From: Planctomycetota bacterium
GTDB taxonomy: Bacteria > Planctomycetota > UBA1135 > UBA2386
NCBI GenBank assembly: GCA_016794485.1
Contig: JAEUHV010000096.1
Coordinates: 1 to 55,420 of the forward strand
DNA: 55,420 nt
Direction: 5' to 3'
Shown: in pieces, positions 1 to 55,420 of the stretch
How positions within the stretch are numbered: position 1 is the stretch's first letter
Layout of the letters: every line of letters begins with the position of its first letter
Position numbers and translations under genes: made by a program
The notes under the pieces: model-generated
Told to the model about the DNA's origin: nothing
Database searches by the model: none
What the model saw: the letters and a program-made list of their open reading frames with translations, nothing else

Positions 1-1965
1 CGCGGCGAAGTCGAGCAGGCGGCGGAAGCCGCTGCGAGCCGCTGGACGATCGCGCAGGGCCCGGATGTCGACGACGATCGAGTCGTACACCGACAGTTCG
101 GCAACCGCGAGATCGACATCGCTCAGCTGCGACCAGGCGACCCCGAGGCCGCCGACGCCCAACACTTCGGGCAGCGTGGCGTCGCGACTGCGCAGCAGGC
201 CGACGCGCAGGTCTTTCGGAATCGCGACGTCGACCTTGTGCACCGGCAACTCGACGCGATTCGCCCCGAGTCGGATGCGCAGCACGTCGGCACCCGGGAC
301 ACGATCCTTCGGCGCCGCCACGTCGAAGGCGATCCGGTCACTGCGCTGCGTTCGCAACGAAACCGAATGCCGATCTTGGGCCACCACGTAGCCCGCAGGG
401 CCACGGACCTCGAGTTCGCCCTCCACCGGAAATTGCGAATTGCGCACGACCCCGACGCTGAACTGCACCGACGCACGCGCCGACGGCAGCAGCAGCATTC
501 GCGGTACGACTTGAAGCTCGACCGGAGCGCGCTGTTCGACGGGGATCGGCAGCACTACCGGCACTTCGGTGCCCTCCACTGCCGCCAGGAACCGGAGACG
601 CACGGGAGGAACGAAACGCTCCGCCTGGAACCGGGCAGCCATCGGGTCCTCGCCCCCACCTGTGCTGTCCCCACGCGGCACCTGGACGACCACGGTGGTC
701 CGCTCGGCGGTGGTGAACGGTGGTGAATCGAGATCGGGCAGGGTGGCCGTCACCCCATCGAGCCCTTCGACCCGCCACGGCGGCGGGGCGCCCTTCACCG
801 TCAGGACTCGCACCGAAACGTCGAGGCTCTCGCCGGCAACGGCAACGACTCCTGGCGCCACGTCCACCTCGAATTGCACACCCACGAATGCCAGCAACAG
901 CGCCTCGAGGGATGCGATGCGTCGCTGCAGCCGGATGCGCACGTCGGCGCGTTGCGCGACGTCGGCCAGCGTGCGCAGTTCGGCGAGCACGGTGACCATC
1001 TCGGTGGCGACGGCGTCGTCGCCGTTCCGCACCCGCAGGGGAAGTTCACGCCGCAGCCAGGTTTCGAGTCCCTGCGCACGCGCGGCGGAACCAGGCCATC
1101 GCTCCGCGTCGAACACGCTTGGCAAGCCGAGCGGTCGATCCGCAGTGCTGGGCACCTTGTTGGGGAACTGCGGCTCGAACCGAAGCTCTCGTGGGAACAC
1201 GGTGTCGATCGGAGCGGGTGCTCCAGGGCTTCGGTGCGCTTGACTCAGGACGTCGTAGGCGAGCCGTCGGAGGGAGAGGCCAGTGCCTGGATCGAGACGA
1301 TCCGCATCGATCCGCACGGCATCGGCAGTGAGCATGCTGCCAGAGCCGAGAAGGAACATGCCGATGGAGTGTGGTTCGTTGCCATCCGCGAAGTTCGTGT
1401 CCGCCGCCATGCGGATCGCGGCAGGCAACAATTCGACCAAGGCCAGGTCGTGGCCATGTTGCTCCTCGGCGTGGTGGGTCGTCATGACCGCATCCGGTCG
1501 GATCCGGCGCAGCATGCTCGCCAGATCCAGCAGGGTCGCCTGCCTCCCCCACTCCGCAAAGGCCTCGTCCGCGGATCGCCGGTAGCCGAGGTCGGGCCGG
1601 TTGAGGTGCCAAACCTCGACGCCATACGGGCGGCAACCCGCTACCGCCTCCAAGGTCCTTATTCGCTCAAGCGAATCTCCAGACTCACTTCCCTGGCTGT
1701 TCTGTGCGCCTCCACCGCGCGAGGCCAGCAATACGTCCACCCGAAATCCGAGGGAGCGCCGCAGCCACGCCATGGGCAGCACATAGCGATCATCGGGGTG
1801 TGACGCGACCAACAGGACCAACGCGTCGGCACCGACATCGCGCAATGCCTGGTCGGTCGCCAACAACCCAACGCCGCTTCGAACCTCCGGACCCGCGACC
1901 GGGATCTGACTCGCTGCGGCCGCAACGAGTGCCAACCCGCAGCCGACGGCCATCAGCAGGCGCAT
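1..1965 (-). CDS. PIG-L/LmbE-family zinc deacetylase with a long C-terminal extension. Partial: the C-terminus lies beyond the left edge of the window.
   Basis: I translated the minus strand by hand from the ATG at 1965..1963. It gives 655 uninterrupted codons down to position 1. The N-terminus reads MRLLMAVGCGLALVAAAASQIPVAG. Motifs LVLLVASHPDDRYVLP and PDAVMTTHHAEEQHGHDLA match the AHPDD and H-x-x-H signatures of LmbE/PIG-L deacetylases. The gene is absent from the ORF track, presumably because no stop codon lies in the window. The plus-strand ORF 874..1803 is its antisense shadow. The start overlaps the upstream stop (TGATG). Confidence 0.7.
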   Translation of the reverse strand, partial: MRLLMAVGCGLALVAAAASQIPVAGPEVRSGVGLLATDQALRDVGADALVLLVASHPDDRYVLPMAWLRRSLGFRVDVLLASRGGGAQNSQGSESGDSLERIRTLEAVAGCRPYGVEVWHLNRPDLGYRRSADEAFAEWGRQATLLDLASMLRRIRPDAVMTTHHAEEQHGHDLALVELLPAAIRMAADTNFADGNEPHSIGMFLLGSGSMLTADAVRIDADRLDPGTGLSLRRLAYDVLSQAHRSPGAPAPIDTVFPRELRFEPQFPNKVPSTADRPLGLPSVFDAERWPGSAARAQGLETWLRRELPLRVRNGDDAVATEMVTVLAELRTLADVAQRADVRIRLQRRIASLEALLLAFVGVQFEVDVAPGVVAVAGESLDVSVRVLTVKGAPPPWRVEGLDGVTATLPDLDSPPFTTAERTTVVVQVPRGDSTGGGEDPMAARFQAERFVPPVRLRFLAAVEGTEVPVVLPIPVEQRAPVELQVVPRMLLLPSARASVQFSVGVVRNSQFPVEGELEVRGPAGYVVAQDRHSVSLRTQRSDRIAFDVAAPKDRVPGADVLRIRLGANRVELPVHKVDVAIPKDLRVGLLRSRDATLPEVLGVGGLGVAWSQLSDVDLAVAELSVYDSIVVDIRALRDRPAARSGFRRLLDFAA

Positions 1966-2705
1966 CAGACGCCCAAGGACAAACGGTTGGCCAGGACCTC
2001 CGGCAGTCCAGCCTCGCGGATCTTCCTCTGGACGCCCGCGATGTCGTAGTGCACGCGCTTGACCCAGGCCATTTCCAGGTCGGTATCGACGAGACCGTAG
2101 GCTGCCCGAGGGTCTTCGTCGCGTGGCTGGCCAACACTGCCCACGTTCATCAACACCCGATCGAAACCTCGAAAGGAAACCTCGATCTCGGACTGTTGCG
2201 GCACCTGCACCGGGTGCGGGTCCGCAGCGTTCCGCATGTAGATCGCTGGAACGTGCGAATGGCCGACGAAGCACAAGCGCGTGTCTTGCTGCTCCAGGGA
2301 GTCGGTCGCCTCAACCTGGCTGATCACGTAACCAAACTGGTCAGGCATGTGCAGGGAGCCATGCACAACGGTGAACGGCGGTCGCTTGACGACCAGCTCC
2401 AGGCTGCGCAAAAACTGCAGGTCGCTGGGCCGCATTCGGGGCGTGGTCCAGTGGATCGCGGCACGGGCAAAGTTGTTGAAGTACGAAGTATCCAACAGGC
2501 CCAGCACGGCGGCATCGTGGTTCCCCAGACAGGTCACACAGCCAAGTTCGCGCACCATGTCGATGCAGACGGAAGGCTCGGGTCCATATCCAACGATGTC
2601 CCCCACCTGCACCCAGGTGTCGACCTGGTCGCGCCGCAACGCCGCGACGACCGCACGAAGCGCCTCGGCATTGCCGTGAATATCGCCGAGGATACCAATT
2701 CTCAT
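1965..2705 (-). CDS. Calcineurin-like metallophosphoesterase (YfcE/MJ0936-type)
   Basis: The 246-aa product carries the metallophosphoesterase motifs GDIHGN, GDIVGYG, GNHD and GHSH. It is translationally coupled on both sides, with an ATGA overlap at 2702..2705 and a TGATG overlap at 1963..1967. Confidence 0.9.
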   Translation of the reverse strand: MRIGILGDIHGNAEALRAVVAALRRDQVDTWVQVGDIVGYGPEPSVCIDMVRELGCVTCLGNHDAAVLGLLDTSYFNNFARAAIHWTTPRMRPSDLQFLRSLELVVKRPPFTVVHGSLHMPDQFGYVISQVEATDSLEQQDTRLCFVGHSHVPAIYMRNAADPHPVQVPQQSEIEVSFRGFDRVLMNVGSVGQPRDEDPRAAYGLVDTDLEMAWVKRVHYDIAGVQRKIREAGLPEVLANRLSLGV

Positions 2706-3301
2706 TTGCCGCCTGCAGCTGTCTTCAGGGCTGGAACCAAAGCCGCCACCGTGGCCGCGATACTAGCGGTGAGCCACGACCAGGAACAGCCATCGGACCG
2801 AAGTCGTGCTCCCAAGACGGCGGCAAGCAGCACCTGAACCAACACGTTGAGGATGCTCGACAGCGATGCTCGGTTGTTCGTGGCAGCGGACAGCGCCACG
2901 CCGGCGTTGGCAAGCCAGAAGCAACCAGAGGATCGGAAGAACTCTTGACCCTCCCATGACTGGCGACGAACCCCATCGACAACCAACGGGATCAACGCCT
3001 GCACGGTCGCCAACGACAACGTGAGCAGGACCGCCGTCGCGACCATCGTCCACCGGTTGCGGCTAGCCGGTAGTTGAAGACCAAGCAACAGGAGCACGGA
3101 GGCGCCGCCAAACCAACTCGCGTCCCCAACCAGGTGAACCCCGAAAGTTCGCAGCAGCAGCGGTTCTTGCACGGCCGCGATTGCAGAGAAGCTGACCATG
3201 GCCGCCCACGGCAACAACCCTGCGGAGCGCAACGCCACAACCACGTGAAGTCGGACTTGGCGGAGGCTCGGCAACACGCTGACCTGCGACTGCTGGAACA
3301 C
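2702..3301 (-). CDS. Hypothetical polytopic membrane protein
   Basis: The 199-aa product has several hydrophobic helices, for example SVLLLLGLQLP, MVATAVLLTLSLATVQALIPLVV and LNVLVQVLLAAVLGA. It is the first gene of a minus-strand operon. The start at 3301 is GTG, and an internal ATG (MVSFSAI...) is an alternative. Confidence 0.55.
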   Translation of the reverse strand: MFQQSQVSVLPSLRQVRLHVVVALRSAGLLPWAAMVSFSAIAAVQEPLLLRTFGVHLVGDASWFGGASVLLLLGLQLPASRNRWTMVATAVLLTLSLATVQALIPLVVDGVRRQSWEGQEFFRSSGCFWLANAGVALSAATNNRASLSSILNVLVQVLLAAVLGARLRSDGCSWSWLTASIAATVAALVPALKTAAGGK

Positions 3302-3408
3302 GGCAGTAGATTTCCAGTTCTCGGCGAGTCAGCAGATAGCTACCATGCCTGAAGCAACGCGCCAAGCATGAGATCTCGTGCTTCGCGAACGAACTACACG
3401 GGCGGACT

Positions 3409-4122
3409 GTGCGATCGATCGCTTTGGCAAACCAGAAGGGCGGCGTCGGCAAGACGACAACGGCGATCCATCTCGCCCATGGCCTTGCCCTGGCAGGCCA
3501 TCGGGTGGTGTTGTTCGACCTGGATCCGCAGGGCAACGCTACCGTTGCCGTGCAGGCGATGGCAGAGAACGCAACCGTGGATCCAGAGCTGTTCGGATTG
3601 TTGCGGCTAGATTGCGGTTTGTGGCTGCTGCCGAGCTCTGGCGCAGCAGCGGCGAATCGTCAGGCGACGATCGACGTCGGTCGACTGCAGGATCTCGTGC
3701 GAGAACTCGAACCAGCCGTCGACTGGCTCGTAGTCGACTGCCCACCACGGATGGACGAGTGGGGTTGGGCCGGGGTACAAGTCGCGGACGAAGTCGTTGT
3801 GCCGGTGCAGGCTGAGTTCTTCGCCATGCACGGTCTGTCCCAGATGCTCGAGTCACTGGCAGCAGCGTCGAGCCAGTTTCCCGGCAAGGCTAGATTGCGC
3901 GGCGTGCTTCCGACCATGGTGAACTACCAGGAGCCCGTTTCGCTCGAGATCTTGGCCGACCTACGGGTCAACCTCGGGAGTCGGTTGCTCCAATCCGTTA
4001 TCGTGCGGGATCCAAGCCTGGTCGAAGCCGCAAGCTTCGGTCGCTCCGTGTTCCAACACAGTCCGTTCTCGAAGAGTGCTCTCTGCTACGCCGAGCTGGT
4101 GAAGGAGATTCAGGATGGTTGA
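3409..4122 (+). CDS. parA: Chromosome partitioning ATPase ParA/Soj
   Basis: The sequence MRSIALANQKGGVGKTTT contains the deviant Walker A motif. LFDLDPQGNAT and VVVDCPP follow. The start is GTG, and the 3' end overlaps parB by 8 nt. Confidence 0.95.
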   Translation: MRSIALANQKGGVGKTTTAIHLAHGLALAGHRVVLFDLDPQGNATVAVQAMAENATVDPELFGLLRLDCGLWLLPSSGAAAANRQATIDVGRLQDLVRELEPAVDWLVVDCPPRMDEWGWAGVQVADEVVVPVQAEFFAMHGLSQMLESLAAASSQFPGKARLRGVLPTMVNYQEPVSLEILADLRVNLGSRLLQSVIVRDPSLVEAASFGRSVFQHSPFSKSALCYAELVKEIQDG

Positions 4123-5038
4123 TCGTCGTCTTGGTCGAGGTCTCGACTTCTTTCTCTCGGGAGGCAAGACACCTGCCGCCCAACCCGCGTCAACAACCCC
4201 ACCCTCGGCAGTACCCACGCGGGAGGTGGAGCAGCGACAAGCCGGCGACGAGGTCTTGCAGGCGGAGGTTGCGAGCCTTGTCGTCAACCCTTACCAGCCA
4301 CGCAAGGAGATCCACGAGGCTGAACTTGCAGAGTTGGCGGAGTCGATTCGCGCAAGTGGCATTCTGCAGCCAATCCTGGCACGCCGTGTCGGTGACAAGC
4401 TGGAGATCATCGCGGGGGAGCGTCGATGGCGCGCGGCGCAATTGGCCGGCCTGACCAAAGTGCCCGTCCTGGTTCGCAGTGTCAGCGACCAAGATTCCGC
4501 GGTGTTCGCGTTGGTTGAGAACCTCCAGCGCGAGGACCTCAACGCGATGGAGAAGGCGCAGGGCTTCAAGCTTCTGCTGACAACGCTGAACACGACCCAG
4601 GAGGGTGTCGCCAAGAAGGTCGGGCTCGACCGCACCACGGTGACCAACTTCCTTCGCCTGCTCGACCTTCCCACTGAGGTGCAGGCGCATGTTTCACGTG
4701 GAACACTGTCGATGGGCCACGCTCGGTGCCTGCTCGCCCTGGGTGACAACGAGACCATCACGCAGGTTGCGGACGAGTCGATCAAGCAAGCTTGGTCAGT
4801 ACGCGCCCTAGAAGCCAGGGTCAAAGAAGCCCTCGAGGCGTCGAAGGGACAGCCGGCGGGAACGGCGGGCAAGTCCAAGGCCAGGCCGGTTTGGCTGAAC
4901 GAGCTGGAAGAGAGCCTTGTCGAGGCTCTCGGCACCCCAGTGCAGATCCGCTACGGCCGAAAGCGCAGCCAGATCATCATCGACTGTGGCGGCCGGGAGG
5001 AGTTCGAGCGCGTCTTCCAACGCCTCAAGAACGCGTAA
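4115..5038 (+). CDS. parB: Chromosome partitioning protein ParB/Spo0J
   Basis: RGLDFFL, the ParB box GERRWRAA, an HTH region and ENLQREDLN are present. A GAAGGAG ribosome-binding site lies at 4101..4107. The gene contains a parS site. Confidence 0.95.
   Translation: MVDRRLGRGLDFFLSGGKTPAAQPASTTPPSAVPTREVEQRQAGDEVLQAEVASLVVNPYQPRKEIHEAELAELAESIRASGILQPILARRVGDKLEIIAGERRWRAAQLAGLTKVPVLVRSVSDQDSAVFALVENLQREDLNAMEKAQGFKLLLTTLNTTQEGVAKKVGLDRTTVTNFLRLLDLPTEVQAHVSRGTLSMGHARCLLALGDNETITQVADESIKQAWSVRALEARVKEALEASKGQPAGTAGKSKARPVWLNELEESLVEALGTPVQIRYGRKRSQIIIDCGGREEFERVFQRLKNA
4690..4705. promoter_or_regulatory. parS: parS centromere-like site
   Basis: The sequence is TGTTTCACGTGGAACA. Its reverse complement, TGTTCCACGTGAAACA, is the canonical 16-bp parS. 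It lies inside the parB coding sequence, as does the parS inside B. subtilis spo0J. Confidence 0.8.
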
Positions 5039-5063
5039 GCCAAAGGCATCCAGCTGGAAACGA

Positions 5064-5089
5064 AACGAGGCGCCCATGGGCGCCTCGTT
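5064..5089. terminator. Bidirectional hairpin terminator between convergent genes
   Basis: A perfect 11-bp inverted repeat, AACGAGGCGCC-CATG-GGCGCCTCGTT, lies between the parB stop (5038) and the stop of the minus-strand PPIase-like gene (5114). Confidence 0.7.
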
Positions 5090-5113
5090 CATGTACGGAG
5101 CAAACTTGGGTGG

Positions 5114-6289
5114 CTACTTCACGACCGTGACCGAGGTCACGCGGATGTTCTCGCTGGGTCGGCCTTGGCCCTGTTCTTCTTCCGTCGCGGTCATCGTCGA
5201 CTCGCACACCTTCTTGAGGTTGTCGATGCCTTCGACGACGAAGCCGACGATCACGCGTTCTCCATCATTGGCCGGTGCATCATCCAGGTTGATCCAGAAG
5301 CGGTCGGCGCACGACTTTCCATCAGCTTCGGCACGCGCCGAAACCGCCCCGGCGAAGTGCGACAGGGTGTTCTTTTCGATGTCGAGCTGGTTCTTGCTCG
5401 GCTCGGTATCCGACCACTTGGTCCGGTCATCGTCCTTGGTCGATTCGAAGCCAAGGTGCAGCTCATGGGGGCGCTTCGAGTTCTTGGTGGGCCGGCGAAT
5501 CTGGTCGATTGCGATGCCCTTCCAGAAGCTCCCTTCTTGGCTCGCCACGAGCTTCAGGATCGCCTCCCGGTGCTTGGCGGCCTCCGGCATCAGGGCCATG
5601 ACGAACGACGTGTTGTTCGACAGCTCCCACTTCAGCTTGGTTGCATCGGCCGGCACGGCGACCTTGGCGAAGTGCGCCGGCGCCTGGAAGGCCTTTGCAG
5701 CAGCAATCTCTTCCCGCATCCGCTGGACCTGGCTTCCCGCCACCGCCGGCTTGAACTCAGGCTTCTTCTGGTCGTTGGGCTTCGGCTTGTCCTTCGACTT
5801 GTCCTTGATCTCATCACGCGCCTGGACCGGGTGCGAACTCGACTTGACCAAGATGTGGTTTGGGTAGGCCTTTTCGAGGTCGGCCAGCGTGGCTTCCGCG
5901 GCCGCCCAGTCCTTGTCCTGGACCGCCTTCCGAGCGATCGCCAACATCAGGTAGGGCTTCACAGAGGCTGGCGCCGTGCCGACCGCAGCTTTCAGCTTTG
6001 CCGAATCCACCGTCGCCAAGCAATCGGTGGCGCTATACCACGACTTCGATTGATCGGTGTAAGTCGCCTCAATTCCAAGGCTTGTGTAAACCTCCGTGAG
6101 CGCGGCGTCGACCTTCTTGCCTTCGTAGTACTGCCAAGCGTATTTGGCTCCGAGGGCGCCGACTACGACCAGGAGGATGACGGTGAACAGGGAGCGCCAC
6201 CGTTCCCAGAACAGCTCGATCTGGCTAGGGGCCTGCGTGCCCTGGGGCGCGGTGGTGCCGGAAACGGTCGGCGTCGGATTGGCGGACAT
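5114..6289 (-). CDS. Membrane-anchored protein with a C-terminal cyclophilin-type peptidyl-prolyl isomerase-like domain
   Basis: I trimmed the track ORF 5114..6541 to the ATG at 6289 (MSANPTPTV...). The upstream 84 codons are R/G/H-rich and overlap the next gene. There is one N-terminal TM helix (LFTVILLVVVGALGA). The C-terminus (HFAGAVSARAEADGKSCADRFWINLDDAPANDGERVIVGFVVEGIDNL) resembles the cyclophilin core. Confidence 0.6.
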   Translation of the reverse strand: MSANPTPTVSGTTAPQGTQAPSQIELFWERWRSLFTVILLVVVGALGAKYAWQYYEGKKVDAALTEVYTSLGIEATYTDQSKSWYSATDCLATVDSAKLKAAVGTAPASVKPYLMLAIARKAVQDKDWAAAEATLADLEKAYPNHILVKSSSHPVQARDEIKDKSKDKPKPNDQKKPEFKPAVAGSQVQRMREEIAAAKAFQAPAHFAKVAVPADATKLKWELSNNTSFVMALMPEAAKHREAILKLVASQEGSFWKGIAIDQIRRPTKNSKRPHELHLGFESTKDDDRTKWSDTEPSKNQLDIEKNTLSHFAGAVSARAEADGKSCADRFWINLDDAPANDGERVIVGFVVEGIDNLKKVCESTMTATEEEQGQGRPSENIRVTSVTVVK

Positions 6290-6303
6290 GCTGATCTCAG
6301 GAA

Positions 6304-6714
6304 TTACTGGCGCGAGTGGTTGGTGGTGTAGTCGACGACCATGGTGGTCGACCCTTCGGCCCGAGTGAACGCATACTCGGCTCGGTAGATGCCGCGCTCG
6401 AAGCGGAGGCGCAACCCCGCCTCCTGGGTTTGCTCGTCCTGGACCTTGGTCCACTTGTGCTGCGGCATGCGCTCGCGCACGTAGTTCGCTGCGGCAGCCA
6501 CGTCGATCTGGCCGCTGTAGACGAAGTGCCCCTGGCGCCACCCGGATTCATCGCGCGAGTAGCTTTCGTTCGCTTCATCGCGCAGGCGAAGCCCAGAGGG
6601 AACCACGACGTCCTGGAACTGGACGGCCGAGGCCCCGGCATCGTTGGGATCGGTGGCACACGCAGCGAACAGGCAGCTCAGCGCGCCAAGGGCCGAGGCT
6701 CGGAGCAACGACAT
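6304..6714 (-). CDS. Hypothetical lipoprotein
   Basis: The 136-aa product has a signal peptide with lipobox LFAAC (MSLLRASALGALSCLFAAC|ATD). Confidence 0.65.
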   Translation of the reverse strand: MSLLRASALGALSCLFAACATDPNDAGASAVQFQDVVVPSGLRLRDEANESYSRDESGWRQGHFVYSGQIDVAAAANYVRERMPQHKWTKVQDEQTQEAGLRLRFERGIYRAEYAFTRAEGSTTMVVDYTTNHSRQ

Positions 6715-6894
6715 GGTTCTTCGGTGGGTAGTCTGGGGAAAGGGGGCGAGAGTCTAGCTCGGCCACGTGAGACAGGCAACGCCGGCGAAATCAAGGTCCA
6801 ACTTGCCAGTGGCAGGGGGCAGTTCCGCAGCGCCTGGGCACCGCCTACACTCCGCCCGCCCTGACGCCGCCGCGGCGTCTGGAGACGCCCACGC

Positions 6895-7515
6895 ATGCGC
6901 GCCACCCACCCGACACGGCGGAACGAACTGCTCGAGCGCGCGACGCTCGTGCTCAACCGGTCGTGGCGGCCGGTACACGTCACCACGGTTCGTCGGGCCC
7001 TGTGCATGGTGTTTCGCGAAGCGGCGCGCATCGTCTGCCCCGAGTCGCTGTCCACGTTCACGTTCGAAGAGTGGATCGAACAGCCCGTGCCCGATCCCGC
7101 GCGCGCCATCCGTTCGCCGAGCATCGCCATTGCCGTGCCCGAGGTGGTGCTGCTGGCTCGATACGACAGGATCCCGTGCCACGAAGCGCCGTTCACCCGG
7201 CGCAACCTGTTCCTGCGCGACGACTACACCTGCCAGTACTGTGGCCGCCGCTGCACCACGGACCACCTCAGTGTCGACCATGTCCTGCCACGCTCCCGCG
7301 GCGGCAGCACGTCGTGGGAGAACTGCGTGCTGGCCTGTGTCGGCTGCAATGCCCGCAAAGCCGACCGCACGCTGAAGGAAACCGGACTGCATTTGTTGCG
7401 GCCACCTGTTCGGCCGCGCTGGACGCCGTACTTGAACCTCCGCCCGAGCCAGCAGATGGACTCGTGGGCGCGCTTCGCACCCGAGCAAAAGCGGCGCAGT
7501 GCCAGCAGTTCCTGA
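6895..7515 (+). CDS. HNH endonuclease family protein
   Basis: The HNH/zinc-ribbon signature reads CQYCG...DHVLPRSRGGSTSWENCVLACVGCNARK. The N-terminal LVLNRSWRPV region is typical of stand-alone HNH proteins. Confidence 0.85.
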   Translation: MRATHPTRRNELLERATLVLNRSWRPVHVTTVRRALCMVFREAARIVCPESLSTFTFEEWIEQPVPDPARAIRSPSIAIAVPEVVLLARYDRIPCHEAPFTRRNLFLRDDYTCQYCGRRCTTDHLSVDHVLPRSRGGSTSWENCVLACVGCNARKADRTLKETGLHLLRPPVRPRWTPYLNLRPSQQMDSWARFAPEQKRRSASSS

Positions 7516-7564
7516 TCGCGCGACGTAACCGCGCAGCCACGCACCCACACGCACCGAGAACCTG

Positions 7565-8926
7565 ATGACTTCCTTGCTCCGAGTAGTGTTCGTCTTCTTC
7601 CTTTGCTTCACACCCTGCTTCGCGCAAGCCGCGAAACTGAAACAGGAACTCAAGGCCAAGGAGACCGCGGCGAAGAAGGACCCCGAGGCGATCTACGCGG
7701 TCGCGAAGTGGGCTGCGGAGAAATCGCTGCTCGACGACGCCAAGCGGCTCTACCAGGCCGTGCTGAAGGTCGCGCCCAACCACGAGGGTGCCAACGAAGC
7801 CCTCGGCAACCAGAACGTCGAAGGCAAGTGGCTGCCGGCCAAGGAAGCCGAGGCGCTGCGAAAGAAGGTCCAGGCTGCCGAGTTCGCCGCGAAGGGCATG
7901 GTCGACATCGGTGGCGTCTGGGTCGAGAAGGAGCTGGTCGACGATGCCAAGCGCGGCATCTTCCATCACGAGAAGGAGGCCGTGACGAAGGAGGAGAAGC
8001 TGCAGTTCCAGGCTGGCCGCGTGCGCCATCCCGACACCGGCGAGTTCATCGACCAGCGGCACCTCGAGAAAGCGAAGGGCGGCTACTACCAGATCGGCAG
8101 CGACCGCTGGGTCGACGTCAAGGAGGCCGACCAGTTCCACAGCGAACTCAAGCGCCCATGGCTCGTGCACGCCAACCACGGCCTGATCATCAGCACGCTG
8201 TCGCTGGCGAAGATCCAGGAGCTGCGCGTCTTCTTCGACCAGGGTGTCGACACCGTCGCGGTGCTGTTCGACGGCAAGATGCCCACGCCGGGCAATCGGC
8301 CGGTGGTGTGGATCGCCGCCACGGAAGCGGAATACCGCGAACTCGGCACCGCGTTCGGCGACGGCGCCGACGCGGCCGGCATGTTCCTGGTGGTGGAGGA
8401 GCGTCCGTTCTCGGTGCAGTACATCGGCGACACGCGTCCAGCCATCGTGATGAACGAGAAGGACTGGGGCTCGCGCTACGTGCGCCACGCCGCTGCGATG
8501 GCCTACGTGCACGGCCTGTCGGTCGACTCCGGCGTCGACCTGCCGATGTGGTTCGTGCACGGCGTAGGCAGCATGACCTCACGCTTCCAGACCGACGGCG
8601 ATGCCGGCTTCCTCGGCCGCGCGCACCAGCAACGAGGTGGCGTGCGCAACATGAAGGGCTTCTTCAGCGGCTTCGCGATCAGCGGCGACATGGAATCCAC
8701 CGCCATCGCCTACAGCCTCTACCAGGCTGGCCTGTGCCTCGCGTTCGCCACCAAGGGGGGCGAGGCAAAGGTGACCGAGGCCTACCAGGAGTTCGCCGGC
8801 CTGCTCACCGGGAAGACCAAGGGCAACGCCGAGAAGGCGATGACCAAGCTGCAGAATGCACTGATCGAGCACGAAGCCAAGATGGGCGCCTACCTGCAAC
8901 AGCTGGTCGCCAAGGCACCGCAGTAG
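7565..8926 (+). CDS. Secreted hypothetical protein
   Basis: The 453-aa product has the signal peptide MTSLLRVVFVFFLCFTPCFA|Q and coding-like composition. I recognised no family. Confidence 0.7.
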   Translation: MTSLLRVVFVFFLCFTPCFAQAAKLKQELKAKETAAKKDPEAIYAVAKWAAEKSLLDDAKRLYQAVLKVAPNHEGANEALGNQNVEGKWLPAKEAEALRKKVQAAEFAAKGMVDIGGVWVEKELVDDAKRGIFHHEKEAVTKEEKLQFQAGRVRHPDTGEFIDQRHLEKAKGGYYQIGSDRWVDVKEADQFHSELKRPWLVHANHGLIISTLSLAKIQELRVFFDQGVDTVAVLFDGKMPTPGNRPVVWIAATEAEYRELGTAFGDGADAAGMFLVVEERPFSVQYIGDTRPAIVMNEKDWGSRYVRHAAAMAYVHGLSVDSGVDLPMWFVHGVGSMTSRFQTDGDAGFLGRAHQQRGGVRNMKGFFSGFAISGDMESTAIAYSLYQAGLCLAFATKGGEAKVTEAYQEFAGLLTGKTKGNAEKAMTKLQNALIEHEAKMGAYLQQLVAKAPQ

Positions 8927-9121
8927 CGCGCCGATCGCGCCGATTTGGCCCCGATGCGACCTCGCCTCCGACGGGGTGCATCGGGTAGGACTCCGCCCTC
9001 CCTGGCCCGCTCGACCGGCCGGACCGTAGTGGCCGCGACAGGACCGGGACAGGGACCGTCCACTACGGACGCCAGCCCCGCAGCATCCGTGCGGGTGCCC
9101 TCCAACCCAGAACCAGATCCC

Positions 9122-10984
9122 ATGAAGTCGCTCCGATTTGCACCGGTGGCCGTGTTCGCCTTGTTGGCGCCGGTCGCAGCCCAGGGTTCGATCCTGCCCT
9201 ACCTGCCCAAGGACACGATGCTGGCGTTCGCCGCCCCGGACCTGCCGATGTCCATTGGCGACTTCGCCAAGATGCCCCTGGCGAAGATGTGGGCCGAGGA
9301 GGAAGTGCAGAACTTCCTGGCCGACGTCAAGGAGATGGCGGCCAAGCAGTACGCGGAGGGGCTGGCCCAGGCGAAGCAGATGCACAAGCAAGGGGCTCTG
9401 CCGGTCGATCCGGACGACCTGCTGAAGCTGCGGTTGAACGGCGGGGCTTTCGCGATGACGCGCCTCGAGTTCAAGATGGGGGACTTCGGCCCCTCGCCGA
9501 AGATCGGCATCGTCGCGCACCTCGACTTCGGTGAGTCGGCGCCGGTGTGGAACAAGTTGATCATGACCGGCCTCGGCATGCTCGAAGAGCGGGCCAAGGA
9601 CAAGATCGTGCGGTCGGAGTCGTCGATCGGCGACGTCAAGGTGATGTCGTTCATGCCGCCCGCCGAGTCGGGCGTGCAGATGGGGCTCAACCTCGCGATG
9701 GTCGGCAACGGCCTCGTGCTCTGCACCCTCGCCGACGACATGAAGGAGATCGTCGCGGCGATGAACGCGAAGACGCCGATGCTCGGCGCGACCAACCTGT
9801 ACCTCGCGACCGCCAAGCACGTGACCACGGCCGGCGCGGAGTGCGAGATGTTCCTGCGGCCGGAGCCGATGATCGACTTCGCGCTGTCGATCGTCCGCAT
9901 GGGCATCGAGCAGGGTGAGATGGACGGCGTCGACATGGAAGGCGTCGTCCGCGCCGTCGATGCGATGGGCCTCCGCAACCTCGGCGCCATGTCGATGGCG
10001 AGCAGCTACGTCGACGGCAAGTGCGTTTCGCGCACCTACAGCAGCACGGGCAAGCCGGACCCGACCGTCAGCGTCAAGACGATCGACACTTCGTTCCTGA
10101 AGTGGGTGCCCAAGGACGCCGTCAGTTTCGGCGCGGGTTCGATGAACCTGATCTCGTTCTACGACACGCTGGTGAAGGGGCTGCAGGCCTACAATCCCGA
10201 GTTCGCCAAGCAGACGCTCGGCCAGCTGAGCAAGCTCGAGGAGCAACTCGGCTTCAAGGTGCGCGACGACTTCTTCGGCTCGCTGGGCGACCACTACATC
10301 CAATGGTCGATGCCGATGGGCAGCATCACCTCGCCGCCCGAAGCCGCGTTCCTGATGAAGGTGAACAACGAGGACAAGCTCGTCATGGTCCTCAAGAACC
10401 TCGCCAAGCTGACCAACGGCATGGTGGAGATCGAGGAAGGCGAAAAGCGCGGCGTGAAGGCCTACCAGGTTCGCGTCAACTACGACCCCGGCCAGGGCAT
10501 GGGCATGAACCCGTTCGACATGATCCAGCCCACGTTCGCGTTCAAGGGCGGCTACATGGTCGTCGGCTTCACCGCGAGCGACGTGAAGCGCGTGTTCCAG
10601 CGCATGGATCGCGAGGACGACCCGAAGGGTGACATCCGCAGCAACAAGGAGTTCGCCGCGGTCGCCGGGTCGATCCCGGCTGGCGTCGACAGCCTGTCGT
10701 TCACCGATTGGAAGTCGAACTTCGAGAGCCTCTACCAGATCGGTACCGGCCTGCTCGCGTTCGTCCCGATGGGCGAGGACATCCCGATCGACATGTCGCT
10801 GCTGCCGGACTCCGGCACGCTGAGCAAGCACCTCTATGCATCGGTCGGCTACACCAAGACCGATGCCCTGGGCTCGGAGTCGGTGACGGTGAGTCCGTTC
10901 GGCCCCGAAGTAGGCATGCTGTTCGGCGCGGCCCTGGTCGCCGGCTTCAGCGCGTTCGGCGTGATGCGCACGCGCGGCTTCTGA
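9122..10984 (+). CDS. Secreted hypothetical protein with a C-terminal hydrophobic tail
   Basis: I trimmed the track ORF 8945..10984 to the ATG at 9122 (MKSLRFAPVAVFALLAPVAA|Q). The protein ends GPEVGMLFGAALVAGFSAFGVMRTRGF. Confidence 0.7.
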   Translation: MKSLRFAPVAVFALLAPVAAQGSILPYLPKDTMLAFAAPDLPMSIGDFAKMPLAKMWAEEEVQNFLADVKEMAAKQYAEGLAQAKQMHKQGALPVDPDDLLKLRLNGGAFAMTRLEFKMGDFGPSPKIGIVAHLDFGESAPVWNKLIMTGLGMLEERAKDKIVRSESSIGDVKVMSFMPPAESGVQMGLNLAMVGNGLVLCTLADDMKEIVAAMNAKTPMLGATNLYLATAKHVTTAGAECEMFLRPEPMIDFALSIVRMGIEQGEMDGVDMEGVVRAVDAMGLRNLGAMSMASSYVDGKCVSRTYSSTGKPDPTVSVKTIDTSFLKWVPKDAVSFGAGSMNLISFYDTLVKGLQAYNPEFAKQTLGQLSKLEEQLGFKVRDDFFGSLGDHYIQWSMPMGSITSPPEAAFLMKVNNEDKLVMVLKNLAKLTNGMVEIEEGEKRGVKAYQVRVNYDPGQGMGMNPFDMIQPTFAFKGGYMVVGFTASDVKRVFQRMDREDDPKGDIRSNKEFAAVAGSIPAGVDSLSFTDWKSNFESLYQIGTGLLAFVPMGEDIPIDMSLLPDSGTLSKHLYASVGYTKTDALGSESVTVSPFGPEVGMLFGAALVAGFSAFGVMRTRGF

Positions 10985-11036
10985 TCGACGCCGCCGCGCT
11001 TTCCTGCGCGGCCATGGGCGAGTAGGAAGCGAGGCC

Positions 11037-12821
11037 ATGCACCAGGCTTCGCTCCTCGCCCCGGTAGTCCTGCTCGCGACCCTCGCTGCGCAATCGCCGG
11101 AGCCCCTGCGCTGGCTCGACCTCGACGGCGACACCGCGCGCCAGGTCACGGTTCGACGCGAGGCGGGAAAGTACCTCGGCCATCCGACCACGGTGCTGCT
11201 GCCCGACGGCAAGACGATCCTCTGTGTGCATCCGGAAGGACACGGCAAGGGGCCTATCGTGCTGCAGCGAAGCAGCGATGGCGGGCGGACGTGGAGCGGG
11301 CCGCTGCCGGTGCCGGAGAACTGGGCGACCAGCCTCGAGACACCCACGATCCACAGGATCGTCGATCGCGCCGCGAAGGCACGTCTCGTGTTGTTCTCCG
11401 GGCTGCATCCGATCCGCAGCAGCATCTCCACCGACGAAGGTGCCACGTGGACGCCGCTGGCGCCGATCGGCGACTTCGGCGGCATCGTCGCCATGGCGAG
11501 CGTGGTAGCCCTCGCGAACGGCACGCACGCCGCGTTCTTCCACGACGACGGACGCATGTTCCGCCCAGGCGGCAAGAGGTCGCAATTCACGGTGTACCAG
11601 ACGATCTCGGCCGACGGTGGATTGACGTGGCAGAGCCCGACCGTGGTGTGGACCGGCACGGACCTCGACCTGTGTGAGCCGGGAGTCGTGCGTTCTCCCG
11701 ACGGCAAGCGCCTGGCCATGTTGCTGCGCGAAAACAGCAGGAAGAGGGGCGCGCATCTGTGCATCTCCACCGACGAGGCCGTGACCTGGTCGACGCCGCG
11801 CGAACTGCCGCCGGTCCTCTGCGGCGATCGCCACGTGGGCGGCTACGGCCCGGACGGGCGCCTGTTGTTGTCGTTCCGAGACATGAGCCCGACGAGCCCC
11901 ACGCGTGGCGACTGGGTTGCGTGGGTCGGCACGTTCGACGACCTCGACGCAGGCCGCGACGGCCAATACCGCGTGCGCCTCGCCCGCAACTGGCGCGGCA
12001 CCGACTGTGCCTACCCTGGCGTCGAAGTTCTGCCCGACGGCACGTTCGTGGCGACCACCTACGGCCACTGGGAACCGGGCCAGTCACCGTTCGTGCGCAG
12101 CGTTCTCCTCCGACTCGACGAACTGGATGCGCTGGCGCAGCGGCCGGCGCCGACGTTCGACCGCCCGTCCGAGGCGGTGGTGCCCGTCGCACGCGCCGGA
12201 AAATGGGCGCAGCGCCACGAGGCGGACATCGCCAAGGCGAAGAAGGGCAACCACCGCATCGTGTTCCTCGGCGATTCCATCACCGAAGGCTGGAACGGCG
12301 CCGGCAAGGAAGTCTGGGAGGACACGTGGGCCCCGCGCCAGGTCCTGAACGCGGGCGTGGGTGGGGACCGGACCCAGCACGTTCTGTGGCGGTTGGACAA
12401 CGGACTGCTCGAAGCACTCGCGGGCAACGGCAACGACGTCCGAGCCGTCGTGGTCATGATCGGCACCAACAACAGCAACGGCGCCGACCACCCGGCGTCC
12501 GAGATCGCCGATGGAATCGTCGCCGTCGTGCAGCGGCTGCGGCGGGGCCTGCCGACAACGAAGGTGCTCCTGCTGGCGGTCTTCCCACGCGGCGAGCGAC
12601 CGAACGCCCAACGCGACAAGTGCGCCACCGCCAGCCGTTTGGCGTTCGCGACCCTCGCTGGCGATGCGATGGTCCAATGCCGCGACCTCGGACCGACGTT
12701 CCTCGGAACGGACGGCACCATCGCCAAGGACATGATGCCGGACCAGTTGCACCTGAGCCCGGTTGCGTACCGTCGCTGGGCCGATGCCATGCTGGCCGAC
12801 CTCGATGCCATGGCGAAGTGA
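11037..12821 (+). CDS. BNR/Asp-box sialidase-like beta-propeller fused to an SGNH/GDSL esterase domain
   Basis: The signal peptide is LATLAA|Q. Four Asp-boxes are present: SSDGGRTWS, STDEGATWT, SADGGLTWQ and STDEAVTWS. The C-terminal SGNH blocks are FLGDSITEGW, GVGGDRT, MIGTNN and DQLHLS. Confidence 0.85.
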   Translation: MHQASLLAPVVLLATLAAQSPEPLRWLDLDGDTARQVTVRREAGKYLGHPTTVLLPDGKTILCVHPEGHGKGPIVLQRSSDGGRTWSGPLPVPENWATSLETPTIHRIVDRAAKARLVLFSGLHPIRSSISTDEGATWTPLAPIGDFGGIVAMASVVALANGTHAAFFHDDGRMFRPGGKRSQFTVYQTISADGGLTWQSPTVVWTGTDLDLCEPGVVRSPDGKRLAMLLRENSRKRGAHLCISTDEAVTWSTPRELPPVLCGDRHVGGYGPDGRLLLSFRDMSPTSPTRGDWVAWVGTFDDLDAGRDGQYRVRLARNWRGTDCAYPGVEVLPDGTFVATTYGHWEPGQSPFVRSVLLRLDELDALAQRPAPTFDRPSEAVVPVARAGKWAQRHEADIAKAKKGNHRIVFLGDSITEGWNGAGKEVWEDTWAPRQVLNAGVGGDRTQHVLWRLDNGLLEALAGNGNDVRAVVVMIGTNNSNGADHPASEIADGIVAVVQRLRRGLPTTKVLLLAVFPRGERPNAQRDKCATASRLAFATLAGDAMVQCRDLGPTFLGTDGTIAKDMMPDQLHLSPVAYRRWADAMLADLDAMAK

Positions 12822-12904
12822 CAAGCACGCCACGTTCCCCGGGGTTGTTCCGCCCGCAGCGAAGGGCGACGATCCGGCCCGCACTCGTGCGTAGCAGACA
12901 CACC

Positions 12905-13552
12905 ATGAACACGATCCCTACCGCCGTCGCCGCCATGGCTTTCTTGTCCTGCGCGCTGGCGCAGGATCCGCCCCCGAAGCCGCCCACGCCGCAAGAGGCG
13001 AAACCGCTGGCTCTCGGCGATGCGCTGCCGAAGGGCCTGTCGTTTCGCACGATCGACGGCAAGGTGCAGTCTCTCGACGACCTGCGCGGCAAGGTCGTGG
13101 TGCTGCACTTCTGGTCGACGAGCTGCCCGTACGAAGTCGCCGCCGAGCCCAAGCTGAACACGCTCAGTGCGCACTTCGCCGACAAGGGCGTGGTCGTGCT
13201 CGGCGTCGCCGCCAACGCCAACGAGATCGGGGCACCGCCCGAGGCGAAGGAGTTCGAGACCAAGGACGCCGACAAGCTGCCCTACGGCAAGCTGCGGGCC
13301 AAGGCCGCGGAGAGCAAGGTCAACCACGCGATCGTGGTCGACCAAGACGCCAAGCTCGGCACCTTGCTCGCAGCCAAGACGACACCGCACTGCTTCGTCT
13401 TCGACAAGGAAGGCAAGCTGCAGTACCAGGGTGCGCTCGACGACGACGGCTCGGGCAAGAACGCGAACCCGACGCGCTACGTACACGACGCAGTGACGTC
13501 CCTGCTGGCGGGGGAGAAGCCCGGAGTGCAGACGACCAAGCCCTACGGTTGA
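12905..13552 (+). CDS. TlpA/ResA-like periplasmic thioredoxin-fold protein with an atypical active site
   Basis: The signal peptide is FLSCALA|Q. VVVLHFWSTSCPYEVAAEP aligns with the TlpA motif FWATWCxPCxxExP, but the second Cys is replaced by Glu. Confidence 0.8.
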   Translation: MNTIPTAVAAMAFLSCALAQDPPPKPPTPQEAKPLALGDALPKGLSFRTIDGKVQSLDDLRGKVVVLHFWSTSCPYEVAAEPKLNTLSAHFADKGVVVLGVAANANEIGAPPEAKEFETKDADKLPYGKLRAKAAESKVNHAIVVDQDAKLGTLLAAKTTPHCFVFDKEGKLQYQGALDDDGSGKNANPTRYVHDAVTSLLAGEKPGVQTTKPYG

Positions 13553-13597
13553 CGCACGAAGTTCGCGCCCGGTCAGGGCGCCCGCAGGAAGTGATGC

Positions 13598-13628
13598 GAA
13601 CGAGCGGCTGCGGTCGCTCGTTCTGTTT
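13598..13628 (+). terminator. Rho-independent terminator candidate
   Basis: The hairpin GAACGAGCG-(8 nt)-CGCTCGTTC is followed by TGTTT, 46 nt after the stop of the thioredoxin-like gene. A second short hairpin, GCGCCC-GGTCA-GGGCGC, lies at 13565..13581. Confidence 0.6.
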
Positions 13629-13774
13629 CATGGCCGCCCAGTCGCGATTTCTCGGCGGATTCCGTGTGGTTTTCGCGCGGTCCATTCCGCTGCAACTCTC
13701 GTGGGCACGTCGTTGACTGCCCAATGCCACCGCCGATACTGCCGCTCCCCTCGCTTTCCCTCGTTGGAGAACCC

Positions 13775-14590
13775 ATGACGATCCTCCGCGGAGTCTCCGT
13801 GTGCATGCTGGCATTGTTTGCCGGCTGCGACAGCAAGGTCACCTCGACCCTCGACCAGGACACCCTGACCCGAGTCGAGACCCTGACCGACTGCTTCCCG
13901 AACCTCTACCGCTTCGCCGATTCGCTGCTCGAAATCGGCCAGACCTGGCGCCTGGGCAGCAGCACCGCGATCCCCGACCCGACTGGACTCACCTTCACGA
14001 TCAACGGCGGCACCAGTGTCGACGTGACCTACGTGAAGGACGGCGTCACGATCGCAATGACGATCCAGTTCTACAGCCCGACCGGAGCACAGCAGACGCT
14101 GAGCCTGGCCGGTGCGACGCTGAACGCCGTCATCCAGGACGCCGCCGACGAACTGCGCGACAACTTCCCGGGCGCCGACCCGTTCATGGTCGGCGACTAC
14201 ACGATCAGCGGCGGCGGCATCACCGCGAGCGACTCGCTGACGGGCATCATCGGTGGCTCGACCAACCAGAACGAACTCGAAGAACTGCGCACGACACTGG
14301 CGAGCACCTCGATCAGCGGCGGGCCGCCCACCGTGGATTCGGCGAGCATCACCGACAGTGGACCGCCGTCCTGCGTGCTGACGTTCACCATTCCGAGCCT
14401 GTTGACCGACGAAACGCCGACGCAGGAATACCCGATCGGCACCGTCACGATCAGCGTCACCGGACCGGATGCCACCGTGACCGGCACGATCACATTCGAT
14501 GGCAGCGCCACGGCGGTCATCGACATCGACGACGTGAACGGCACGTTCAACTTCAACGTCGACACCCGCACCGTCACCTTCGTCCCGTGA
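13775..14590 (+). CDS. Hypothetical lipoprotein
   Basis: I trimmed the ORF to the ATG at 13775. The signal reads MTILRGVSVCMLALFAGC|DSK, with lipobox LFAGC. The mature part is T/S/G-rich. Confidence 0.65.
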   Translation: MTILRGVSVCMLALFAGCDSKVTSTLDQDTLTRVETLTDCFPNLYRFADSLLEIGQTWRLGSSTAIPDPTGLTFTINGGTSVDVTYVKDGVTIAMTIQFYSPTGAQQTLSLAGATLNAVIQDAADELRDNFPGADPFMVGDYTISGGGITASDSLTGIIGGSTNQNELEELRTTLASTSISGGPPTVDSASITDSGPPSCVLTFTIPSLLTDETPTQEYPIGTVTISVTGPDATVTGTITFDGSATAVIDIDDVNGTFNFNVDTRTVTFVP

Positions 14591-14595
14591 ACCCC

Positions 14596-15357
14596 ATGCG
14601 CACTTCCTTCCTCGTCGCGGCAGCCCTCTTGTCGACGCTGCCCGCATGCTTCCAGTTCGAGGTCACTGCCCAGGCCGCATACGCCCAGATGGCCGTCAGT
14701 GGCGACATCGGCTACACGTCGGGCAGCGGTGCTGCAGTCGCCCAGGACGTCGAGAGTGCCCTGGGCCTCGGTGACGACCAGGGCGTGCCGTACGGCCGCA
14801 TCGCACTCGACACGGGTGTGCCCGTCATCGCCGTTTCCGGCTTCGCGATGGAGGACTCCGGCACCGGCGTCCTGTCCGCGAACTTCGGTGACGTCGGCGG
14901 CATCCTCGCCAACACGCCGGTGCGCAGCGATCTCGAGCTCGCCAACGCGAAGATCAGCTACGCGTTCGACATCTCGCTCGGGCCGGTGAGCCTGCAACCG
15001 GGCATCGCCGCGAACTACTTCGACATGACGGTCGAAGTCGCCGACCTGATCGGCATCGCGACCGAGACCGTCGAACTGAAGGCGCCGCTGCCACTCGGCT
15101 TCGTGCGCGCGGAGATCGATCTCGGCATCGTCAGCGCCGTCGGCGAAGTCGGCTACATGTCGATCGACGTCGAGGACGTCGAGACGTCGTTCCTCGATCT
15201 CGAGGCTCTGCTGATGGTGCATCCGACGCCTCTGCTGAACGTGTTCGTCGGTTACCGCAGCATGGAGCTCGAGGGCGAAGGCGACATCGACGGCGACTCG
15301 TTCGACACCGATCTGAAGATCAGCGGCTTCATGGTCGGCGGCGGTCTCCGCTTCTGA
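14596..15357 (+). CDS. Outer-membrane beta-barrel protein (possibly lipidated)
   Basis: The gene lies in-frame within track ORF 13801..15357, with its ATG at 14596, 5 nt after the upstream stop. The signal LLSTLPAC is present. The protein has alternating amphipathic beta-strand patterns and the terminal sequence GFMVGGGLRF. An aromatic C-terminal residue is typical of outer-membrane barrels. Confidence 0.65.
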   Translation: MRTSFLVAAALLSTLPACFQFEVTAQAAYAQMAVSGDIGYTSGSGAAVAQDVESALGLGDDQGVPYGRIALDTGVPVIAVSGFAMEDSGTGVLSANFGDVGGILANTPVRSDLELANAKISYAFDISLGPVSLQPGIAANYFDMTVEVADLIGIATETVELKAPLPLGFVRAEIDLGIVSAVGEVGYMSIDVEDVETSFLDLEALLMVHPTPLLNVFVGYRSMELEGEGDIDGDSFDTDLKISGFMVGGGLRF

Positions 15358-15707
15358 AGCACGGTTCGCCTGCGCGGCGAACCATGCTCGGGCGTCGTTG
15401 CACCGCGACGCTGGTCGTACGGCAAAAATTGCGTCGGACCGAACGCGGCCAGGAAATGTGCCGCGCGCCAGGCAGGAAGCCGTCCTCCGTCGAGACGAGC
15501 GTTGGCCTCGCTTGGTGATTCGCGCCATGCGAACCTCGCTCCATTGATGCCGGCATTTCGCGAACCACTGCGGACCAGCGCATCGCGAAGCCATCAACGT
15601 GGTGCAAGAGCCCACCTGGACGATCCACGGATTCCTGGCTAGGTTTGCCCAGGTCCCAAGCCATGCAGCAAGGTGCCATGGCTTTTTCCCCAAGGTTGGA
15701 AGTCCCT

Positions 15708-17426
15708 ATGAAGCTCCTCTCGTCACTCGCCCCTGCGATGTTGTGCGCCGTTGCGGTCGCGCAGTCGCCGTTCGTCTACAACCCGGTTGCACCCGTCGGC
15801 TACTACGGCTGGAACTCGCCGCCTCCGATCACGACCGTGATGATGAACCTCACGGTCACGAACCAGGTGACCCTGCAAGCGATCGCGACGCCGCTGCTGT
15901 CGCCGGTCGGCCAGCAAGGCACGCTCGAGATCTACCTGACGAATCCGGGCATCACGACGTACGTCGGCAACGAGTTGATCGCGGCGAACTGGTCGCCGGC
16001 GGCCTCGGGCCAGATCATCGGCAAGGGCACCACCGGCACGCTGGCCGGTCTGGAAGCGACCTCGTGCCAGGCAGTCCTCGGTTCGGGCCTCACCTTGAAC
16101 CCCGGCTCGTACGGCATCGCGTTCCGCTACGTCGGTGTCACCCCGCTGCTGGCCGCCGTCGGTGTGCAGCAGACCATCGCGAACGCGGACCTGTCGATGG
16201 TCGGCGGCGCGCTGCAATACACCCCGTGGGGCGCGCTGAGCGGCGCTCCGACCGCGGCCGGCTACAACTCGTGGGCCTGGCGCGGCCAGTTCATCTACCA
16301 GCCCGGCGTGTTCCCGCACGCGTGCGCCGAGTCGTCGCTCTACGGCGCCGGCTGCTACAAGGTGTCCGGCTCCTGCTACCAGGAGTGGACCGACAGCACC
16401 CCGGGTGGCGCGGCTCCCGCGGCGGCCACGGCGCTGAACACGCGCCAGCTGACCTGGGTCTACACCGGTGCTGGCTACACCATGATTCCCGGCACGGGCG
16501 CCTACCTCGCCCCGAGCGGCACGGCCGTGTCGCTGCCGGCCACCGACGATGGTGAAGCCGCCATCACGCTGACCACGCCGTTCCCGCACCTCACCGGCGC
16601 CGCGGCGCAGCTGTTCGTGCACTCGAACGGCTATGTGTCGCTCGGCACCAACAACACGCTCAACAACGGCAACCTGAACTACGTTCCGGAGCCGAACGGC
16701 CTGCTGACCGCGACCAACACGGCGTGGTGGTGCTGGCACGACTACAACCCGACCGAGGCCGGCAGCGGCCTGATCGTCTGGGAAGAGATCGGCGGCATCG
16801 TCTACATCACGTGGAACGGCGTCGAGAGCTACCCGACGACCGCCGTCAACCCGAGCACGATGCAGTTCCAGTTCGACACGTCGACCGGCAACGTCACCTG
16901 CATCTACCAGTCGATGACCAACATCGGCGGCTCCGGCTTCCTGCAGGGCGACGACACCATCGTCGGCTACTCGCCGGGTGGCGATTCGCCGGACGCCGGC
17001 CCGTTCGACATCACCACGCTGACGTCGATCAACCTGCCGGCCGCGGAAGCGTTCCCGCTGCAGCTCAACATGACGGCGCGCCCGATCATCGGCACGACCG
17101 TGAACCTCGACACGACGCGTGAGACCGGCCTGAGCCTCGGCGTCAACTTCGTCAGCGTCGTGCAGATCCCGGCCCCGGGCTTCGACCTGGGCATCCTGGG
17201 CATGCCCGGCTGCGCGGCCCTCGTCGACATCAACGCCGGTGTCGGCAACGTCATCTCGAACCTGGGTCTCCCGGGCCTGAGCATGTCGGTCGCGTTCCCG
17301 CTGCCGAACAACCCGGCCTTCGCCGGCCTGACGATCCACAGCCAGTCGGTGTGGCTCGACCCGGCCGCCAACGCGTTCGGCGCGCTGGTCTCGAACGGCC
17401 TGACGATGGTCCTCGGCAACTTCTGA
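15708..17426 (+). CDS. Secreted protein with a NIDO-like central domain and the shared C-terminal module
   Basis: The ATG is at 15708 (MKLLSSLAPAMLCAVAVA|Q). The central region reads FVHSNGYVSLG...WWCWHDYNP...GLIVWEEIGGIVYITWNGVESY...STMQFQFDTSTGNVTCIY and resembles the nidogen (NIDO) pattern. The C-terminal roughly 125 aa are shared with four other proteins in the window. Confidence 0.7.
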   Translation: MKLLSSLAPAMLCAVAVAQSPFVYNPVAPVGYYGWNSPPPITTVMMNLTVTNQVTLQAIATPLLSPVGQQGTLEIYLTNPGITTYVGNELIAANWSPAASGQIIGKGTTGTLAGLEATSCQAVLGSGLTLNPGSYGIAFRYVGVTPLLAAVGVQQTIANADLSMVGGALQYTPWGALSGAPTAAGYNSWAWRGQFIYQPGVFPHACAESSLYGAGCYKVSGSCYQEWTDSTPGGAAPAAATALNTRQLTWVYTGAGYTMIPGTGAYLAPSGTAVSLPATDDGEAAITLTTPFPHLTGAAAQLFVHSNGYVSLGTNNTLNNGNLNYVPEPNGLLTATNTAWWCWHDYNPTEAGSGLIVWEEIGGIVYITWNGVESYPTTAVNPSTMQFQFDTSTGNVTCIYQSMTNIGGSGFLQGDDTIVGYSPGGDSPDAGPFDITTLTSINLPAAEAFPLQLNMTARPIIGTTVNLDTTRETGLSLGVNFVSVVQIPAPGFDLGILGMPGCAALVDINAGVGNVISNLGLPGLSMSVAFPLPNNPAFAGLTIHSQSVWLDPAANAFGALVSNGLTMVLGNF

Positions 17427-17456
17427 TCGAGGTCCTCGCTCCCCCGAGCGAACGTG

Positions 17457-17500
17457 CCGGCCGCTCCCGCCGCGAGGTGGGGGCGGCCGGTGTCGTTTCT
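17457..17500 (+). terminator. Rho-independent terminator candidate
   Basis: A 12-bp GC-rich stem, CCGGCCGCTCCC-(10 nt)-GGGGGCGGCCGG (one G-U pair), is followed by TGTCGTTTCT. It begins 31 nt after the stop at 17426. Confidence 0.65.
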
Positions 17501-17633
17501 GCTCATGCCGCAGCGGCCTTTGACCGTTCCTTGACAGGTCGGCCACGGCATCGCCTAGCTTCGCTGCATCGTCCCGCGCCACGGAGTACCGACCCGCCGC
17601 TCTCCAGCGATCCTCCTGGTCGCGGGTGGTGGC

Positions 17634-19370
17634 ATGCTCGCCGTCCTTGGATGGCTGCTGTGGCGCAGCGCCGCCATCGAGACTGAGCTGCGGGCAACCG
17701 AGCTCGAACGGGCACACGCACTGGCTGAACGCGTGTTGCACAAGGCAGCGGGGTCGCGCGTGCTGTTCGCAGCCCTGCCCGACGACCAGAAGGCGGTGCA
17801 GCGCGCCGACGGTTCGTTCGTACTCGACGACGTCGGCTGGCTCGACCAGGAAGCCTCGCCCCTCGACGTGGACCCGGTGGTCGACGACCGGCTCGTGCGC
17901 GCCGCGCGGGCCGAGTTCGGCGACGGGGATCCCGGCGCGGCGCAGCGCGCGTTCGACGAGCTGCTCGCCGCACCGCTGCTCGAGGCGGTCCGGCTGCGCG
18001 TATTGCAGGCGGCGTACTTCCAGGCATCACGCGCCAACGCCAACCGGCGCGCCGCCGATTTGCTTGCGGAGTTCTCACGCGCCGTCGCCAGGCTCCGGCC
18101 CACCGACCTCGGTCGACCTGCGCTCGCGCGTGCCGCCGCCAGCATGTACCGGATGGTCGACGTCGTAGCGGCCGACTCGAATGCTTGCTTCTTGCCGCCC
18201 GACCTGTTCGCCGGCCTGGTGGACACCGTGCACGCCGCGGGCCAGCGCGCGGCGCACGAGACGATCGTGCAGCGCCGGGGAACGATCGCTTCGATCCGTT
18301 CGGCGACCCGGTCCCAGCTACTCGCGCCGCCGCACGGCGCCACGACCGGGGACGCGACCCACCTGCTGTGCTGGCACGCGCGCGACGACGGTGGCCGTGA
18401 CCTCGCGTGGGTGACGCCGGCGCAGTGGATCAACGCCCTGGACCACGCAACCCACGCCGACGCCTTGCCCGCGCTCGGCGGAGCCTTCCGCTTCGTCGCC
18501 GCGGCGGACACCGCGACCACGTTCGTGGTGCCCGGAGTGCGCGGCATCGAACGGCCCGATCCCGGTTCCGTGTGGCTTCGACCAGGCCTGCTCGGCGCCC
18601 TGCTGCTCGGGCTCGCCGCCGCGTTCGCGTTCGCCGTGCGCTGGCAACTGCGCGCCGCCCGCGCCGAAGTCGCCGCCGCGCGCACGCAATCGGACTTCCT
18701 CACCACGGTGACGCACGAACTGAAGACGCCGCTCGCCGCGATCCGCCTGCTCGGCGAGATGCTGGTCGAAGGTCGTGCGAAAGGCCGCGAAGGCGACTAC
18801 TACCGCATGCTCGCCAGTGAGGCCGACCGCCTGTCCGTGCTGATCGAGAACGTGCTCGACCTCGGCCGCATCGAACGCGGTGACCGCGCCTACGACGTGC
18901 GGGCGCTCGACGTCGGCGAAGTGGTGCGGGAGACGCTGGCGATGTTCACGCCACTGCTCGAACGCGACGGCGGCAAAGTGCAGTGCGCCGACCTCGGTGC
19001 AGCTCCTGCCGTGCAAGCCGACCGCGCCGCACTCGTGCAGGCGCTGGTCGCCGTGCTCGACAACGCCCGCAAGTACGGCGGCTCGCCACCGGACCTCGAA
19101 GTCGCGATGCGTCGCTGTGGCGACCAGCTCGCGATCGACATCCGCGACCACGGTCCGGGCGTGCCCACCGCCGAACGCGACCGCATCTTCGAACGGTTCG
19201 TGCGCGGCGCCGCCCATGCGCACGGCAGCACGCCCGGCGTCGGCATCGGCCTGCACCTCGCCCGGCGCCTGCTGCGCGCCACCGGCGGCGATCTCGTCTG
19301 CACCGACCCACTGGACGGCGGCCCCGGCGGCTGCTTCACGTTCCGGCTACCCCTGGCGAACCCCGCATGA
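17634..19370 (+). CDS. Sensor histidine kinase
   Basis: The H-box is FLTTVTHELKTPL. An N-box (LDNARKY), G-boxes (RDHGPGV, GVGIGL) and a TM segment (LLGALLLGLAAAFAFAV) are present. The 3' end overlaps the response regulator (ATGA). Confidence 0.9.
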   Translation: MLAVLGWLLWRSAAIETELRATELERAHALAERVLHKAAGSRVLFAALPDDQKAVQRADGSFVLDDVGWLDQEASPLDVDPVVDDRLVRAARAEFGDGDPGAAQRAFDELLAAPLLEAVRLRVLQAAYFQASRANANRRAADLLAEFSRAVARLRPTDLGRPALARAAASMYRMVDVVAADSNACFLPPDLFAGLVDTVHAAGQRAAHETIVQRRGTIASIRSATRSQLLAPPHGATTGDATHLLCWHARDDGGRDLAWVTPAQWINALDHATHADALPALGGAFRFVAAADTATTFVVPGVRGIERPDPGSVWLRPGLLGALLLGLAAAFAFAVRWQLRAARAEVAAARTQSDFLTTVTHELKTPLAAIRLLGEMLVEGRAKGREGDYYRMLASEADRLSVLIENVLDLGRIERGDRAYDVRALDVGEVVRETLAMFTPLLERDGGKVQCADLGAAPAVQADRAALVQALVAVLDNARKYGGSPPDLEVAMRRCGDQLAIDIRDHGPGVPTAERDRIFERFVRGAAHAHGSTPGVGIGLHLARRLLRATGGDLVCTDPLDGGPGGCFTFRLPLANPA

Positions 19371-20080
19371 GCTTCCGCATCCTGCTCGTCGAAGACGACC
19401 GCACGTTGCGCATCGGCCTGTCCGACGCGTTGGCAAGCGAAGGCCACACCGTCGTCGCCGCCGCCGACGGCCACGAGGCGCGCGCGCTGCTGCGGGCGCA
19501 GCGCTTCGACCTCGTCGTGCTCGACGTGATGCTGCCGGGCCCGAGCGGGCTCGAACTGCTGCGCGAACTCCGCGCACGCGACGGCGACACGCCGGTGCTG
19601 CTGCTGACCGCGCGCGGCGACGAAGGCGACAAGGTGCTCGGGCTCGAGCTCGGCGCCGACGACTACGTGACCAAACCGTTCTCGCTGCGCGAACTGCTGG
19701 CCCGCGTGAAGGCGATGCTGCGCCGCCGCGACCGCGGCGACGCGGCGTTGGTCGAACAGTTCACGCTCGGTGGTGCGCGCATCGACCTCGCGGCGTTCAC
19801 GTGCGTGCTAGGCGGCGTCGCGCACACGCTGTCGCCGAAGGAAGCCGGCATGCTGCGGCTGTTGCGCCAGCGTGCCGGCCGCGCCGTCGCCCGCGCCGAC
19901 TTCCTGCGCGAAGTGTGGGGCGGCGTGCCGTTCGTCGGCGACCGCACGATCGACACGCACATGCTCAACCTGCGGCAGAAGGTCGAAGTCGACCACAAGG
20001 CACCCCGGTTCCTGCTGACGGTGCACGGCGTCGGCTACCGGCTGGTCGAGTCGGGCGAGCCGCCAGCCGCTGCACCTTGA
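19367..20080 (+). CDS. OmpR-family response regulator
   Basis: The gene lies in-frame within track ORF 18983..20080. The N-terminus is MSFRILLVEDD, followed by DLVVLDVMLPG and KPF. The winged-helix C-terminus includes TIDTHMLNLRQK and GVGYRL. Confidence 0.95.
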   Translation: MSFRILLVEDDRTLRIGLSDALASEGHTVVAAADGHEARALLRAQRFDLVVLDVMLPGPSGLELLRELRARDGDTPVLLLTARGDEGDKVLGLELGADDYVTKPFSLRELLARVKAMLRRRDRGDAALVEQFTLGGARIDLAAFTCVLGGVAHTLSPKEAGMLRLLRQRAGRAVARADFLREVWGGVPFVGDRTIDTHMLNLRQKVEVDHKAPRFLLTVHGVGYRLVESGEPPAAAP

Positions 20081-20148
20081 CCTTCGCTTGACACCGAACT
20101 GACCGGCAGCGGACCGGACCGGACCGCGCATTCCTTCCCATCGGCATC

Positions 20149-22914
20149 ATGAAGACGACGACCCTCGTGTGGACGTTCGCGGTGTGCGCCGGTGCGCTCG
20201 CTGCCCAGACCCAGGAACCGCGGCAGCCGACGCCGAGCCAGGAGATCGCCAAGATCGTCGCTGTGGAGGAACAGGAAGGCGACCTCGCCAAGGCCGAGAA
20301 GCTCTACCGCGAAGCGCTCGCCGGCACGACGTTGTCGGCCGAGGCGAAGGAACTCGCGACGCTGCGGCTCGCGGATCTGCTGATGCGGCTCGGACGGCGC
20401 GACGACGCGAAGAAGGTGATGCAGGCGTTGGACGGCGGCAAGGGGGCCGTAGTGACGCTCGACGACGTGACGACCTCGAGCCAGCCCCAGGATCGGGAAC
20501 GTGAAGCAACGCTGCGCGCGAAGGCGCGGGAACTGGTGAAGGAAGCGCACGAGAAGCGAGGCCCAACGGGGGCCCCTACCCTCCTGTTCGGAGTCGACCG
20601 TCACGTAGCCGAGCAGCTGCTGTGGATCGGGCAGCCCGCGGTGCCCGAGGTGATCGCCTACCTCGAGGGCCTGCCCAAGGCGAACGGCTTCCACCCCGAC
20701 CTGGCGCGCGGCCTCGCGGCGTTCCTGTGGCGCGTCGGCGGCGACCAGGCCAAGGCGTTCCTGCAGCAGACTCCCGGCAACGACATGCTGCGCGGCATCG
20801 TCGCCAGAGGTGCGAGTGCTTTGAAGGCGCCGGACATGCTGGCGATCGCCGAGACCTTCCTGCGCCTGCCGGATCCTGGGCTCGCCGAAGCCATGCTGGA
20901 CAATCCCCAGGACGGCCAGCCACTGGCGGGTCGCTTCGCGCCCGAGCTGCTCGTCGAGGTGATGGGCCAGGGCAGCGTGTCGCAACGCACCTGGCTGCTC
21001 GAACGGTGCACCACCGGCATCGTCGCAAAGACGCCGAGACTGTTCGACGTCGTGCGCGCGGCGATGGCGAGCACCGAGCCGGCGCTGGGCACCGCGGCGC
21101 AATCGCTGTTGACGAGTGAACGCTTCCGCAACGATCCGGACGCCATCGAGATGGTCCTCGACGCGTTCGACAGCCCGCTGCTGCGCGATCGTCACCTCAC
21201 GTTCCCGAACGATCGGGTCGTCGTGAGCGCCGAACGAGCGCGGCGCTGGCTGCCGAAGCTCGAAGCCTGCGTGCAAGCTGCCGGTCCATATCGCGACGAT
21301 TTCCGCAGCCGGTGGATCCAGAGTCTGCTGTCGATCGTGCACGAGCACACCGACGCGTCGGCACTGCCGGGCATCCTGCGCTGCATCGACCTCGGCCATC
21401 CATGCGGGTGGCTGCTGAAGGGGCGGTTGACGAAGGACAACGCGCGCGACGCGTTCACCAGGTACGACCGTATGCCGGCGAAGCACCGCGACAACTTCCT
21501 CGAGCCGTTCGGCGAGATCGACCTGCCCGCCGAGATGTTCATGGACCTGCGCACCCGGTTCGACGCATGGGTCGCCGCCGAGCCGAAGATCCGCACGTCG
21601 GTCGCCCGCATGTTCCAGCAACCGATGGTGCGCACCGGCAACCCCGACGTCGCCGCCTGGATCGTCACCGAGTGGCAACACACGTCCGACGAAGATCGCG
21701 ACAAGGACCGTTGGGCCGTCGATGCGATGCTCGAACTCGCGCGCCGCACCCAAGCACCACAGGTGCACGCGGCGCTGCGCACGCTGGCCAAGGCCGAAGT
21801 CATGTTCCCGGACCACCGCGGCCAGGTGCTGCTGGCGCTGCTCGCGATGAAGGACGACGAAGCCCTGGACCTGACCCTCGCCTACGCCGCGGAACCCGCG
21901 CGCAGCAAGCACCCGTTCGGCGGTGACGACGCGTTCGAAGGCAAGCCGATCGTGTGGCTGCTGCTGAAGGAGCCGAAGCCGCCGCATCGCTACACGGAAG
22001 CCGAAGTGCTCGGTCTGCTCGAACGCATCGGCAAGACCGGCGCACAGTTGCTCGCTCCGTACGAAGTGCAAGCGGAGCGCTTCGACGACCGCATGCTGAT
22101 GGCCTTGGTGCGTTGCCAACCGATGGCGATGCCGATCCCTCACAACAGCCGCGCTGCCGCGCATTGGACCCAGGTGGTGATGGACCTCGTCGCTGGGCGC
22201 GACAACAAAGGGCCCTTGGCCGATTTCGCGCGCGAAGCCATCGCCCGGGACGCCATCGGTCGCGCACTGCTCCCGTTCGCGCGTGTTGGCACCGTGGTCG
22301 CGTTCGCAGAGACCATTCGCCCCCTGCTCCAGGAACCGGACGAGGCCACTGCCTACCTCGCTCTCGACAAGCTGCTGGGCGCCGGGGTCGAAGTGGACCT
22401 GATCAACCTGTTGCAGAATCGCAATGCATCTCTCCGCAGCCGGGCATGCTCCGAACTGAACTCCCGCAACCGGGAGATCGGCATCGAGACCTTGGCGAAG
22501 CTGCTCGCCGACCCGAGCCATGACGTGCGCGACGCCGCCTGCTGGTACGCCAGGGATCGCGCAGTGTCTGGGGCGGTTCCCGCACTGCTCGCACTCCTTG
22601 GCAACCCCGACAACAGCAAGAGCGCCACCGAGGCCCTGACCCGGATCCGCTTCATCCACGAGCAGCAGTCCTACTGGGAACGCATCACCAAGGGCCTCGA
22701 CGCGTCGCCGGCCAGCGCCGCCGAGAAGCTGCTGCTACAGGCCAAACCCGGCGAGCCGAAGGACCAGCGCCTGCTGGCGATCATGTCGCTCGGCACCCTC
22801 GGCGCGCCGGAAGCGCTGCCGTTCCTGATCGACTGGGTCAAGGACGCCGACGCAGACGTCCAGAAGGCCGCCAAGGACGCGATCACCCAGATCCACCTGC
22901 ACCCACGGAAGTGA
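20149..22914 (+). CDS. Large secreted HEAT-repeat protein
   Basis: The 921-aa product has the signal peptide AVCAGALAA|Q. C-terminal HEAT/PBS-lyase-like repeats include LLADPSHDVRDAACWYA, ALLALLGNPD and LIDWVKDADADVQKAAKDA. Confidence 0.75.
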   Translation: MKTTTLVWTFAVCAGALAAQTQEPRQPTPSQEIAKIVAVEEQEGDLAKAEKLYREALAGTTLSAEAKELATLRLADLLMRLGRRDDAKKVMQALDGGKGAVVTLDDVTTSSQPQDREREATLRAKARELVKEAHEKRGPTGAPTLLFGVDRHVAEQLLWIGQPAVPEVIAYLEGLPKANGFHPDLARGLAAFLWRVGGDQAKAFLQQTPGNDMLRGIVARGASALKAPDMLAIAETFLRLPDPGLAEAMLDNPQDGQPLAGRFAPELLVEVMGQGSVSQRTWLLERCTTGIVAKTPRLFDVVRAAMASTEPALGTAAQSLLTSERFRNDPDAIEMVLDAFDSPLLRDRHLTFPNDRVVVSAERARRWLPKLEACVQAAGPYRDDFRSRWIQSLLSIVHEHTDASALPGILRCIDLGHPCGWLLKGRLTKDNARDAFTRYDRMPAKHRDNFLEPFGEIDLPAEMFMDLRTRFDAWVAAEPKIRTSVARMFQQPMVRTGNPDVAAWIVTEWQHTSDEDRDKDRWAVDAMLELARRTQAPQVHAALRTLAKAEVMFPDHRGQVLLALLAMKDDEALDLTLAYAAEPARSKHPFGGDDAFEGKPIVWLLLKEPKPPHRYTEAEVLGLLERIGKTGAQLLAPYEVQAERFDDRMLMALVRCQPMAMPIPHNSRAAAHWTQVVMDLVAGRDNKGPLADFAREAIARDAIGRALLPFARVGTVVAFAETIRPLLQEPDEATAYLALDKLLGAGVEVDLINLLQNRNASLRSRACSELNSRNREIGIETLAKLLADPSHDVRDAACWYARDRAVSGAVPALLALLGNPDNSKSATEALTRIRFIHEQQSYWERITKGLDASPASAAEKLLLQAKPGEPKDQRLLAIMSLGTLGAPEALPFLIDWVKDADADVQKAAKDAITQIHLHPRK

Positions 22915-22969
22915 AAGTCGCCGCAGGCCGGTGCCGAATCGGGGGAGGCTCGTATCATCCGCGCCCCCG

Positions 22970-25408
22970 ATGCAAGCACGTATGCGCTGGCTCACCTTCG
23001 TCGCCTTCCTGTTCGCCCTGATCTCGCCGCTCGCGGCGCAGGACGGAACACTGACCCTGACCGCTGCGTTCGAGCCCGCCACCGCCAAGCCCGGCGACAA
23101 GGTCGTGCTGGTGCTGTCGTGCGACGTCACCGAAGGCTGGCATGCCTACGGCACGCTCGAGAAGACCAACCTCCCGGTCGGGCTCGCCCCCGAAAACGTC
23201 AAGACCGCCGGGCTCGAGCTCGATGGTGCGGCGCAGGTGCCGCCGGGCATGCGCAAGATGGTCGGCTCGCTGGCGACGTTCCCGCTGCCGAACCAGTTCA
23301 GGGTCAAGCAGCCGATGACGGTGCCGGCCGGCATGGCCGCCGGCGAGATCACCGTCACCGGCGACCTCGACTACAACATCTGCAACGAACACGGCTGCCT
23401 GCCGCCGGACAAGGTCGCGTTCAGCGCAAAGCTCGTCGTCGCCGCCGCGGCCGGTGAACAGCCGCCGATGCCGACGACGACCAAGCCCGGCCTGGAGATC
23501 GCGCCCGGCGACAAGGTCACGATCGCGGCGAAGTTCGATCCGGCGACCGCGCGCGCCGGCGAAATCGCGAAGCTGGTGCTCACGGTCACCGTGCACGACC
23601 ACGAATGGCACGCGTACGGCTCGCTCGAGACGGAGCAGTTGCCGGTGGCGTTGCCGCCCGACAATGTCGACGCAGGTCCGCTCGAACGCGTCGGCGACGC
23701 CGACGTGCCGCCCGGCGAACCGGTGCAGAAGGGTGGCAAGACGACCCATCCGCTGCCGCCCGTGTTCGAGGTGACGCAGGTGTTCCGCGTTCCCAGCGGC
23801 ACGAAGCCCGGCACCATCGACGTGTCCGGCGCGCTCGCCTACCAGATCTGCAATGCGAACGTGTGCGAGTCACCAGCGCAGCTCGACTTCGAGGCCAAGC
23901 TCGCCGTCGAAGCCGGTGAGCCGCGCGCCGATCGCCTCGGCACGGCGGTAGCACCACCGAAGACCGTCGAGAAGAAGCCCGCCGACCCAAAGCAACCGGC
24001 GCAGAATCCGTCGACGAACGGCGCCGAAACCAAGGAGCCGGAGAACCCGTACCTCAACTGGTGGGTGCTCATCGTCGCGTGCATCGGCGGCGCGTTCTTC
24101 GCCCTGGCGATGCCGTGCACCTACCCGATGATCCCGATCACGTTCAGCTTCTTCACGAAGCAGGCGGAGAAGCGCGGCGGCAACGTGATGAGCCTGGCGC
24201 TCACCTACGGCGCTGGCATCGTCGTGATGTTCGTACTGGTCGGTGTGCTGCTGGCGACGGCGATCCAGGACATTGCCAGCCACTGGCTCACGAACGGGGT
24301 CATCGGCGTCGTCTTCCTGCTGTTCTCGTTCTCGCTGTTCGGCTGGATCACGCTGCAACCGCCGCAGTTCGTGCAGAACCTGGCGACCAAGGCGAGCACG
24401 ACCGGTGGCTACCTCGGCGTGTTCTTCATGGGCGCGACGTTGGTGATCACGTCGTTCACGTGCACGGCCCCGATCGTCGGCGCCATCCTGCCCGGCATCG
24501 CCGAACTCGGCTACGCCCGCGTCGCGGTGGGCATGGGCGTGTTCGGTTTCACGATGGCGGCCCCGTTCGTGGCCCTGTCGCTGATGCCGACCAAGGTGAA
24601 GGCGCTGCCGCGCTCCGGCGAATGGATGGAGACCCTGAAGGTCTCGCTCGGCTTCCTCGAACTCGCGGCGACGCTGAAGTTCGTATCGAACGTCGACCTC
24701 GCGCTCGACTGGCAGGCGATGCCGCGCGAGCTGTTCCTGCTGCTGATCGTCGCGATCTTCCTGATGTGGGCCGCGTACCTGTTCGGCATCCTGCGCAAGG
24801 CCGGGACCGCCAACGAAGGCGTCGGCAACGGCCGCATGGCGACCGGCATCACGGTGGTGCTCGCCGCGACCTACCTGCTGTTCGGCGCGATGGGCTACAA
24901 GCTCGACTACTACATGACGGCGTTCGCGCCGCCCTACTCGGCGCCGATGGTGGCGACGCAGTCGCACGCCAGTGGCGCGTCCGAGAAGAACCCGACCACG
25001 CACACGATCGTCAAGGACGACGGCGACCGCGCCCTGGAGGTCGCCAAGGCCGAAGGCAAACTGGTCCTCTACAACTTCACCGGCTTTGTTTGAATCAACT
25101 GCCGCGCGATGGAAGACGACGTCTTCCTGCGTCCGGCGGTCGCCGGAACGATGAAGAAGGACTTCGTGGAGGCTCGCCTGCACGTCGACCTGCAGAAGCA
25201 CCTGACCAAGGAACAGTTCGCCCGCAACAAGGAGCTGCAGAAGCAGTTCACCAAGAGCCGCGCGATGCCGACCTTCGTGGTGGTGGATCCGCAAACCGGC
25301 AAGAAGCTCGGTGAGGCGCAGCCCGAAGGACTGACGCCAGGTACGCAGACCGAGAACTGGGGCAAGTTCCTCGGGCGCATGATCGAAGCCGCCGGCCGCA
25401 AGCCGTGA
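22970..25408 (+). CDS. DsbD-family thiol:disulfide interchange protein, predicted selenoprotein (TGA 25091..25093 decoded as Sec)
   Basis: Track ORFs 22931..25093 and 25109..25408 are in the same frame and are separated only by the TGA. Two N-terminal DsbD-alpha-like domains carry GWHAYG...ICNEHGC and EWHAYG...ICNANVC. The TM core carries the two DsbD cysteines (MPCTYPMIP and FTCTAPIVG). The thioredoxin domain reads GKLVLYNFTGFV-U-INCRAMEDDVFLRPAV...MPTFVVVD. This aligns with E. coli DsbD [29 protein letters not shown]...LPTILFFD. The start could be the GTG at 22931, the ATG at 22970 or the ATG at 22982. Confidence 0.75.
25101..25137 (+). promoter_or_regulatory. Candidate bacterial SECIS stem-loop
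   Basis: The upper stem is a perfect 7 bp, GGAAGAC-GAC-GTCTTCC (25111..25127). The lower stem pairs GCCGCGCG (25101..25108) with CGTCCGGC (25030-style numbering corrected: 25130..25137) across a 2x2 internal loop. The apical loop starts 24 nt after the UGA and contains a G. Confidence 0.5.
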
Positions 25409-26335
25409 TCAGGCTGCGGTGGGCGCCGACATCGGCGTCACCGCGCGCTCGACGATCTCGTTGCCGCGCAGGACCCGCAGCCGCCGCACCGTGCCGATCG
25501 CCGTGCGTGGCAAGCCGGCGATCAAATCGCCGACGCTGCGGATCGCGCGCTCGTCGAGCGTGACCAGCAGGTCGCCCGGCTGCACACCGGCCGCCGCCGC
25601 CGGCGAATCGGGCGTCACCGCCGCGACCGCCAGCGCGCGCGGCGACGGCAGGCCCAGGCGCCGCGCGATCGTCGGCGCCAGTTCGACCCCATGGACGGCG
25701 ACGCCGAGCCAGCCGCGCACGACCTTGCCGAACTGCTGCAGTTCCGGCAGCACGGCACTCGCGGTCGCAGCCGGCACCGCGAAGCACAGCCCCTGCGCCA
25801 TCGGCAGGATCGCGGTGGCGATGCCGACGACGCGGCCGTCGACGTCGAGCAAGGGCCCGCCCGAGTTGCCGGGGTTGAGCGGCGCATCGGTCTGGATCAC
25901 GTCCTCGATGGTCTGGCCGCCGGGGCCGGGCAGCGCGCGGCCGAGCCCGCTCAGGATGCCCGCGGTCACCGAATGGGCGAGGCCGTGCGGACAACCGACG
26001 GCGAGTGCGAAGTCGCCGACGCGCAGCGCATTCGAATCGCCGAGCGCCAGCGGCACTTCCTGCGCATCCGGAACGCGCAGCAGCGCCAGGTCGGTCGCGG
26101 GATCGCTGCCGAGCACGTCGACGACCGCGGTGCGTCCGTCGTGGAACGTCGCTTCGATGCCCCGCGCCTCGTGCACGACGTGGTGGTTCGTCACCACGAG
26201 TCCGTGGTCGCCACACAGGAAGCCGGAGCCGGTGCCACCGCGACCACGGCCGAGGACGCGCAAGTGCAGCACGGCCGGCCGCACGCGCGCGACGACGGCG
26301 GCGATCTCATCGGACAGCGAACGCAACACACCCAT
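25409..26335 (-). CDS. HtrA/DegP-family serine protease (trypsin-like plus PDZ) without a recognisable signal peptide
   Basis: The catalytic motifs are VVTNHHVV (His), TDLALL (Asp) and GNSGGPL (Ser). The PDZ region includes SPAAAAGVQPGDLLVTLD. The N-terminus starts directly at the protease fold. An upstream in-frame extension is impossible because the anti-sigma stop lies 37 nt upstream. Confidence 0.9.
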   Translation of the reverse strand: MGVLRSLSDEIAAVVARVRPAVLHLRVLGRGRGGTGSGFLCGDHGLVVTNHHVVHEARGIEATFHDGRTAVVDVLGSDPATDLALLRVPDAQEVPLALGDSNALRVGDFALAVGCPHGLAHSVTAGILSGLGRALPGPGGQTIEDVIQTDAPLNPGNSGGPLLDVDGRVVGIATAILPMAQGLCFAVPAATASAVLPELQQFGKVVRGWLGVAVHGVELAPTIARRLGLPSPRALAVAAVTPDSPAAAAGVQPGDLLVTLDERAIRSVGDLIAGLPRTAIGTVRRLRVLRGNEIVERAVTPMSAPTAA

Positions 26336-26372
26336 GCCGCGGCTGTAGGCCGGCTGGCCGGCGGCGCAAGGG

Positions 26373-27455
26373 TCAGCGCTGGTAGCGGCAGACCTCGACC
26401 GCCCAGACCGCGTCCTGCTTCCAGACCTCCTTCTTGTCCTTGTCGAACTCGCGCACGCGAGTGTTCTCGGCGACGACCGTGTTGCCGTTCGCGAGGCGGT
26501 CGGCGTCGCTCGGCGACGACAGCCCTGCGAGCTCCCACACGATCTTGCCGTCGGGGTCGTACTCGCGGACCGAGCCTCGGTTGCGCAGGACGACCAGTGT
26601 GTTGCCGTTGGGCAGGCGGTCGGCGTCGTGCGCGTTCGGCATGTCCCTCAATTCCCAGACCGTCTTGCCGGTGGTGTCGACTTCGATCACGCGGTCGTCG
26701 AGCACGTCGCAGATCAACGTGTTGCCGTTGGCGAGCCGATCGACGTCGAACGGGCGGATCTTCTGGTCGAACGTCCACACGATCTCGCCCTTCGGGTTCA
26801 CCTCGATGACGCGACTGGCGAACGTGTCGGCGATCAACGTGTTGCCGTTCGGCAGGCGATCGGCGTCGTACGGGTTCTTCAGGTCCTCGAAGGCCCAGAC
26901 GATCTTGCCCTCGCGCGTGCGTTCGCTGACGCGACTCACCGAGAACTCGGTGATCAGCAGGTTGCCGTTGGCGAGCGGGGCGACGTCCCAGGCGCCGAAG
27001 ATCTCGTTGAACTCGAGCGTCACCTTGCCCTTCTCGTCGTACTCACGGATGCGGTTTTCGGAGTAGTCGGCGACCAGCGTGTACCAGGCCAGCGGTGCTG
27101 GCGCCGGAGCCGGCTTGGGGTCGGACTTGGCGGGTTTCTCTTGGGGCTTGGGGTCCTGCTTCGGCGCGGGATCCTGCGGCTGCGTGACGACGGCCTTGCG
27201 TTCGTCGGCGCGGATCCACGCGACCGCAGTCACGACGCCGATCCCGACGACCAGCATCGCCGCGGCCAGCCAACGCGCCGGCACCAGCGCTTCGCGCCGC
27301 GCTGCGAACGGCGCGGCCGCGGGCGCGCGCAGCAGCAGCTTGATGCGTTCGGCCAATGCGGGACTCGGGCCCGTGCCCGCCACTTCGTGCAACAACGCGT
27401 CCATCTGCAACTCCTCGGCGCGCTCGCGCGCGTCCGCTCGGGGATCCTGGTTCAT
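26373..27455 (-). CDS. Anti-sigma-factor-like membrane protein with an extracytoplasmic beta-propeller
   Basis: I trimmed the ORF to the ATG at 27455, which overlaps the sigma-factor stop (ATGA). The short cytoplasmic N-terminus is followed by one TM helix (WLAAAMLVVGIGVVTAVAWI) and a P/K/Q-rich linker. Five to six repeats of about 40 aa carry D(A/V)DRL(P/A)NGNT(L/V) and G(K/E)IVW motifs. Confidence 0.8.
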   Translation of the reverse strand: MNQDPRADARERAEELQMDALLHEVAGTGPSPALAERIKLLLRAPAAAPFAARREALVPARWLAAAMLVVGIGVVTAVAWIRADERKAVVTQPQDPAPKQDPKPQEKPAKSDPKPAPAPAPLAWYTLVADYSENRIREYDEKGKVTLEFNEIFGAWDVAPLANGNLLITEFSVSRVSERTREGKIVWAFEDLKNPYDADRLPNGNTLIADTFASRVIEVNPKGEIVWTFDQKIRPFDVDRLANGNTLICDVLDDRVIEVDTTGKTVWELRDMPNAHDADRLPNGNTLVVLRNRGSVREYDPDGKIVWELAGLSSPSDADRLANGNTVVAENTRVREFDKDKKEVWKQDAVWAVEVCRYQR

Positions 27456-28015
27456 GACTGCCGCCTCCGTTCGACGCAGGCGCGCAGCGTCTGGCGCACG
27501 CGCTGCAGCAGCGTCTTCACGCCGTTCGGTTCCATGCCTAGTTCGCGCGCCAGCTCGACCCGCGACCGGTCGCGCTCGGCGTGCAGGCCGTAGCTGCGTT
27601 CGACCGCGAGCCGCGACCGGCCCTGCAGCTCGCCAACGCACGCGCGCAGCGCCGCCAGCATGCCGTCGCCGTCGTCGTCGGCGCAGTCGCGCACCCACAG
27701 TTCGTCGACGGCGTCCGCCAGCTGCACGACGTCGTCACGATCGCGCAGGTGCCGCAGGAACAGGAACCGCGCCGTACGCCGCAGAAACGTCGCCAACGCC
27801 GCCGGGTCCAACCCGACGGCATCCCGACGCAGCACGACGACGAACGCTTCCTGGGCGAGGTCGTCGGCCAGCTCGGGAGCCGCGCCGAGCATGCGCAGGT
27901 AACGCCACACCCCATGCAGGTGGCGGCGCAACGTCGCCTCGACGTCGGCGGCCTCGGCCCAGGTTCGGGCCGGTGTTGCGGCAGCGGTCAGCGCGGTCAT
28001 GTCCTTCAGTGCCAC
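27452..28015 (-). CDS. ECF-type RNA polymerase sigma factor
   Basis: The sigma-2 region reads DDLAQEAFVVVLRR and the sigma-4 HTH reads RVELARELGMEPNGVKTLLQRVRQTLR. An acidic linker (DCADDDGDG) is present. It is a clear paralog of the sigma factor at 46945..47454. Confidence 0.9.
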   Translation of the reverse strand: MALKDMTALTAAATPARTWAEAADVEATLRRHLHGVWRYLRMLGAAPELADDLAQEAFVVVLRRDAVGLDPAALATFLRRTARFLFLRHLRDRDDVVQLADAVDELWVRDCADDDGDGMLAALRACVGELQGRSRLAVERSYGLHAERDRSRVELARELGMEPNGVKTLLQRVRQTLRACVERRRQS

Positions 28016-28063
28016 GAGGCCACCGAAGGTATTCGACGAAGTCGAAAAGTGCCGCGCCGGCGG

Positions 28064-29026
28064 TCAGTTGATCTGGCGCGGAACGGCGGGCTTGGCCTTC
28101 GGCTTGGCCGGCTTGGTCGCCGCCGCCGGGGCCACCGGGGCAGTCGGCACGCACCCTGGGCAAGCGGGTGCTGGCGCAGTCGCGGGCCCGGTTGCGCAGC
28201 ACGCGCCGGCCGCGGCAGGCGCGTCGACCGGGGCCGGGGCATCTGCCGCCACGGCATTGGCCACTGCCGCCGGAACGGCTGCCGGGGCCAGGGCCGGAGC
28301 GACATCCGGCGCTGGCGCCGGGGCTGGCACCGACGCAGGGGCGACCTTGCCGACGGTCTTGTCGAGCACCGCTCGCCGCGGCGGCGCACACCGGCCGCCG
28401 TCCCCCGATGCACGCTCCAGCGCTGCCTGCACCCGGCTGCGCGAACGCGCCAGGCTGCTGCGCACGGCCTTCGGCGCCTCCTCGTGCAACGCCTGCGTCG
28501 CCGCGTCGAGTTCGGCCTGCGCCTTCTGCAGTTCCTCCGACACCGCCTGCTGCAGCCGCGCCTGGCCCTCCTGCCGTTCGTTCGCCTCGCGCTGCTGCCG
28601 TTCGGCCGCACGCTGCGCCTCGCGCAGGGCCCGTTCCGCATCGCGCTGGGCGCGCTGCATCTGCTGCTCGGCCTCGCGCTGCTGCTGCTGCGCCATGCGC
28701 TGGGCCTCGGCCATCGCCTGCTCCGCCTCGCGCGCCGCCTGCTGGTGGGCGGCCTCCATCTCGCGCCGCATCTGTTCGTGCTCGCGCTGGTGGTTCTCGT
28801 GGATCGCCGCCATCTCGCGCTCGTGCGCCGACTGCGCCTTCGTGAACGCCTTCTTCAACTGCTGCAGTTCGCGCCTGGCCTGGGCGAGTTCCTGCTCGGC
28901 CGTCTCGATGCGCGCGGTGGCGCGCTCCAGCGTCTCGACGGCGTTCTCGGGGAAGGACTGGGCGGGCACCGACAGTGCAGTGAACACTGCGAACAGGGCG
29001 CCACCGATCAGCGTGCGGGCGGACAT
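28064..29026 (-). CDS. Secreted coiled-coil protein with an Ala/Pro-rich, Cys-containing C-terminus
   Basis: I trimmed the ORF to the ATG at 29026 (MSARTLIGGALFAVFTALSVPA|Q). A long E/Q/R/A heptad-like region is followed by the tail APAPAP...GACCATGPATAPAPACPGC. The gene lies 48 nt upstream of the ECF sigma gene on the same strand. Confidence 0.6.
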   Translation of the reverse strand: MSARTLIGGALFAVFTALSVPAQSFPENAVETLERATARIETAEQELAQARRELQQLKKAFTKAQSAHEREMAAIHENHQREHEQMRREMEAAHQQAAREAEQAMAEAQRMAQQQQREAEQQMQRAQRDAERALREAQRAAERQQREANERQEGQARLQQAVSEELQKAQAELDAATQALHEEAPKAVRSSLARSRSRVQAALERASGDGGRCAPPRRAVLDKTVGKVAPASVPAPAPAPDVAPALAPAAVPAAVANAVAADAPAPVDAPAAAGACCATGPATAPAPACPGCVPTAPVAPAAATKPAKPKAKPAVPRQIN

Positions 29027-29186
29027 GACTGCCTCCGGGGAGGTGGGAGGAACGGAACCACCGGCGACGTACCGGTGGCGAAGGGCGCGCATTGCACCGT
29101 GCCGCCGACTATTCCGGAACAGGAACGATTCCCCGACGCGGCGCTGCGTTGCCCGGCCCGAAGCCCGGCGTAGAGTGCGGGCCGGC

Positions 29187-30995
29187 ATGCCCCTCCTCGT
29201 CACGGTCGCACTGGTGGTCCTCGTGCACCTGCAGACGGCGATCGGCGCGTGGTTCGGGGTCGGCCTGCTCGCCGACGACCACCAGATGGTCGGCTCGGCG
29301 ATCCTGCGCCACGGCGTGCTGCCCGACGGCCGCGCCCTGCCGGCGGAGATCCACCGCACGTTCGCCAGCATGTTCGCGGTCGACCCGCTGCCGGCCGATG
29401 CCCCGGTGGCGCTGTATCGCCCGTTCCTCGACCTGCTGTTCTGGCTCGAGCAGCCGTTCTTCGGCATCGACGCAACCGGCTACCACATCGCCAATTCGCT
29501 GATGCACTGCCTCACCGCGGTGCTGTGGTTCGTGCTGGTGCGGCGCCTGTCGGGCTCGGCGTGGGCAGGCCTCGCGACCGCGGTGCTGTTCGCCGGCTGG
29601 CCGGGCCACTCCGAGGTCACGCACTGGATCGCCGCGCGCACGAACGTGATGTCGGTGTGCTGGCTGAGCCTCGCGCTGGTGGCCCACGACAACGCCCTGA
29701 TCGCAGCGACGAAACGCGGACGCTGGTGGGGGCTCGCCCTTTCGGCTCTGGCTGCGGTGGTCGCGGTCGGCACCAAGGAGTCGGCGATCTTCGTGTTGCC
29801 GCTGGCCGGAGTGCTGGCCCTGGCACGCCTGGGCCCCATGCGCTCGTTCCCGGCGATGCTGCCGATGACGGCGTTGCTGGCGGCGTGGTTGCTGTGGCGC
29901 GCGCACCTGCTCGGCACCTGGGGCTCGGGCACGATCTACGGCTGGAAGGCCCACCGGATCGGGCTCGCTTCGTGTCTCGACTGGCTGCAGGTCCTGCTCG
30001 CGCCGGCGCACCGCGCCCACGTGCCGCGGCCCCTGGCCTGGCTGCTCGCCGCGCTGCACGGCGGCCTGCTCGCCCTGGTGTTCCCCGCCCTGCGCAGCAA
30101 GTCGCTGCGCACGCCGGCGGCGCTGGGCTTCGTGCTGCTGGCGCTCGGCTACGTCGCCGGCATCGGTCTCGAACGCCTCGATCTCGCGACCCTCGAGAAC
30201 GTGCGCTACAGCTACGAACCGGCCCTCGGCCTGTGCGTGCTGTTCGGGATCGGCCTAGCCGCACTGCCGCGCCGCGTGTACCTGCTCGGGCTGGTCGCAC
30301 TCGCCGTCGTCTACAACTTCGTGCTCGACCACAACCGCCGGCCGTGGCGACGCGTGTCCGCCAACTACGAACGCATGTGCGCCGAGGTCGTCGAGTTCGC
30401 GCGCACGCAGCGCGCGCCGCTGCGCGTGCTCGACGCGCCGGGCGTGCACGACGGTGCGTTCGGCTGGCTCAACGGCGTCACCGAGTTCCTGTTCTTGCAG
30501 TTGTCGGCGCCGGCCGGAACGGACCTGCGCGGCGGCATCGCCAGCACCGTCGAATGGCACGGCGTGATCCACGAACTGGCGGCCGCCGCCGTCCAGAAGC
30601 AGCTGCCGATGCGCACGTTCACCGTGCATGCAGGCGACGGCTCGCTGCAGCCGTTCACCCTCGACCCGCAGTTCCCGGCCCAGGTGTTTGCCGGCACGAC
30701 CATCGCCTACGGCCGCCTCGCCTCGACGCCACCTGCAGTCGGCGGGACCTTGCCCGTGCAAGCGCTCGCGACGACGGACGCGCCGGTGCGCCTGCGCGCC
30801 GAAGCCGCCGTCGGCGACCGGATCGTGCGTTCGCCCATCGCCGAAGCGACCTCGACCCGCCCCGCCGTGCAGCTCGCGGTGCCGATACCCGTCGACTGGT
30901 CGTCGCAGCAGACCATCGTCGTCACCCTCGTGGTCGAACGCGACGGCACAGAACGACGGTTGCCGCTGGGCTCCACGATGGCCGAGCTGCGCTGA
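29187..30995 (+). CDS. GT-C-type (ArnT/PMT-like) polytopic membrane glycosyltransferase
   Basis: I trimmed track ORF 27999..30995 to the ATG at 29187 (MPLLVTVALVVLVHL...). The protein has many TM helices. The loop motif YRPFLDLLFWLE...GYHIANSLMH is typical of dolichyl/undecaprenyl-phosphate-sugar transferases. A soluble C-terminal domain follows. Confidence 0.65.
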   Translation: MPLLVTVALVVLVHLQTAIGAWFGVGLLADDHQMVGSAILRHGVLPDGRALPAEIHRTFASMFAVDPLPADAPVALYRPFLDLLFWLEQPFFGIDATGYHIANSLMHCLTAVLWFVLVRRLSGSAWAGLATAVLFAGWPGHSEVTHWIAARTNVMSVCWLSLALVAHDNALIAATKRGRWWGLALSALAAVVAVGTKESAIFVLPLAGVLALARLGPMRSFPAMLPMTALLAAWLLWRAHLLGTWGSGTIYGWKAHRIGLASCLDWLQVLLAPAHRAHVPRPLAWLLAALHGGLLALVFPALRSKSLRTPAALGFVLLALGYVAGIGLERLDLATLENVRYSYEPALGLCVLFGIGLAALPRRVYLLGLVALAVVYNFVLDHNRRPWRRVSANYERMCAEVVEFARTQRAPLRVLDAPGVHDGAFGWLNGVTEFLFLQLSAPAGTDLRGGIASTVEWHGVIHELAAAAVQKQLPMRTFTVHAGDGSLQPFTLDPQFPAQVFAGTTIAYGRLASTPPAVGGTLPVQALATTDAPVRLRAEAAVGDRIVRSPIAEATSTRPAVQLAVPIPVDWSSQQTIVVTLVVERDGTERRLPLGSTMAELR

Positions 30996-31004
30996 CGCGC
31001 CGTT

Positions 31005-32906
31005 TCAGCGGCCGGTCAGCAACGTGCCGGCGCGCGCCTTCTGCCACCACTTCAGCTCGAGTTCGCGCACGCGCTCGGCAGTCAGCGGAACGGCCCGCGC
31101 CGTGGTCCGGACGACGTCGCCGTCGATCGACACGTTCGGCGCGAAGTCCTCGACGTAGCCCGGCGGCGGGTGCCGTTCGTGCGCCATCGATCGAGCCCGC
31201 AGCAGCATGTCGGGAATGCCCAGCGCCTCGTCCAGCGTCAACACGTGCGGCGTGGCCCGGGCATGGATCGCGAGCATCACCTCGATCAGGAAATCGGCGC
31301 CGGCGTCGGGCTGGTTCGCCTTGGCCGGATCGGCGCCGTTGGCGACCGCGACCTGCGCCAACACCGTGCGCAGTTCGGCCGCATCGAGGTCGCCGTCGTG
31401 GTCCGCGTCCGCCGCCGCGAACAGCGGGGCGAAATACGCGCGGTCGAGCACCGGGCCCGAGCGGTGCGACGGCGTGCGCGCGACGATCCGGTCGTTGAGG
31501 CCGTGCACGTCGAGGATCGCGACGTCGGGCAACGACCAGCCGACCACGCCGACCGCCGCGGCAGCCAGCACCGGCACTTCCGTCACGGGCTCGCGCAACT
31601 TCGGCTGCGCCGCGAACGGCCGCGAGAACTCCGCGAGGATCGTCGCGTGGTGCTGGCAGCGCAGGCACACGTTGTGGAACCGCAGCCAGGCCTGGTGCCG
31701 GTCGTAGAAGCGGCCGATCGGTTGCAGCAGGGCCGGCAATCGATCGGCGATCGCGACGAAGCCGTGGCTCGGCATCGGGTTGGTCCACGCGTAGTGCAGC
31801 CAGCCTGCACTCGACAGCACGCCGAACCCGGCGGTCGTCGCCAGCACGCCGCGGACCCCGAACAGGCGCGACGCCATCGCCGCCACGGCGAGTGCGGCCA
31901 GCGGCACCAGCTGGCTGAACACGCGCCATTCGAAGTGGTCGCCGCCGACCTTCACGACGTAGTAGCCGGCGTGGAACACCACGGCCGCGACCGCGGCGAC
32001 CGCGGCGGGTCGGGTGCGGACCACCTGCCCGAGGAACGTGGGGCGACGCAGGTGTTCGCCGACGAGCCAGGCGAGCACCAGCACCGGCAGCGCCCAGGTG
32101 CCGTGTTCGAGCGCAAAGGTCGCCAGGTAGCGCAGACCCGACTCGGGCCACGGCTCGCCGATCTTGGCGTAGTAGGTGTTCGGCAGCCAGTCGCCGTAGT
32201 ACGCGAAGTGCCACACGAACTGTGCGGCGACGACCGCGAGCGGCGCCAGACCGACGACGCTCGCCTGCAGCGAACGGCGCCGCTGCAGCCATTCGCAGCA
32301 AGCGACCGCACCGGTCGCAGCGACCAGCACCATGCCGTCGGCCCGCGCCAACGTCGCGAGCAAGGCCCAACTCGACCAGCCCAGCAGCCAGCCGCAGCCG
32401 TTCGCTCGCCGGCGGAACGCCCACACCACCCAGCCGACGAACCCGACGTTGAACATCGGCGTGTCGAGCCCGCCAGAGAACCACTGCAGGAACGTGCGGT
32501 TGCCGACGACGACGGCGACCACCAGCGCGCCGACCGCGAACGGCTGCCGGCGTCCGGCCGCGTCGCGCAGGCCAGCCGCGGCGAACACGACGATCGCGAC
32601 CTGCACCAAACCGAGCAGCATCGAAACGGTGTTCACGCTCGCCGGCGGTTCGACCCCGAACCAAGCCCACACCGCCCACAGCAGCAGCGGCCAGCCGACG
32701 CCCGTGTAGCCATCGACGGGCGCGAACGGCTCGCGGTTCCAGACCAGCCCGTGGCCCGCGTGGGCATTGGCTACGTAGCGGAAGTGGATGAACGCGTCAT
32801 CGCACAGGAAGTCGAGCTGGGAAGCACCGAACCACGCCAGCGGCAGGGCCGCCGCCAACAGCAGCCACCGCCAACGCGATCCAGGCGAGTCGAGGTCGGG
32901 CGCCAC
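31005..32906 (-). CDS. GT-C-type membrane glycosyltransferase with an EF-hand-like loop
   Basis: The proposed start is the GTG at 32906 (VAPDLDSPGSRWRWLLLAAALPLAWF). The upstream part of track ORF 31005..33164 is R-rich and overlaps the divergent gene. The motif DDAFIHFRYVANAHAGHGLVWN precedes a polytopic region. The sequence DADHDGDLDAAEL fits the DxDxDGxxxxxE EF-hand loop. Confidence 0.65.
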   Translation of the reverse strand: MAPDLDSPGSRWRWLLLAAALPLAWFGASQLDFLCDDAFIHFRYVANAHAGHGLVWNREPFAPVDGYTGVGWPLLLWAVWAWFGVEPPASVNTVSMLLGLVQVAIVVFAAAGLRDAAGRRQPFAVGALVVAVVVGNRTFLQWFSGGLDTPMFNVGFVGWVVWAFRRRANGCGWLLGWSSWALLATLARADGMVLVAATGAVACCEWLQRRRSLQASVVGLAPLAVVAAQFVWHFAYYGDWLPNTYYAKIGEPWPESGLRYLATFALEHGTWALPVLVLAWLVGEHLRRPTFLGQVVRTRPAAVAAVAAVVFHAGYYVVKVGGDHFEWRVFSQLVPLAALAVAAMASRLFGVRGVLATTAGFGVLSSAGWLHYAWTNPMPSHGFVAIADRLPALLQPIGRFYDRHQAWLRFHNVCLRCQHHATILAEFSRPFAAQPKLREPVTEVPVLAAAAVGVVGWSLPDVAILDVHGLNDRIVARTPSHRSGPVLDRAYFAPLFAAADADHDGDLDAAELRTVLAQVAVANGADPAKANQPDAGADFLIEVMLAIHARATPHVLTLDEALGIPDMLLRARSMAHERHPPPGYVEDFAPNVSIDGDVVRTTARAVPLTAERVRELELKWWQKARAGTLLTGR

Positions 32907-33111
32907 GTTCAGACCGGCCGCGTGCGGTGGGTGCAAACAACGGGTGGTGCCGCAAGCACTCGGATGGTCATGGCGAAACTTCACACGCCCGCCGGGGGAC
33001 TCGCAATGGCGTCGATGGCAACGAATCCCGCCGATTCCGGATGACCCAGGCGGCCAAAACGACCGGCGGCGACGACGCCGACGAGATACCCTCCACGAGC
33101 CCAGCATCGCC

Positions 33112-34623
33112 TTGATCCACGGAACGCCCTTGCCGCCGGAGAGTCGCATCGCGGCCGACGCCATCGAACAGGCGCGCGGCCGCCGCTACGCCCTCGCACT
33201 CGTCCTTTGCTGGGCAGCGGTGCTGTGGTTCCTGGTGCCCCACGGCATCGGCACTTCGTGGCGCGAGTGCGAAACGCAGGCGATCGCCCGCAACTTCGTG
33301 CTCGACGGCTTCGACCCGCTGCGCCCGCGCGTGGACTGGCGCGGACTCACCGATGGGGCGGTCGAATGCGAGTTCCCGCTCTACCAGCTCGCCGTCGGCT
33401 CGGTGCTCGCGCTGGTCGGCTTCGTCGAGTGGCCGGGCCGCCTGCTGTCGTTGCTGTCGATGGTGGTGGGTGCGCTGGCGGCACATCGCCTTCTGGAGCG
33501 CCGGGCCGCACCGTCCGGAGCCCTCGCCGGCCTCGGTGTGCTGCTGTGCTGCGGCAGCGCGCTGATCCTCGGGGCCCGAGTGATTCCCGACGGCACGAGC
33601 TTCGCGTTCGGCATGGTCGGCCTGTGTCTCTTCGACCGCTGGCTGCGAACGTCGGCTCGTTCGGCCCTCTTGGCGGCGGCGCTCGCCGTGCTCGTTTCCA
33701 GCCTGCAGAAGCCGTTGTCGCTGCAGCTGGGCATCGTCATGTTCGGCTGGACCCTCGCGTGGGCACCACGCAAGGCGACGCACCCGCTGCTGTGGGGATC
33801 GTTCGCGTTGATCCTGCTGCCGGTGTGCCAGTGGCTGCGCCACGGCGCCGACCTGCACGCGGAGACCGGGCTGTCGTTCGGCGTCGTCAGCGGCGGCGAC
33901 TCGAAGTTCCCCGACGCAGCACACCTGCTCGACCTGCGCACGCACGCCACGATGGCGTGGTCGCTGCTGGTGTTCGGCTGCTCGGCGTTCGGCATGGTCG
34001 GCTTCGTCGTCGCCCTCGTGCGCCGACGGCTGGGCCTCGCCGACTGGACCCTGCTGGGCGCCACCGCGCTCGGCCTGCTGGTGTCGTTCCGCTACAGCCA
34101 CAATTTCGGCCTCGGCCCGCACTACCACATCTTCGCTGCGTTCGCGGGCGCCTGGTGCGTCGCGATCGCGTGGCCGCGGCGGGCGTCGCGATGGACCTGG
34201 CTCGCACTCGGGCTCGCGCTCGCGGTGCAGGGCGCGTGGCGCCTCAAGGACGAACGCGGCGTGCGGATCGTCGTCAACCAGCACCCGATCATGGCCGCGG
34301 CCAAGGTCGTGCAGGACCTGTCGAAGCCCGACGATCTGGTGGTCGTGCGCTCCGACAAGCCGCGCCTCGACAAGGAATGGCACAGCGGCAACAACTTCGA
34401 GGACCCGCGCCTGCTCTACCAGAGCCGCCGCCGCGGCTTCGCGCTGCCGATGGAGGAGTTCGATCCGGACCAGCTGGCCCGGTTGCGCTGGCTCGGTGCC
34501 CGCTTCGTCTTCGACCCGACTCCGGCCGCGACCTCGGCCGCCACGAACGAGTGGCTGCAAACCCACGCCGAACTGGTGCACGACACGAGCGTGCGGGTCT
34601 GGCGGTTCCTGCCGCTGCGCTGA
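33112..34623 (+). CDS. GT-C-type membrane glycosyltransferase-like protein
   Basis: The proposed start is the TTG at 33112 (LIHGTPLPPESRIAADAIEQARGRRYALALVLCWAAVLWFL). The start is uncertain. There are about 10 hydrophobic helices followed by a soluble C-terminal domain. Confidence 0.6.
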   Translation: MIHGTPLPPESRIAADAIEQARGRRYALALVLCWAAVLWFLVPHGIGTSWRECETQAIARNFVLDGFDPLRPRVDWRGLTDGAVECEFPLYQLAVGSVLALVGFVEWPGRLLSLLSMVVGALAAHRLLERRAAPSGALAGLGVLLCCGSALILGARVIPDGTSFAFGMVGLCLFDRWLRTSARSALLAAALAVLVSSLQKPLSLQLGIVMFGWTLAWAPRKATHPLLWGSFALILLPVCQWLRHGADLHAETGLSFGVVSGGDSKFPDAAHLLDLRTHATMAWSLLVFGCSAFGMVGFVVALVRRRLGLADWTLLGATALGLLVSFRYSHNFGLGPHYHIFAAFAGAWCVAIAWPRRASRWTWLALGLALAVQGAWRLKDERGVRIVVNQHPIMAAAKVVQDLSKPDDLVVVRSDKPRLDKEWHSGNNFEDPRLLYQSRRRGFALPMEEFDPDQLARLRWLGARFVFDPTPAATSAATNEWLQTHAELVHDTSVRVWRFLPLR

Positions 34624-34642
34624 ATGCCTGCGGAACGCCGGG

Positions 34643-35554
34643 TCAGTCGAGCATCGCCGAGGCGATCACCGCCACGCCGGCGATGTCCTCCGCCTTGCAG
34701 CCGCGCGACAGGTCGAGCCACGGGCGGGCGAGCCCTTGCAGCAGCGGGCCGAACGCCTGGAAACCCGCCAGCCGCTCGGTGAGCTTGTAGGCGATGTTGC
34801 CGGCGTCGAGATCCGGGAACACGAACACGTTGGCGCGGCCCTGCAACGGACTGTCGGCACACTTGCGCGCGGCCACCCCCGGCACGTAGGCGGCGTCGAA
34901 CTGCAGTTCGCCGTCGCTGGCGATCGTCGGGAAGCGCTCGCGGAAGCGGGCTGCCGCGCTGCGCATCTTGTCGACCTTGGCGTGGCTGGCGCTGCCGCGC
35001 GTGCTGAACGACAGGAACGCCACGCGCGGTTCCGTTCCGGTGAACCGACGGTGGTTCTGCGCCGTTGCTGCGGCGATGTGCACGAGCTGGTCCGCGTCCG
35101 GATCGGGCACGACACCGCAGTCGGCGAACGAGAGAACCTCGGGTCCACGCACCATCAGGAACATGGAGGACACGAGCGGGATCGTCGCCGCGGTGCCGAG
35201 GCAGAACAGACCGGCGCGGATCACGTCGGCGGTGGCGTGCACCGCGCCGGACACGCCGGCGTCGGCGTGGCCGAGCGCCACGAGTCCAGCCCCGAACATC
35301 ACCGGCTGCGCCGCCAGGGTGCGCGCCTCGGCTTCACCGAGCCCCTTGTGCTTGCGCCGTTCGTGCAGCAAGCGCGCCACGTCGGGCAGCCGCGGATCGC
35401 GGGCGGGATCGTCGACCCACACCACTTCGCACAGTCCGTCGCGCAGGAGCAGGTCGCGCGCCGTGGCGGTCCGTGGATCGCGGGTCTCCGGCAGCACGAT
35501 GCGCGCGCGCCGTTGGCGCGCACGCTCCCTGAGCTCGGCGAGCACGTCGGTCAT
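34643..35554 (-). CDS. pta: Phosphate acetyltransferase (short form)
   Basis: The 303-aa product carries [53 protein letters not shown] and GPLLQGL. This is the Pta/PTA_PTB family signature. Confidence 0.9.
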
Positions 35555-35710
35555 CGCCCCGTTCGTAACGGGCGCAGGAAGGGGGCGCCAGCGACACGTC
35601 GCCCCGGCAGCCGCTCCCGCGAGGCATTCGGCGTGGCGAACGCGCGAGGCCGTCGCAGTTCCGCCGGATTGGGTTGGCCGGAAGCCCCGATCCGGCGCCT
35701 ACACGGAGCA

Positions 35711-37414
35711 ATGCGCATCTCCACCCTGCTCGCCTGCGCCGCCCTCGCCGCAGCGCTCCCCGCCCAGAAGGTCGCCGAAGTCGAACCGAACGACACCGCC
35801 GCAACGGCCATGCCGATCACGGCCGGCACGCAAATCGTCGCCAGCTACGCGACGACCGCGGACGAGGACTGGTTCACGTTCACGCTGGCAGCCCCCGGCC
35901 AGGTGCACCTGCACACGGTGGCGAACGGCACGCTGGCGCTCGGCTTGTCGCGCGACAACCGCATCGCGTTCTACGACGCCACCGGCACGACGCGCCTGGC
36001 GTGGAACGACGGCGCCGTCGGCACGATGGCCGATTGCGGCGTCACGCTGCCGGCCGGCACCTACACCGCCCGAGTCAACCTGAAGAGCGGCACCGCGGTC
36101 GCCTACGACCTCGACTTCTACGTGCTGCCGCCGAACCCGATCGACACGGTGGAAGCCGCGGAGCCGAACGGCGCCACCGGCACGCCGTCGCCGTTCACGC
36201 TCGGCGACACGCTCGAGGGCGAGCTGGTCGCCGCCGTTCCCGCCGACGAGGACTACTGGTCGTTCACGCTGTCCGGCCGCGGCATCGTGCTCGCCGCGAC
36301 CTACGACGACGGTGGCGTGCCGCAGTGCGACAACATGGCGCTGCGGTTCCACTCCGGCGGCCCGGGTGCGTGGACCGCGCTCGGCGCCTCGGATGCGACC
36401 AACTCGGCGAGCCACCGCATCACCACGCTGGCGCACCCGGGCATGCTGCTGGCGGGCACCTACGCGATCGCGGTGAAGGGCGGCACGACCGCTGCCGGCA
36501 CGCCGCCGTGGGACCTGACCAAGCTCGGCAAGTACTCGCTGCGCACGGCCCTGATCGACATGCCGGGAACGGCCGCGGCACCGGAAGCCGCCGAGCCGAA
36601 CAACTCGACGGCGACGCCCGCGGGCACGATCGTGCTCGGCGACGACGTCACCGGGAACTCCACCGGGAGCCTCGACGAGGACTGGTACGCGTTCGCGGTC
36701 GGCGGTCCGACCACGATCGGCGCCATGGCCGAAGGCACGGGTGCTTCGCCGCTCGCCGGCTCCGGACTGAAGCTCTACGACGCGGTCGGCACCCTGGTCG
36801 GTTCGGCGTCGGGCGGCTCGACCACGCACGCGCGGCTCGTCTTCACGATCGAGCGACCGGGCATCTACTACCTGTCGATCAACGGCCCGACCACCCTGGT
36901 CACCGGCGACTACACGCTGCACACCGGCGGCACGACGCCGCTCTACGTCAGCGCGACCACACGCGTCGAACCGGCGTCGACCAACGCCTGCATCGGCAGC
37001 AACGGCCTGCGGCCGCTGCTCGGCACGATGAGCGGCGAGACCGCGACGTTCAACTCGACGTTCGTCACGCGCGTCGAACGCACCTATCCGTCGTCGTTCG
37101 TCGTCGGCATGGTCGGCACGTCGAACACGATCGGCCTCGGCTCGATCCCGCTGCCGTTCCTGATCGGCTACGGCGGCCTCGACTCGCTGAACCAGCCGAC
37201 GCCGTGTTACGTGCGCGTCGATCCGCTGATCATGATCGCGGTACTGACCGATGCCGCCGGCAACGGGGAGTACTGGTACGTCTTCCCGTACACGCCGTCC
37301 GCACTCGGGCTGAAGGTCTACCAGCAGGCGCTGTGTTTCGATCCGCCGATCAACTCGCTCGGGTTGACCGTGTCGAACGACGGCAGCTACGTCCTCGGCG
37401 ACCGCCCGTTCTGA
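35711..37414 (+). CDS. Secreted protein with three tandem PPC-like (pre-peptidase C-terminal) domains plus the shared C-terminal module
   Basis: The ATG at 35711 lies in-frame within track ORF 34496..37414 (MRISTLLACAALAAALPA|Q). The three repeats start EVEPNDTAATA...DEDWFTF, AAEPNGATGTP...DEDYWSF and AAEPNNSTATP...DEDWYAF. Confidence 0.8.
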   Translation: MRISTLLACAALAAALPAQKVAEVEPNDTAATAMPITAGTQIVASYATTADEDWFTFTLAAPGQVHLHTVANGTLALGLSRDNRIAFYDATGTTRLAWNDGAVGTMADCGVTLPAGTYTARVNLKSGTAVAYDLDFYVLPPNPIDTVEAAEPNGATGTPSPFTLGDTLEGELVAAVPADEDYWSFTLSGRGIVLAATYDDGGVPQCDNMALRFHSGGPGAWTALGASDATNSASHRITTLAHPGMLLAGTYAIAVKGGTTAAGTPPWDLTKLGKYSLRTALIDMPGTAAAPEAAEPNNSTATPAGTIVLGDDVTGNSTGSLDEDWYAFAVGGPTTIGAMAEGTGASPLAGSGLKLYDAVGTLVGSASGGSTTHARLVFTIERPGIYYLSINGPTTLVTGDYTLHTGGTTPLYVSATTRVEPASTNACIGSNGLRPLLGTMSGETATFNSTFVTRVERTYPSSFVVGMVGTSNTIGLGSIPLPFLIGYGGLDSLNQPTPCYVRVDPLIMIAVLTDAAGNGEYWYVFPYTPSALGLKVYQQALCFDPPINSLGLTVSNDGSYVLGDRPF

Positions 37415-37499
37415 CGACGAGCGCATCGATCGCCGCGACGAACGCGCTACAAGCAATCTGCCGCGACCTCGTCTCACCCCGCGGCCGATACGGAAACCA

Positions 37500-38051
37500 A
37501 TGGCGATCAAGAACTGGATGTCCTGGGAAGGTGGCGTCGACCTCGTCGCGATGACGAAGCCGGGCCTGTCGATGCCGAACGTGATCCTGCACGTGGCGCG
37601 CATGGTGCACACCCCGATCGGCTCGGCGCCATCGGGCATGGTGTGCTGGCAGCCCGATCCCGCCGGTGCGCCCGCGGTGCTGGGCTTCGTGTCGGCCGAT
37701 GCGAAACTCGCCGCGTGGTTCGGGCCGAACATCTTCGCCGGGACGCCGTTCGAGAAGGCGCCGGCGCTGCAGGCCAAGATCGAGATCACCGTCGGCAACG
37801 ACCGCGTCGGCTCGCGCATCGAAGTCGCCGGCCACGTGTTCGAAGTCGCGATGAGCGGGCTGTCGCCGCTCGAACTCGTGCACCGCGCCGCCGGCAGCCC
37901 GATGCCGTTCGCGCAGCAGGGCCCCGAGTCCAGGGCGGCCAAGGCGGAACTGAAGGTGAACGGCAAGGCGGTCGCGATCACCGTGCCGCCGTTGTCGATG
38001 GGCGGTGGCCCGGGTGCGCTCTGGGCCCCGGCCGGCGTCTACGCTCGCTGA
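37500..38051 (+). CDS. Hypothetical protein
   Basis: The 183-aa product has balanced, coding-like composition and no signal peptide. I recognised no family. Confidence 0.55.
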   Translation: MAIKNWMSWEGGVDLVAMTKPGLSMPNVILHVARMVHTPIGSAPSGMVCWQPDPAGAPAVLGFVSADAKLAAWFGPNIFAGTPFEKAPALQAKIEITVGNDRVGSRIEVAGHVFEVAMSGLSPLELVHRAAGSPMPFAQQGPESRAAKAELKVNGKAVAITVPPLSMGGGPGALWAPAGVYAR

Positions 38052-38054
38052 GCG

Positions 38055-39422
38055 TCACCGCCGCGTGGCGTCGGCCTCGGCGCGTTCCTTCTGCGCCGCG
38101 CGCAGCAGCGGCACCACGTCGATGCCGAGCGCCAGCAGGCCGTCCTGCGCGGCGATGACCTCGAGCACCTGGGTGCGTTGGGCCGCCGGCAACTTCGCCA
38201 GCGCGTCGATGCTCGCGCGCCAGGTTTCGACCGTCTGCAGCCCGCGGCCGACGCGGGTGACGCCCGGGGCCGAGCCCACTCGCCAGGTGAGGATGTCGAC
38301 CAGCCGCTGCCGCTGCGCGTCCGTGCCGGCGATCGCCGCCACGATGTAGTCGGGCACCGACAACACGAGGTCGCGATCGCATTCCCGCTCCACCGGCAGC
38401 AGCAGCAGCCGGAGCCGGACCAGATCGACCGGGTCCTGCTCGATGCGGCGCCGGAAGAACTGGTTGACGTGGTCGTTCGCCAGCAGCTCGCGGTAGTTCG
38501 CGTGCAGGTCCGCCGGGGCGTGGCGGAACACGCCGAACAAGACCTCGAGCGACAGGTCCAGCCACGCCTGGTCGGCCTTGCCCGGCGTCGCCTCGCAGGC
38601 CGACGCGAGAAACCAGCCACACAGCACCCGCGACGTGTCGTCGTCGACGTGCGGCGCCGCCCGCGCGAGGCAACTGCGCACGAACCACGAATAGGCCCCG
38701 TAGCGCGGGTCCTTGGCGTCGGGGGCCGCAGGTCCGGGCGGCGGCACGAGCCGATCGATGAGCCCGCGGTCGCCGGTCCCGACCGCGATCGCGATCAGGC
38801 GCGGCTCGCGCGCGAAGTGGGCCATCGGGCTCCATCCCTGGCGGTAGGGCGGCACCGTCAGCGGTTCGATCCAGTGCAACGTCAGCACGTCCTTCGGCCA
38901 GATCGCCACGGCGCGGTCGACGAGCAGCTTCCGCGTCACCGCCGGCATCGGCCCCTTCGTGCATTTCGCCAGCACGGGCAGCGCCATGCTGACGACGACT
39001 TCGTCCGCGTGGTCGACCAGGGAGAGCAACGGCGGCACCACCCGCTCCGGATGCCCGACGGGATTCACCTCGAGCAACGCGGCCAGGGCCCGGCGGGTGA
39101 AGAACGGCGAGCCCGTCGCCGCCACCGCCGCGACCATGTCGAACCCGACCGCCGTGCTGGCCGCGGCCCGGAAGTGGTCGACCGCGACGCGATCGTCGTC
39201 GGTGAACGCAAACGGGTTCGCAGCGTCCGCATCCACGACCGGCACGGCGATCGCTCGGGAGATGTGCTGGGCGGCGATGCGCCGTTCCGTCGACGCGGCG
39301 TCACCGACACGCACCACGGGCGCCGGCTCCTTCTGGGCGCGGGCGGCGCCGGCCACGACGGCGATCGCGAGCACGGGCAGTCCCCAGCGGCAGGTCGGCA
39401 TGCACGGTTCATAGCAGGTCAT
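38055..39422 (-). CDS. Secreted hypothetical protein
   Basis: The 455-aa product has the signal peptide WGLPVLAIAVVAGAARA|Q. The start may be the internal ATG at 39401 (MPTCRWG...). Confidence 0.6.
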   Translation of the reverse strand: MTCYEPCMPTCRWGLPVLAIAVVAGAARAQKEPAPVVRVGDAASTERRIAAQHISRAIAVPVVDADAANPFAFTDDDRVAVDHFRAAASTAVGFDMVAAVAATGSPFFTRRALAALLEVNPVGHPERVVPPLLSLVDHADEVVVSMALPVLAKCTKGPMPAVTRKLLVDRAVAIWPKDVLTLHWIEPLTVPPYRQGWSPMAHFAREPRLIAIAVGTGDRGLIDRLVPPPGPAAPDAKDPRYGAYSWFVRSCLARAAPHVDDDTSRVLCGWFLASACEATPGKADQAWLDLSLEVLFGVFRHAPADLHANYRELLANDHVNQFFRRRIEQDPVDLVRLRLLLLPVERECDRDLVLSVPDYIVAAIAGTDAQRQRLVDILTWRVGSAPGVTRVGRGLQTVETWRASIDALAKLPAAQRTQVLEVIAAQDGLLALGIDVVPLLRAAQKERAEADATRR

Positions 39423-39532
39423 GGGGCACCGGTTGCGTCAGACGATCGTCGGCGCGGATCGCCTCCGGGTCTTGTCAGGATCTTGCCGGACCGCAGCGTT
39501 GTGGGCGCCGTCGGCGCCGGCACCATGCGCCG

Positions 39533-40393
39533 ATGCACCGACTCGCCTGCCTCGCGGCACTGTTCGCCAGCCTCGCCCCGGCCGTGGCCCAGGGCCGCGT
39601 CGAGCGGTTCTTGCGCTCCGAGTCGAAGAACGGCCCGCTGGTCGTCGCCCATCGTGGCGCCAGCGAAACGGCACCCGAGAACACCCTCGCGGCGCTGCGG
39701 GCCGCGGTCGCCGCCAAGGCGCACGTGGTGGAGTTCGACGTGTACCAGACCAAGGACGGCGCCTGGGTGCTGCTGCACGACGCGACCTGCGACCGCACCA
39801 CCGATGCGGTGGCGAAACTCGGCCACAAGGACGTGCGCGTCGAGCAGCTGACCCTCGCCGAAGTGAAGTCGCTCGACGCCGGAGCCTGGAAGGGCAAGGC
39901 CTTCGTCGGCGAACGCATCCCGACACTGGCGGAAGCTCTCGCCGTGGTGCGGCCGGCGATCGCGATGGTGGAACGCAAGGGTGGCGACCCGAAGGCGCTC
40001 GCGGCCGAGCTGTCGCGGCTCGACGCGAACGATCACGTGCTGGTGCAGGCGTTCGATTGGGAGTGGCTCGCGGCGTTCCACGCCGCCGCCCCGGACGTGC
40101 TGCTCGGCGCGCTCGGCGGCAAGGAGTGCACGCCCGAACGGGTGCAGCAGGCGCTGGCGACCGGCGCGCGGCTCGTGCACTGGGACCACAAGACGCTCGA
40201 CCTCGACGTCGCGGCGAAGGTGCGCGCCGGCGGCAACCTGCTGTGCGTCTACACCGTCGATCCTGACACGCTGCTGCTCGGGGCGGCGGCGCTCGGCTGC
40301 GACCTCATCACGACCAACCGGCCCGAACGGCTCGTCGCGCTGCGCGACCGCGGCGAGCTCGCGCGCGTTCGCCCGCCGGTGAAGGGAAACTAG
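39533..40393 (+). CDS. Glycerophosphodiester phosphodiesterase (GDPD family), secreted
   Basis: The signal peptide is LFASLAPAVA|Q. The GDPD motifs VVAHRGASETAPENTLAA, EFDVYQTKDG, LHDATCDRTT and GERIPTL are present. Confidence 0.9.
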   Translation: MHRLACLAALFASLAPAVAQGRVERFLRSESKNGPLVVAHRGASETAPENTLAALRAAVAAKAHVVEFDVYQTKDGAWVLLHDATCDRTTDAVAKLGHKDVRVEQLTLAEVKSLDAGAWKGKAFVGERIPTLAEALAVVRPAIAMVERKGGDPKALAAELSRLDANDHVLVQAFDWEWLAAFHAAAPDVLLGALGGKECTPERVQQALATGARLVHWDHKTLDLDVAAKVRAGGNLLCVYTVDPDTLLLGAAALGCDLITTNRPERLVALRDRGELARVRPPVKGN

Positions 40394-40704
40394 CGCTCGA
40401 CTTCCAGCTCGAGCAGCGCGAGCCCGTGCGTCTTGCCCTGCGCGTCGGTCTTCAGGCTCTCGCTGCCACCGCCGCCGAGCGAATCGCGCAGCAGGAAGTT
40501 GAGTGCGAACATGTTCGGCGCCTCGTAGCGCGTCACCTCGCCCTTGCAGATCGCGTGGAAGTGCCGCTTCACGCGTTCGACGGTGAGCTGCGCCTTGATC
40601 AGTTCGTAGTCCTTGGCGTTGGTGACGAACACGCCGACGTTGCTGCCGTCGCCCTTGTCGCCGCTGCGCGCGAACGCGAACGAACCGAGTTTGACCTTCG
40701 CCAT
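40390..40704 (-). CDS. Small AtuA-associated protein (DUF4387-like partner of DUF1446)
   Basis: The gene lies in-frame at the 3' end of track ORF 40390..42954. The product reads MAKVKLGSFAFARSGDKGDGSNVGVF...GGGGSESL. Its start overlaps the stop of the DUF1446 gene (TGATG). Confidence 0.75.
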   Translation of the reverse strand: MAKVKLGSFAFARSGDKGDGSNVGVFVTNAKDYELIKAQLTVERVKRHFHAICKGEVTRYEAPNMFALNFLLRDSLGGGGSESLKTDAQGKTHGLALLELEVER

Positions 40705-42065
40705 CACGACACCTCCACGCGAACCTTGGTCTGCACCGTCGTCTTGTCGAGCAGCGCCGGCCAGTAGCCGACGATGTCGGTCGCCTTCGGGCGACCACCC
40801 GCGAACCCGGTGACGCCGGGCGGGCCGCTCGTGACGAGCGGCACGATCTCCATGCCGAAGCGATCGACCTTGTCCTCGTCGTCGCACTTCACGCCGAGGC
40901 GCAGCACGACTTCGGGCGGGTTCGCCGATTCGCTGATGCCGGCGTGGCAGACGCCGGCACCGACGATCTCGACCAGCTTCTGGTGCTCTTCGAACGTGCA
41001 GCCGTCGAGGGCGAGGCGCCCCCAGACGATGTCGGCGCACAACTTCGCCTTCGCCACCGCGTCCGGGCCGCTGACGGTGAGCTGGCCGGTCGTCTTGAAG
41101 CCGTTCAGGTAGCTGAGCGAGACCTTGTAGGTCGGGGTCGCCGGGCCGCCCTTGATGCCGGACAGGCGCACGCGGTCCTTGCCGACTTCCTCGATCTTCG
41201 CCGAGGTGAAGTCCGCCGTGCAGTCGGGACCGAGGTAACGCTTGGGATCGCCCATCTCGTAGAGCAGCTGGCTCACCACCGTGTTGCGGTTGATCAGGCC
41301 GCCGGTGCCGTCGTGCTTGGTGACGACGAACGACCCGTCGGGCGAGGCTTCGATGATCGGGTAGCCGATGCGCACGAAGTCCTGCACTTCGCGCCAGCCG
41401 GTGTAGTTGCCGCCGGTGCACTGGGCGCCGCACTCGGCGATGTGGCCCGCCATCGTGCCGGCCGCGAGCTTGTCCCATTCGCCGGCCTTCCAGCCGAACT
41501 CGTGGATCATCGGGCCGGCGACCAGTGCTGGGTCGGTGAGGCGCCCGCCGATCACGATCTGCGCACCGGCGGCGAGGCACTCGGCAACCGCGAACGCGCC
41601 GATGTAGACGTTGGCGCTCAGCAGCTTGCCCTGCACGGCAGCGAGGGCACGGCCGTCGTCCATGTTCTTCAGGTCGTGGCCCTTGGCGAGCAGATCGGGA
41701 ACGCGCGCGAGGATGTCGTCGCCCTCGATGATGCCGACCTTGAGGCCCTTGATGCCCTTCTTGCGCGCGAGGTCGAGCACGGCGTCGAGGCAGGCCTGCG
41801 GATTCACGCCGCCGGCGTTGGCGACCACCTTGATGCCCTTCTTCGCGATGTCGGGCAGCGTGCGGTCGAGCATCGCGACGAAGTCGGTGGCGTAGCCGGC
41901 CTTCGGGTTCCGCCCCTTGAGCTTCTGCATGATGCTCATGGTGACCTCCGCGAGGTAGTCGAGGGCGAGGTAGTCGAGCGGGCCTTCGCGTACCAGACGA
42001 ACCGGGCCGAGGATGGAGTCGCCCCAGAAGCCCTGGCCGTAACCGATGAGAACCTTGTCGCGCAT
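40704..42065 (-). CDS. Acyclic terpene utilisation AtuA-family protein (DUF1446)
   Basis: I trimmed the ORF to the ATG at 42065. The product reads MRDKVLIGYGQGFWGDS...LDYLALDYLAEVTMSI...ANAGGVNP...GRLTD...HIAECGAQCTGGN...LLYEMGDP. Confidence 0.8.
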   Translation of the reverse strand: MRDKVLIGYGQGFWGDSILGPVRLVREGPLDYLALDYLAEVTMSIMQKLKGRNPKAGYATDFVAMLDRTLPDIAKKGIKVVANAGGVNPQACLDAVLDLARKKGIKGLKVGIIEGDDILARVPDLLAKGHDLKNMDDGRALAAVQGKLLSANVYIGAFAVAECLAAGAQIVIGGRLTDPALVAGPMIHEFGWKAGEWDKLAAGTMAGHIAECGAQCTGGNYTGWREVQDFVRIGYPIIEASPDGSFVVTKHDGTGGLINRNTVVSQLLYEMGDPKRYLGPDCTADFTSAKIEEVGKDRVRLSGIKGGPATPTYKVSLSYLNGFKTTGQLTVSGPDAVAKAKLCADIVWGRLALDGCTFEEHQKLVEIVGAGVCHAGISESANPPEVVLRLGVKCDDEDKVDRFGMEIVPLVTSGPPGVTGFAGGRPKATDIVGYWPALLDKTTVQTKVRVEVS

Positions 42066-42249
42066 GGTGAAGGGCGAACAGGATAGCGGGGCATCGCCCC
42101 AGGCCCGAGTGGCTTCCCGTCGGACCGTCGCACGGCGCTCCACGGGACCAGGTACGGCGCTGACCCTTGGCTTTCCGCCGACTTCGTGCGGAAATCCAAG
42201 GCAATTCCCGGCACGCAAGCGCCGAAATCCAACCCAATCCGTGTCTGCC

Positions 42250-42960
42250 ATGCGCGCACCACTCTCCGCGTTCCTGTTCGCGTTGGCCTTGCCGATGGCG
42301 GCACCTGCGCAAGCCAAGAGCACCGACACCGCCGGCCCGGCGCAGCGCATCTGGGCATCGATGATGCTGGAGCAGCAGGAGTGCTGGTTCCGGCGCACGG
42401 TCGAACTGCCGAAGGCGGCGACGCGGCTGCGGCTGTGGTTCACCTGCGACAACGAGTGCACGGTGTTCGTCGACGGCGTCGAGGTCGGCAGCAACGACGA
42501 CTGGACGAAGCTCGGCAACGCGCAGCTCGACGGCGAATGGAAGGGCAAGGTGACGATCGCGGTGCACGCGAAGAACACCGGCGGCCCAGGTGCCTTGTCG
42601 CTGTGGCTGTTGTGGGACGACGTCGACGGCGCGCACGAGATGGCCACCGACACCGACTGGCGCGTCACCGCGGTCGCGGAGACCGGCTGGAACACACCGG
42701 GCCACGACGACGCGAAGTGGGAACAGGCGACCGCGAACTTCGACACGACGTTCGGCAAGAACCTCTACAACGGCGAACCGACCGGCGTGCGCGTGTTCAA
42801 CGCGTTGACGAAGCTCGCCGATCCGATCGCGACAGCGCTCGAGCAGCTGCGTCAGGCGCCCGACCGCGCCGCGGCCTTGAAGGCACTCGAGGCGATCGAC
42901 CGCGCGGTGGTCGAGGCGCGCGGCAAGCTGTGGCAGAAGCGAGCCGCGGACCAACGCTGA
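42250..42960 (+). CDS. Secreted protein with a galactose-binding-like (rhamnosidase-N-like) domain
   Basis: The ATG is at 42250 (MRAPLSAFLFALALPMAAPA|Q). The motif CWFRRTVELPKAATRLRLWFTCDNECTVFVDGVEVG is characteristic of such beta-sandwich modules. Confidence 0.6.
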   Translation: MRAPLSAFLFALALPMAAPAQAKSTDTAGPAQRIWASMMLEQQECWFRRTVELPKAATRLRLWFTCDNECTVFVDGVEVGSNDDWTKLGNAQLDGEWKGKVTIAVHAKNTGGPGALSLWLLWDDVDGAHEMATDTDWRVTAVAETGWNTPGHDDAKWEQATANFDTTFGKNLYNGEPTGVRVFNALTKLADPIATALEQLRQAPDRAAALKALEAIDRAVVEARGKLWQKRAADQR

Positions 42961-42964
42961 TACG

Positions 42965-43897
42965 TCACAGCACGAAGCGGTGCGCGTTCGTCGTCACGTA
43001 GAGGCCATTGCGCGCGGTCGACACCAGCGCCCCGCCTTGCACGACGAGCGTGACGCCAGAGAGCCCGGCCGGGGCCGCCATCGACCAGGTCGCGCTCCAG
43101 GCGGCAGTGCTGGGCAAGAGGCCGGCCTGCAGAACGAACAGGTTCGGCGTCCAGAGGTTCGGCAGCAGCTCGAACGGCAGGTTGCCGGAGGTCACCGTGT
43201 CGCCGAGGAACACATAGAGCGAACCGTCGGCGAACCCCACCGGGTAGCGCAACTCGGCGATCATCGCCGCACCCGCGGTCGTCGCGTGCAGTTCGGGGAA
43301 CGCGGTCGGCGTGCTCGCGACGGCCGTGCGCAGCTCGACGTGTTCGCCGGTTCCGGGCAACGGCGACGTCGGCAGCAGCGTGACCACCGCGGCGAAGTCG
43401 CCGTTCGGGTCGACGTTGTCGTTGTAGAGCGAGTCGTGTACGCCGAGGAACAGGAAGGTCGCACCCGCCGGCACCCGGACCATCAGGCTCTCGTCCCACA
43501 GGTTGCGGCTGCAGAAGAAGTCCTGCGGGATGTCCATCGGCAGGTTGCCGACATAGGTGCCGCCGCTCGCAAAGGCTGGCCCCGCCGCGATCGCGGCCGG
43601 CACGCGCGCCTGCACGTTCGACGGCAGCAGCGTGTTGCTGCCGCTGAACACGCCGACGAGGTTGTAGTAGTTGTCCGGCCCGCCATTGATGTGGCGGAAC
43701 GCACCGGTCGTCCCGACCCGCAGGCACGAGCCCGGCGTGATCCCCATGGCGCCGAGGTCGAGCACCAACGGTGACGTGGCGGTGTCGCCATTGGTGCGCA
43801 GGAACGTGGCGCGCGGGTCCAGCGGCAGGGTCCAGGTCTGCGCCACAGCGACGGCGGACAGCAGGGCGGGGGCGAACACACGGACCAGATTGCTCAT
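42965..43897 (-). CDS. Secreted hypothetical protein carrying the shared C-terminal module
   Basis: The 310-aa product has the signal peptide MSNLVRVFAPALLSAVAVA|Q. The terminal strands ...APAGLSGVTLVVQGGALVSTARNGLYVTTNAHRFVL match the family pattern. Confidence 0.7.
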   Translation of the reverse strand: MSNLVRVFAPALLSAVAVAQTWTLPLDPRATFLRTNGDTATSPLVLDLGAMGITPGSCLRVGTTGAFRHINGGPDNYYNLVGVFSGSNTLLPSNVQARVPAAIAAGPAFASGGTYVGNLPMDIPQDFFCSRNLWDESLMVRVPAGATFLFLGVHDSLYNDNVDPNGDFAAVVTLLPTSPLPGTGEHVELRTAVASTPTAFPELHATTAGAAMIAELRYPVGFADGSLYVFLGDTVTSGNLPFELLPNLWTPNLFVLQAGLLPSTAAWSATWSMAAPAGLSGVTLVVQGGALVSTARNGLYVTTNAHRFVL

Positions 43898-43957
43898 GCC
43901 GGTTGAATCGCCGCGGAACGCCGCGCGTGACGCGGAACCGGCGATTTCCTGCCCGGA

Positions 43958-44974
43958 TCACCCGCCGCCGAACAGCGAGCCCTGCTGGAACGGCCGGCGG
44001 AACGGCGTCGGCCCCGGGTGCTCCGGCGGCGAAAGTCCGAGCCGCTTGGCGACCGTGAGGAACAGCCGCGCCACCACGTCCCAGCGTGGCCCCTCGCCAC
44101 GCATGCGGTGGTGGAAGCGCGCGTCCTTCAGGTTGCCATCGTGCATGGAGCGCAGCAGCGACAGCACCTTGTCGGCGCGCAGCGGAAACGCCGCCTGCAA
44201 CCGTTCGGCGAACACGTGCTCGACCTCGGCCGGCAACCGCAACAGCGTGTGGAACGCGTGCCGGGCGCCGGCCGCGCGCGCGCGTTCGAGGATTTCGGGC
44301 ACCTGGTGGTCGTTGAGTCCGGGGATCAGAGGCGACACCGACACACCGACCGGCACACCGGCGGCGGCGAGCGCCTGCATCGCGGCGAAGCGGCGTTCGG
44401 GCAGCGCCACGAACGGTTCGATCGCGCGCGAGTCGGCGGCGTCGGCGAACGGCACGCTGACGAACACCGACGCGGCGCCGTGGCGCGCGAGGTCGGCGAG
44501 CACGTCGACGTCGCGTTCGACGAGGGCACCCTTGGTGATGATGCCGACCGGCTGGCGGAACTCGCGGCACACTTCGAGGCAACGCCGCGTCAGCCGGTAG
44601 CTCGCTTCGATCGGCTGGTAGCAGTCGGTGACGCCGCTGAACGCGATCAGCTCGCCGTTCCAGCCAGGACGCGACAACTGCGCGCGCAGCAGTTCGCTTG
44701 CATTGCGTTTGACCACGAGGCGCCGCTCCCAGTCGGTGCCCGCGCCATAGCCGAGGTACTGGTGCGTCGGCCGCGCATAGCAATACGCGCAACCGTGGAA
44801 GCAGCCGCGGTACGGGTTGAGCGACCAACGGAACGGCAGGTCGGGGCTGTCGTTCTCCGACAGGATCGACTTCGCGTCCTCCTCGAAGATCTGCACGCCG
44901 TCCCGTGGCGCTTCGCCGAGCCACTCGACGTGGCTCGACGCCCAGGGATTCGGCGGGTTGGCGACGGGACGCAC
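43958..44974 (-). CDS. Radical SAM protein (PA0069/SplB-like family)
   Basis: NPYRGCFHGCAYCYARP carries the CxxxCxxC cluster. The 338-aa length and N-terminal NPPNPW... region are typical of this family. Confidence 0.85.
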   Translation of the reverse strand: MRPVANPPNPWASSHVEWLGEAPRDGVQIFEEDAKSILSENDSPDLPFRWSLNPYRGCFHGCAYCYARPTHQYLGYGAGTDWERRLVVKRNASELLRAQLSRPGWNGELIAFSGVTDCYQPIEASYRLTRRCLEVCREFRQPVGIITKGALVERDVDVLADLARHGAASVFVSVPFADAADSRAIEPFVALPERRFAAMQALAAAGVPVGVSVSPLIPGLNDHQVPEILERARAAGARHAFHTLLRLPAEVEHVFAERLQAAFPLRADKVLSLLRSMHDGNLKDARFHHRMRGEGPRWDVVARLFLTVAKRLGLSPPEHPGPTPFRRPFQQGSLFGGG

Positions 44975-45060
44975 CCGCGCATGCTACGGCGACGGTGCCT
45001 GCGGCCCATTGCGCGATCGCTCCGCGCAGTCGACCATCCTGCCCTTCCACCAACTGCCCC

Positions 45061-45561
45061 ATGCGCCTGCTCCTGCTCCTGCTCCTGCTCCTGACATCGT
45101 TGTCGTCCCTGTTCGTGGGCTGCTCGAACCCGGCTCCGGTGACGCCCGTCGCCGACGACGTCGACTGCAACCTGTCGACGCCACTCGTGCCCGGTGTTCC
45201 CGGCAGCCCCGGCCACCTGATCAAGTCCGCGCGCAACCCGAACGGCGACAGCGAGCTGTCCGTTCTGATGCGCTCGTTCGTCGACGACCTGCGCAATGCG
45301 CGCACGCTCGCCGAGGCTGGCGAGAAGATTCCGGCCATGTACCCGAGGCACCGCAAGATGCGCTGCGCGTGGCCGACCAAGCCCGACGAACGCAACGAAC
45401 GCTTCGACCTGCGCGCGCAGGGTTACCTCGGTGCGGTGCGCGCGTTCGACCTGGAGCCGAAGAAGTCGACCTACAACTCGATCATCGACGGCTGCGTGAA
45501 CTGCCACGCGCAGTCGTGCGGCGGCCCGCTCGACTTCATCGACAGCATGCGCTGGCAGTGA
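45061..45561 (+). CDS. Lipoprotein with a single CxxCH haem-binding motif
   Basis: The ATG is at 45061. The signal reads MRLLLLLLLLLTSLSSLFVGC|SNP, with lipobox LFVGC. The C-terminal DGCVNCHAQSCGG contains CxxCH. Confidence 0.65.
   Translation: MRLLLLLLLLLTSLSSLFVGCSNPAPVTPVADDVDCNLSTPLVPGVPGSPGHLIKSARNPNGDSELSVLMRSFVDDLRNARTLAEAGEKIPAMYPRHRKMRCAWPTKPDERNERFDLRAQGYLGAVRAFDLEPKKSTYNSIIDGCVNCHAQSCGGPLDFIDSMRWQ
45067..45093 (+). repeat. Hexanucleotide tandem repeat (CTGCTC)x4.5 encoding Leu9
   Basis: The sequence ctgctcctgctcctgctcctgctcctg lies inside the signal-peptide h-region of the CDS at 45061. Confidence 0.9.
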
Positions 45562-45585
45562 CCTCCGCCGCGGCGGCGGGGCGCG

Positions 45586-46803
45586 TCACTTCGCCGCGGG
45601 AGTCGCAGTGACGCCGCGCACGAGGGGAACGGGCCGGCCGGCGCCGAACCAGACCGCCGGGGCGAAGGCCATGCCGTTCGGACCGTAGCCCTCCTGCATC
45701 GTCGCGATCGCCCGAGTGCGGCCCGAACGCGCATGCAGCAGCTGGATCGTGTCTTTGCCGTCGACGAACACGACGAAGCGCCCATCGGCGGACCACGTCG
45801 GCCGCAACAGCGGACTCGCATTCGCGAACACCTCGCGCGACGCACCGTCGGCTGTGTCGAGCACGAACGACGCGTAGTCCTCGCCCTTGCTCTGCGTGCA
45901 GAACACCAGGTCCTCGCGCGGCGACAGCGCGGTGATGCCGTGCCGGAACGGCTGCTCGTGCAGGCGCCGGGGTTCGCCGCCGGCGATCGGGGCCAGGTAC
46001 ACCCACCAGTGGTACGGACCGTTGCCACTGACCATCGACACGAGGCTGTCGCCGAGCGAGAAGCTGTAGAGCGAGGACGTCCCTGCGGGCGTGCCGTCGA
46101 GGCGCGCGTGCACCGTGCCGGCGGCGGCATCGAGCACGACGACGGCATCGCCGGCTTCGCAGGCGAGGAAGCGCCCGTTCGGCGACCAGGCGGCGTGGTG
46201 GATCTTGCCGAGGTCGCGGCCAAGCGTGCGTTGCTGCCGTTCCTTCGCGTCGGCGCCGAATGGCACCAGCACGATGCCACCGTCGGTCGCGAGTGCCAAC
46301 CAGGCGCCGTCGGGGGACCAAGCCGGGGCGTGCGCGCGCGCGAGTTCGCGCTCATCGCCGGTCGCGAGCTCGCGCACGATCGTCGGGTGCATGCCGTAGT
46401 CGTGGTGGTCGGGCGTGCGCACGAACGCCAGCCGCGCGCCGTCCGGCGACAACGACAGCGCGTAGTCCATCGCGTGGTCGGCGGTCAGCACCGTCTCGAC
46501 GCCGTCGCGCCAGACCCACAGTTCGCTCGCCTTCGCCTCGCCGCGGGTGAACGCGACCAGCAGGCCGCCCGGATGCTCGAGCTCGATGCCACCGAGCACG
46601 TGCTCGACGAGGGTGCGCAGGTCCTGGTCTTTGGTCTCGGCAAGCAGCTCGCGCAACGGCGGGATCGCCTTCGGCCCGATCGCCTCGAGGTCGCGCGCGG
46701 CGGCGGCCTGGACCTTGGCGTCGCGGTCGCGCAGCTTCGGCAGCAGCGGCAGCGGGTCTTGCGGCAGGACGGCGAACGTGGCGAGGGCAGTGGCGAGCAG
46801 CAT
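45586..46803 (-). CDS. TolB-like beta-propeller (PD40/WD40-like) periplasmic protein
   Basis: I trimmed the ORF to the ATG at 46803, and a GTG at 46815 is an alternative. Repeated motifs include SLSPDGARLAF, WSPDGAWLAL, WSPNGRFLA and WSADGRFVVF. The gene is divergent from the ECF sigma gene. Confidence 0.7.
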   Translation of the reverse strand: MLLATALATFAVLPQDPLPLLPKLRDRDAKVQAAAARDLEAIGPKAIPPLRELLAETKDQDLRTLVEHVLGGIELEHPGGLLVAFTRGEAKASELWVWRDGVETVLTADHAMDYALSLSPDGARLAFVRTPDHHDYGMHPTIVRELATGDERELARAHAPAWSPDGAWLALATDGGIVLVPFGADAKERQQRTLGRDLGKIHHAAWSPNGRFLACEAGDAVVVLDAAAGTVHARLDGTPAGTSSLYSFSLGDSLVSMVSGNGPYHWWVYLAPIAGGEPRRLHEQPFRHGITALSPREDLVFCTQSKGEDYASFVLDTADGASREVFANASPLLRPTWSADGRFVVFVDGKDTIQLLHARSGRTRAIATMQEGYGPNGMAFAPAVWFGAGRPVPLVRGVTATPAAK

Positions 46804-46944
46804 GGTGGGCAGCACGGCGGACAGTGTGCCCGCGGATTCCAGGCCTGCACGCGGGGAGATTCCCGGCTTGGTCGAATACCCTGCGCCCCGCCACGGGATG
46901 AACTGCACGTGCCTCCCGTCGCCGCGACCCCGAAGACCCCGCGC

Positions 46945-47454
46945 ATGACGACGCCCGCGTTCGACCTCGGCGCCCTGGTGCGCCGGCACCAGCTCGGACT
47001 GTGGCGCTACGCCAGGGCCCTCGGCGTTCCGGCGGCCGATGCCGAGGACCTGCTGCAGGACACGTTCGTGGTGGCGCTGCGGCGGCTCGACGCCGATCGC
47101 GGCGAGGCCGCGGTGGCGACGTTCCTGCGGCAGACGTGCAAGCACCTGTGGTTGCGGCGGCGGCGCGACCAGAGCCGGCGCGAGCAATTGCTGCTCGAGC
47201 ACGCCGATGCCGTGTGGACGCGCGAGTGCGACGACGACGACGGCGAACGGTGGCAAGCGGCGCTGCGCGCCTGCGTCGGCGGGCTCGACGGCCGCGCGCG
47301 CGAAGTGGTGGAGCGATTCTACGGCGACGGTCTGCCGCGCGACCAAGTCGCCGACCGGCTCGGCATGAAGGAAACCGGCGTGAAGACCCTGCTGCAGCGC
47401 GTGCGCGCGCTGCTGCGCGACTGCATCGAACGGCGACTGCGAGGTGACGTGTGA
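46945..47454 (+). CDS. ECF-type RNA polymerase sigma factor
   Basis: The gene lies in-frame within track ORF 45733..47454, with its ATG at 46945. It carries EDLLQDTFVVALRR, the acidic linker ECDDDDGER and the sigma-4 region QVADRLGMKETGVKTLLQRVRALLR. It is a paralog of the sigma factor at 27452..28015. Confidence 0.9.
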   Translation: MTTPAFDLGALVRRHQLGLWRYARALGVPAADAEDLLQDTFVVALRRLDADRGEAAVATFLRQTCKHLWLRRRRDQSRREQLLLEHADAVWTRECDDDDGERWQAALRACVGGLDGRAREVVERFYGDGLPRDQVADRLGMKETGVKTLLQRVRALLRDCIERRLRGDV

Positions 47455-49871
47455 CCGACGAACGGGACGACGAAGTGTTCGAACGGCGGCTTGCGGCGGC
47501 GTTGCGCGAGGCGCACGGCGAACGCGCGCCCGACGTGACGGCGGCAGTGCTGGCGCGCGTGGCAGCCGGCGAGGTCGTCGACGTGGGCGCGGCAGTGCCG
47601 GTGCGGTCGCGGCTGGCGTGGCTGGCGGCGGCGGCCGTGTTCCTGCTCGGTCTCGCGACCGTGCTCGCGGTGGCGTGGTCGCAGCGTGGTGGCGCTGGTG
47701 GTGGTCCGAACGATGGCGAAGGCGGCGCGCAGGAAGCCCAGCAACCCGAGCAGCCCAAGCTGCCCGAAGTGACCCGCATCGGCGACATCGCGACGTTGCC
47801 GCGCGAACTGAAGGCCGTCGAACTGCGCAATCTCGAAGACGACGCGGTCGCAGCGCTGGTCGTGCGTTGCCCGGATCTCGAGCACCTGCGCGTGTTCGCC
47901 AGCACCGCCTACAAACGGGAAGGGGATCTGCCGGCGCAGTCGATCACCGATGCGGCTCTGCCGCACATCGCGAAGCTGACGCAGCTGCGTCGGCTCGAAC
48001 TGGTCGGCGTCGTGCTCGTGAAGGGTCCTGGCCTGCGGGAACTCGCGGCGTTGCCGCGGCTGGAGAGTCTCGCCATCGAGTTCTTCGACATGGCCGACGA
48101 GGACCTCGCGTTCCTCGAACGCCTCGCGTCGCTGCGCGATCTGTCACTCGTGAACGTCCAGACGATCGGCGACCGCGCCTACGAAATCGTCGGCCGTTGC
48201 GTCGGCCTGCGTGCCTTGACCATCGTGGGTGGACGCGGCCTCGGAACCGACAGCCTGGCGCCTCTCCGTTCCCTGCAGCACCTGGAACGGTTGCAGCTGC
48301 ACGGCATCGGGCAATGGTCGCGCGGTGTCGCCGATCCGGAAACCGCCGCACGCTTCGGCCTCGGGATGGACTTCTCCGGCAGGCGCCAAGGTACGGGAGT
48401 CACCGTCGACAAACTCGGCGGAGGCTGGCCGAAGTTGCAGGAACTGGCACTCGAGGCGGCCCTCGACCTGGAGTCGGATGTCGGGGCGTTCGTGCGCGAC
48501 CACGGCCGCGGCCTGCGACGCCTGACCCTGCGCGGCTGTCCGAATGTCGACGACACGACCCTCGCCGACGTGCTCACCTCGCCGAACCTGACGGAATTGG
48601 TCCTCGGCAACTGCCCGCGCGTCACCGCGGCCGTGCTGCCGAAACTGGTCGCGGCAAAGAACCTCGCCTGGATCGACTTCGGCGTCACGCCATGGCTCAC
48701 GTTGGCGCATGCCGAGGAGCTGCTGCTCGCCGGCAAGGGCGTGCGCGGCGCGCGCCCCACGGACCCGCAGTTCGAAGCGAACCTGCGCGGGCTGGTCGCC
48801 TTGCATGCCCGCCACCTCGCCGACCGTCGACCGACCCCACAAGTGCGCACGATCGCCGAGATCGAGGCCCTGCCGAAGGCCACGACGCGCATCGAACTGC
48901 GCGGCCTCGGCGACCGTGCCGCGACGCTGCTGGCCCGCTTCCCCGACCTGCACCACGTCGAGTTCATCCGCGACGACGACGACCCGTTCACCGCGGCGGG
49001 ACTGCGGGCGGTCGCGGCGTTGCCCAAGCTCGAACACCTCGAACTGAACAACCTGCCCAACCTGAAGGCGGGTGACCTCGCTTCGCTGCGCCAGGCACGC
49101 TCGCTGCGCAGCCTCGACCTCGCCAGCGTTGCCGTCGACGACGCGGCGCTGCAGGTCCTGCCCGACTTGCCGCTGGACACGCTGGTGCTGGCCGGTGTGC
49201 GCACGTTCGGCGAAGACGGCGCCAGGGCGATCGCCCGCTGCATCGACCTGCGGCGGCTCGAAGTGCTGGGCTGCGATCAACTGTCACGCGACGCAATCGC
49301 GACGTTCGGCGCACTCGACCGGCTCGAAACCCTGGTCCTCCGCGAACTGCCGAAGCTGTCCGACTCGGCCCTGATGGGACTGCAGCACCTGGTGCAGCTG
49401 CGCGCACTCGAAATCGGCCCAGGCTGCTTCACGTCGATGGGCCTGCAGACACTGGCCGACATGAAGCGGCTGGTCGTGCTGCGGCTGTCGGGCAACCGCG
49501 ACGTCGTGACTTCGTGCCTGCTGTACGCACCGACCGGCCTCCAGGCACTGCAGCTCGACGAGTGCCCCGGCATCGGCGACGACGTCGGCACCCTGCTGCG
49601 CGACCGCTTCCCATCGCTGCGTTCGCTCGACCTCGGTGGCAACGCGAAGATCACCGACGCGACCCTCGCCGCGATCCTGCAGAACCCGTCGCTGCAGCGC
49701 CTCGGCCTGCGCGACTGCACCGCACTGACCGCCGCGTCGTTCGCGGCGATCCGCGACGCCCGCTCGCTGCGCGAACTCGACGCGACGCGCGCCCCGTGCC
49801 TCACCGACGCCAGCGCCGCCGAACTGCAGCGCCTGCGGCCGGAGCTGAAGATCACCCGGAAGGTGTGGTGA
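47451..49871 (+). CDS. Anti-sigma-like membrane protein with a large RNI-type leucine-rich-repeat ectodomain
   Basis: The GTG start overlaps the sigma stop (GTGA). The short N-terminus is followed by one TM helix (LAWLAAAAVFLLGLATVLAVAW). About 700 aa of 24-28-residue LRRs follow, for example CPDLEHLRV, LTQLRRLEL, LPRLESLAI, LASLRDLSL, CVGLRALTI, LQHLERLQL ... CTALT. Confidence 0.8.
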   Translation: MTDERDDEVFERRLAAALREAHGERAPDVTAAVLARVAAGEVVDVGAAVPVRSRLAWLAAAAVFLLGLATVLAVAWSQRGGAGGGPNDGEGGAQEAQQPEQPKLPEVTRIGDIATLPRELKAVELRNLEDDAVAALVVRCPDLEHLRVFASTAYKREGDLPAQSITDAALPHIAKLTQLRRLELVGVVLVKGPGLRELAALPRLESLAIEFFDMADEDLAFLERLASLRDLSLVNVQTIGDRAYEIVGRCVGLRALTIVGGRGLGTDSLAPLRSLQHLERLQLHGIGQWSRGVADPETAARFGLGMDFSGRRQGTGVTVDKLGGGWPKLQELALEAALDLESDVGAFVRDHGRGLRRLTLRGCPNVDDTTLADVLTSPNLTELVLGNCPRVTAAVLPKLVAAKNLAWIDFGVTPWLTLAHAEELLLAGKGVRGARPTDPQFEANLRGLVALHARHLADRRPTPQVRTIAEIEALPKATTRIELRGLGDRAATLLARFPDLHHVEFIRDDDDPFTAAGLRAVAALPKLEHLELNNLPNLKAGDLASLRQARSLRSLDLASVAVDDAALQVLPDLPLDTLVLAGVRTFGEDGARAIARCIDLRRLEVLGCDQLSRDAIATFGALDRLETLVLRELPKLSDSALMGLQHLVQLRALEIGPGCFTSMGLQTLADMKRLVVLRLSGNRDVVTSCLLYAPTGLQALQLDECPGIGDDVGTLLRDRFPSLRSLDLGGNAKITDATLAAILQNPSLQRLGLRDCTALTAASFAAIRDARSLRELDATRAPCLTDASAAELQRLRPELKITRKVW

Positions 49872-49874
49872 CGA

Positions 49875-51212
49875 CTACTTGCCGCCGAGCAGCATCGCGC
49901 CGTGGTCGGCGACGATGAAGCCGAACGGATTCGCCGCGAGGTCCAGCGCCGCCCCCTGGCAGTAGATCGTGCCGCCGAGCAACGCCGCCGCGTTCGGGAT
50001 CGCCAGGTTCCACGTCGCGGTGTTGCCGTTGGCGAAGAACGCGTCGACCAGCGCCATGTCGACCTGCAGCGTGCAGCCTGGCATGCCGATCACTGCGAGC
50101 GACGCCGGCAGAGCCCCGAAGGTCGCCGAGAACGTGTCGCTGAGCCCGTAGAGCATCAGCCCGATCGTGTTCGCCGGCACCGGCGCGATGTCGACCGTGA
50201 ACGTCTCGCCGAGCCACGGCCGGTCCGCGCTCGTCAGCACCGGCGCGTTCGGCAACGACCCTGCACAACCCACACCGCTGGTCGCGAACGACGCCCGCAC
50301 CGTCGGCGCATACCGCCACGTCTCCGCGGTAGGCGAACTGCCGAACATCAGCACTTCCTCGCGCACGAAGTCGTACGCCAGGTACGTGTCGCTGCGCGCG
50401 CTCGGCAACGTCGCCGGCGTGCGCTGCAGCCAGGTCGTGCCGTTCCATTCCCATTGGTCCGCGATCGTCGTGCCGCCGACCATCACGATGCGGCCGCGCG
50501 CCGTGTCGGTGACCATCGAGTGGTCGAACCGCGCCGGCGGCACGTTCGACGGCAGCACCTGCTGCCAGGTGGTGCCGGTGAACCGCCAGGTGTCGTTCCC
50601 CTGCTGGTAGCCGCTGAACAGGATCAGGCCGCCGCCGACCGGATCCCACGCCATGTCGGTCGCGCGCCGGCCCGCCGGACTGGACGCGGTGACGATCTGC
50701 GTCCACGCGACCCCGTCCCATTCCCACGTGTCGAACAGGTCGGTGCCGTTGTAGCCACCCCACAGGATCGACGTGCCGCGGCTCGGCAGGTAGGCCATCG
50801 TGTGCGACCGGCGCGGGCCCGGCGTCGTCGCCGGCGTCATCTGCGTCCAGTCCACGCCATCCCATTCCCCCGTGTCGCCGAGATAGCCGCCACCGGCCGG
50901 AATGCCGCCGAACAGCACGAGCTTGCCGCGCGCCTCGTCGTAGCAAAGCGTGTGCGCAACGCGCGCGGGCGGCACGTTCACCGGTGTCGCCTGCGTCCAA
51001 GTGCTGCCGTCCCACAGCCAGGTCTCGTTGTAGCGGACACCCCCGAAGGTGCCGCCGAACAGCACCGTGCGGTCGGTGGGCAGGTGGTAGGCCATCGCAT
51101 GGGCGGAGAATGCGATCGGCGACGCGGCCGGCGACAGCAGCGTCCAGTCGGTCTGGGCCGCGAGCGGGGCGAGGAGGAGAACGGTGGCGAAGAGGGGACG
51201 GGCGATGCGCAT
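49875..51212 (-). CDS. Secreted Kelch-repeat beta-propeller protein carrying the shared C-terminal module
   Basis: I trimmed the ORF to the ATG at 51212 (MRIARPLFATVLLLAPLAA|Q). Six repeats carry patterns such as TVLFGG...ETWLWDGSTWTQ, LVLFGG...GEWDGVDWTQ, ILWGG...WEWDGVAWTQ and so on. Confidence 0.85.
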   Translation of the reverse strand: MRIARPLFATVLLLAPLAAQTDWTLLSPAASPIAFSAHAMAYHLPTDRTVLFGGTFGGVRYNETWLWDGSTWTQATPVNVPPARVAHTLCYDEARGKLVLFGGIPAGGGYLGDTGEWDGVDWTQMTPATTPGPRRSHTMAYLPSRGTSILWGGYNGTDLFDTWEWDGVAWTQIVTASSPAGRRATDMAWDPVGGGLILFSGYQQGNDTWRFTGTTWQQVLPSNVPPARFDHSMVTDTARGRIVMVGGTTIADQWEWNGTTWLQRTPATLPSARSDTYLAYDFVREEVLMFGSSPTAETWRYAPTVRASFATSGVGCAGSLPNAPVLTSADRPWLGETFTVDIAPVPANTIGLMLYGLSDTFSATFGALPASLAVIGMPGCTLQVDMALVDAFFANGNTATWNLAIPNAAALLGGTIYCQGAALDLAANPFGFIVADHGAMLLGGK

Positions 51213-51394
51213 GGTGGTAAGGCCGAACGGCGAGGTCGGGCAGGATAGCCGCGACGGCAAGGCTGGTTCGCCGCGGACTCTGCGGTGGCCGCGCCCCCGA
51301 TGGCAGATTTCACGGCGGCGGCGTGTGTGGATTCGCCGGCGCGCCCGCTGCCGAGGGTGTCGCCCCTGCGGGCGCATCCCTTTCGGACCCACGT

Positions 51395-53665
51395 ATGCGA
51401 ACCCTACTGCTCGTTCCGTTCCTGACGTTGCTGCCAGCGCTCACCGCGCAAGCACCGACGCCGCGCCCTGTTGCAGAGACCTACCCGCCCGCCGAAGAGG
51501 CCGTGGCCAAGGCGCCTGACGACCTCACCCCGACCGAACGCGACGCCCTGGCCCGGAGCCTCGGCGCCCGGCCGCAAAGCCGCGTGCTGTTCGACCAGAC
51601 GCAGGCGGACGGCACCCTGTGGGCGATCGGCACGGCTTGGAAGGCGAGCTTCGACGCCACCGGCTTCACCGCGATTCCGTTCTTCGGCAGCCAGGCGCCG
51701 CGCAACTTCCCGGTCCGCTTCGAGCTGACGCAGGCGACGGTCGGCGGAACGGCATTGCCGCTCGCGGATGGCGTGCCGGCCGTACGGGGCAACCAGGTGC
51801 GCACCGCGCGCGGCGGCTGCACCGAGGTGATCGACCTCGCGCTCGACCAGATGGAGCAGTCGTTCGTGTTCGACGCGCTGCCCAACCGCGGCGCGATCGC
51901 GGTCGACGTGCGCGTCGACACGGAACTCGCCGCGTCGATGCTGGCGAACGGCATCCGCTTCGGCAACGAGTTCGGCCACGTCGACTACCAGAAGGCGGTG
52001 GCCGTCGATGCCGCCGGCCGACGCCTGCCGCTCGCGATCGAGTGGACCGGCAACGGCGTGCACATGGAGATCCCGGCGTCGTTCGTCGAGCAGGCGCAGC
52101 TGCCGCTCGTGCTCGATCCGGTGCTCAACTACTGGTACGGCATCGCGTCCGGCCAAGCCGTGCTGCAGCACGACAGCGACGTGGCGTCGTTCCAGTCGCT
52201 GGGCGGCCGCACGCTGATCGTCTACCAGCGCGACTTCAGCGCGGGGGACACGGACTGCTGGGGTGTCCTGTTCGACGGCAACCTCGGCCTCGTGCAGACC
52301 GACTTCACCATCGACTTCACGAACGCCAACTGGAAGAACGTCGCGGTCGCGGCGCACAACTACAGCCAGAACTTCCTGGTCGTCGCCGAAGTCGAGACCG
52401 TGCTGAGCTGGTTCATCGTCGGCCGCACCGTCGCAGCCAATGCTGTGGTCGGGGCGCAGTTCGACATCGAACGCGACGGTGTCGTCGGCGTGCCGGGCAA
52501 CAGCTTCTCGCCCGACGTCGGCAGCGACCCGTACTACGGGCCGGGCCGCTACACGGTCGTGTTCATGAAGCGGCCGAACATCTTCAGCAACGCGCAGACG
52601 ATCTACTACAAGCAGGTCAACCCCGCGGGCACCCTGGTGACCACGGCGCCCGTGCTCGTCGACACGAACGCCCAGGGCGTCGACCGTCCGTCGATCAGCA
52701 AGTCGTGCGGCCAATCCAACGGCCAGCCTGCCTTCTGGCTGCTCACCTGGCAGCGCACCTGGGTCGGCCTCAGCGGCGACCAGGAAGTCTGGGGTCGTTT
52801 CGTGAACTGGAACGGTGCGATCCAGGGCACCTCGCCGTTCGCCATCGCGTTCACCCCTGCCGAAGAGACCGCGCCGTCGTCCGGCTCGCCGATCGACGTG
52901 AACGGCACGCGCTACTGGCCGATGTGCCACGAGTACGCGACCGCGCTGGGCCAGCCGCGCGACGTCAACGCCAAGCTGCTGAACAGCAGTGGCGGCACGG
53001 TCGCCGGATTCACCGTGAACACGCCGGTGCCGGGTGAGGACGACCGCGAGCCCGAGATCGACTCCGACGGCACGCGCTTCGTCGTCACGCGGACGAACGG
53101 TACCGGCGTCGAAGCGGTCACCGCGGCGTACCTCGCGGCGAGCAACACGTTCCGCGTCGAGGAGCGCACCGCACTGATCACGTCCGGCCTGGACACCTAC
53201 GGTGAGACCAACATCTGCGCCGACTACAGCGGCGGTGGCTCGATGTCGCCGCGCTACTTCCTCTCGTTCAGCGAGCAGTCGTCGAACACGTTCCGGTTGG
53301 AGGTCTTCGGTGGCTGGCTGCCCGGCCAGTTCTTCGTGCCGCAGACGAACCCGGGCGGCGTCACCACGATGGCGGTGACCGGCTCGCCGGTCATCGGCCA
53401 GACGGTCGGCTTCGACGTGCAGCCGGGCCCGCTCGCGGCGGTGCACATCGGCACGCCGAACTACATCCCGTTGAACGCGCTCGGCTGCAACTGCGTGCAG
53501 GGCGTCGACCCCGTCGCGACGTTCCTGTCGCCGTGGTCGTGGACGATCCCGAACAACGTGGTGTTCGTCGGCCTGCAGTTCGCCGCCCAGGGCTTCCACC
53601 TGACCGGCACGCAATGCCTCGGCTTCATCGACCTCAGCCAGTCGGTGAACTTCACGATCCGCTGA
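51395..53665 (+). CDS. Large secreted hypothetical protein carrying the shared C-terminal module
   Basis: I trimmed the ORF to the ATG at 51395 (MRTLLLVPFLTLLPALTA|Q). The product is 756 aa. I recognised no family for the body of the protein. Confidence 0.7.
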   Translation: MRTLLLVPFLTLLPALTAQAPTPRPVAETYPPAEEAVAKAPDDLTPTERDALARSLGARPQSRVLFDQTQADGTLWAIGTAWKASFDATGFTAIPFFGSQAPRNFPVRFELTQATVGGTALPLADGVPAVRGNQVRTARGGCTEVIDLALDQMEQSFVFDALPNRGAIAVDVRVDTELAASMLANGIRFGNEFGHVDYQKAVAVDAAGRRLPLAIEWTGNGVHMEIPASFVEQAQLPLVLDPVLNYWYGIASGQAVLQHDSDVASFQSLGGRTLIVYQRDFSAGDTDCWGVLFDGNLGLVQTDFTIDFTNANWKNVAVAAHNYSQNFLVVAEVETVLSWFIVGRTVAANAVVGAQFDIERDGVVGVPGNSFSPDVGSDPYYGPGRYTVVFMKRPNIFSNAQTIYYKQVNPAGTLVTTAPVLVDTNAQGVDRPSISKSCGQSNGQPAFWLLTWQRTWVGLSGDQEVWGRFVNWNGAIQGTSPFAIAFTPAEETAPSSGSPIDVNGTRYWPMCHEYATALGQPRDVNAKLLNSSGGTVAGFTVNTPVPGEDDREPEIDSDGTRFVVTRTNGTGVEAVTAAYLAASNTFRVEERTALITSGLDTYGETNICADYSGGGSMSPRYFLSFSEQSSNTFRLEVFGGWLPGQFFVPQTNPGGVTTMAVTGSPVIGQTVGFDVQPGPLAAVHIGTPNYIPLNALGCNCVQGVDPVATFLSPWSWTIPNNVVFVGLQFAAQGFHLTGTQCLGFIDLSQSVNFTIR

Positions 53666-54863
53666 GCACCGGCAACGGAGCCGCCGCGGGCCGCGCCAGC
53701 TCGACCGGCGCCTCGGTGCGCCGGCCGGCGATCGGCGTCACGCCGCCGCGGTTCCACAACCCACCGTGGTAGGCGTTCGCCCACATGCGAACGTGGCCAC
53801 GGCCGCGGTGCGGGTTCGGGGTCTCGGCGAGCAGCGCGCCGTGACCGAACGTGCGCGCCAGGATCGCGACGATGTCGGTGTGCACGCCGGGCACGATGTA
53901 GTTCTGCTCGTAGAACACGCCCTCGTCGCCGAGCAGCCCCGACGCCATGCGTCCGTAGTGCTCCACCTGCTGCGGCGCCATCTCCGACAGCGACAGCATG
54001 TTGACCACCAGGTCGACTTCACCGATCTGCGGCACGAACTCGCCGACCATGTGGTTCGGCACGAACGTGATCCCCGGCGTGTCGGCCGGCAGGACCACGC
54101 CTTCGTCCGCGAGCGTGCAGCGTTCGCCGGCGAGCACGGTCGACAGCCAGATCGACGAGTAGACCAGCGACTCGGGCAGGTCGACGATCGTGTAGTCGAC
54201 GGGACCGACGATCTGCCGGAACGCGTGGGCGAGGTCGCCGAAGCCGGCACCGATCTCGACGATGCGGGCATGGCCGCGCTCGCGCACGCGCTGCTGCAGG
54301 AAGTCGAACACGCCCGACCAGTGCAGCCCGTTCAGGCGCATCTGCTTCATCAGGGTGTCGTAGTTGACGATCGTTCCGTCGACGTCCCACCCGCTCTCGC
54401 CGAACATGCGCGGCGTGGTCGCGCGGCGCTCCGGCGGCAGGCCCTGCGTGCAGCGCACGAACTCGACCGTCGGCACCGACGCGCGTTTCGCCACCGAACG
54501 GATCACGGCGTCGGCGTCGCGCGGCACCTCGAGAACCTCGGGCGTGTTCTCGCAGTTGGCCATCGTCAGCATCGAGTAGCCGGTGAAGTTGTAGGTCAGG
54601 CAGCGCAGGTGCTCGATCGTGTGGCGGTCCTTGCGCGCGACCTTGCGGAAGTTCGACGGACAGAAGTCCTGGCCCCAGAGATGCGCGGGCAGGTGCACCT
54701 TCGGATCGAGGCCGTGCCGCGCGAGGTAGCCGGCCCGGCGTTCACGGATGCCGGCGACGGCGTCGCACAGCGACTGCACGCGTGTCCAGTCGCGCTCCGA
54801 CAGCGGGAAGTTGTCGCGGGGGCCGAAGAACTCGGGGCGGACGTTCGGAGTCATGGAACTCAC
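53652..54863 (-). CDS. Class I SAM-dependent methyltransferase-like protein (putative sugar O-methyltransferase type)
   Basis: Motif I is RIVEIGAGFGDLA. Acidic motif II is IVDLPE, and DLVVNMLSLSEM follows. The start is either the GTG at 54863, overlapping the upstream stop, or the ATG at 54854. The 3' end overlaps the convergent CDS by 14 nt. Confidence 0.7.
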   Translation of the reverse strand: MSSMTPNVRPEFFGPRDNFPLSERDWTRVQSLCDAVAGIRERRAGYLARHGLDPKVHLPAHLWGQDFCPSNFRKVARKDRHTIEHLRCLTYNFTGYSMLTMANCENTPEVLEVPRDADAVIRSVAKRASVPTVEFVRCTQGLPPERRATTPRMFGESGWDVDGTIVNYDTLMKQMRLNGLHWSGVFDFLQQRVRERGHARIVEIGAGFGDLAHAFRQIVGPVDYTIVDLPESLVYSSIWLSTVLAGERCTLADEGVVLPADTPGITFVPNHMVGEFVPQIGEVDLVVNMLSLSEMAPQQVEHYGRMASGLLGDEGVFYEQNYIVPGVHTDIVAILARTFGHGALLAETPNPHRGRGHVRMWANAYHGGLWNRGGVTPIAGRRTEAPVELARPAAAPLPVLSGS

Positions 54864-55420
54864 CGGAGGACGAGGTTGCCGTACGGGTCGCGCTCGGGAC
54901 GCGGCAGCACCTTGGTGCGCAGGCCGCCGGGGAAGAAGCGCGCCGCCAGGTAGCGGCGGTTGTGGTCGAGCTCCTCGAGCGACAGCGCGCGGTCGTAGAC
55001 CAGCATCGCGTGCATCTCGAAGCCTGGGTGGAAGCGCATCCGGCCGTACGGGATCTGCATGCGCTGCGCGAAGTCGTCGATGCGCAGGTCGAGCGTGCTG
55101 ACGTGGTGCTCGATGCGGGCTCCGGCGTTGTACTCGATGTTCCCGGGCGCCCCGATGTTCACGTAGTACGGCGAGTCGCTGTCGGCGGGCTGCACGTAAC
55201 GACCATCGAACTCGTGCACGTCGTCGTCGAGCACGCAGCGGCCGATCGCCTGCACGTCGTCGACGGCGACCGCGGCGCGCTGCGTGCGCACGGTCGGCAC
55301 GGCGAGCGGATGCGTGCAGTGCACGGCACGGGTGAGCGGCGTGTTGCCGCGGTTCTGGATCGACAGCCGCAGGTTGCGGTTCTCGAAGTTGAAGAAGTAG
55401 AACGAGAAGCCGGAGCCGCC
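54860..55420 (-). CDS. Concanavalin/LamG-like jelly-roll domain protein. Partial: the N-terminus lies beyond the right edge.
   Basis: The frame is open from 55420 (GGSGFSFYFFNFENRNLRLSIQNRGNTPL...) through the track's GTG at 55324 to the stop at 54860. The C-terminal sequence MLVYDRALSLEELDHNRRYLAARF resembles the end of LamG-type domains. This assignment is tentative. Confidence 0.5.
   Translation of the reverse strand, partial: GGSGFSFYFFNFENRNLRLSIQNRGNTPLTRAVHCTHPLAVPTVRTQRAAVAVDDVQAIGRCVLDDDVHEFDGRYVQPADSDSPYYVNIGAPGNIEYNAGARIEHHVSTLDLRIDDFAQRMQIPYGRMRFHPGFEMHAMLVYDRALSLEELDHNRRYLAARFFPGGLRTKVLPRPERDPYGNLVLR

Follow-up and report, generated by a model that had tools for sequence, protein, structure and literature searches.

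The closest described system is the Q-rule of Bacteroidetes, under which the signal peptides of Sec/signal-peptidase-I substrates end in AxA and the mature proteins begin with Gln (Bochtler et al. 2018, PMC5837995; Szczesniak et al. 2023, PMC10653852). This +1 Gln is cyclized by a periplasm-facing cyclase, which stabilizes the exported proteins (PMC5837995; PMC10653852), and replacement of the Gln in P. gingivalis reduces protein stability (PMC10653852). The rule was called exclusive to Bacteroidetes in the 2023 paper (PMC10653852). High-Q outliers outside this phylum have been listed, namely Ignavibacterium album (77%), Chloroherpeton thalassium (55%) and a few cyanobacteria (40–67%), and the Q-rule is therefore not strictly confined to one phylum (PMC5837995). 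In the same survey the PVC superphylum was sampled only via Chlamydiae, which have low Q-values, and Planctomycetota were not analyzed (PMC5837995).

A Q-rule-like signature is present in the window, i.e., the whole 55,420-nucleotide stretch of GC-rich planctomycete DNA analyzed here. Sixteen small-x-small↓Q sites (the arrow marks the predicted cleavage point) had been listed in the initial annotation, and translation from each CDS start reproduces every motif. These 16 are canonical signal peptides of 18–29 residues with a short basic n-region and a hydrophobic core of 10–15 residues (Table 1). One atypical case absent from that list, a PD40/HEAT protein, completes a tally of 17 cleavable signal peptides with zero exceptions, representing 17 distinct protein families; no cleavable non-lipoprotein signal peptide lacking Gln was found in the window. 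The four lipoproteins, starting at 6714 (minus strand), 13775, 14596 and 45061, are exempt from the rule and have the lipobox Cys at +1 instead of Gln, as had been claimed. The other hydrophobic N-termini of the window (17634, 29175, 31005–32936 and 47451) belong to membrane anchors or multi-pass proteins.

Table 1. Predicted signal peptides followed by a +1 Gln codon in the window.
Feature	Coordinates	Strand	Sequence around the site
PIG-L-domain deacetylase	1906..1965	-	MRLLMAVGCGLALVAAAAS↓Q; site AAS↓Q
453-aa exported protein	7565..7627	+	TPCFA↓QAAKLK
DUF3352-like 620-aa protein	9122..9184	+	APVAA↓QGSILPYLP
BNR/GDSL hydrolase	11037..11093	+	ATLAA↓QSPEPL
Redoxin/AhpC-like protein	12905..12964	+	SCALA↓QDPPPK
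572-aa protein without assigned function	15708..15764	+	CAVAVA↓QSPFVY
921-aa TPR/HEAT protein	20149..20208	+	AGALAA↓QTQEPR
DsbD-like thiol:disulfide interchange protein	22970..23041	+	ISPLAA↓QDGTLT
320-aa coiled-coil protein	28958..29026	-	ALSVPA↓QSFPEN
PPC-domain protein	35711..35767	+	AAALPA↓QKVAEV
455-aa protein	39333..39422	-	VVAGAARA↓QKEPAP
Glycerophosphodiester phosphodiesterase	39533..39592	+	SLAPAVA↓QGRVER
236-aa protein	42250..42312	+	LPMAAPA↓QAKSTD
310-aa protein	43838..43897	-	LLSAVAVA↓QTWTLP
Kelch-repeat protein	51153..51212	-	LLLAPLAA↓QTDWTL
756-aa protein	51395..51451	+	LLPALTA↓QAPTPR
PD40/HEAT protein (signal region; CDS 45586-46803)	46759..46803	-	MLLATALATFAVLP↓QDP; AVLP↓Q

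The CDSs carrying these signal peptides are backed by codon-usage gene calling, Pfam domains and conserved orthologues, and the ORF at 42250 is free of overlap with the real AtuA gene, whose domain begins at ~42065. The true start of the 455-aa protein may be an internal ATG at codon 8, and for the redoxin/AhpC-like protein a lipoprotein alternative with the lipobox FLS↓C is possible. In the PD40/HEAT protein Gln adjoins the hydrophobic core, and the cleavage site is ambiguous because position −1 is Pro.

The clade was traced via the family of the lineage-specific DUF3352-like protein (9122), whose relatives, or the locus itself, are carried by 62 MAGs at species level, almost all of them with a Planctomycetota label. 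The A↓Q junction occurs in 41/41 of the more distant cluster representatives (at least 31% identity) and in 18/40 below 31%. Orthologues of two other window proteins also keep the Gln, in 56 of 57 cases for the 453-aa protein (7565) and in 39 of 40 from related loci for the PIG-L deacetylase. In an automated count over the flanks of the clade loci, 155 of the 244 N-termini resembling signal peptides had small-x-small↓Q, and most of the rest were signal anchors, lipoproteins or false positives from cytoplasmic proteins; with anchors and false positives removed the share is ~95%, a rough figure that is not SignalP-based. Counted by family in ~1.2 Mb of related loci, ~27 exported families have the Gln and 3–5 do not, and the Q rate is steady between 74% and 37% marker identity. 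Because SignalP was not used, these clade figures cannot be set directly against published Q-values; Gln follows the majority (more than about 50%) of signal-peptidase-I-type signal peptides in both the window and the clade loci. The rule is a property of the organism, extending over unrelated families and compartments (~27 families in the clade, 17 in the window). Shine-Dalgarno motifs are also scarce in the clade, a second Bacteroidota-like trait.

It is probable (at roughly 0.7) that the Sec/signal-peptidase-I secretome of this clade follows the Q-rule by the mechanism established in Bacteroidota. Signal peptidase I would cut after AxA, exposing Gln as the mature N-terminus. The exposed Gln could then be cyclized to pyroglutamate in the periplasm, either by a glutaminyl cyclase or slowly unaided, and the blocked N-terminus would shield exported proteins from aminopeptidases. 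The cleavage, the pyroglutamate and a cyclase forming it are all proposed here by analogy. The enzymes expected to act on exposed Gln are glutaminyl cyclases of type I (plant/bacterial beta-propeller) and type II (M28-like). Neither the window nor ~1.2 Mb of clade DNA around one chromosomal locus yielded a gene for a glutaminyl cyclase or for signal peptidase I. A tblastn search with four type I cyclases (At, Xc, Mx, Zm) and the human type II enzyme gave no match in the window and 73 related or control loci, and of the 80 cyclase loci retrieved when metagenomes were scanned for GC-rich type I genes, none could be assigned to the clade. The cyclase search reached ~20 kb per genome in one chromosomal neighborhood; since the reachable clade DNA surrounds one locus, the result is neither evidence of cyclase absence nor support for its presence. 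Most bacteria reportedly possess a glutaminyl cyclase (PMC10653852), and finding one would therefore not by itself prove its use. An unrelated Q-rule-like contig (L080) encodes a type I cyclase whose own signal peptide ends in ATEA↓Q; the cyclase/Q-rule pairing therefore exists elsewhere, which is uninformative for the clade.

In some clade proteins Gln follows Pro or Met (VP↓Q, AM↓Q), residues that canonical signal peptidase I disfavors at −1. Such sites may reflect a peptidase whose specificity has changed, and not simple convergence. The P↓Q and M↓Q pattern is also seen in a small-protein family at 11 related loci (MVP↓QDP, LAM↓QDPQ). In principle, the +1 Gln could be a recognition determinant of the clade's signal peptidase I, with an S1′ pocket tuned to Gln and with the Gln staying free. 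This would accord with a penetrance of ~95–100% in the window and orthologues, above the Bacteroidetes average of 71% (PMC5837995). It would also accord with the keeping of Gln where −1 is Pro, Met or Ile (the protein at 46803 and the small-protein family), which suggests that Gln may outweigh the −1 residue. Known signal peptidases I, however, tolerate nearly any +1 residue, Pro excepted, and exposed N-terminal Gln cyclizes spontaneously over time, so that on chemical grounds the Gln terminus is unlikely to stay free for long. Together with the stability loss in P. gingivalis upon Gln replacement (PMC10653852), this makes such a determinant quite unlikely.

Where the cut falls was judged by the −3/−1 rule rather than by a SignalP-grade predictor, and a naive −3/−1 scorer often favors a neighboring site, e.g., TLA↓AQ. 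The orthologue alignment of the 9122 protein argues for cleavage immediately before Gln: Q21 is invariant while its neighbors vary, 116 of 117 orthologues have A↓Q with the Q and the preceding A/S fixed, and the residue after Q can be G, T, S, D, N, E, Q or V. These post-Q residues are mostly unfit for −1, and cleavage two residues later is therefore unlikely. Cleavage elsewhere, upstream or two residues downstream (AxAQx↓), would turn Gln into a conserved c-region residue (−2); AQA c-regions are common in Proteobacteria. Q is followed by A in 3 of the 17 window cases, giving a formally valid AQA↓ site, and by G or S in several further ones, and the naive scorer failed to separate adjacent sites. 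The alternative AQA↓ site is formally possible at 7565 and 42250; at 51395 it was ruled out, since +1 would be Pro. The claim of fifteen consecutive hits calls for a small qualification, as a few sites permit cleavage two residues downstream. Even so, a displaced site is very unlikely: the post-Q residue in many orthologues is D, E, N, Q, T, V or K, which is incompatible with −1, the residue before Q is nearly always A, S or G, the shift would place Pro at +1 in 11037, 15708 and 51395, and a near-100% Gln at −2 likewise has no known precedent.

The view that the contig lies outside Bacteroidota is supported by the Planctomycetota labels of its relatives, given by many independent submitters, by synteny of the locus with other Planctomycetota MAGs and by gene content. 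No T9SS C-terminal sorting domain, SusC/D-type or gliding genes were found in the 55-kb window; a single Por_Secre_tail match is internal and sub-threshold (19.6 bits vs. a cutoff of 23). One relative, locus L044 (47% marker identity), is titled CL500-15, which belongs to OM190 (PMC5607371). OM190 is the ‘Saltatorellus’ clade, with a GC content of 67–70.5% (bioRxiv 10.1101/817700; PMC11840708), and the GC content of 69% found here agrees with the 67–70.5% reported for isolates (10.1101/817700). The source of the window is probably an uncultured GC-rich Planctomycetota clade within the OM190/‘Saltatorellus’ lineage, a placement that follows from how submitters named their MAGs and from the single CL500-15 relative (47% identity) rather than from a phylogenetic tree. 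Membership in this lineage is defined by grouping with OM190 16S or with the GTDB classes UBA1135, UBA8108 and GCA-002687715; the window contains no 16S gene or marker set, and cultured OM190/‘Saltatorellus’ isolates are absent among the relatives recovered by the searches.

An origin in Bacteroidota or a close FCB relative, with the Planctomycetota labels being binning or classification errors, is scarcely probable. High-GC Bacteroidota do exist (Rhodothermia), and labels can err, as is shown by a homologue assigned to Neolewinella sp. and a locus assigned to Luminiphilus sp. Shine-Dalgarno scarcity, a Bacteroidota-like trait (PMC10783764), is likewise common to the clade and Bacteroidota. 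Against this, the Planctomycetota label is borne by over 55 independent MAGs of numerous studies, megabase contigs and a 7.2-Mb chromosome among them, one of the MAGs being labelled as the 16S-defined CL500-15/OM190 lineage. The shared synteny extends to locus L072, which carries a planctomycete-type ECF sigma factor (PF07638), marker orthologues in the syntenic MAGs carry a T2SSG domain, and the Bacteroidota-type secretion, Sus and gliding genes are missing from the 55 kb.

The pattern is lineage-specific and missing from canonical Planctomycetia and from the syntenic outgroup loci. At the outgroup loci L072 and L073 the gene order is the same, and the orthologous signal peptides end in VDA↓A, TQA↓T, AGA↓T and AFG↓T; for the 453-aa protein the outgroup sites are VDA↓A, TQA↓T and TRA↓D. 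Small-x-small↓Q occurs in 1 of 18 cases from other Planctomycetota loci (canonical and syntenic outgroups), Gln is found in 4 of 89 members of the PSD1 family of Planctomycetia and relatives, and loci L194 and L195 are intermediate. Gln makes up 3.2% of the window codons, and at a deliberately high background of 19%, the small-x-small↓Q rate in 73 signal peptides of unrelated GC-rich metagenome contigs, the probability of at least 16 hits in 17 is ~4e-11; the signature claimed to exceed chance is thus a genuine one. Chance, composition or gene-calling artefact, for which the abundance of spurious ORFs in GC-rich DNA and the ~19% of small-x-small↓Q in unrelated contigs might be invoked, is refuted by the counts (17/17 vs. 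3.2% or 19%, p < 1e-10), by the support for the CDSs from codon usage, Pfam domains and conserved orthologues, by the invariance of Q amid variable neighbors and by its absence from outgroup orthologues, and has a negligible probability.

A further-reaching proposal is that the deep Planctomycetota clade, possibly the whole OM190/‘Saltatorellus’ class-level lineage, independently evolved a near-absolute Q-rule together with Shine-Dalgarno-poor initiation, both otherwise emblematic of Bacteroidota. The peptidase and N-terminal machinery would have co-evolved, and the +1 Gln would be part of the cleavage/maturation signal, overriding the −1 rule (VP↓Q, AM↓Q). This is speculative and rather unlikely; if true, it would represent a distinct variant of Sec-substrate maturation and not a plain copy of the Bacteroidota system.

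The literature search found no paper describing a Q-rule in Planctomycetota, and with the rule called exclusive to Bacteroidetes in 2023 (PMC10653852), the suggestion of a lineage without an earlier description stands. The phenomenon itself is known, whereas the lineage showing it is new and has not been reported: uncultured GC-rich Planctomycetota in which nearly every secreted protein of the window is predicted to begin with glutamine, a habit so far described as Bacteroidota-only. As in the Bacteroidetes Q-rule, AxA is followed by a mature Gln, lipoproteins are exempt via the lipobox Cys, and many unrelated exported families are covered. Unlike there, the host is a clade of the PVC superphylum, not of FCB, and position −1 is occupied by Pro or Met at some sites. 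Pyroglutamate and the cyclase are demonstrated in Bacteroidota and proposed for the present clade. The penetrance of ~95–100% is apparently above the Bacteroidetes mean of 71% and maximum of 88%, a rough comparison, as only the latter values are SignalP-based. With the outliers of PMC5837995 the clade shares a position outside Bacteroidetes and a majority of predicted signal-peptidase-I substrates beginning with Gln. Those outliers, for which no explanation was offered, are either relatives of FCB or scattered species of cyanobacteria, whereas in the present case a whole deep clade, comprising 62 or more species-level genomes, is defined by the trait, and its limit toward the sister lineages can be seen.

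All 16 N-termini that the initial annotation had listed with Gln at +1 read as described (16/16) when translated from every start it gave. Each has a short n-region with 1–2 basic residues, a 10–15-residue hydrophobic core and a small-x-small c-region followed by Gln; the signal peptides of the window span 18–29 residues. The lipobox Cys is present in all four proteins that had been named as lipoproteins. About 41 genes are obtained for the window (G+C ~69%) by a self-trained codon-usage gene call, and the CDSs are backed by Pfam and NCBIfam scans. The domains include PIG-L deacetylase, BNR/GDSL hydrolase, redoxin, DsbD, GDPD, a Kelch protein and a PPC-domain protein; several exported families have no known domain in these scans. 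The AtuA domain begins at residue 236 of a long minus-strand ORF, which sets the real AtuA start near 42065, so that the ORF starting at 42250 is not overlapped. The true start of another minus-strand ORF (45586–47346) is 46803. In its product, a seventeenth exported protein, the hydrophobic core again runs straight into Gln, but Pro at −1 makes the case atypical. A histidine kinase, an anti-sigma factor and two large membrane proteins account for the remaining hydrophobic N-termini, which are those of membrane anchors or of polytopic proteins. Apart from the lipoproteins, every cleavable signal peptide found in the window is followed by Gln.

A naive −3/−1 cleavage scorer was dropped, since adjacent small-residue sites are not separable by it. 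It was replaced by predictor-free counts of the first strongly polar residue past the hydrophobic core and of the small-x-small/Q context (the slash marks the cleavage site). Cleavage directly before Gln is favoured by the sequences, because the preceding residue is nearly always A, S or G, the following residue is often unfit for the −1 position, and a downstream-shifted site would give +1 Pro in three window genes. By analogy with Bacteroidota (PMC5837995; PMC10653852), signal peptidase I would expose the N-terminal Gln, which could then be cyclised to pyroglutamate, and the latter would shield exported proteins against aminopeptidases. Alternatively, +1 Gln could now be a part of the recognition signal of the peptidase itself. 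This deserves some weight, since Gln lies right past the core after Pro, Met or Ile, residues unusual at −1 for signal peptidase I, in the protein starting at 46803 and in a small exported 'MVP/QDP' family (100–135 aa, 11 clade loci); sites seen in this protein and the family are …AALAMVP/QDP, …LLAM/QDPQ and …FAVLP/QDP. Several clade lipoproteins carry Gln at the −2 position of the lipobox (ALMQS/C, ASLQG/C, TGLQG/C).

Coordinates of the features discussed in the text
Feature	Locus	Coordinates	Strand	Remark
Seventeenth exported protein, PD40/HEAT	window	45586–46803	−	N-terminus MLLATALATFAVLP/QDP
PPC-domain protein	window	35711–37414	+	Por_Secre_tail match
ParA-ParB	window	3409–5038	+	flanks 1–11000
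Small exported protein	L005	40–399		100–135-aa family
Small exported protein	L010	131–496		100–135-aa family
Small exported protein	L053	14449–14853		100–135-aa family
Lipoprotein	L033	7104–7523		−2 Gln
Lipoprotein	L036	7163–7582		−2 Gln
Lipoprotein	L019	6510–6806		−2 Gln
Lipoprotein	L063	16588–16905		−2 Gln
Lipoprotein M28 aminopeptidase-like enzyme	L071	8225–9889	+	Planctomycetota MAG contig

The pattern of Gln after a small-x-small site extends to the relatives of the window. The protein starting at 9122 (620 aa, DUF3352-like, lineage-specific) shows small-x-small/Q in 116 of 117 full-length orthologues (55–89% identity); in the family alignment the Q21 column is invariant and a variable position follows (G, T, S, D, N, E, Q or V). 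An exhaustive search of 1.84 billion representatives revealed Gln in 41/41 cluster representatives of this family with an intact N-terminus at ≥31% identity and in 18/40 at ≤30%. Approximately 1.2 Mb of clade loci yield 244 signal-peptide-like N-termini by an automated strict filter. In 175 of them Gln comes first among the strongly polar residues, and 155 show the small-x-small/Q context. By eye, the others are mostly lipoproteins, signal anchors from a GDSL-like family, a membrane protein of small size and cytoplasmic false positives, along with cases in which Gln follows a c-region holding a polar residue (e.g., LRA/Q). Clustering of the exported families gives about 27 with Gln and 3–5 plausible exceptions (e.g., ASAA/D at the clade locus L003). 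The Gln rate is steady between 74% and 37% marker identity.

The most telling control is that of matched orthologues from L072 and L073, outgroup loci of other 'Planctomycetota bacterium' MAGs with the same gene order as the clade. Their orthologues of the proteins starting at 7565 and 9122 end in VDA/A, TQA/T, AGA/T and AFG/T. Since these syntenic orthologues lack Gln, +1 Gln is a trait of how the lineage secretes and matures its proteins rather than a residue that particular proteins need for their function. L194 and L195, also syntenic, take an intermediate position. A protein search with the outgroup orthologue P0287 retrieved nothing but itself. The small-x-small/Q context is found in 4/89 members of the PSD1/planctomycete-cytochrome family (Planctomycetia, Pirellulales, Isosphaerales and some Verrucomicrobiota), in 1/18 signal peptides of other Planctomycetota loci (canonical L066–L070 together with L072 and L073) and in 14 of the 73 signal peptides (19%) from 79 unrelated GC-rich metagenome contigs. 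Planctomycete plasmids were rejected as a control set: secreted proteins are too few, and the probe family occurs on just one planctomycete plasmid. Gln makes up 3.2% of the window codons, and even at the deliberately generous 19% background of the metagenome contigs at least 16 of 17 Gln would have p ~4e-11, so chance is not a viable explanation.

The host proposed in the initial annotation, a bacterium outside Bacteroidota, is supported by the labels of relatives and by synteny with Planctomycetota MAGs, and on these grounds its placement in Planctomycetota is well supported. Rfam and tRNA scans found no rRNA or tRNA for placement in the window, and an exact look-up of its Pta protein gave no record. 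At least 255 homologues of the 9122 protein exist, and all source names but one are 'Planctomycetota/Planctomycetes bacterium' or plain 'bacterium'. Cluster look-ups gave 'Planctomycetota bacterium' MAG names only, with no cultured relative among them. A family-alignment scan with one genome per GTDB species detected the family at 62 loci, all of them MAGs, nearly all titled Planctomycetota by many different groups and including one 6.6-Mb contig and one 7.2-Mb chromosome. One locus is titled 'LBMAG_Planctomycetes_hypo.bin1_CL500-15'. CL500-15 is placed in OM190, an uncultured class (PMC5607371). OM190 is nowadays treated as the same group as the 'Saltatorellus' clade, which is among the four lineages of class rank in the phylum, corresponds to the GTDB classes UBA1135, UBA8108 and GCA-002687715 and has isolates of 67–70.5% G+C (bioRxiv 10.1101/817700; PMC11840708). 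Going by a single relative with this label, 47% identical in the marker, the host may belong to OM190.

The marker gene order (PIG-L, Metallophos, ParA, ParB, PPIase, HNH, the 7565 homologue, DUF3352) is kept in relatives. ParA-ParB adjoins a conserved block that ends with a 453-aa exported protein and DUF3352; the order is common to the 62 clade genomes and more distant Planctomycetota MAGs, and the block is a useful syntenic anchor that probably lies near the origin. No T9SS or Sus hallmarks were found in the window beyond one sub-threshold Por_Secre_tail match (19.6 bits vs. a cutoff of 23), which is internal (residues 351–395 of 567) and does not represent a C-terminal sorting domain.

Shine-Dalgarno cores within 30 nt upstream of well-defined starts are scarce in the window (6/33). 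Together with the clade loci L001–L065 they are found at 45/270 starts (17%) vs. 8% in shuffled sequence, and at other Planctomycetota loci at 8/19. Leaders are rich in C, which makes up 41% of their bases and occupies −1 at 71% of starts. Bacteroidota is the classic phylum with scarce Shine-Dalgarno sequences, and Planctomycetia reportedly use them at ~48% (PMC10783764). Their scarcity would be a second Bacteroidota-like trait of the clade, after the Q-rule.

Glutaminyl cyclase gave no tblastn match in the window or any locus (four type I queries recovered from PDB alignments and the human type II enzyme), nor did the E. coli LepB query match any of the loci. These results are uninformative, because all the clade DNA reached surrounds one locus. 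Cyclases are reported in most bacteria (PMC10653852), so finding one would not by itself be decisive. Counts and orthologues uphold the Q-rule-like pattern of the initial annotation, and labels and synteny its host; the machinery it implied is putative.

A GC-codon-biased DNA pattern for the type I motifs NG[IV]A…TGKxWP matches at least 80 metagenome loci; all those listed encode true cyclases, and none of them is assignable to this clade. Locus L091 was rejected as a clade member, the shared match being a generic sigma-70 factor only. The M28 protein of L071, a contig with 72.8% GC, was rejected as a cyclase: it is aminopeptidase-like, with leucyl aminopeptidases as the best PDB matches. It adjoins a distant Gln-type DUF3352 homologue, and N-terminal pyroglutamate would protect against enzymes of this kind. 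L080 (JGI contig Ga0049084_10000773, 12.7 kb, GC 0.65), an unrelated metagenome contig, has Gln after 7/8 signal peptides, among them that of its own type I glutaminyl cyclase (…APATEA/QRQP). It encodes CarboxypepD_reg-type TonB-dependent receptors and therefore probably belongs neither to this clade nor to Bacteroidia. The contig may come from yet another lineage in which a Q-rule has gone unnoticed.

The original Q-rule survey covered Bacteroidetes, Chlorobi, Spirochaetes, Chlamydiae and Cyanobacteria, did not include Planctomycetes, and contained unexplained high-Q outliers, e.g., Ignavibacterium with 77% (PMC5837995). In a 2023 follow-up, the rule is described as exclusive to Bacteroidetes, unique among prokaryotes, and explained by their proteolytic lifestyle (PMC10653852). 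A full-text literature search found no paper joining glutaminyl cyclase, pyroglutamate or the Q-rule to Planctomycetota. The rule in this clade challenges the published exclusivity (PMC10653852) and would surprise a specialist, the surprise being tempered by the outliers already known and by machinery deduced through analogy.

As a simple sequence signature, +1 Gln can help to recognise and bin this little-studied lineage. Start-codon and cleavage-site calls in clade MAGs should become more accurate with it, and signal-peptide predictors built on model organisms may place sites wrongly there. If cultured strains of the 'Saltatorellus' clade follow the rule, it becomes directly testable by N-terminal proteomics and cyclase genetics. 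The contrast between Bacteroidota and this clade could show the selection behind pyroglutamate-capped secretomes. The apparently stricter rule in a remote clade, with a boundary against sister lineages, implies that the trait arose repeatedly or moved between lineages.

It is the same known rule in a new host, a remote and largely uncultured clade. Every sequence feature compared agrees with the Bacteroidetes Q-rule, pyroglutamate and cyclase being putative in this clade. The differences are a penetrance apparently higher in the clade and a clade boundary that can be mapped phylogenetically.

Follow-up and report, generated by a model that had tools for sequence, protein, structure and literature searches.

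Does the TGA codon at 25091-25093 end a DsbD-type reductase, or is it translated as selenocysteine (Sec)? The question is raised by a 55,420-nucleotide contig of a Planctomycetota bacterium, analysed at its full length and called the window below, in which ORF 22931/22970..25093 and ORF 25109..25408 share one frame and are separated by this codon only. Both the coordinates and the read-through translation of the original prediction were reproduced, the latter running ...GKLVLYNFTGFV*INCRAMEDDVFLRPAV...AMPTFVVVDP... around the TGA. From the sequence comparisons reported here, we concluded that the in-frame stop of the DsbD gene is almost certainly read as selenocysteine. The features discussed are collected in Table 1.

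Table 1. Features of the DsbD-family gene, of its mRNA and of the redoxin gene (positions in the window).
Feature	Position	Strand	Basis or remark
Second candidate selenoprotein, secreted Redoxin/AhpC-TSA-fold protein	12905..13594	+	TGA 13550-13552 at ...TTKPYG-U-RTKF...
DsbD-family read-through gene, 812 residues	22970..25408	+	Translation; Pfam DsbD_N, DsbD_TM, Thioredoxin_7/2
First DsbD_N-like (alpha) domain, Cys138 and Cys143 (C-x4-C)	23042..23464	+	PF11412, residues 31-150, E=3.9e-9
Second tandem DsbD_N-like (alpha) domain, Cys294 and Cys299 (C-x4-C)	23525..23959	+	47% identity to first alpha, E=6e-36
Transmembrane beta domain (DsbD_TM), Cys383 (MPCTYP) and Cys498 (FTCTAP)	24062..24904	+	PF02683, residues 365-574, E=4.6e-22
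Gamma thioredoxin-like domain, spans the TGA	25019..25303	+	PF13899, residues 684-774; PF13098, residues 692-778; PDB 3F9U, E=2.3e-9
UGA, candidate selenocysteine codon, residue 708, first position of U-I-N-C	25091..25093	+	TGA in 57/57 related loci; TGC in the orthologous Cys clade
Codon (TGC) of resolving Cys711 of UxxC, after the TGA and ahead of the first downstream ATG	25100..25102	+	Invariant Cys
Hairpin 1, GGAAGAC-GAC-GUCUUCC	25111..25127	+	Loop starts 24 nt after UGA; -7.9 kcal/mol alone
Hairpin 2, CCGGC-GGUC-GCCGG, loop 25138-25141	25133..25146	+	Loop starts 44 nt after UGA; putative SelB-binding loop
Candidate cis-Pro, Pro767 in AMPTF	25268..25270	+	Downstream piece only; inside Thioredoxin_7 match

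Domains of the read-through product and its relatives

Pfam matches and hydrophobicity give the order of domains in the read-through product as a signal peptide, two alpha domains, an eight-segment transmembrane beta domain and a gamma thioredoxin domain. The DsbD_N and DsbD_TM domains of the DsbD superfamily are both present, PF11412 scoring 37 bits for a cut-off of 25 and PF02683 scoring 78.8 bits for a cut-off of 27.1 with both conserved cysteines included. Hydrophobic segments in the beta domain number about eight, seven over threshold and one weaker. The tandem alpha domains, which had been singled out as unusual, are real, but two to three DsbD_N-like copies are found in most homologues and are the rule in the family.

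The gamma domain of the superfamily is found only when the TGA is read through, and its motif is then U-I-N-C. As the matches of Thioredoxin_7 and Thioredoxin_2 together cover residues 684-778, these thioredoxin models span the TGA (residue 708); the PF13098 match, at 31 bits for a cut-off of 27, contains U708-x-x-C711. The best relative of solved structure is 3F9U of Bacteroides, whose FTGYG-C-VNC-RKME aligns to FTGFV-U-INC-RAME, with a second, weak segment in which aqPfyvliD aligns with amPtfvvvD. The alignment of the 3F9U CxxC to UxxC puts the TGA at the motif's first Cys. The same placement had been drawn from an alignment to E. coli DsbD said to match residue for residue; the placement stands, whereas the match was overstated and holds at the level of motif and profile only. 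BLASTP gave no alignment between the gamma domain and an E. coli DsbD-gamma sequence, nor was E. coli DsbD reached by a PDB profile search with the gamma domain. The cis-proline had been expected in the downstream piece alone, and a candidate for it, Pro767, is found there. With 119.8 bits for a cut-off of 330 on the NCBIfam DsbD model PRK00293, the protein falls outside the E. coli-type subfamily. Judged from these matches, the gene is a distant DsbD branch, closest to the Bacteroides 3F9U type.

Residues 1-810 were matched across the TGA in 23 genomes by tblastn. At this codon TGA was found in 57 of 57 related loci, and TAA or TAG in none; the 57 comprise the window, 23 species-representative Planctomycetota genomes, 26 metagenome contigs and 7 loci of a second subgroup. 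About 100 codons 3' of the TGA are open, conserved and in frame. Among the 120 best protein clusters, 107 stop exactly one residue short of the TGA site. The remaining 13 are full-length, read ...TGFT-C-xNC-R... and are monophyletic. The alignment with Cys orthologues that had been called for thus yields a Cys/Sec pair at the TGA column, with TGA in the 57 loci versus TGC in the 13 full-length relatives and TGT or TGC in distant ones. In the one Cys form whose flanks are complete (L082) the gene order HisK-RR-HEAT-DsbD-HtrA is shared as well, and in another (L081) the DsbD-redoxins-HtrA part of it.

Hairpins downstream of the UGA

Bacterial SECIS elements were judged against the Zhang & Gladyshev 2005 model as summarised in PMC13188914: an apical loop of 3-9 nt with a G within its first two nucleotides, a stem of 4-16 bp, a distance of 16-37 nt from the UGA and a minimum free energy (MFE) of -7.5 kcal/mol or lower. 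The upper stem GGAAGAC/GTCTTCC noted in the original prediction is present as hairpin 1, and in the window this hairpin agrees with the model throughout, having a GAC loop, a stem of 7 bp, a distance of 24 nt and an energy of -7.9 kcal/mol. Hairpin 2 (-8.3 kcal/mol) agrees with it in loop, stem and energy; its GGUC loop, at 44 nt, exceeds the 16-37 nt range of canonical SECIS elements, with a second conserved hairpin in between. Searches of Rfam returned nothing relevant over the whole window at gathering thresholds or over 25060-25200 at permissive E-values, and Rfam is without a curated bacterial SECIS family matching these hairpins.

In 32 sequences of the window's subgroup the two hairpins behave differently. 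The hairpin 1 stem is 90% paired, but its loop varies (AAG, CAACA, UCG, ACC and others) and carries a G within its first two nucleotides in only 13 of the 32. Hairpin 2 has a loop of GGUC in 30 sequences and AGUU in 2, with compensatory changes in 4 of its 5 pairs and 93% of cells paired; its covariation score was matched by none of 500 shuffles. The P-A-V-A codons lying over hairpin 2 are nearly invariant (GCG 36/38, GTC 37/39 and GCC 37/38 for A-V-A), whereas GCG and GCC, and likewise GTC and GTG, are used about equally in the rest of the gene. These A-V-A codons vary freely in the FTGFT subgroup, where hairpin 2 is missing and the loop of hairpin 1, at 23 nt, is invariably CGUGA. Hairpin 2 is also missing from 18 of 18 Cys-form sequences, and a hairpin with an NGUY tetraloop was found in 49 of 50 Sec loci versus 0 of 18 Cys forms. 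Like the E. coli fdhF-type SECIS, hairpin 2 lies inside the coding sequence, a short way 3' of the UGA, and has a small apical loop with a G then a U. We take GGUC to be the loop type of the E. coli and Moorella SelB ligands, and identical to the fdhF loop. An argument from rare codons, on the Glu codon GAA in hairpin 1, was dropped, as GAA accounts for 19 of the 42 Glu codons of the gene.

The window has another candidate selenoprotein gene, for a redoxin, with a SECIS-like hairpin of its own, GCGCCC-GGUCA-GGGCGC at 13565-13581. The loop of this hairpin begins 18-19 nt 3' of the UGA, the canonical spacing; it reads GGUCA in the window, and GGUC is present in 5 of 6 related loci. Homologues carry Cys at the column of this TGA, and a second TGA of the gene, at 13592, is its real stop. 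When all Planctomycetota loci were scanned for a TGA followed by a GGUC hairpin, the only recurrent matches were the DsbD and redoxin genes. A TGA-plus-hairpin match at window position 4120 was rejected, being an ordinary stop that overlaps the start of the next gene.

On these sequence patterns, hairpin 2 is most likely the SelB-binding element in the window's subgroup. Alternatively, the SECIS may be an extended form of hairpin 1 (25098-25140, with the GAC loop), to which SelB would bind while hairpin 2 is incidental or has another role. The extended fold is the MFE structure (-27.3 kcal/mol, z-score -2.66, 1 of 200 shuffles equally stable) and is favoured in the window sequence, at -25.2 versus -18.9 kcal/mol for the two-hairpin fold; hairpin 1 follows the whole consensus there, and the FTGFT subgroup makes do with hairpin 1 alone. 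We nevertheless consider it the less probable account, if a serious one: the hairpin 1 loop is free to vary in the window's own subgroup, the lower stem of the extended hairpin shows no compensatory changes, the changes at columns 53, 54 and 56 that disrupt this stem are compensated inside hairpin 2, and hairpin 2 has the GGUC that is found in the other SECIS of the lineage, that of the redoxin. The hairpin of the original prediction fits the consensus in the window and has a conserved stem, but in the subgroup its loop varies and covariation does not support its lower stem. Which hairpin binds SelB touches the mechanism only and leaves the selenoprotein call unaffected.

Termination, read-through and the selenocysteine machinery

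If the TGA were a genuine stop, the locus would code for an alpha-alpha-beta protein carrying only half of a thioredoxin domain and for a separate protein of about 99 residues starting at ATG 25109. Gene callers have annotated it so in every database entry, most loci have an ATG or GTG 6 codons downstream, and TGA is the commonest stop codon of the window, where it ends 28 of 36 well-formed ORFs. We consider termination very improbable, first because the codons before the downstream ATG are under protein-level selection. Among the distinct sequences Cys+3 is invariant (TGC in 35, TGT in 4), as is Arg+4 (CGC 23, CGG 12, CGA 3, and AGA in L014); both precede any possible restart codon, and their substitutions are synonymous only. 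The restart codon itself is not the same in every subgroup (ATG at +6, elsewhere GTG at +6 or +9), the split would cut a single thioredoxin fold in two at its active site, the downstream piece has no signal peptide, the TGC orthologues are continuous, and the 57 loci never have another stop codon in place of TGA. A promoter-like site was not found in between, nor a terminator-like site on the + strand near the TGA. As TGA is the main stop elsewhere in the window, recoding at 25091 would be local, as had been anticipated. Immediately 5' of the UGA stands a U in 34 of the 40 distinct DsbD sequences and in 7 of 7 redoxins; T stands at the third position of just 29 of 813 codons of the DsbD gene, so that the NNU codon before the TGA is of a rare type.

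It is about equally improbable, in our view, that the UGA is read through without Sec, by a near-cognate Cys or Trp tRNA or by a suppressor tRNA. A stop codon with a hairpin 3' of it can be read through more readily, and the hairpins described here would then have that effect only. The Sec machinery was looked for and not found: ARAGORN detected no tRNA-Sec in the window or in any of 137 loci, SelD and SelB had no tblastn match in the 1.83 Mb of these loci (E. coli queries), and the Pfam annotation of the roughly 38 ORFs of the window, which is the whole 55-kb contig, contained no sel genes. Since selA, selB, selD and tRNA-Sec are absent from the 55-kb contig and from the 1.83 Mb of loci, the Sec-decoding capacity is something that we infer. 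A molybdopterin oxidoreductase gene in one locus (L138) showed no in-frame TGA in the part read. Against read-through without Sec, recoding falls exactly on a column of catalytic Cys in each of two unrelated genes of the window, and the hairpin 2 loop is of the GGUC type of the E. coli and Moorella SelB ligands. The complete Sec machinery is documented in some other Planctomycetes (PMC4807772).

A pseudogene, or a sequencing or assembly error at the TGA, has nothing in its favour beyond the in-frame stop itself and is effectively refuted by the comparative data: the same TGA recurs in 57 loci that were assembled independently and give 40 distinct sequences, and the frame is unbroken before and after it.

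We concluded that the locus very probably codes for a single DsbD-superfamily reductase in which UGA specifies Sec by hairpin-dependent recoding, with hairpin 2 the likeliest SelB element. The original prediction of one selenoprotein, there of about 810 and here of about 812 residues, in place of a truncated DsbD and an orphan ORF is thus borne out by the TGA in all 57 loci, the conserved RNA structure, the syntenic Cys sister clade and the protein-level conservation between the TGA and the first ATG.

A probable selenoprotein DsbD in the cell envelope

Decoding of UGA 25091-25093 as Sec would give the periplasmic gamma domain U-I-N-C as its active site; recoding would be local and would depend on the mRNA structure immediately 3' of the UGA. 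In the window's subgroup hairpin 2 would bind SelB, hairpin 1 being kept as a spacer or auxiliary helix. By analogy with E. coli DsbD, electrons would start from cytoplasmic thioredoxin and reach the membrane cysteines Cys383 and Cys498, pass from these to the Sec708/Cys711 pair of gamma, in which Sec would be the exposed nucleophile, and then to the C-x4-C pair of each alpha domain; the alpha domains may reduce periplasmic clients, probably TlpA- or peroxiredoxin-like redoxins. The two proteins have in common their order of domains, from a periplasmic alpha domain with a Cys pair through an eight-segment beta domain with two membrane cysteines to a periplasmic thioredoxin-like gamma domain with a dithiol motif, and, presumably, this electron route. 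Unlike E. coli DsbD, the protein described here appears to have Sec for the first Cys of the gamma CxxC, as well as two tandem alpha domains with C-x4-C and a gamma domain of the Thioredoxin_7, or Bacteroides 3F9U, type.

Selenoproteins with a UxxC in a thioredoxin fold are, as had been assumed, a known class, catalogued as 'thiol:disulfide interchange protein' or 'Trx-like 2' with PF13098 and cd02953 (Zhang & Gladyshev 2008, PMC2398784; review PMC13188914). The 'Trx-like 2' family (exemplar WP_011366075.1) has the same kind of Cys-to-Sec replacement, also in a PF13098 thioredoxin-like domain; it is known by its thioredoxin-domain listing, whereas the clade described here consists of full-length membrane DsbD proteins of Planctomycetota. 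We take cd02953 to be DsbD-gamma, and a 'thiol:disulfide interchange' selenoprotein family was reportedly catalogued already by Kryukov & Gladyshev in 2004. Another relative, TsoB (NF045694, rhodanese/DsbD fusion-like), is likewise a selenoprotein with a membrane domain of DsbD type at its core. The protein encoded at 22970-25408 is missed by every NCBIfam selenoprotein model; NF045694, the best NCBIfam match, covers residues 335-636 only, matching just the membrane domain, with 120.8 bits for a cut-off of 805, which places the protein outside TsoB. In contrast to TsoB, with its two Sec residues, it has no rhodanese domain and no UxxxxU, and its single Sec would lie in the thioredoxin domain.

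As for clients, the closest comparison is the ScsB-TlpA-PprX system of Caulobacter, in which a DsbD-superfamily transporter supplies both a TlpA-like thioredoxin and a periplasmic peroxiredoxin for peroxide reduction in the envelope (PMC3322552). An enlarged N-terminal domain is shared with ScsB, although the alpha domains here are DsbD_N-type repeats and not ScsB-alpha. In the Cys-form orthologues two Redoxin/AhpC-TSA genes follow DsbD, a gene neighbourhood that is the whole basis for suggesting an ScsB-type client link. The Sec lineage differs in that no redoxin genes adjoin DsbD, and its redoxin homologue, encoded elsewhere, is the second candidate selenoprotein.

A more far-reaching version of the preferred reading, which we put forward tentatively and as falling somewhat short of probable, is that the SECIS became bipartite: the SelB loop would have moved to hairpin 2, at 44 nt and so beyond the accepted 16-37 nt, and the ancestral hairpin, at 23-24 nt, would survive only as a structured spacer, while DsbD and its likely redoxin client would both have been converted to selenoproteins. 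As the FTGFT sister subgroup keeps the canonical one-hairpin state, it forms with the window's subgroup a natural before-and-after pair, and the two-hairpin and one-hairpin sister subgroups offer a testable case for the distance of the SelB loop from the UGA.

UxxC thioredoxin-fold selenoproteins have been known since 2004-2008; what is new here is an unannotated DsbD clade of Planctomycetota, possibly with an unusual SECIS layout. All 107 truncated clusters are recorded as gamma-less DsbD proteins, with an orphan small ORF called after them at some loci. With the UGA read as Sec, a widespread uncultured clade of Planctomycetota regains a complete alpha-alpha-beta-gamma reductase, and Sec would lie within the membrane conduit by which reducing power is exported to the cell envelope. 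The DsbD protein and the secreted redoxin candidate jointly suggest a selenium-dependent redox pathway in the envelope of these bacteria.

The DsbD reading frame and its in-frame UGA

ORFs 22931..25093 and 25109..25408 lie, as originally predicted, in the same frame with TGA 25091-25093 as sole separator, and translation through this codon gives the announced ...GKLVLYNFTGFV-[TGA]-INCRAMEDDVF...AMPTFVVVDP.... ATG 22970 is the likely start of the first ORF, and a signal peptide comes next. The thioredoxin domain straddles the TGA, since its Pfam span includes residue 708, the TGA position. The protein has a second DsbD_N-like domain, which shares 47% identity with the first, and the protein's hydrophobic segments and membrane cysteines (MPC383TYP, FTC498TAP) are in keeping with a beta domain of DsbD type. 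The number of alpha domains differs within the family: about 10 of 120 homologous proteins (P0003, P0020, P0026, P0041, P0055 and others) carry three tandem DsbD_N-like domains, not two, and every one of these has a C-x(n)-C pair of its own.

Coordinates of features in the window, in the read-through protein and in related loci
Feature	Position	Strand	Details
DsbD-family reductase, read-through	22970-25408	+	812 residues
DsbD_N	residues 31-150		Pfam, read-through protein
DsbD_TM	residues 365-574		Pfam, read-through protein
Thioredoxin_7 + Thioredoxin_2	residues 684-778		Pfam, read-through protein
Hairpin 1	25111-25127		GGAAGAC-GAC-GUCUUCC
Hairpin 2	25133-25146		CCGGC-GGUC-GCCGG
Redoxin/AhpC-TSA-fold gene, secreted, candidate selenoprotein	12905-13594	+	TGA 13550-13552
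Related redoxin loci	L001 ~7940; L005 6661; L006 6775; L007 7045; L010 6609; L100 4286
HNH endonuclease gene	6895-7515
Gln/Glu/Ala/Arg-rich ORF	28064-29467	-

The match claimed with E. coli DsbD-gamma holds in that the TGA falls at the first Cys of CxxC, but the residue-for-residue alignment does not stand: BLASTP with the E. coli domain finds none. The NCBIfam DsbD model matches the gene product well under its cut-off. Of the relatives with a solved structure, Bacteroides 3F9U ranks best; its FTGYG-C-VNC-RKME aligns with FTGFV-U-INC-RAME.

TGA closes 28 of the 36 well-formed ORFs of the window and is thus the normal stop codon here, as had been stated. Of the 120 top-ranking protein clusters, 107 stop at ...N[FLI]TGF[NTVI], one residue ahead of the TGA, and the remaining 13 run on (...TGFT-C-xNC-RMVERG...). 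TGA occupies the site in 57 of 57 loci (40 distinct sequences), comprising the window, 23 species-representative Planctomycetota genomes, 26 metagenome contigs and 7 loci of a second subgroup; TAA or TAG is found in none. About 100 conserved open codons follow the TGA across loci, and five codons separate it from the first ATG. Cys+3 (TGC 35, TGT 4) and Arg+4 (at least three codons: CGC 23, CGG 12, CGA 3; also AGA in locus L014) are invariant despite their varied codons, which argues that the stretch from TGA to ATG is translated in this frame. A hypothetical restart codon differs between subgroups: one has ATG at +6, the other GTG at either +6 or +9.

A Cys/Sec pair at the TGA column, the check suggested with the original prediction, was found: 13 homologues have a Cys form (TGC) against TGA, the Sec form, in the 57 loci. 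These 13 are monophyletic. Two of their loci were read: L082 has the order histidine kinase, response regulator, HEAT protein, DsbD, HtrA in common with the window, and L081 the DsbD-redoxins-HtrA part. We read the Cys clade as orthologous, not paralogous, to the Sec forms.

The codon ahead of the UGA (25088-25090 in the window) ends in U in 34 of the 40 distinct sequences (AAT, ACT, GTT); T is rare at third positions of the DsbD gene (29/813, about 3.6%), and Cys-form orthologues have ACC there. In the redoxin gene treated below, this codon (13547-13549) is GGT, U-ending in all 7 sequences. Such a preference for U suggests that the context 5′ of the recoded UGA is under selection. The initial interpretation of the gene as encoding a selenoprotein is supported.

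Hairpins downstream of the UGA

The announced hairpin GGAAGAC-GAC-GUCUUCC is present; for the extended fold (25098-25140) the MFE is -27.3 kcal/mol (z-score -2.66). An alignment of 32 distinct sequences from the window's subgroup (column 1 being 25082) contains two conserved hairpins. Hairpin 1, the upper stem first proposed, is 90% paired (n=32) with a variable loop (GAC, AAG, CAACA, UCG, others), and has a G within the first two loop positions in just 13 of 32. The proposed lower stem fared less well, as it lacks compensatory changes: substitutions at columns 53, 54 and 56 disrupt it, and their compensation is found inside hairpin 2.

In hairpin 2, 93% of cells are paired, four of the five pairs show compensatory changes, and its covariation score was matched by 0 of 500 shuffles. 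Part of the compensation goes through coupled replacements (Pro to Gln/Glu with Gly to Ser; Ala to Glu with Ala to Ser). Of the 32 sequences, 30 have GGUC as the loop and two have AGUU. The A-V-A codons beneath it are nearly fixed (GCG 36/38, GTC 37/39, GCC 37/38), compared with whole-gene use of 52/42 for GCG/GCC and 35/32 for GTC/GTG. The sister FTGFT subgroup of Sec forms (L137-L143) lacks hairpin 2 and its corresponding codons vary, so conservation of hairpin 2 in the window's subgroup is not a protein-level constraint. The FTGFT hairpin 1, GGAAGG-CGUGA-CCUUCC, has an invariant CGUGA loop 23 nt past the UGA and is predicted to be a single, canonical bacterial SECIS. A hairpin with an NGUY tetraloop occurs in 49 of 50 Sec loci versus 0 of 18 Cys-form sequences.

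The bacterial SECIS consensus has a 3-9 nt loop whose first two positions contain G, a 4-16 bp stem, 16-37 nt from UGA to loop and an MFE <= -7.5 kcal/mol (PMC13188914). Hairpin 1 agrees with it in the window sequence itself, and hairpin 2 does save for its 44-nt spacing; here a single extended hairpin is the stabler fold (-25.2 kcal/mol, vs -18.9 for the two-hairpin fold). A putative SECIS after UGA 25091-25093 is well supported. We lean towards hairpin 2, rather than hairpin 1, as the SelB binder, and the layout of this SECIS is possibly unusual.

A second candidate gene and the Sec machinery

The redoxin gene has its TGA near the C-terminus (...TTKPYG-[TGA]-RTKF...), with another TGA 13-14 codons on, an arrangement found again in six related loci. 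Cys homologues show KPYG-C-S[IV]K or KE[EQ]G-C-[ST]IK at this column. A strong hairpin directly 3′ of the TGA, absent from the Cys forms, has a loop starting 18-19 nt past it (GGUCA in the window, GGUC in five loci, CGUGC in one). The predicted recoding here is independent in-window evidence for Sec decoding by the organism, and its hairpin indicates a SECIS loop of the GGUC type, the one in E. coli fdhF and in the Moorella SelB ligand. No NCBIfam model above cut-off matches the redoxin.

Neither selA, selB, selD nor tRNA-Sec was found in the window, a whole 55-kb contig, or in 1.83 Mb of related loci; the full machinery is documented for some other Planctomycetes (PMC4807772). Elsewhere in the window, the HNH endonuclease gene lies in a stretch (~2000-7600) with overlapping small ORFs and 62% G+C versus ~69-72% outside; the segment is possibly mobile or of foreign origin. 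AT skew is strongly negative (-0.23 over 28-30 kb) around ORF 28064-29467, whose long product is coiled-coil-like.

Relation to known selenoproteins, and possible clients

Thioredoxin-fold proteins with UxxC are the commonest bacterial selenoproteins, and a 'Thiol:disulfide interchange protein'/'Trx-like 2' family (PF13098; cd02953) has been catalogued since 2004-2008. The window DsbD has the motif and domain that define this family; cd02953 is the DsbD-gamma domain model. No description of a full-length DsbD selenoprotein was found in the literature searched, and no NCBIfam selenoprotein model recognises the window DsbD or redoxin. TsoB was rejected as an identity (120.8 bits for a cut-off of 805, neither rhodanese domain nor UxxxxU motif). 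The predicted window selenoprotein belongs to a known kind and is itself so far unannotated.

The sequence establishes how the domains are arranged and that the UGA takes the first position in the dithiol motif of the gamma domain. Following DsbD biochemistry, electrons would pass from cytoplasmic thioredoxin to Cys383/Cys498 of the beta domain, then to Sec708/Cys711 of the gamma domain, and from there through the alpha-domain cysteine pairs to periplasmic clients. Both Cys-form loci that were read have a pair of Redoxin/AhpC-TSA genes between DsbD and HtrA (L081 8320-9544; L082 8819-10088, minus strand), one TlpA-like with WCGPC, the other with GC[ST]IK as its C-terminal motif. Where Sec-form loci were checked, window included (25408/25409), HtrA directly follows DsbD with no redoxin genes between; the homologue of the second redoxin is the Sec candidate, several kb upstream. 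The Cys-form neighbourhood resembles the ScsB-TlpA-PprX envelope peroxide pathway (PMC3322552), and the redoxins could be clients of DsbD.

Follow-up and report, generated by a model that had tools for sequence, protein, structure and literature searches.

The window that we analysed (the whole stretch of 55,420 nucleotides) encodes five proteins, here called A to E, for which a first-pass annotation had proposed a common C-terminal module on otherwise unrelated secreted proteins. All five open reading frames are present (Table 1), and each of the encoded proteins begins with an N-terminal signal peptide that ends in A-Q. The proposal held for four of them but not for the fifth: judged by sequence similarity, A, B and D share the module beyond doubt and E is a divergent member, while membership of C is unproven.

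Table 1. Positions in the window of the five proteins and of the module features assigned to them.
Feature	Coordinates	Strand	Description and support
Protein A	15708..17426	+	NIDO-like; strong module member
YGAGC motif of A	16341..16355	+	aa 212-216; inferred to be the module's first strand, with its first Cys
Module of A, C-terminal sandwich part	16974..17426	+	A3 E 9e-59; BLASTP A-D E 1.4e-8 over 167 aa
Protein B	35711..37414	+	PPC protein; strong module member
Module of B	36962..37414	+	contiguous type, longer loop; A3 E 1e-30; BLASTP A-B E 1e-4, B-D E 4e-3
Protein C	42965..43897	-	module membership not supported
C-terminus of protein C	42965..43370	-	membership not established
Protein D	49875..51212	-	Kelch protein; strong module member
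Module of D	49875..50291	-	contiguous type; A3 E 1e-50; AF2 model
Protein E	51395..53665	+	divergent module member
Divergent module of E	53357..53665	+	A3 E 2.3e-4; hhalign against A3: probability 90%, E 1.7e-6, in register

The similarity among the strong members is statistically significant and was detected by pairwise BLASTP for all three pairs (Table 1); C and E gave no significant pairwise match to any of the five proteins. A search of the window's 436 six-frame ORFs with a profile of 35 sequences (A3) recovered A, D, B and E with the E-values listed in Table 1, with the best noise match at E 1.6, and by this profile the 55 kb hold four copies of the module. Taking an A3 match to the C-terminus together with the cysteine of the G-x-P-G-C block as the mark of the family, A, B and D are strong members, E is a weak one in register, and C falls outside. 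A, B, D and E contain, letter for letter, the motif blocks quoted in the first-pass annotation. In D, the module starts with the strand SFATS followed by GVGC (aa 308-316) and continues with RPWLG (aa 331-335) and GMPGC (Cys380) up to the final residue, where the stop codon follows. The corresponding landmarks are RPIIG (aa 458-462) and GMPGC with Cys502 in the sandwich part of A, NACIGS (aa 425-430) and PTPC with Cys499 in B, and SPVIG and LGCNC in E.

Membership of protein C could not be established, given its A3 profile E-value of 24 and hhalign comparisons with A3, which gave a probability of 6% for the single sequence and of 26% (E 7e-4) for a 25-sequence profile of its family. The latter alignment spans 99 columns and lies in register at the C-terminus, but the family lacks the invariant cysteine of the module. 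With 79 homologues that are nearly all around 310 aa long, C belongs to a separate conserved family of this length that is at most a remote, cysteine-less relative of the module.

The module of D was modelled by AF2 as an eight-strand beta-sandwich (pLDDT 89.9, pTM 0.80), and the fold of the module is predicted to be an eight-strand Ig-like beta-sandwich with a first strand that ends in [FY]GxGC. That this conserved strand is part of the module is a new point. It corrects the start of the module in A, formerly placed at about 17040: the inferred first strand precedes a NIDO-like insert of ~200 aa that separates it from the sandwich, an arrangement that speaks against a tail which can simply be excised. 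The insertion of a ~200-residue NIDO-like domain after the [FY]GxGC strand is the commonest architecture of the family; the distance from the motif to the cysteine is bimodal (~60-80 aa or ~240-300 aa), and NIDO (PF06119) was detected in 8 of 85 full-length homologues. Both cysteines are invariant in a 20-sequence alignment (A6), and the pair, which flanks the insert, probably forms a disulfide between the [FY]GxGC strand and the invariant G-x-P-G-C loop. An AF2 model of aa 198-572 of A (pLDDT 87.6, pTM 0.80) presents the NIDO-like domain and the module as one rigid unit. Among divergent members, an FG-GAP protein (locus L026) lacks the module cysteine and E has no N..G..SN tail motif.

The suspicion that the copies in the window belong to a large family was confirmed across metagenomes, where an exhaustive profile search returned 9,518 clusters at 50% identity with E<=1e-3 and 3,647 such clusters with E<=1e-10. 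Nearly all full-length members carry Sec signal peptides, and tandem gene arrays of module proteins occur at loci beyond the window. All 23 genome matches came from high-GC, uncultured Planctomycetota MAGs, in a scan of genome contigs that used a narrower alignment (A2) and is biased towards A-type modules. The source records naming these proteins call nearly all of them "hypothetical protein" and one "PKD domain-containing", and a literature search yielded no description of the domain. We regard the module as a lineage-specific domain of high-GC, uncultured Planctomycetota, so far undescribed and about 135-150 residues long.

Placement of the module at the very end of the chain, with no transmembrane segment after it, had been noted for the proteins of the window and was confirmed by several measures. 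Of 159 matched stretches, 147 have an HMM envelope that reaches the final residue of the chain, and in the other 12 it stops at most 2 residues off; six-frame DNA, independent of gene calls, has a stop codon 0-2 codons after the module in 30 of 32 cases. In 135 of the 139 proteins in which the N..G...SN motif was located, the chain extends 7-9 residues past it, and among the matches listed, 143 of 150 proteins have a single matched stretch and none an internal one. The partner domains detected by Pfam in the 85 full-length homologues are Kelch, PKD, NIDO, DUF5122, Rax2, LamG, beta-lactamase family and C-type lectin, to which B adds PPC and the L026 protein FG-GAP. These passengers are mutually unrelated and include an alpha/beta enzyme of the beta-lactamase family, which bears out the earlier view of a beta-rich C-terminal domain on unrelated cargo.

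Searches of the five proteins (hmmscan at E<=1) and the 85 full-length homologues (E<=0.01) with Pfam and NCBIfam found no model that covers the module. This holds for CBM and named Ig-like Pfam families (PKD, Big, CARDB, FlgD_ig, ML, GO-like E-set), so that no well-characterised domain matches. It also holds for the T9SS CTD, PEP-CTERM and LPXTG signatures, which the first-pass annotation had set aside and which model searches now set aside as well. The T9SS type A CTD (TIGR04183 / PF18962) matched the module in none of A, B, D and E and in 0 of 85 homologues, and the sole TIGR04183 match lies outside the module (B aa 351-395; 19.6 bits against a cut-off of 23); the type B CTD (TIGR04131 / PF13585) matched neither window proteins nor homologues. 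The module nevertheless resembles the T9SS CTD in being an Ig-like beta-sandwich found strictly at the C-terminus of Sec-exported proteins, with highly diverse passengers and apparently many paralogues per genome in one bacterial lineage. T9SS CTDs comprise about 70-100 residues in seven strands, and those of type A are cleaved off the mature protein, which then attaches to anionic LPS. The module, by contrast, is longer (about 135-150 residues, eight strands), has an invariant cysteine pair, can hold a nested 200-residue domain, and belongs to Planctomycetota, a phylum in which no T9SS is known.

Other C-terminal domains and signals differ more strongly. PPC (PF04151) is a small beta-sandwich at the C-terminus of secreted proteins, for which the Pfam description suggests a role in secretion and later removal. 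It was found separately in B, in two matched stretches upstream of the module (best aa 51-123; three copies had been read before), and the two domains are therefore distinct; PPC moreover occurs in tandem and internally, unlike the module. The PEP-CTERM/exosortase, LPXTG/sortase and MYXO-CTERM signals resemble the module in that they sit at the C-terminus of exported proteins of many kinds and have expanded in particular lineages. Such tripartite signals consist of a motif, a transmembrane helix and a basic tail within ~25-35 residues, whereas the module is a folded, soluble domain of 135 residues without a transmembrane segment, and its members end directly past a predicted beta-strand (...LGNF, ...LGGK, ...GDRPF, ...FTIR). 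No NCBIfam sorting-signal model (PEP-CTERM, LPXTG, other tripartite) matched in these members. A comparable case is the Akkermansia muciniphila sulfatase Amuc0953, a cell-surface enzyme with a terminal T9SS-CTD-like Ig-like domain, for which a T9SS-like system outside Bacteroidota was suggested (PMC13524802). Its host is likewise a PVC-group bacterium, though of the phylum Verrucomicrobiota, and its terminal Ig-like domain is likened to the module by description and not by sequence.

No secretion, sortase-like or anchoring genes were found near module copies in the ~330 kb of the window and the further loci, and this DNA yielded neither a cleavage site nor evidence of localisation. In the window as well as in L001, L002, L026, L028 and L029, the surrounding genes have unrelated housekeeping or regulatory functions, and no candidate for the machinery recurs across the neighbourhoods inspected. 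The T9SS machinery includes SprA/Sov, PorV, PorU and GldKLMN; T9SS components were absent from the Pfam matches of the window proteins scanned and of the listed genes of these five loci. A DsbD gene lies near A, with synteny kept in L028 and not seen in the other neighbourhoods listed. The tail of a choice-of-anchor I protein in L026 matched over only 41 columns with a probability of 24% and is therefore unusable as "choice-of-anchor" evidence.

Our favored reading, held tentatively and with not quite even confidence, is that the module may be a lineage-specific surface-sorting or retention domain, an analogue of the T9SS CTD outside that family. It is its architecture that suggests a role in sorting or anchoring, by the same argument through which the T9SS CTD and PEP-CTERM were first identified. 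Module proteins would be exported by Sec and processed by signal peptidase I, and the sandwich would fold and be stapled by its disulfide in the periplasm. A putative envelope component would then recognize the free, length-constrained C-terminal strand together with a conserved face and either carry the passenger to the cell surface or retain it there. Since the commonest architecture places a whole NIDO-like domain inside the module, an anchor that stays on the protein would be more probable than a tag that is cleaved off. The same insertion speaks against sorting, as it shows the module to be capable of serving as a structural scaffold, something atypical of a pure export signal; further points against it are the lack of machinery near the copies inspected and the loss of the cysteine or of the tail motif in some divergent members, and the passengers are mostly adhesin- or lectin-like proteins in which a terminal Ig-like domain could serve binding or spacing. 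We consider it somewhat unlikely that the module is, more specifically, the cargo signal of an unrecognised outer-membrane translocation or surface-attachment pathway of this high-GC planctomycete lineage, as an independent analogue of the T9SS CTD in the PVC group. If this were true, the Bacteroidetes-like "Q-rule" of module proteins (Gln at +1 past the signal-peptide cleavage site) would form a second parallel with Bacteroidota export biology.

Alternatively, the module could be a ligand-binding domain (CBM-like or a lipid-binding beta-cup) that has no role in transport and tethers its protein to a substrate, to prey, to a polymer or to glycan of the cell itself. This would agree with the beta-sandwich fold, the lectin- or adhesin-like partners (Kelch, PKD, LamG, C-type lectin), the lack of machinery near the copies inspected and the top Foldseek matches in the PDB, which were the lipid-binding proteins GM2 activator and NPC2 as well as Ig-like receptors (probability 0.9-1.0, E 0.007-0.07 with a best value of 6.6e-3, TM 0.3-0.43). 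These structural matches are at noise level, however: neither of two models had a PDB match at E<=1e-3, a sequence-profile search of the PDB likewise gave noise only (best TssG, E 0.22), and we rejected the similarity to GM2 activator and NPC2 as evidence at a TM of ~0.33. CBMs and binding Ig domains are found at either end of proteins, internally and in tandem, whereas the module was terminal in all cases examined, almost always as a single stretch and with a constant spacing between a conserved motif and the chain end. With no match to CBM or ML Pfam models either, we regard a mere binding role as unlikely.

It is distinctly improbable that the module has a structural or folding role (as a C-terminal cap, stalk, oligomerisation unit or intramolecular chaperone for exported beta-rich passengers), for which galactose oxidase, with its C-terminal E-set domain capping a Kelch propeller, is the comparable case: the rigid unit modelled with the nested NIDO-like domain and the two conserved cysteines on either side of the insert would suit this role, and galactose oxidases are among the weak Foldseek matches, but we rejected the analogy at a TM of only ~0.15 and with no GO-like E-set Pfam model matching, and the unrelated folds of the passengers, including the alpha/beta enzyme, make a single cap that fits all of them unlikely.

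How proteins are placed on the cell surface of Planctomycetota is poorly understood, and we know of no dedicated cargo-tag system in the PVC group that is comparable to the T9SS. The domain described here, our candidate for surface sorting or retention, marks roughly ten thousand diverse exported proteins at the chain end and delimits a candidate set of surface proteins in an uncultured lineage. Its profile can be used in genome-wide co-occurrence searches for the missing machinery, and the module itself can be tried as a tag in heterologous display. Should the domain prove to have a binding or structural role only, an annotation gap is filled all the same.

All five ORFs that the first-pass annotation had flagged as secreted proteins with a common C-terminal module (A to E; see table) are present in the window (68.7% G+C), and A, B, D and E contain the motif blocks exactly as quoted there. 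Pairwise BLASTP linked the C-terminal regions of the NIDO-like protein A and the Kelch protein D (E 1.4e-8 over 167 residues), of A and the PPC-domain protein B (E 1e-4), and of B and D (E 4e-3), and found no significant similarity between C or E and any other flagged protein. A profile (A3) built on A, B and D plus 32 trimmed homologues was then run against the 436 six-frame ORFs of the window and recovered A (E 9e-59), D (E 1e-50) and B (E 1e-30) as well as protein E (E-value 2.3e-4 against 1.6 for the top noise match), which hhalign aligned in register to A3 (probability 90%, E 1.7e-6). Protein C scored only E 24, beyond the top noise match, and reached an hhalign probability of 6% as a single sequence; a C-family profile of 25 sequences reached 26% (E 7e-4) across 99 columns that are in register at the C-terminus and lack the invariant cysteine. 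By these sequence comparisons, the proposed set of five narrows to four module copies in the window (A, B, D and E), with C at best a remote, degenerate relative.

Coordinates of the flagged proteins, their signal peptides and further genes in the window
Feature	Position	Strand	Remark
Protein A	15708-17426	+	ORF present
Protein B	35711-37414	+	ORF present
Protein C	42965-43897	-	ORF present
Protein D	49875-51212	-	ORF present
Protein E	51395-53665	+	ORF present
Signal peptide of A	15708-15770	+	
Signal peptide of B	35711-35770	+	
Signal peptide of C	43838-43897	-	
Signal peptide of D	51153-51212	-	
Signal peptide of E	51395-51451	+	
Other exported protein	38055-39422	-	same type of signal peptide
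Other exported protein	39533-40393	+	same type of signal peptide
Other exported protein	42046-42960	+	same type of signal peptide
806-aa leucine-rich-repeat protein	47451-49871	+	adjoins D

Judged by its homologues, C forms part of a distinct and well-conserved family of around 310 residues. We found 79 of them in Planctomycetota MAGs, almost all about 310 aa long and 37-72% identical to C, with invariant residues that include D-N-x-D-P-N-G-D and R-N-G motifs. C has a signal peptide and no match in Pfam or NCBIfam.

The module family is large, as had been suspected from the window: HMMER, run exhaustively with the ten-sequence profile A1 over 1.84 billion cluster representatives, matched 9,518 proteins at E<=1e-3, and 3,647 remained at the stricter E<=1e-10. 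Its position at the very end of the protein also held. The profile envelope ended on the last residue in 147 of 159 re-analysed matched stretches and at most 2 residues away in the other 12, while translating 25 fetched loci (218 kb) in six frames, a check independent of gene calling, placed a stop codon 0-2 codons after the module in 30 of 32 cases. Where the N..G...S-N motif was found, the chain ended 7-9 residues past it in 135 of 139 proteins. Among 150 listed proteins, 143 had a single matched stretch and none an internal match; two or three module genes stand in tandem at loci L002, L003, L010 and L024. All 23 matches in GTDB species-representative genomes were uncultured Planctomycetota MAGs, the fetched loci have 66-74% G+C, and one contig is labelled Planctomycetota_UBA2386. 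NCBI and JGI annotate almost all module proteins as "hypothetical protein" (one NCBI record reads "PKD domain-containing protein").

Besides the PPC domains of B, Pfam partners in 85 full-length members comprise Kelch, DUF5122 and Rax2 propellers, PKD, NIDO, Laminin_G_3, a beta-lactamase-family enzyme and a C-type lectin. No Pfam model ever falls on the module in these members and NCBIfam adds no match, so that it is indeed unassigned. The sole T9SS-type match, to the type A sorting domain model TIGR04183, scores below threshold (19.6 bits; cut-off 23). It lies upstream of the module at B residues 351-395, where PPC-like repeats had been seen, and probably reflects generic beta-sandwich similarity. 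On a 6.59-Mb Planctomycetota MAG contig (L026), an FG-GAP protein carries a divergent module copy without the cysteine (E 6e-7); the tail of the adjoining choice-of-anchor I (PF22494) protein, IPNDTNLIGSTVSAQ...LSNGWRLVLG followed by ~45 extra residues, resembles only the last 41 module columns (probability 24%; gene pair at 3973-6375 and 6572-7960).

AlphaFold2 modelled the last 160 residues of D (alignment A3; mean pLDDT 89.9, pTM 0.80) with eight beta-strands and no helix of 4 or more residues, in line with the beta-rich domain proposed earlier. Foldseek returned nothing from the PDB at E<=1e-3; the top matches (GM2 activator, NPC2 and assorted Ig-like domains; TM 0.3-0.43) indicate no more than the resemblance of a generic sandwich, and a PDB sequence-profile search gave only noise. 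In D-type proteins, a strand ending [FY]GxGCxGS sits directly before the sandwich. Its distance to the invariant G-x-P-G-C cysteine downstream, across 132 members, is ~60-80 residues in 36 and ~240-300 in 70. The latter are A-type proteins, in which YGAGC (A residues 212-216) precedes the NIDO-like domain and both cysteines are invariant (C19 and C305 of A6, a 20-sequence alignment). Residues 198-572 of A were modelled as one confident unit (AF2; pLDDT 87.6, pTM 0.80), including the strand preceding YGAGC (pLDDT ~90). The NIDO-like domain would thus be inserted after the module's first strand and before its remainder, with a predicted disulfide between the two cysteines as a staple, and the boundary first drawn for A has to be moved upstream to this strand.

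At the N-terminus, A to E each carry a typical Sec signal peptide whose last residues read small-x-small-Q (AVAQ, LPAQ, LAAQ, LTAQ, ARAQ), which would put glutamine at +1 once signal peptidase I has cut. Of the module proteins, 94 of 101 carry this ending, as do 68 of 74 in the C family, compared with 27% of background windows; the glutamine is conserved to at least 90% across 85 module proteins. The pattern resembles the "Bacteroidetes Q-rule", called Bacteroidetes-specific in a paper from which Planctomycetes are absent (PMC5837995).

Genes near the window copies are mutually unrelated and without link to secretion (HNH nuclease, BNR/GDSL esterase, histidine kinase, HEAT-repeat protein, DsbD, arylsulfotransferase, phosphotransacetylase, GDPD, AtuA, radical SAM and LRR proteins). 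The LRR protein combines an anti-sigma-like N-terminal part with a single TM segment and a long leucine-rich-repeat region; its gene converges with that of D, the two stops lying 3 bp apart. The A region (~6865-25090) is syntenic with L028:1251-19437 (JGI metagenome contig Ga0438299_000269; A orthologue P0009) in the order HNH, two unknowns, BNR/GDSL esterase, A, histidine kinase, response regulator, HEAT-repeat protein and DsbD, with the response regulator adjoining the kinase in L028. Neighbourhoods in L001, L002, L026 and L029 are just as heterogeneous, and no candidate machinery recurs around the window copies or in these four loci and L028.

The features that originally revealed T9SS CTDs and the signals of exosortases and sortases were an obligatory terminal position, one copy per protein and a fixed chain end, together with unrelated passengers, Sec signal peptides, restriction to a lineage and high paralogue number. 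Because the module bears this signature, we tentatively read it as a surface-sorting or retention domain, one that would work like a T9SS CTD without being one; the sorting or anchoring role suggested earlier thus fits the architecture, but neither machinery nor signs of cleavage or localisation turned up in the loci examined. With a NIDO-like domain nested inside it, the module would more likely be kept on the protein than cleaved off. A ligand-binding module, which the fold and lectin-like partners would suit, seems rather unlikely and leaves the strict terminal position unexplained. A structural or folding cap agrees with the nested domain but not with the unrelated passenger folds and is the least probable reading.

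Membership of the T9SS type A and B CTDs (no Pfam or NCBIfam model on the module), of the tripartite sorting signals and of named Ig-like or CBM families (Pfam, PDB profile search, Foldseek) was rejected. The module is a new domain family, for which we found no description in the literature. At the same time, it is a variant within the known class of C-terminal beta-sandwiches carried by diverse exported proteins. A T9SS-like CTD has been proposed for the PVC bacterium Akkermansia (PMC13524802), which makes CTD-directed surface display outside Bacteroidota a current but unproven idea. The family is real, large and unannotated, and the first-pass description of it holds for the most part, with C and the boundary of A corrected; its function is inferred.
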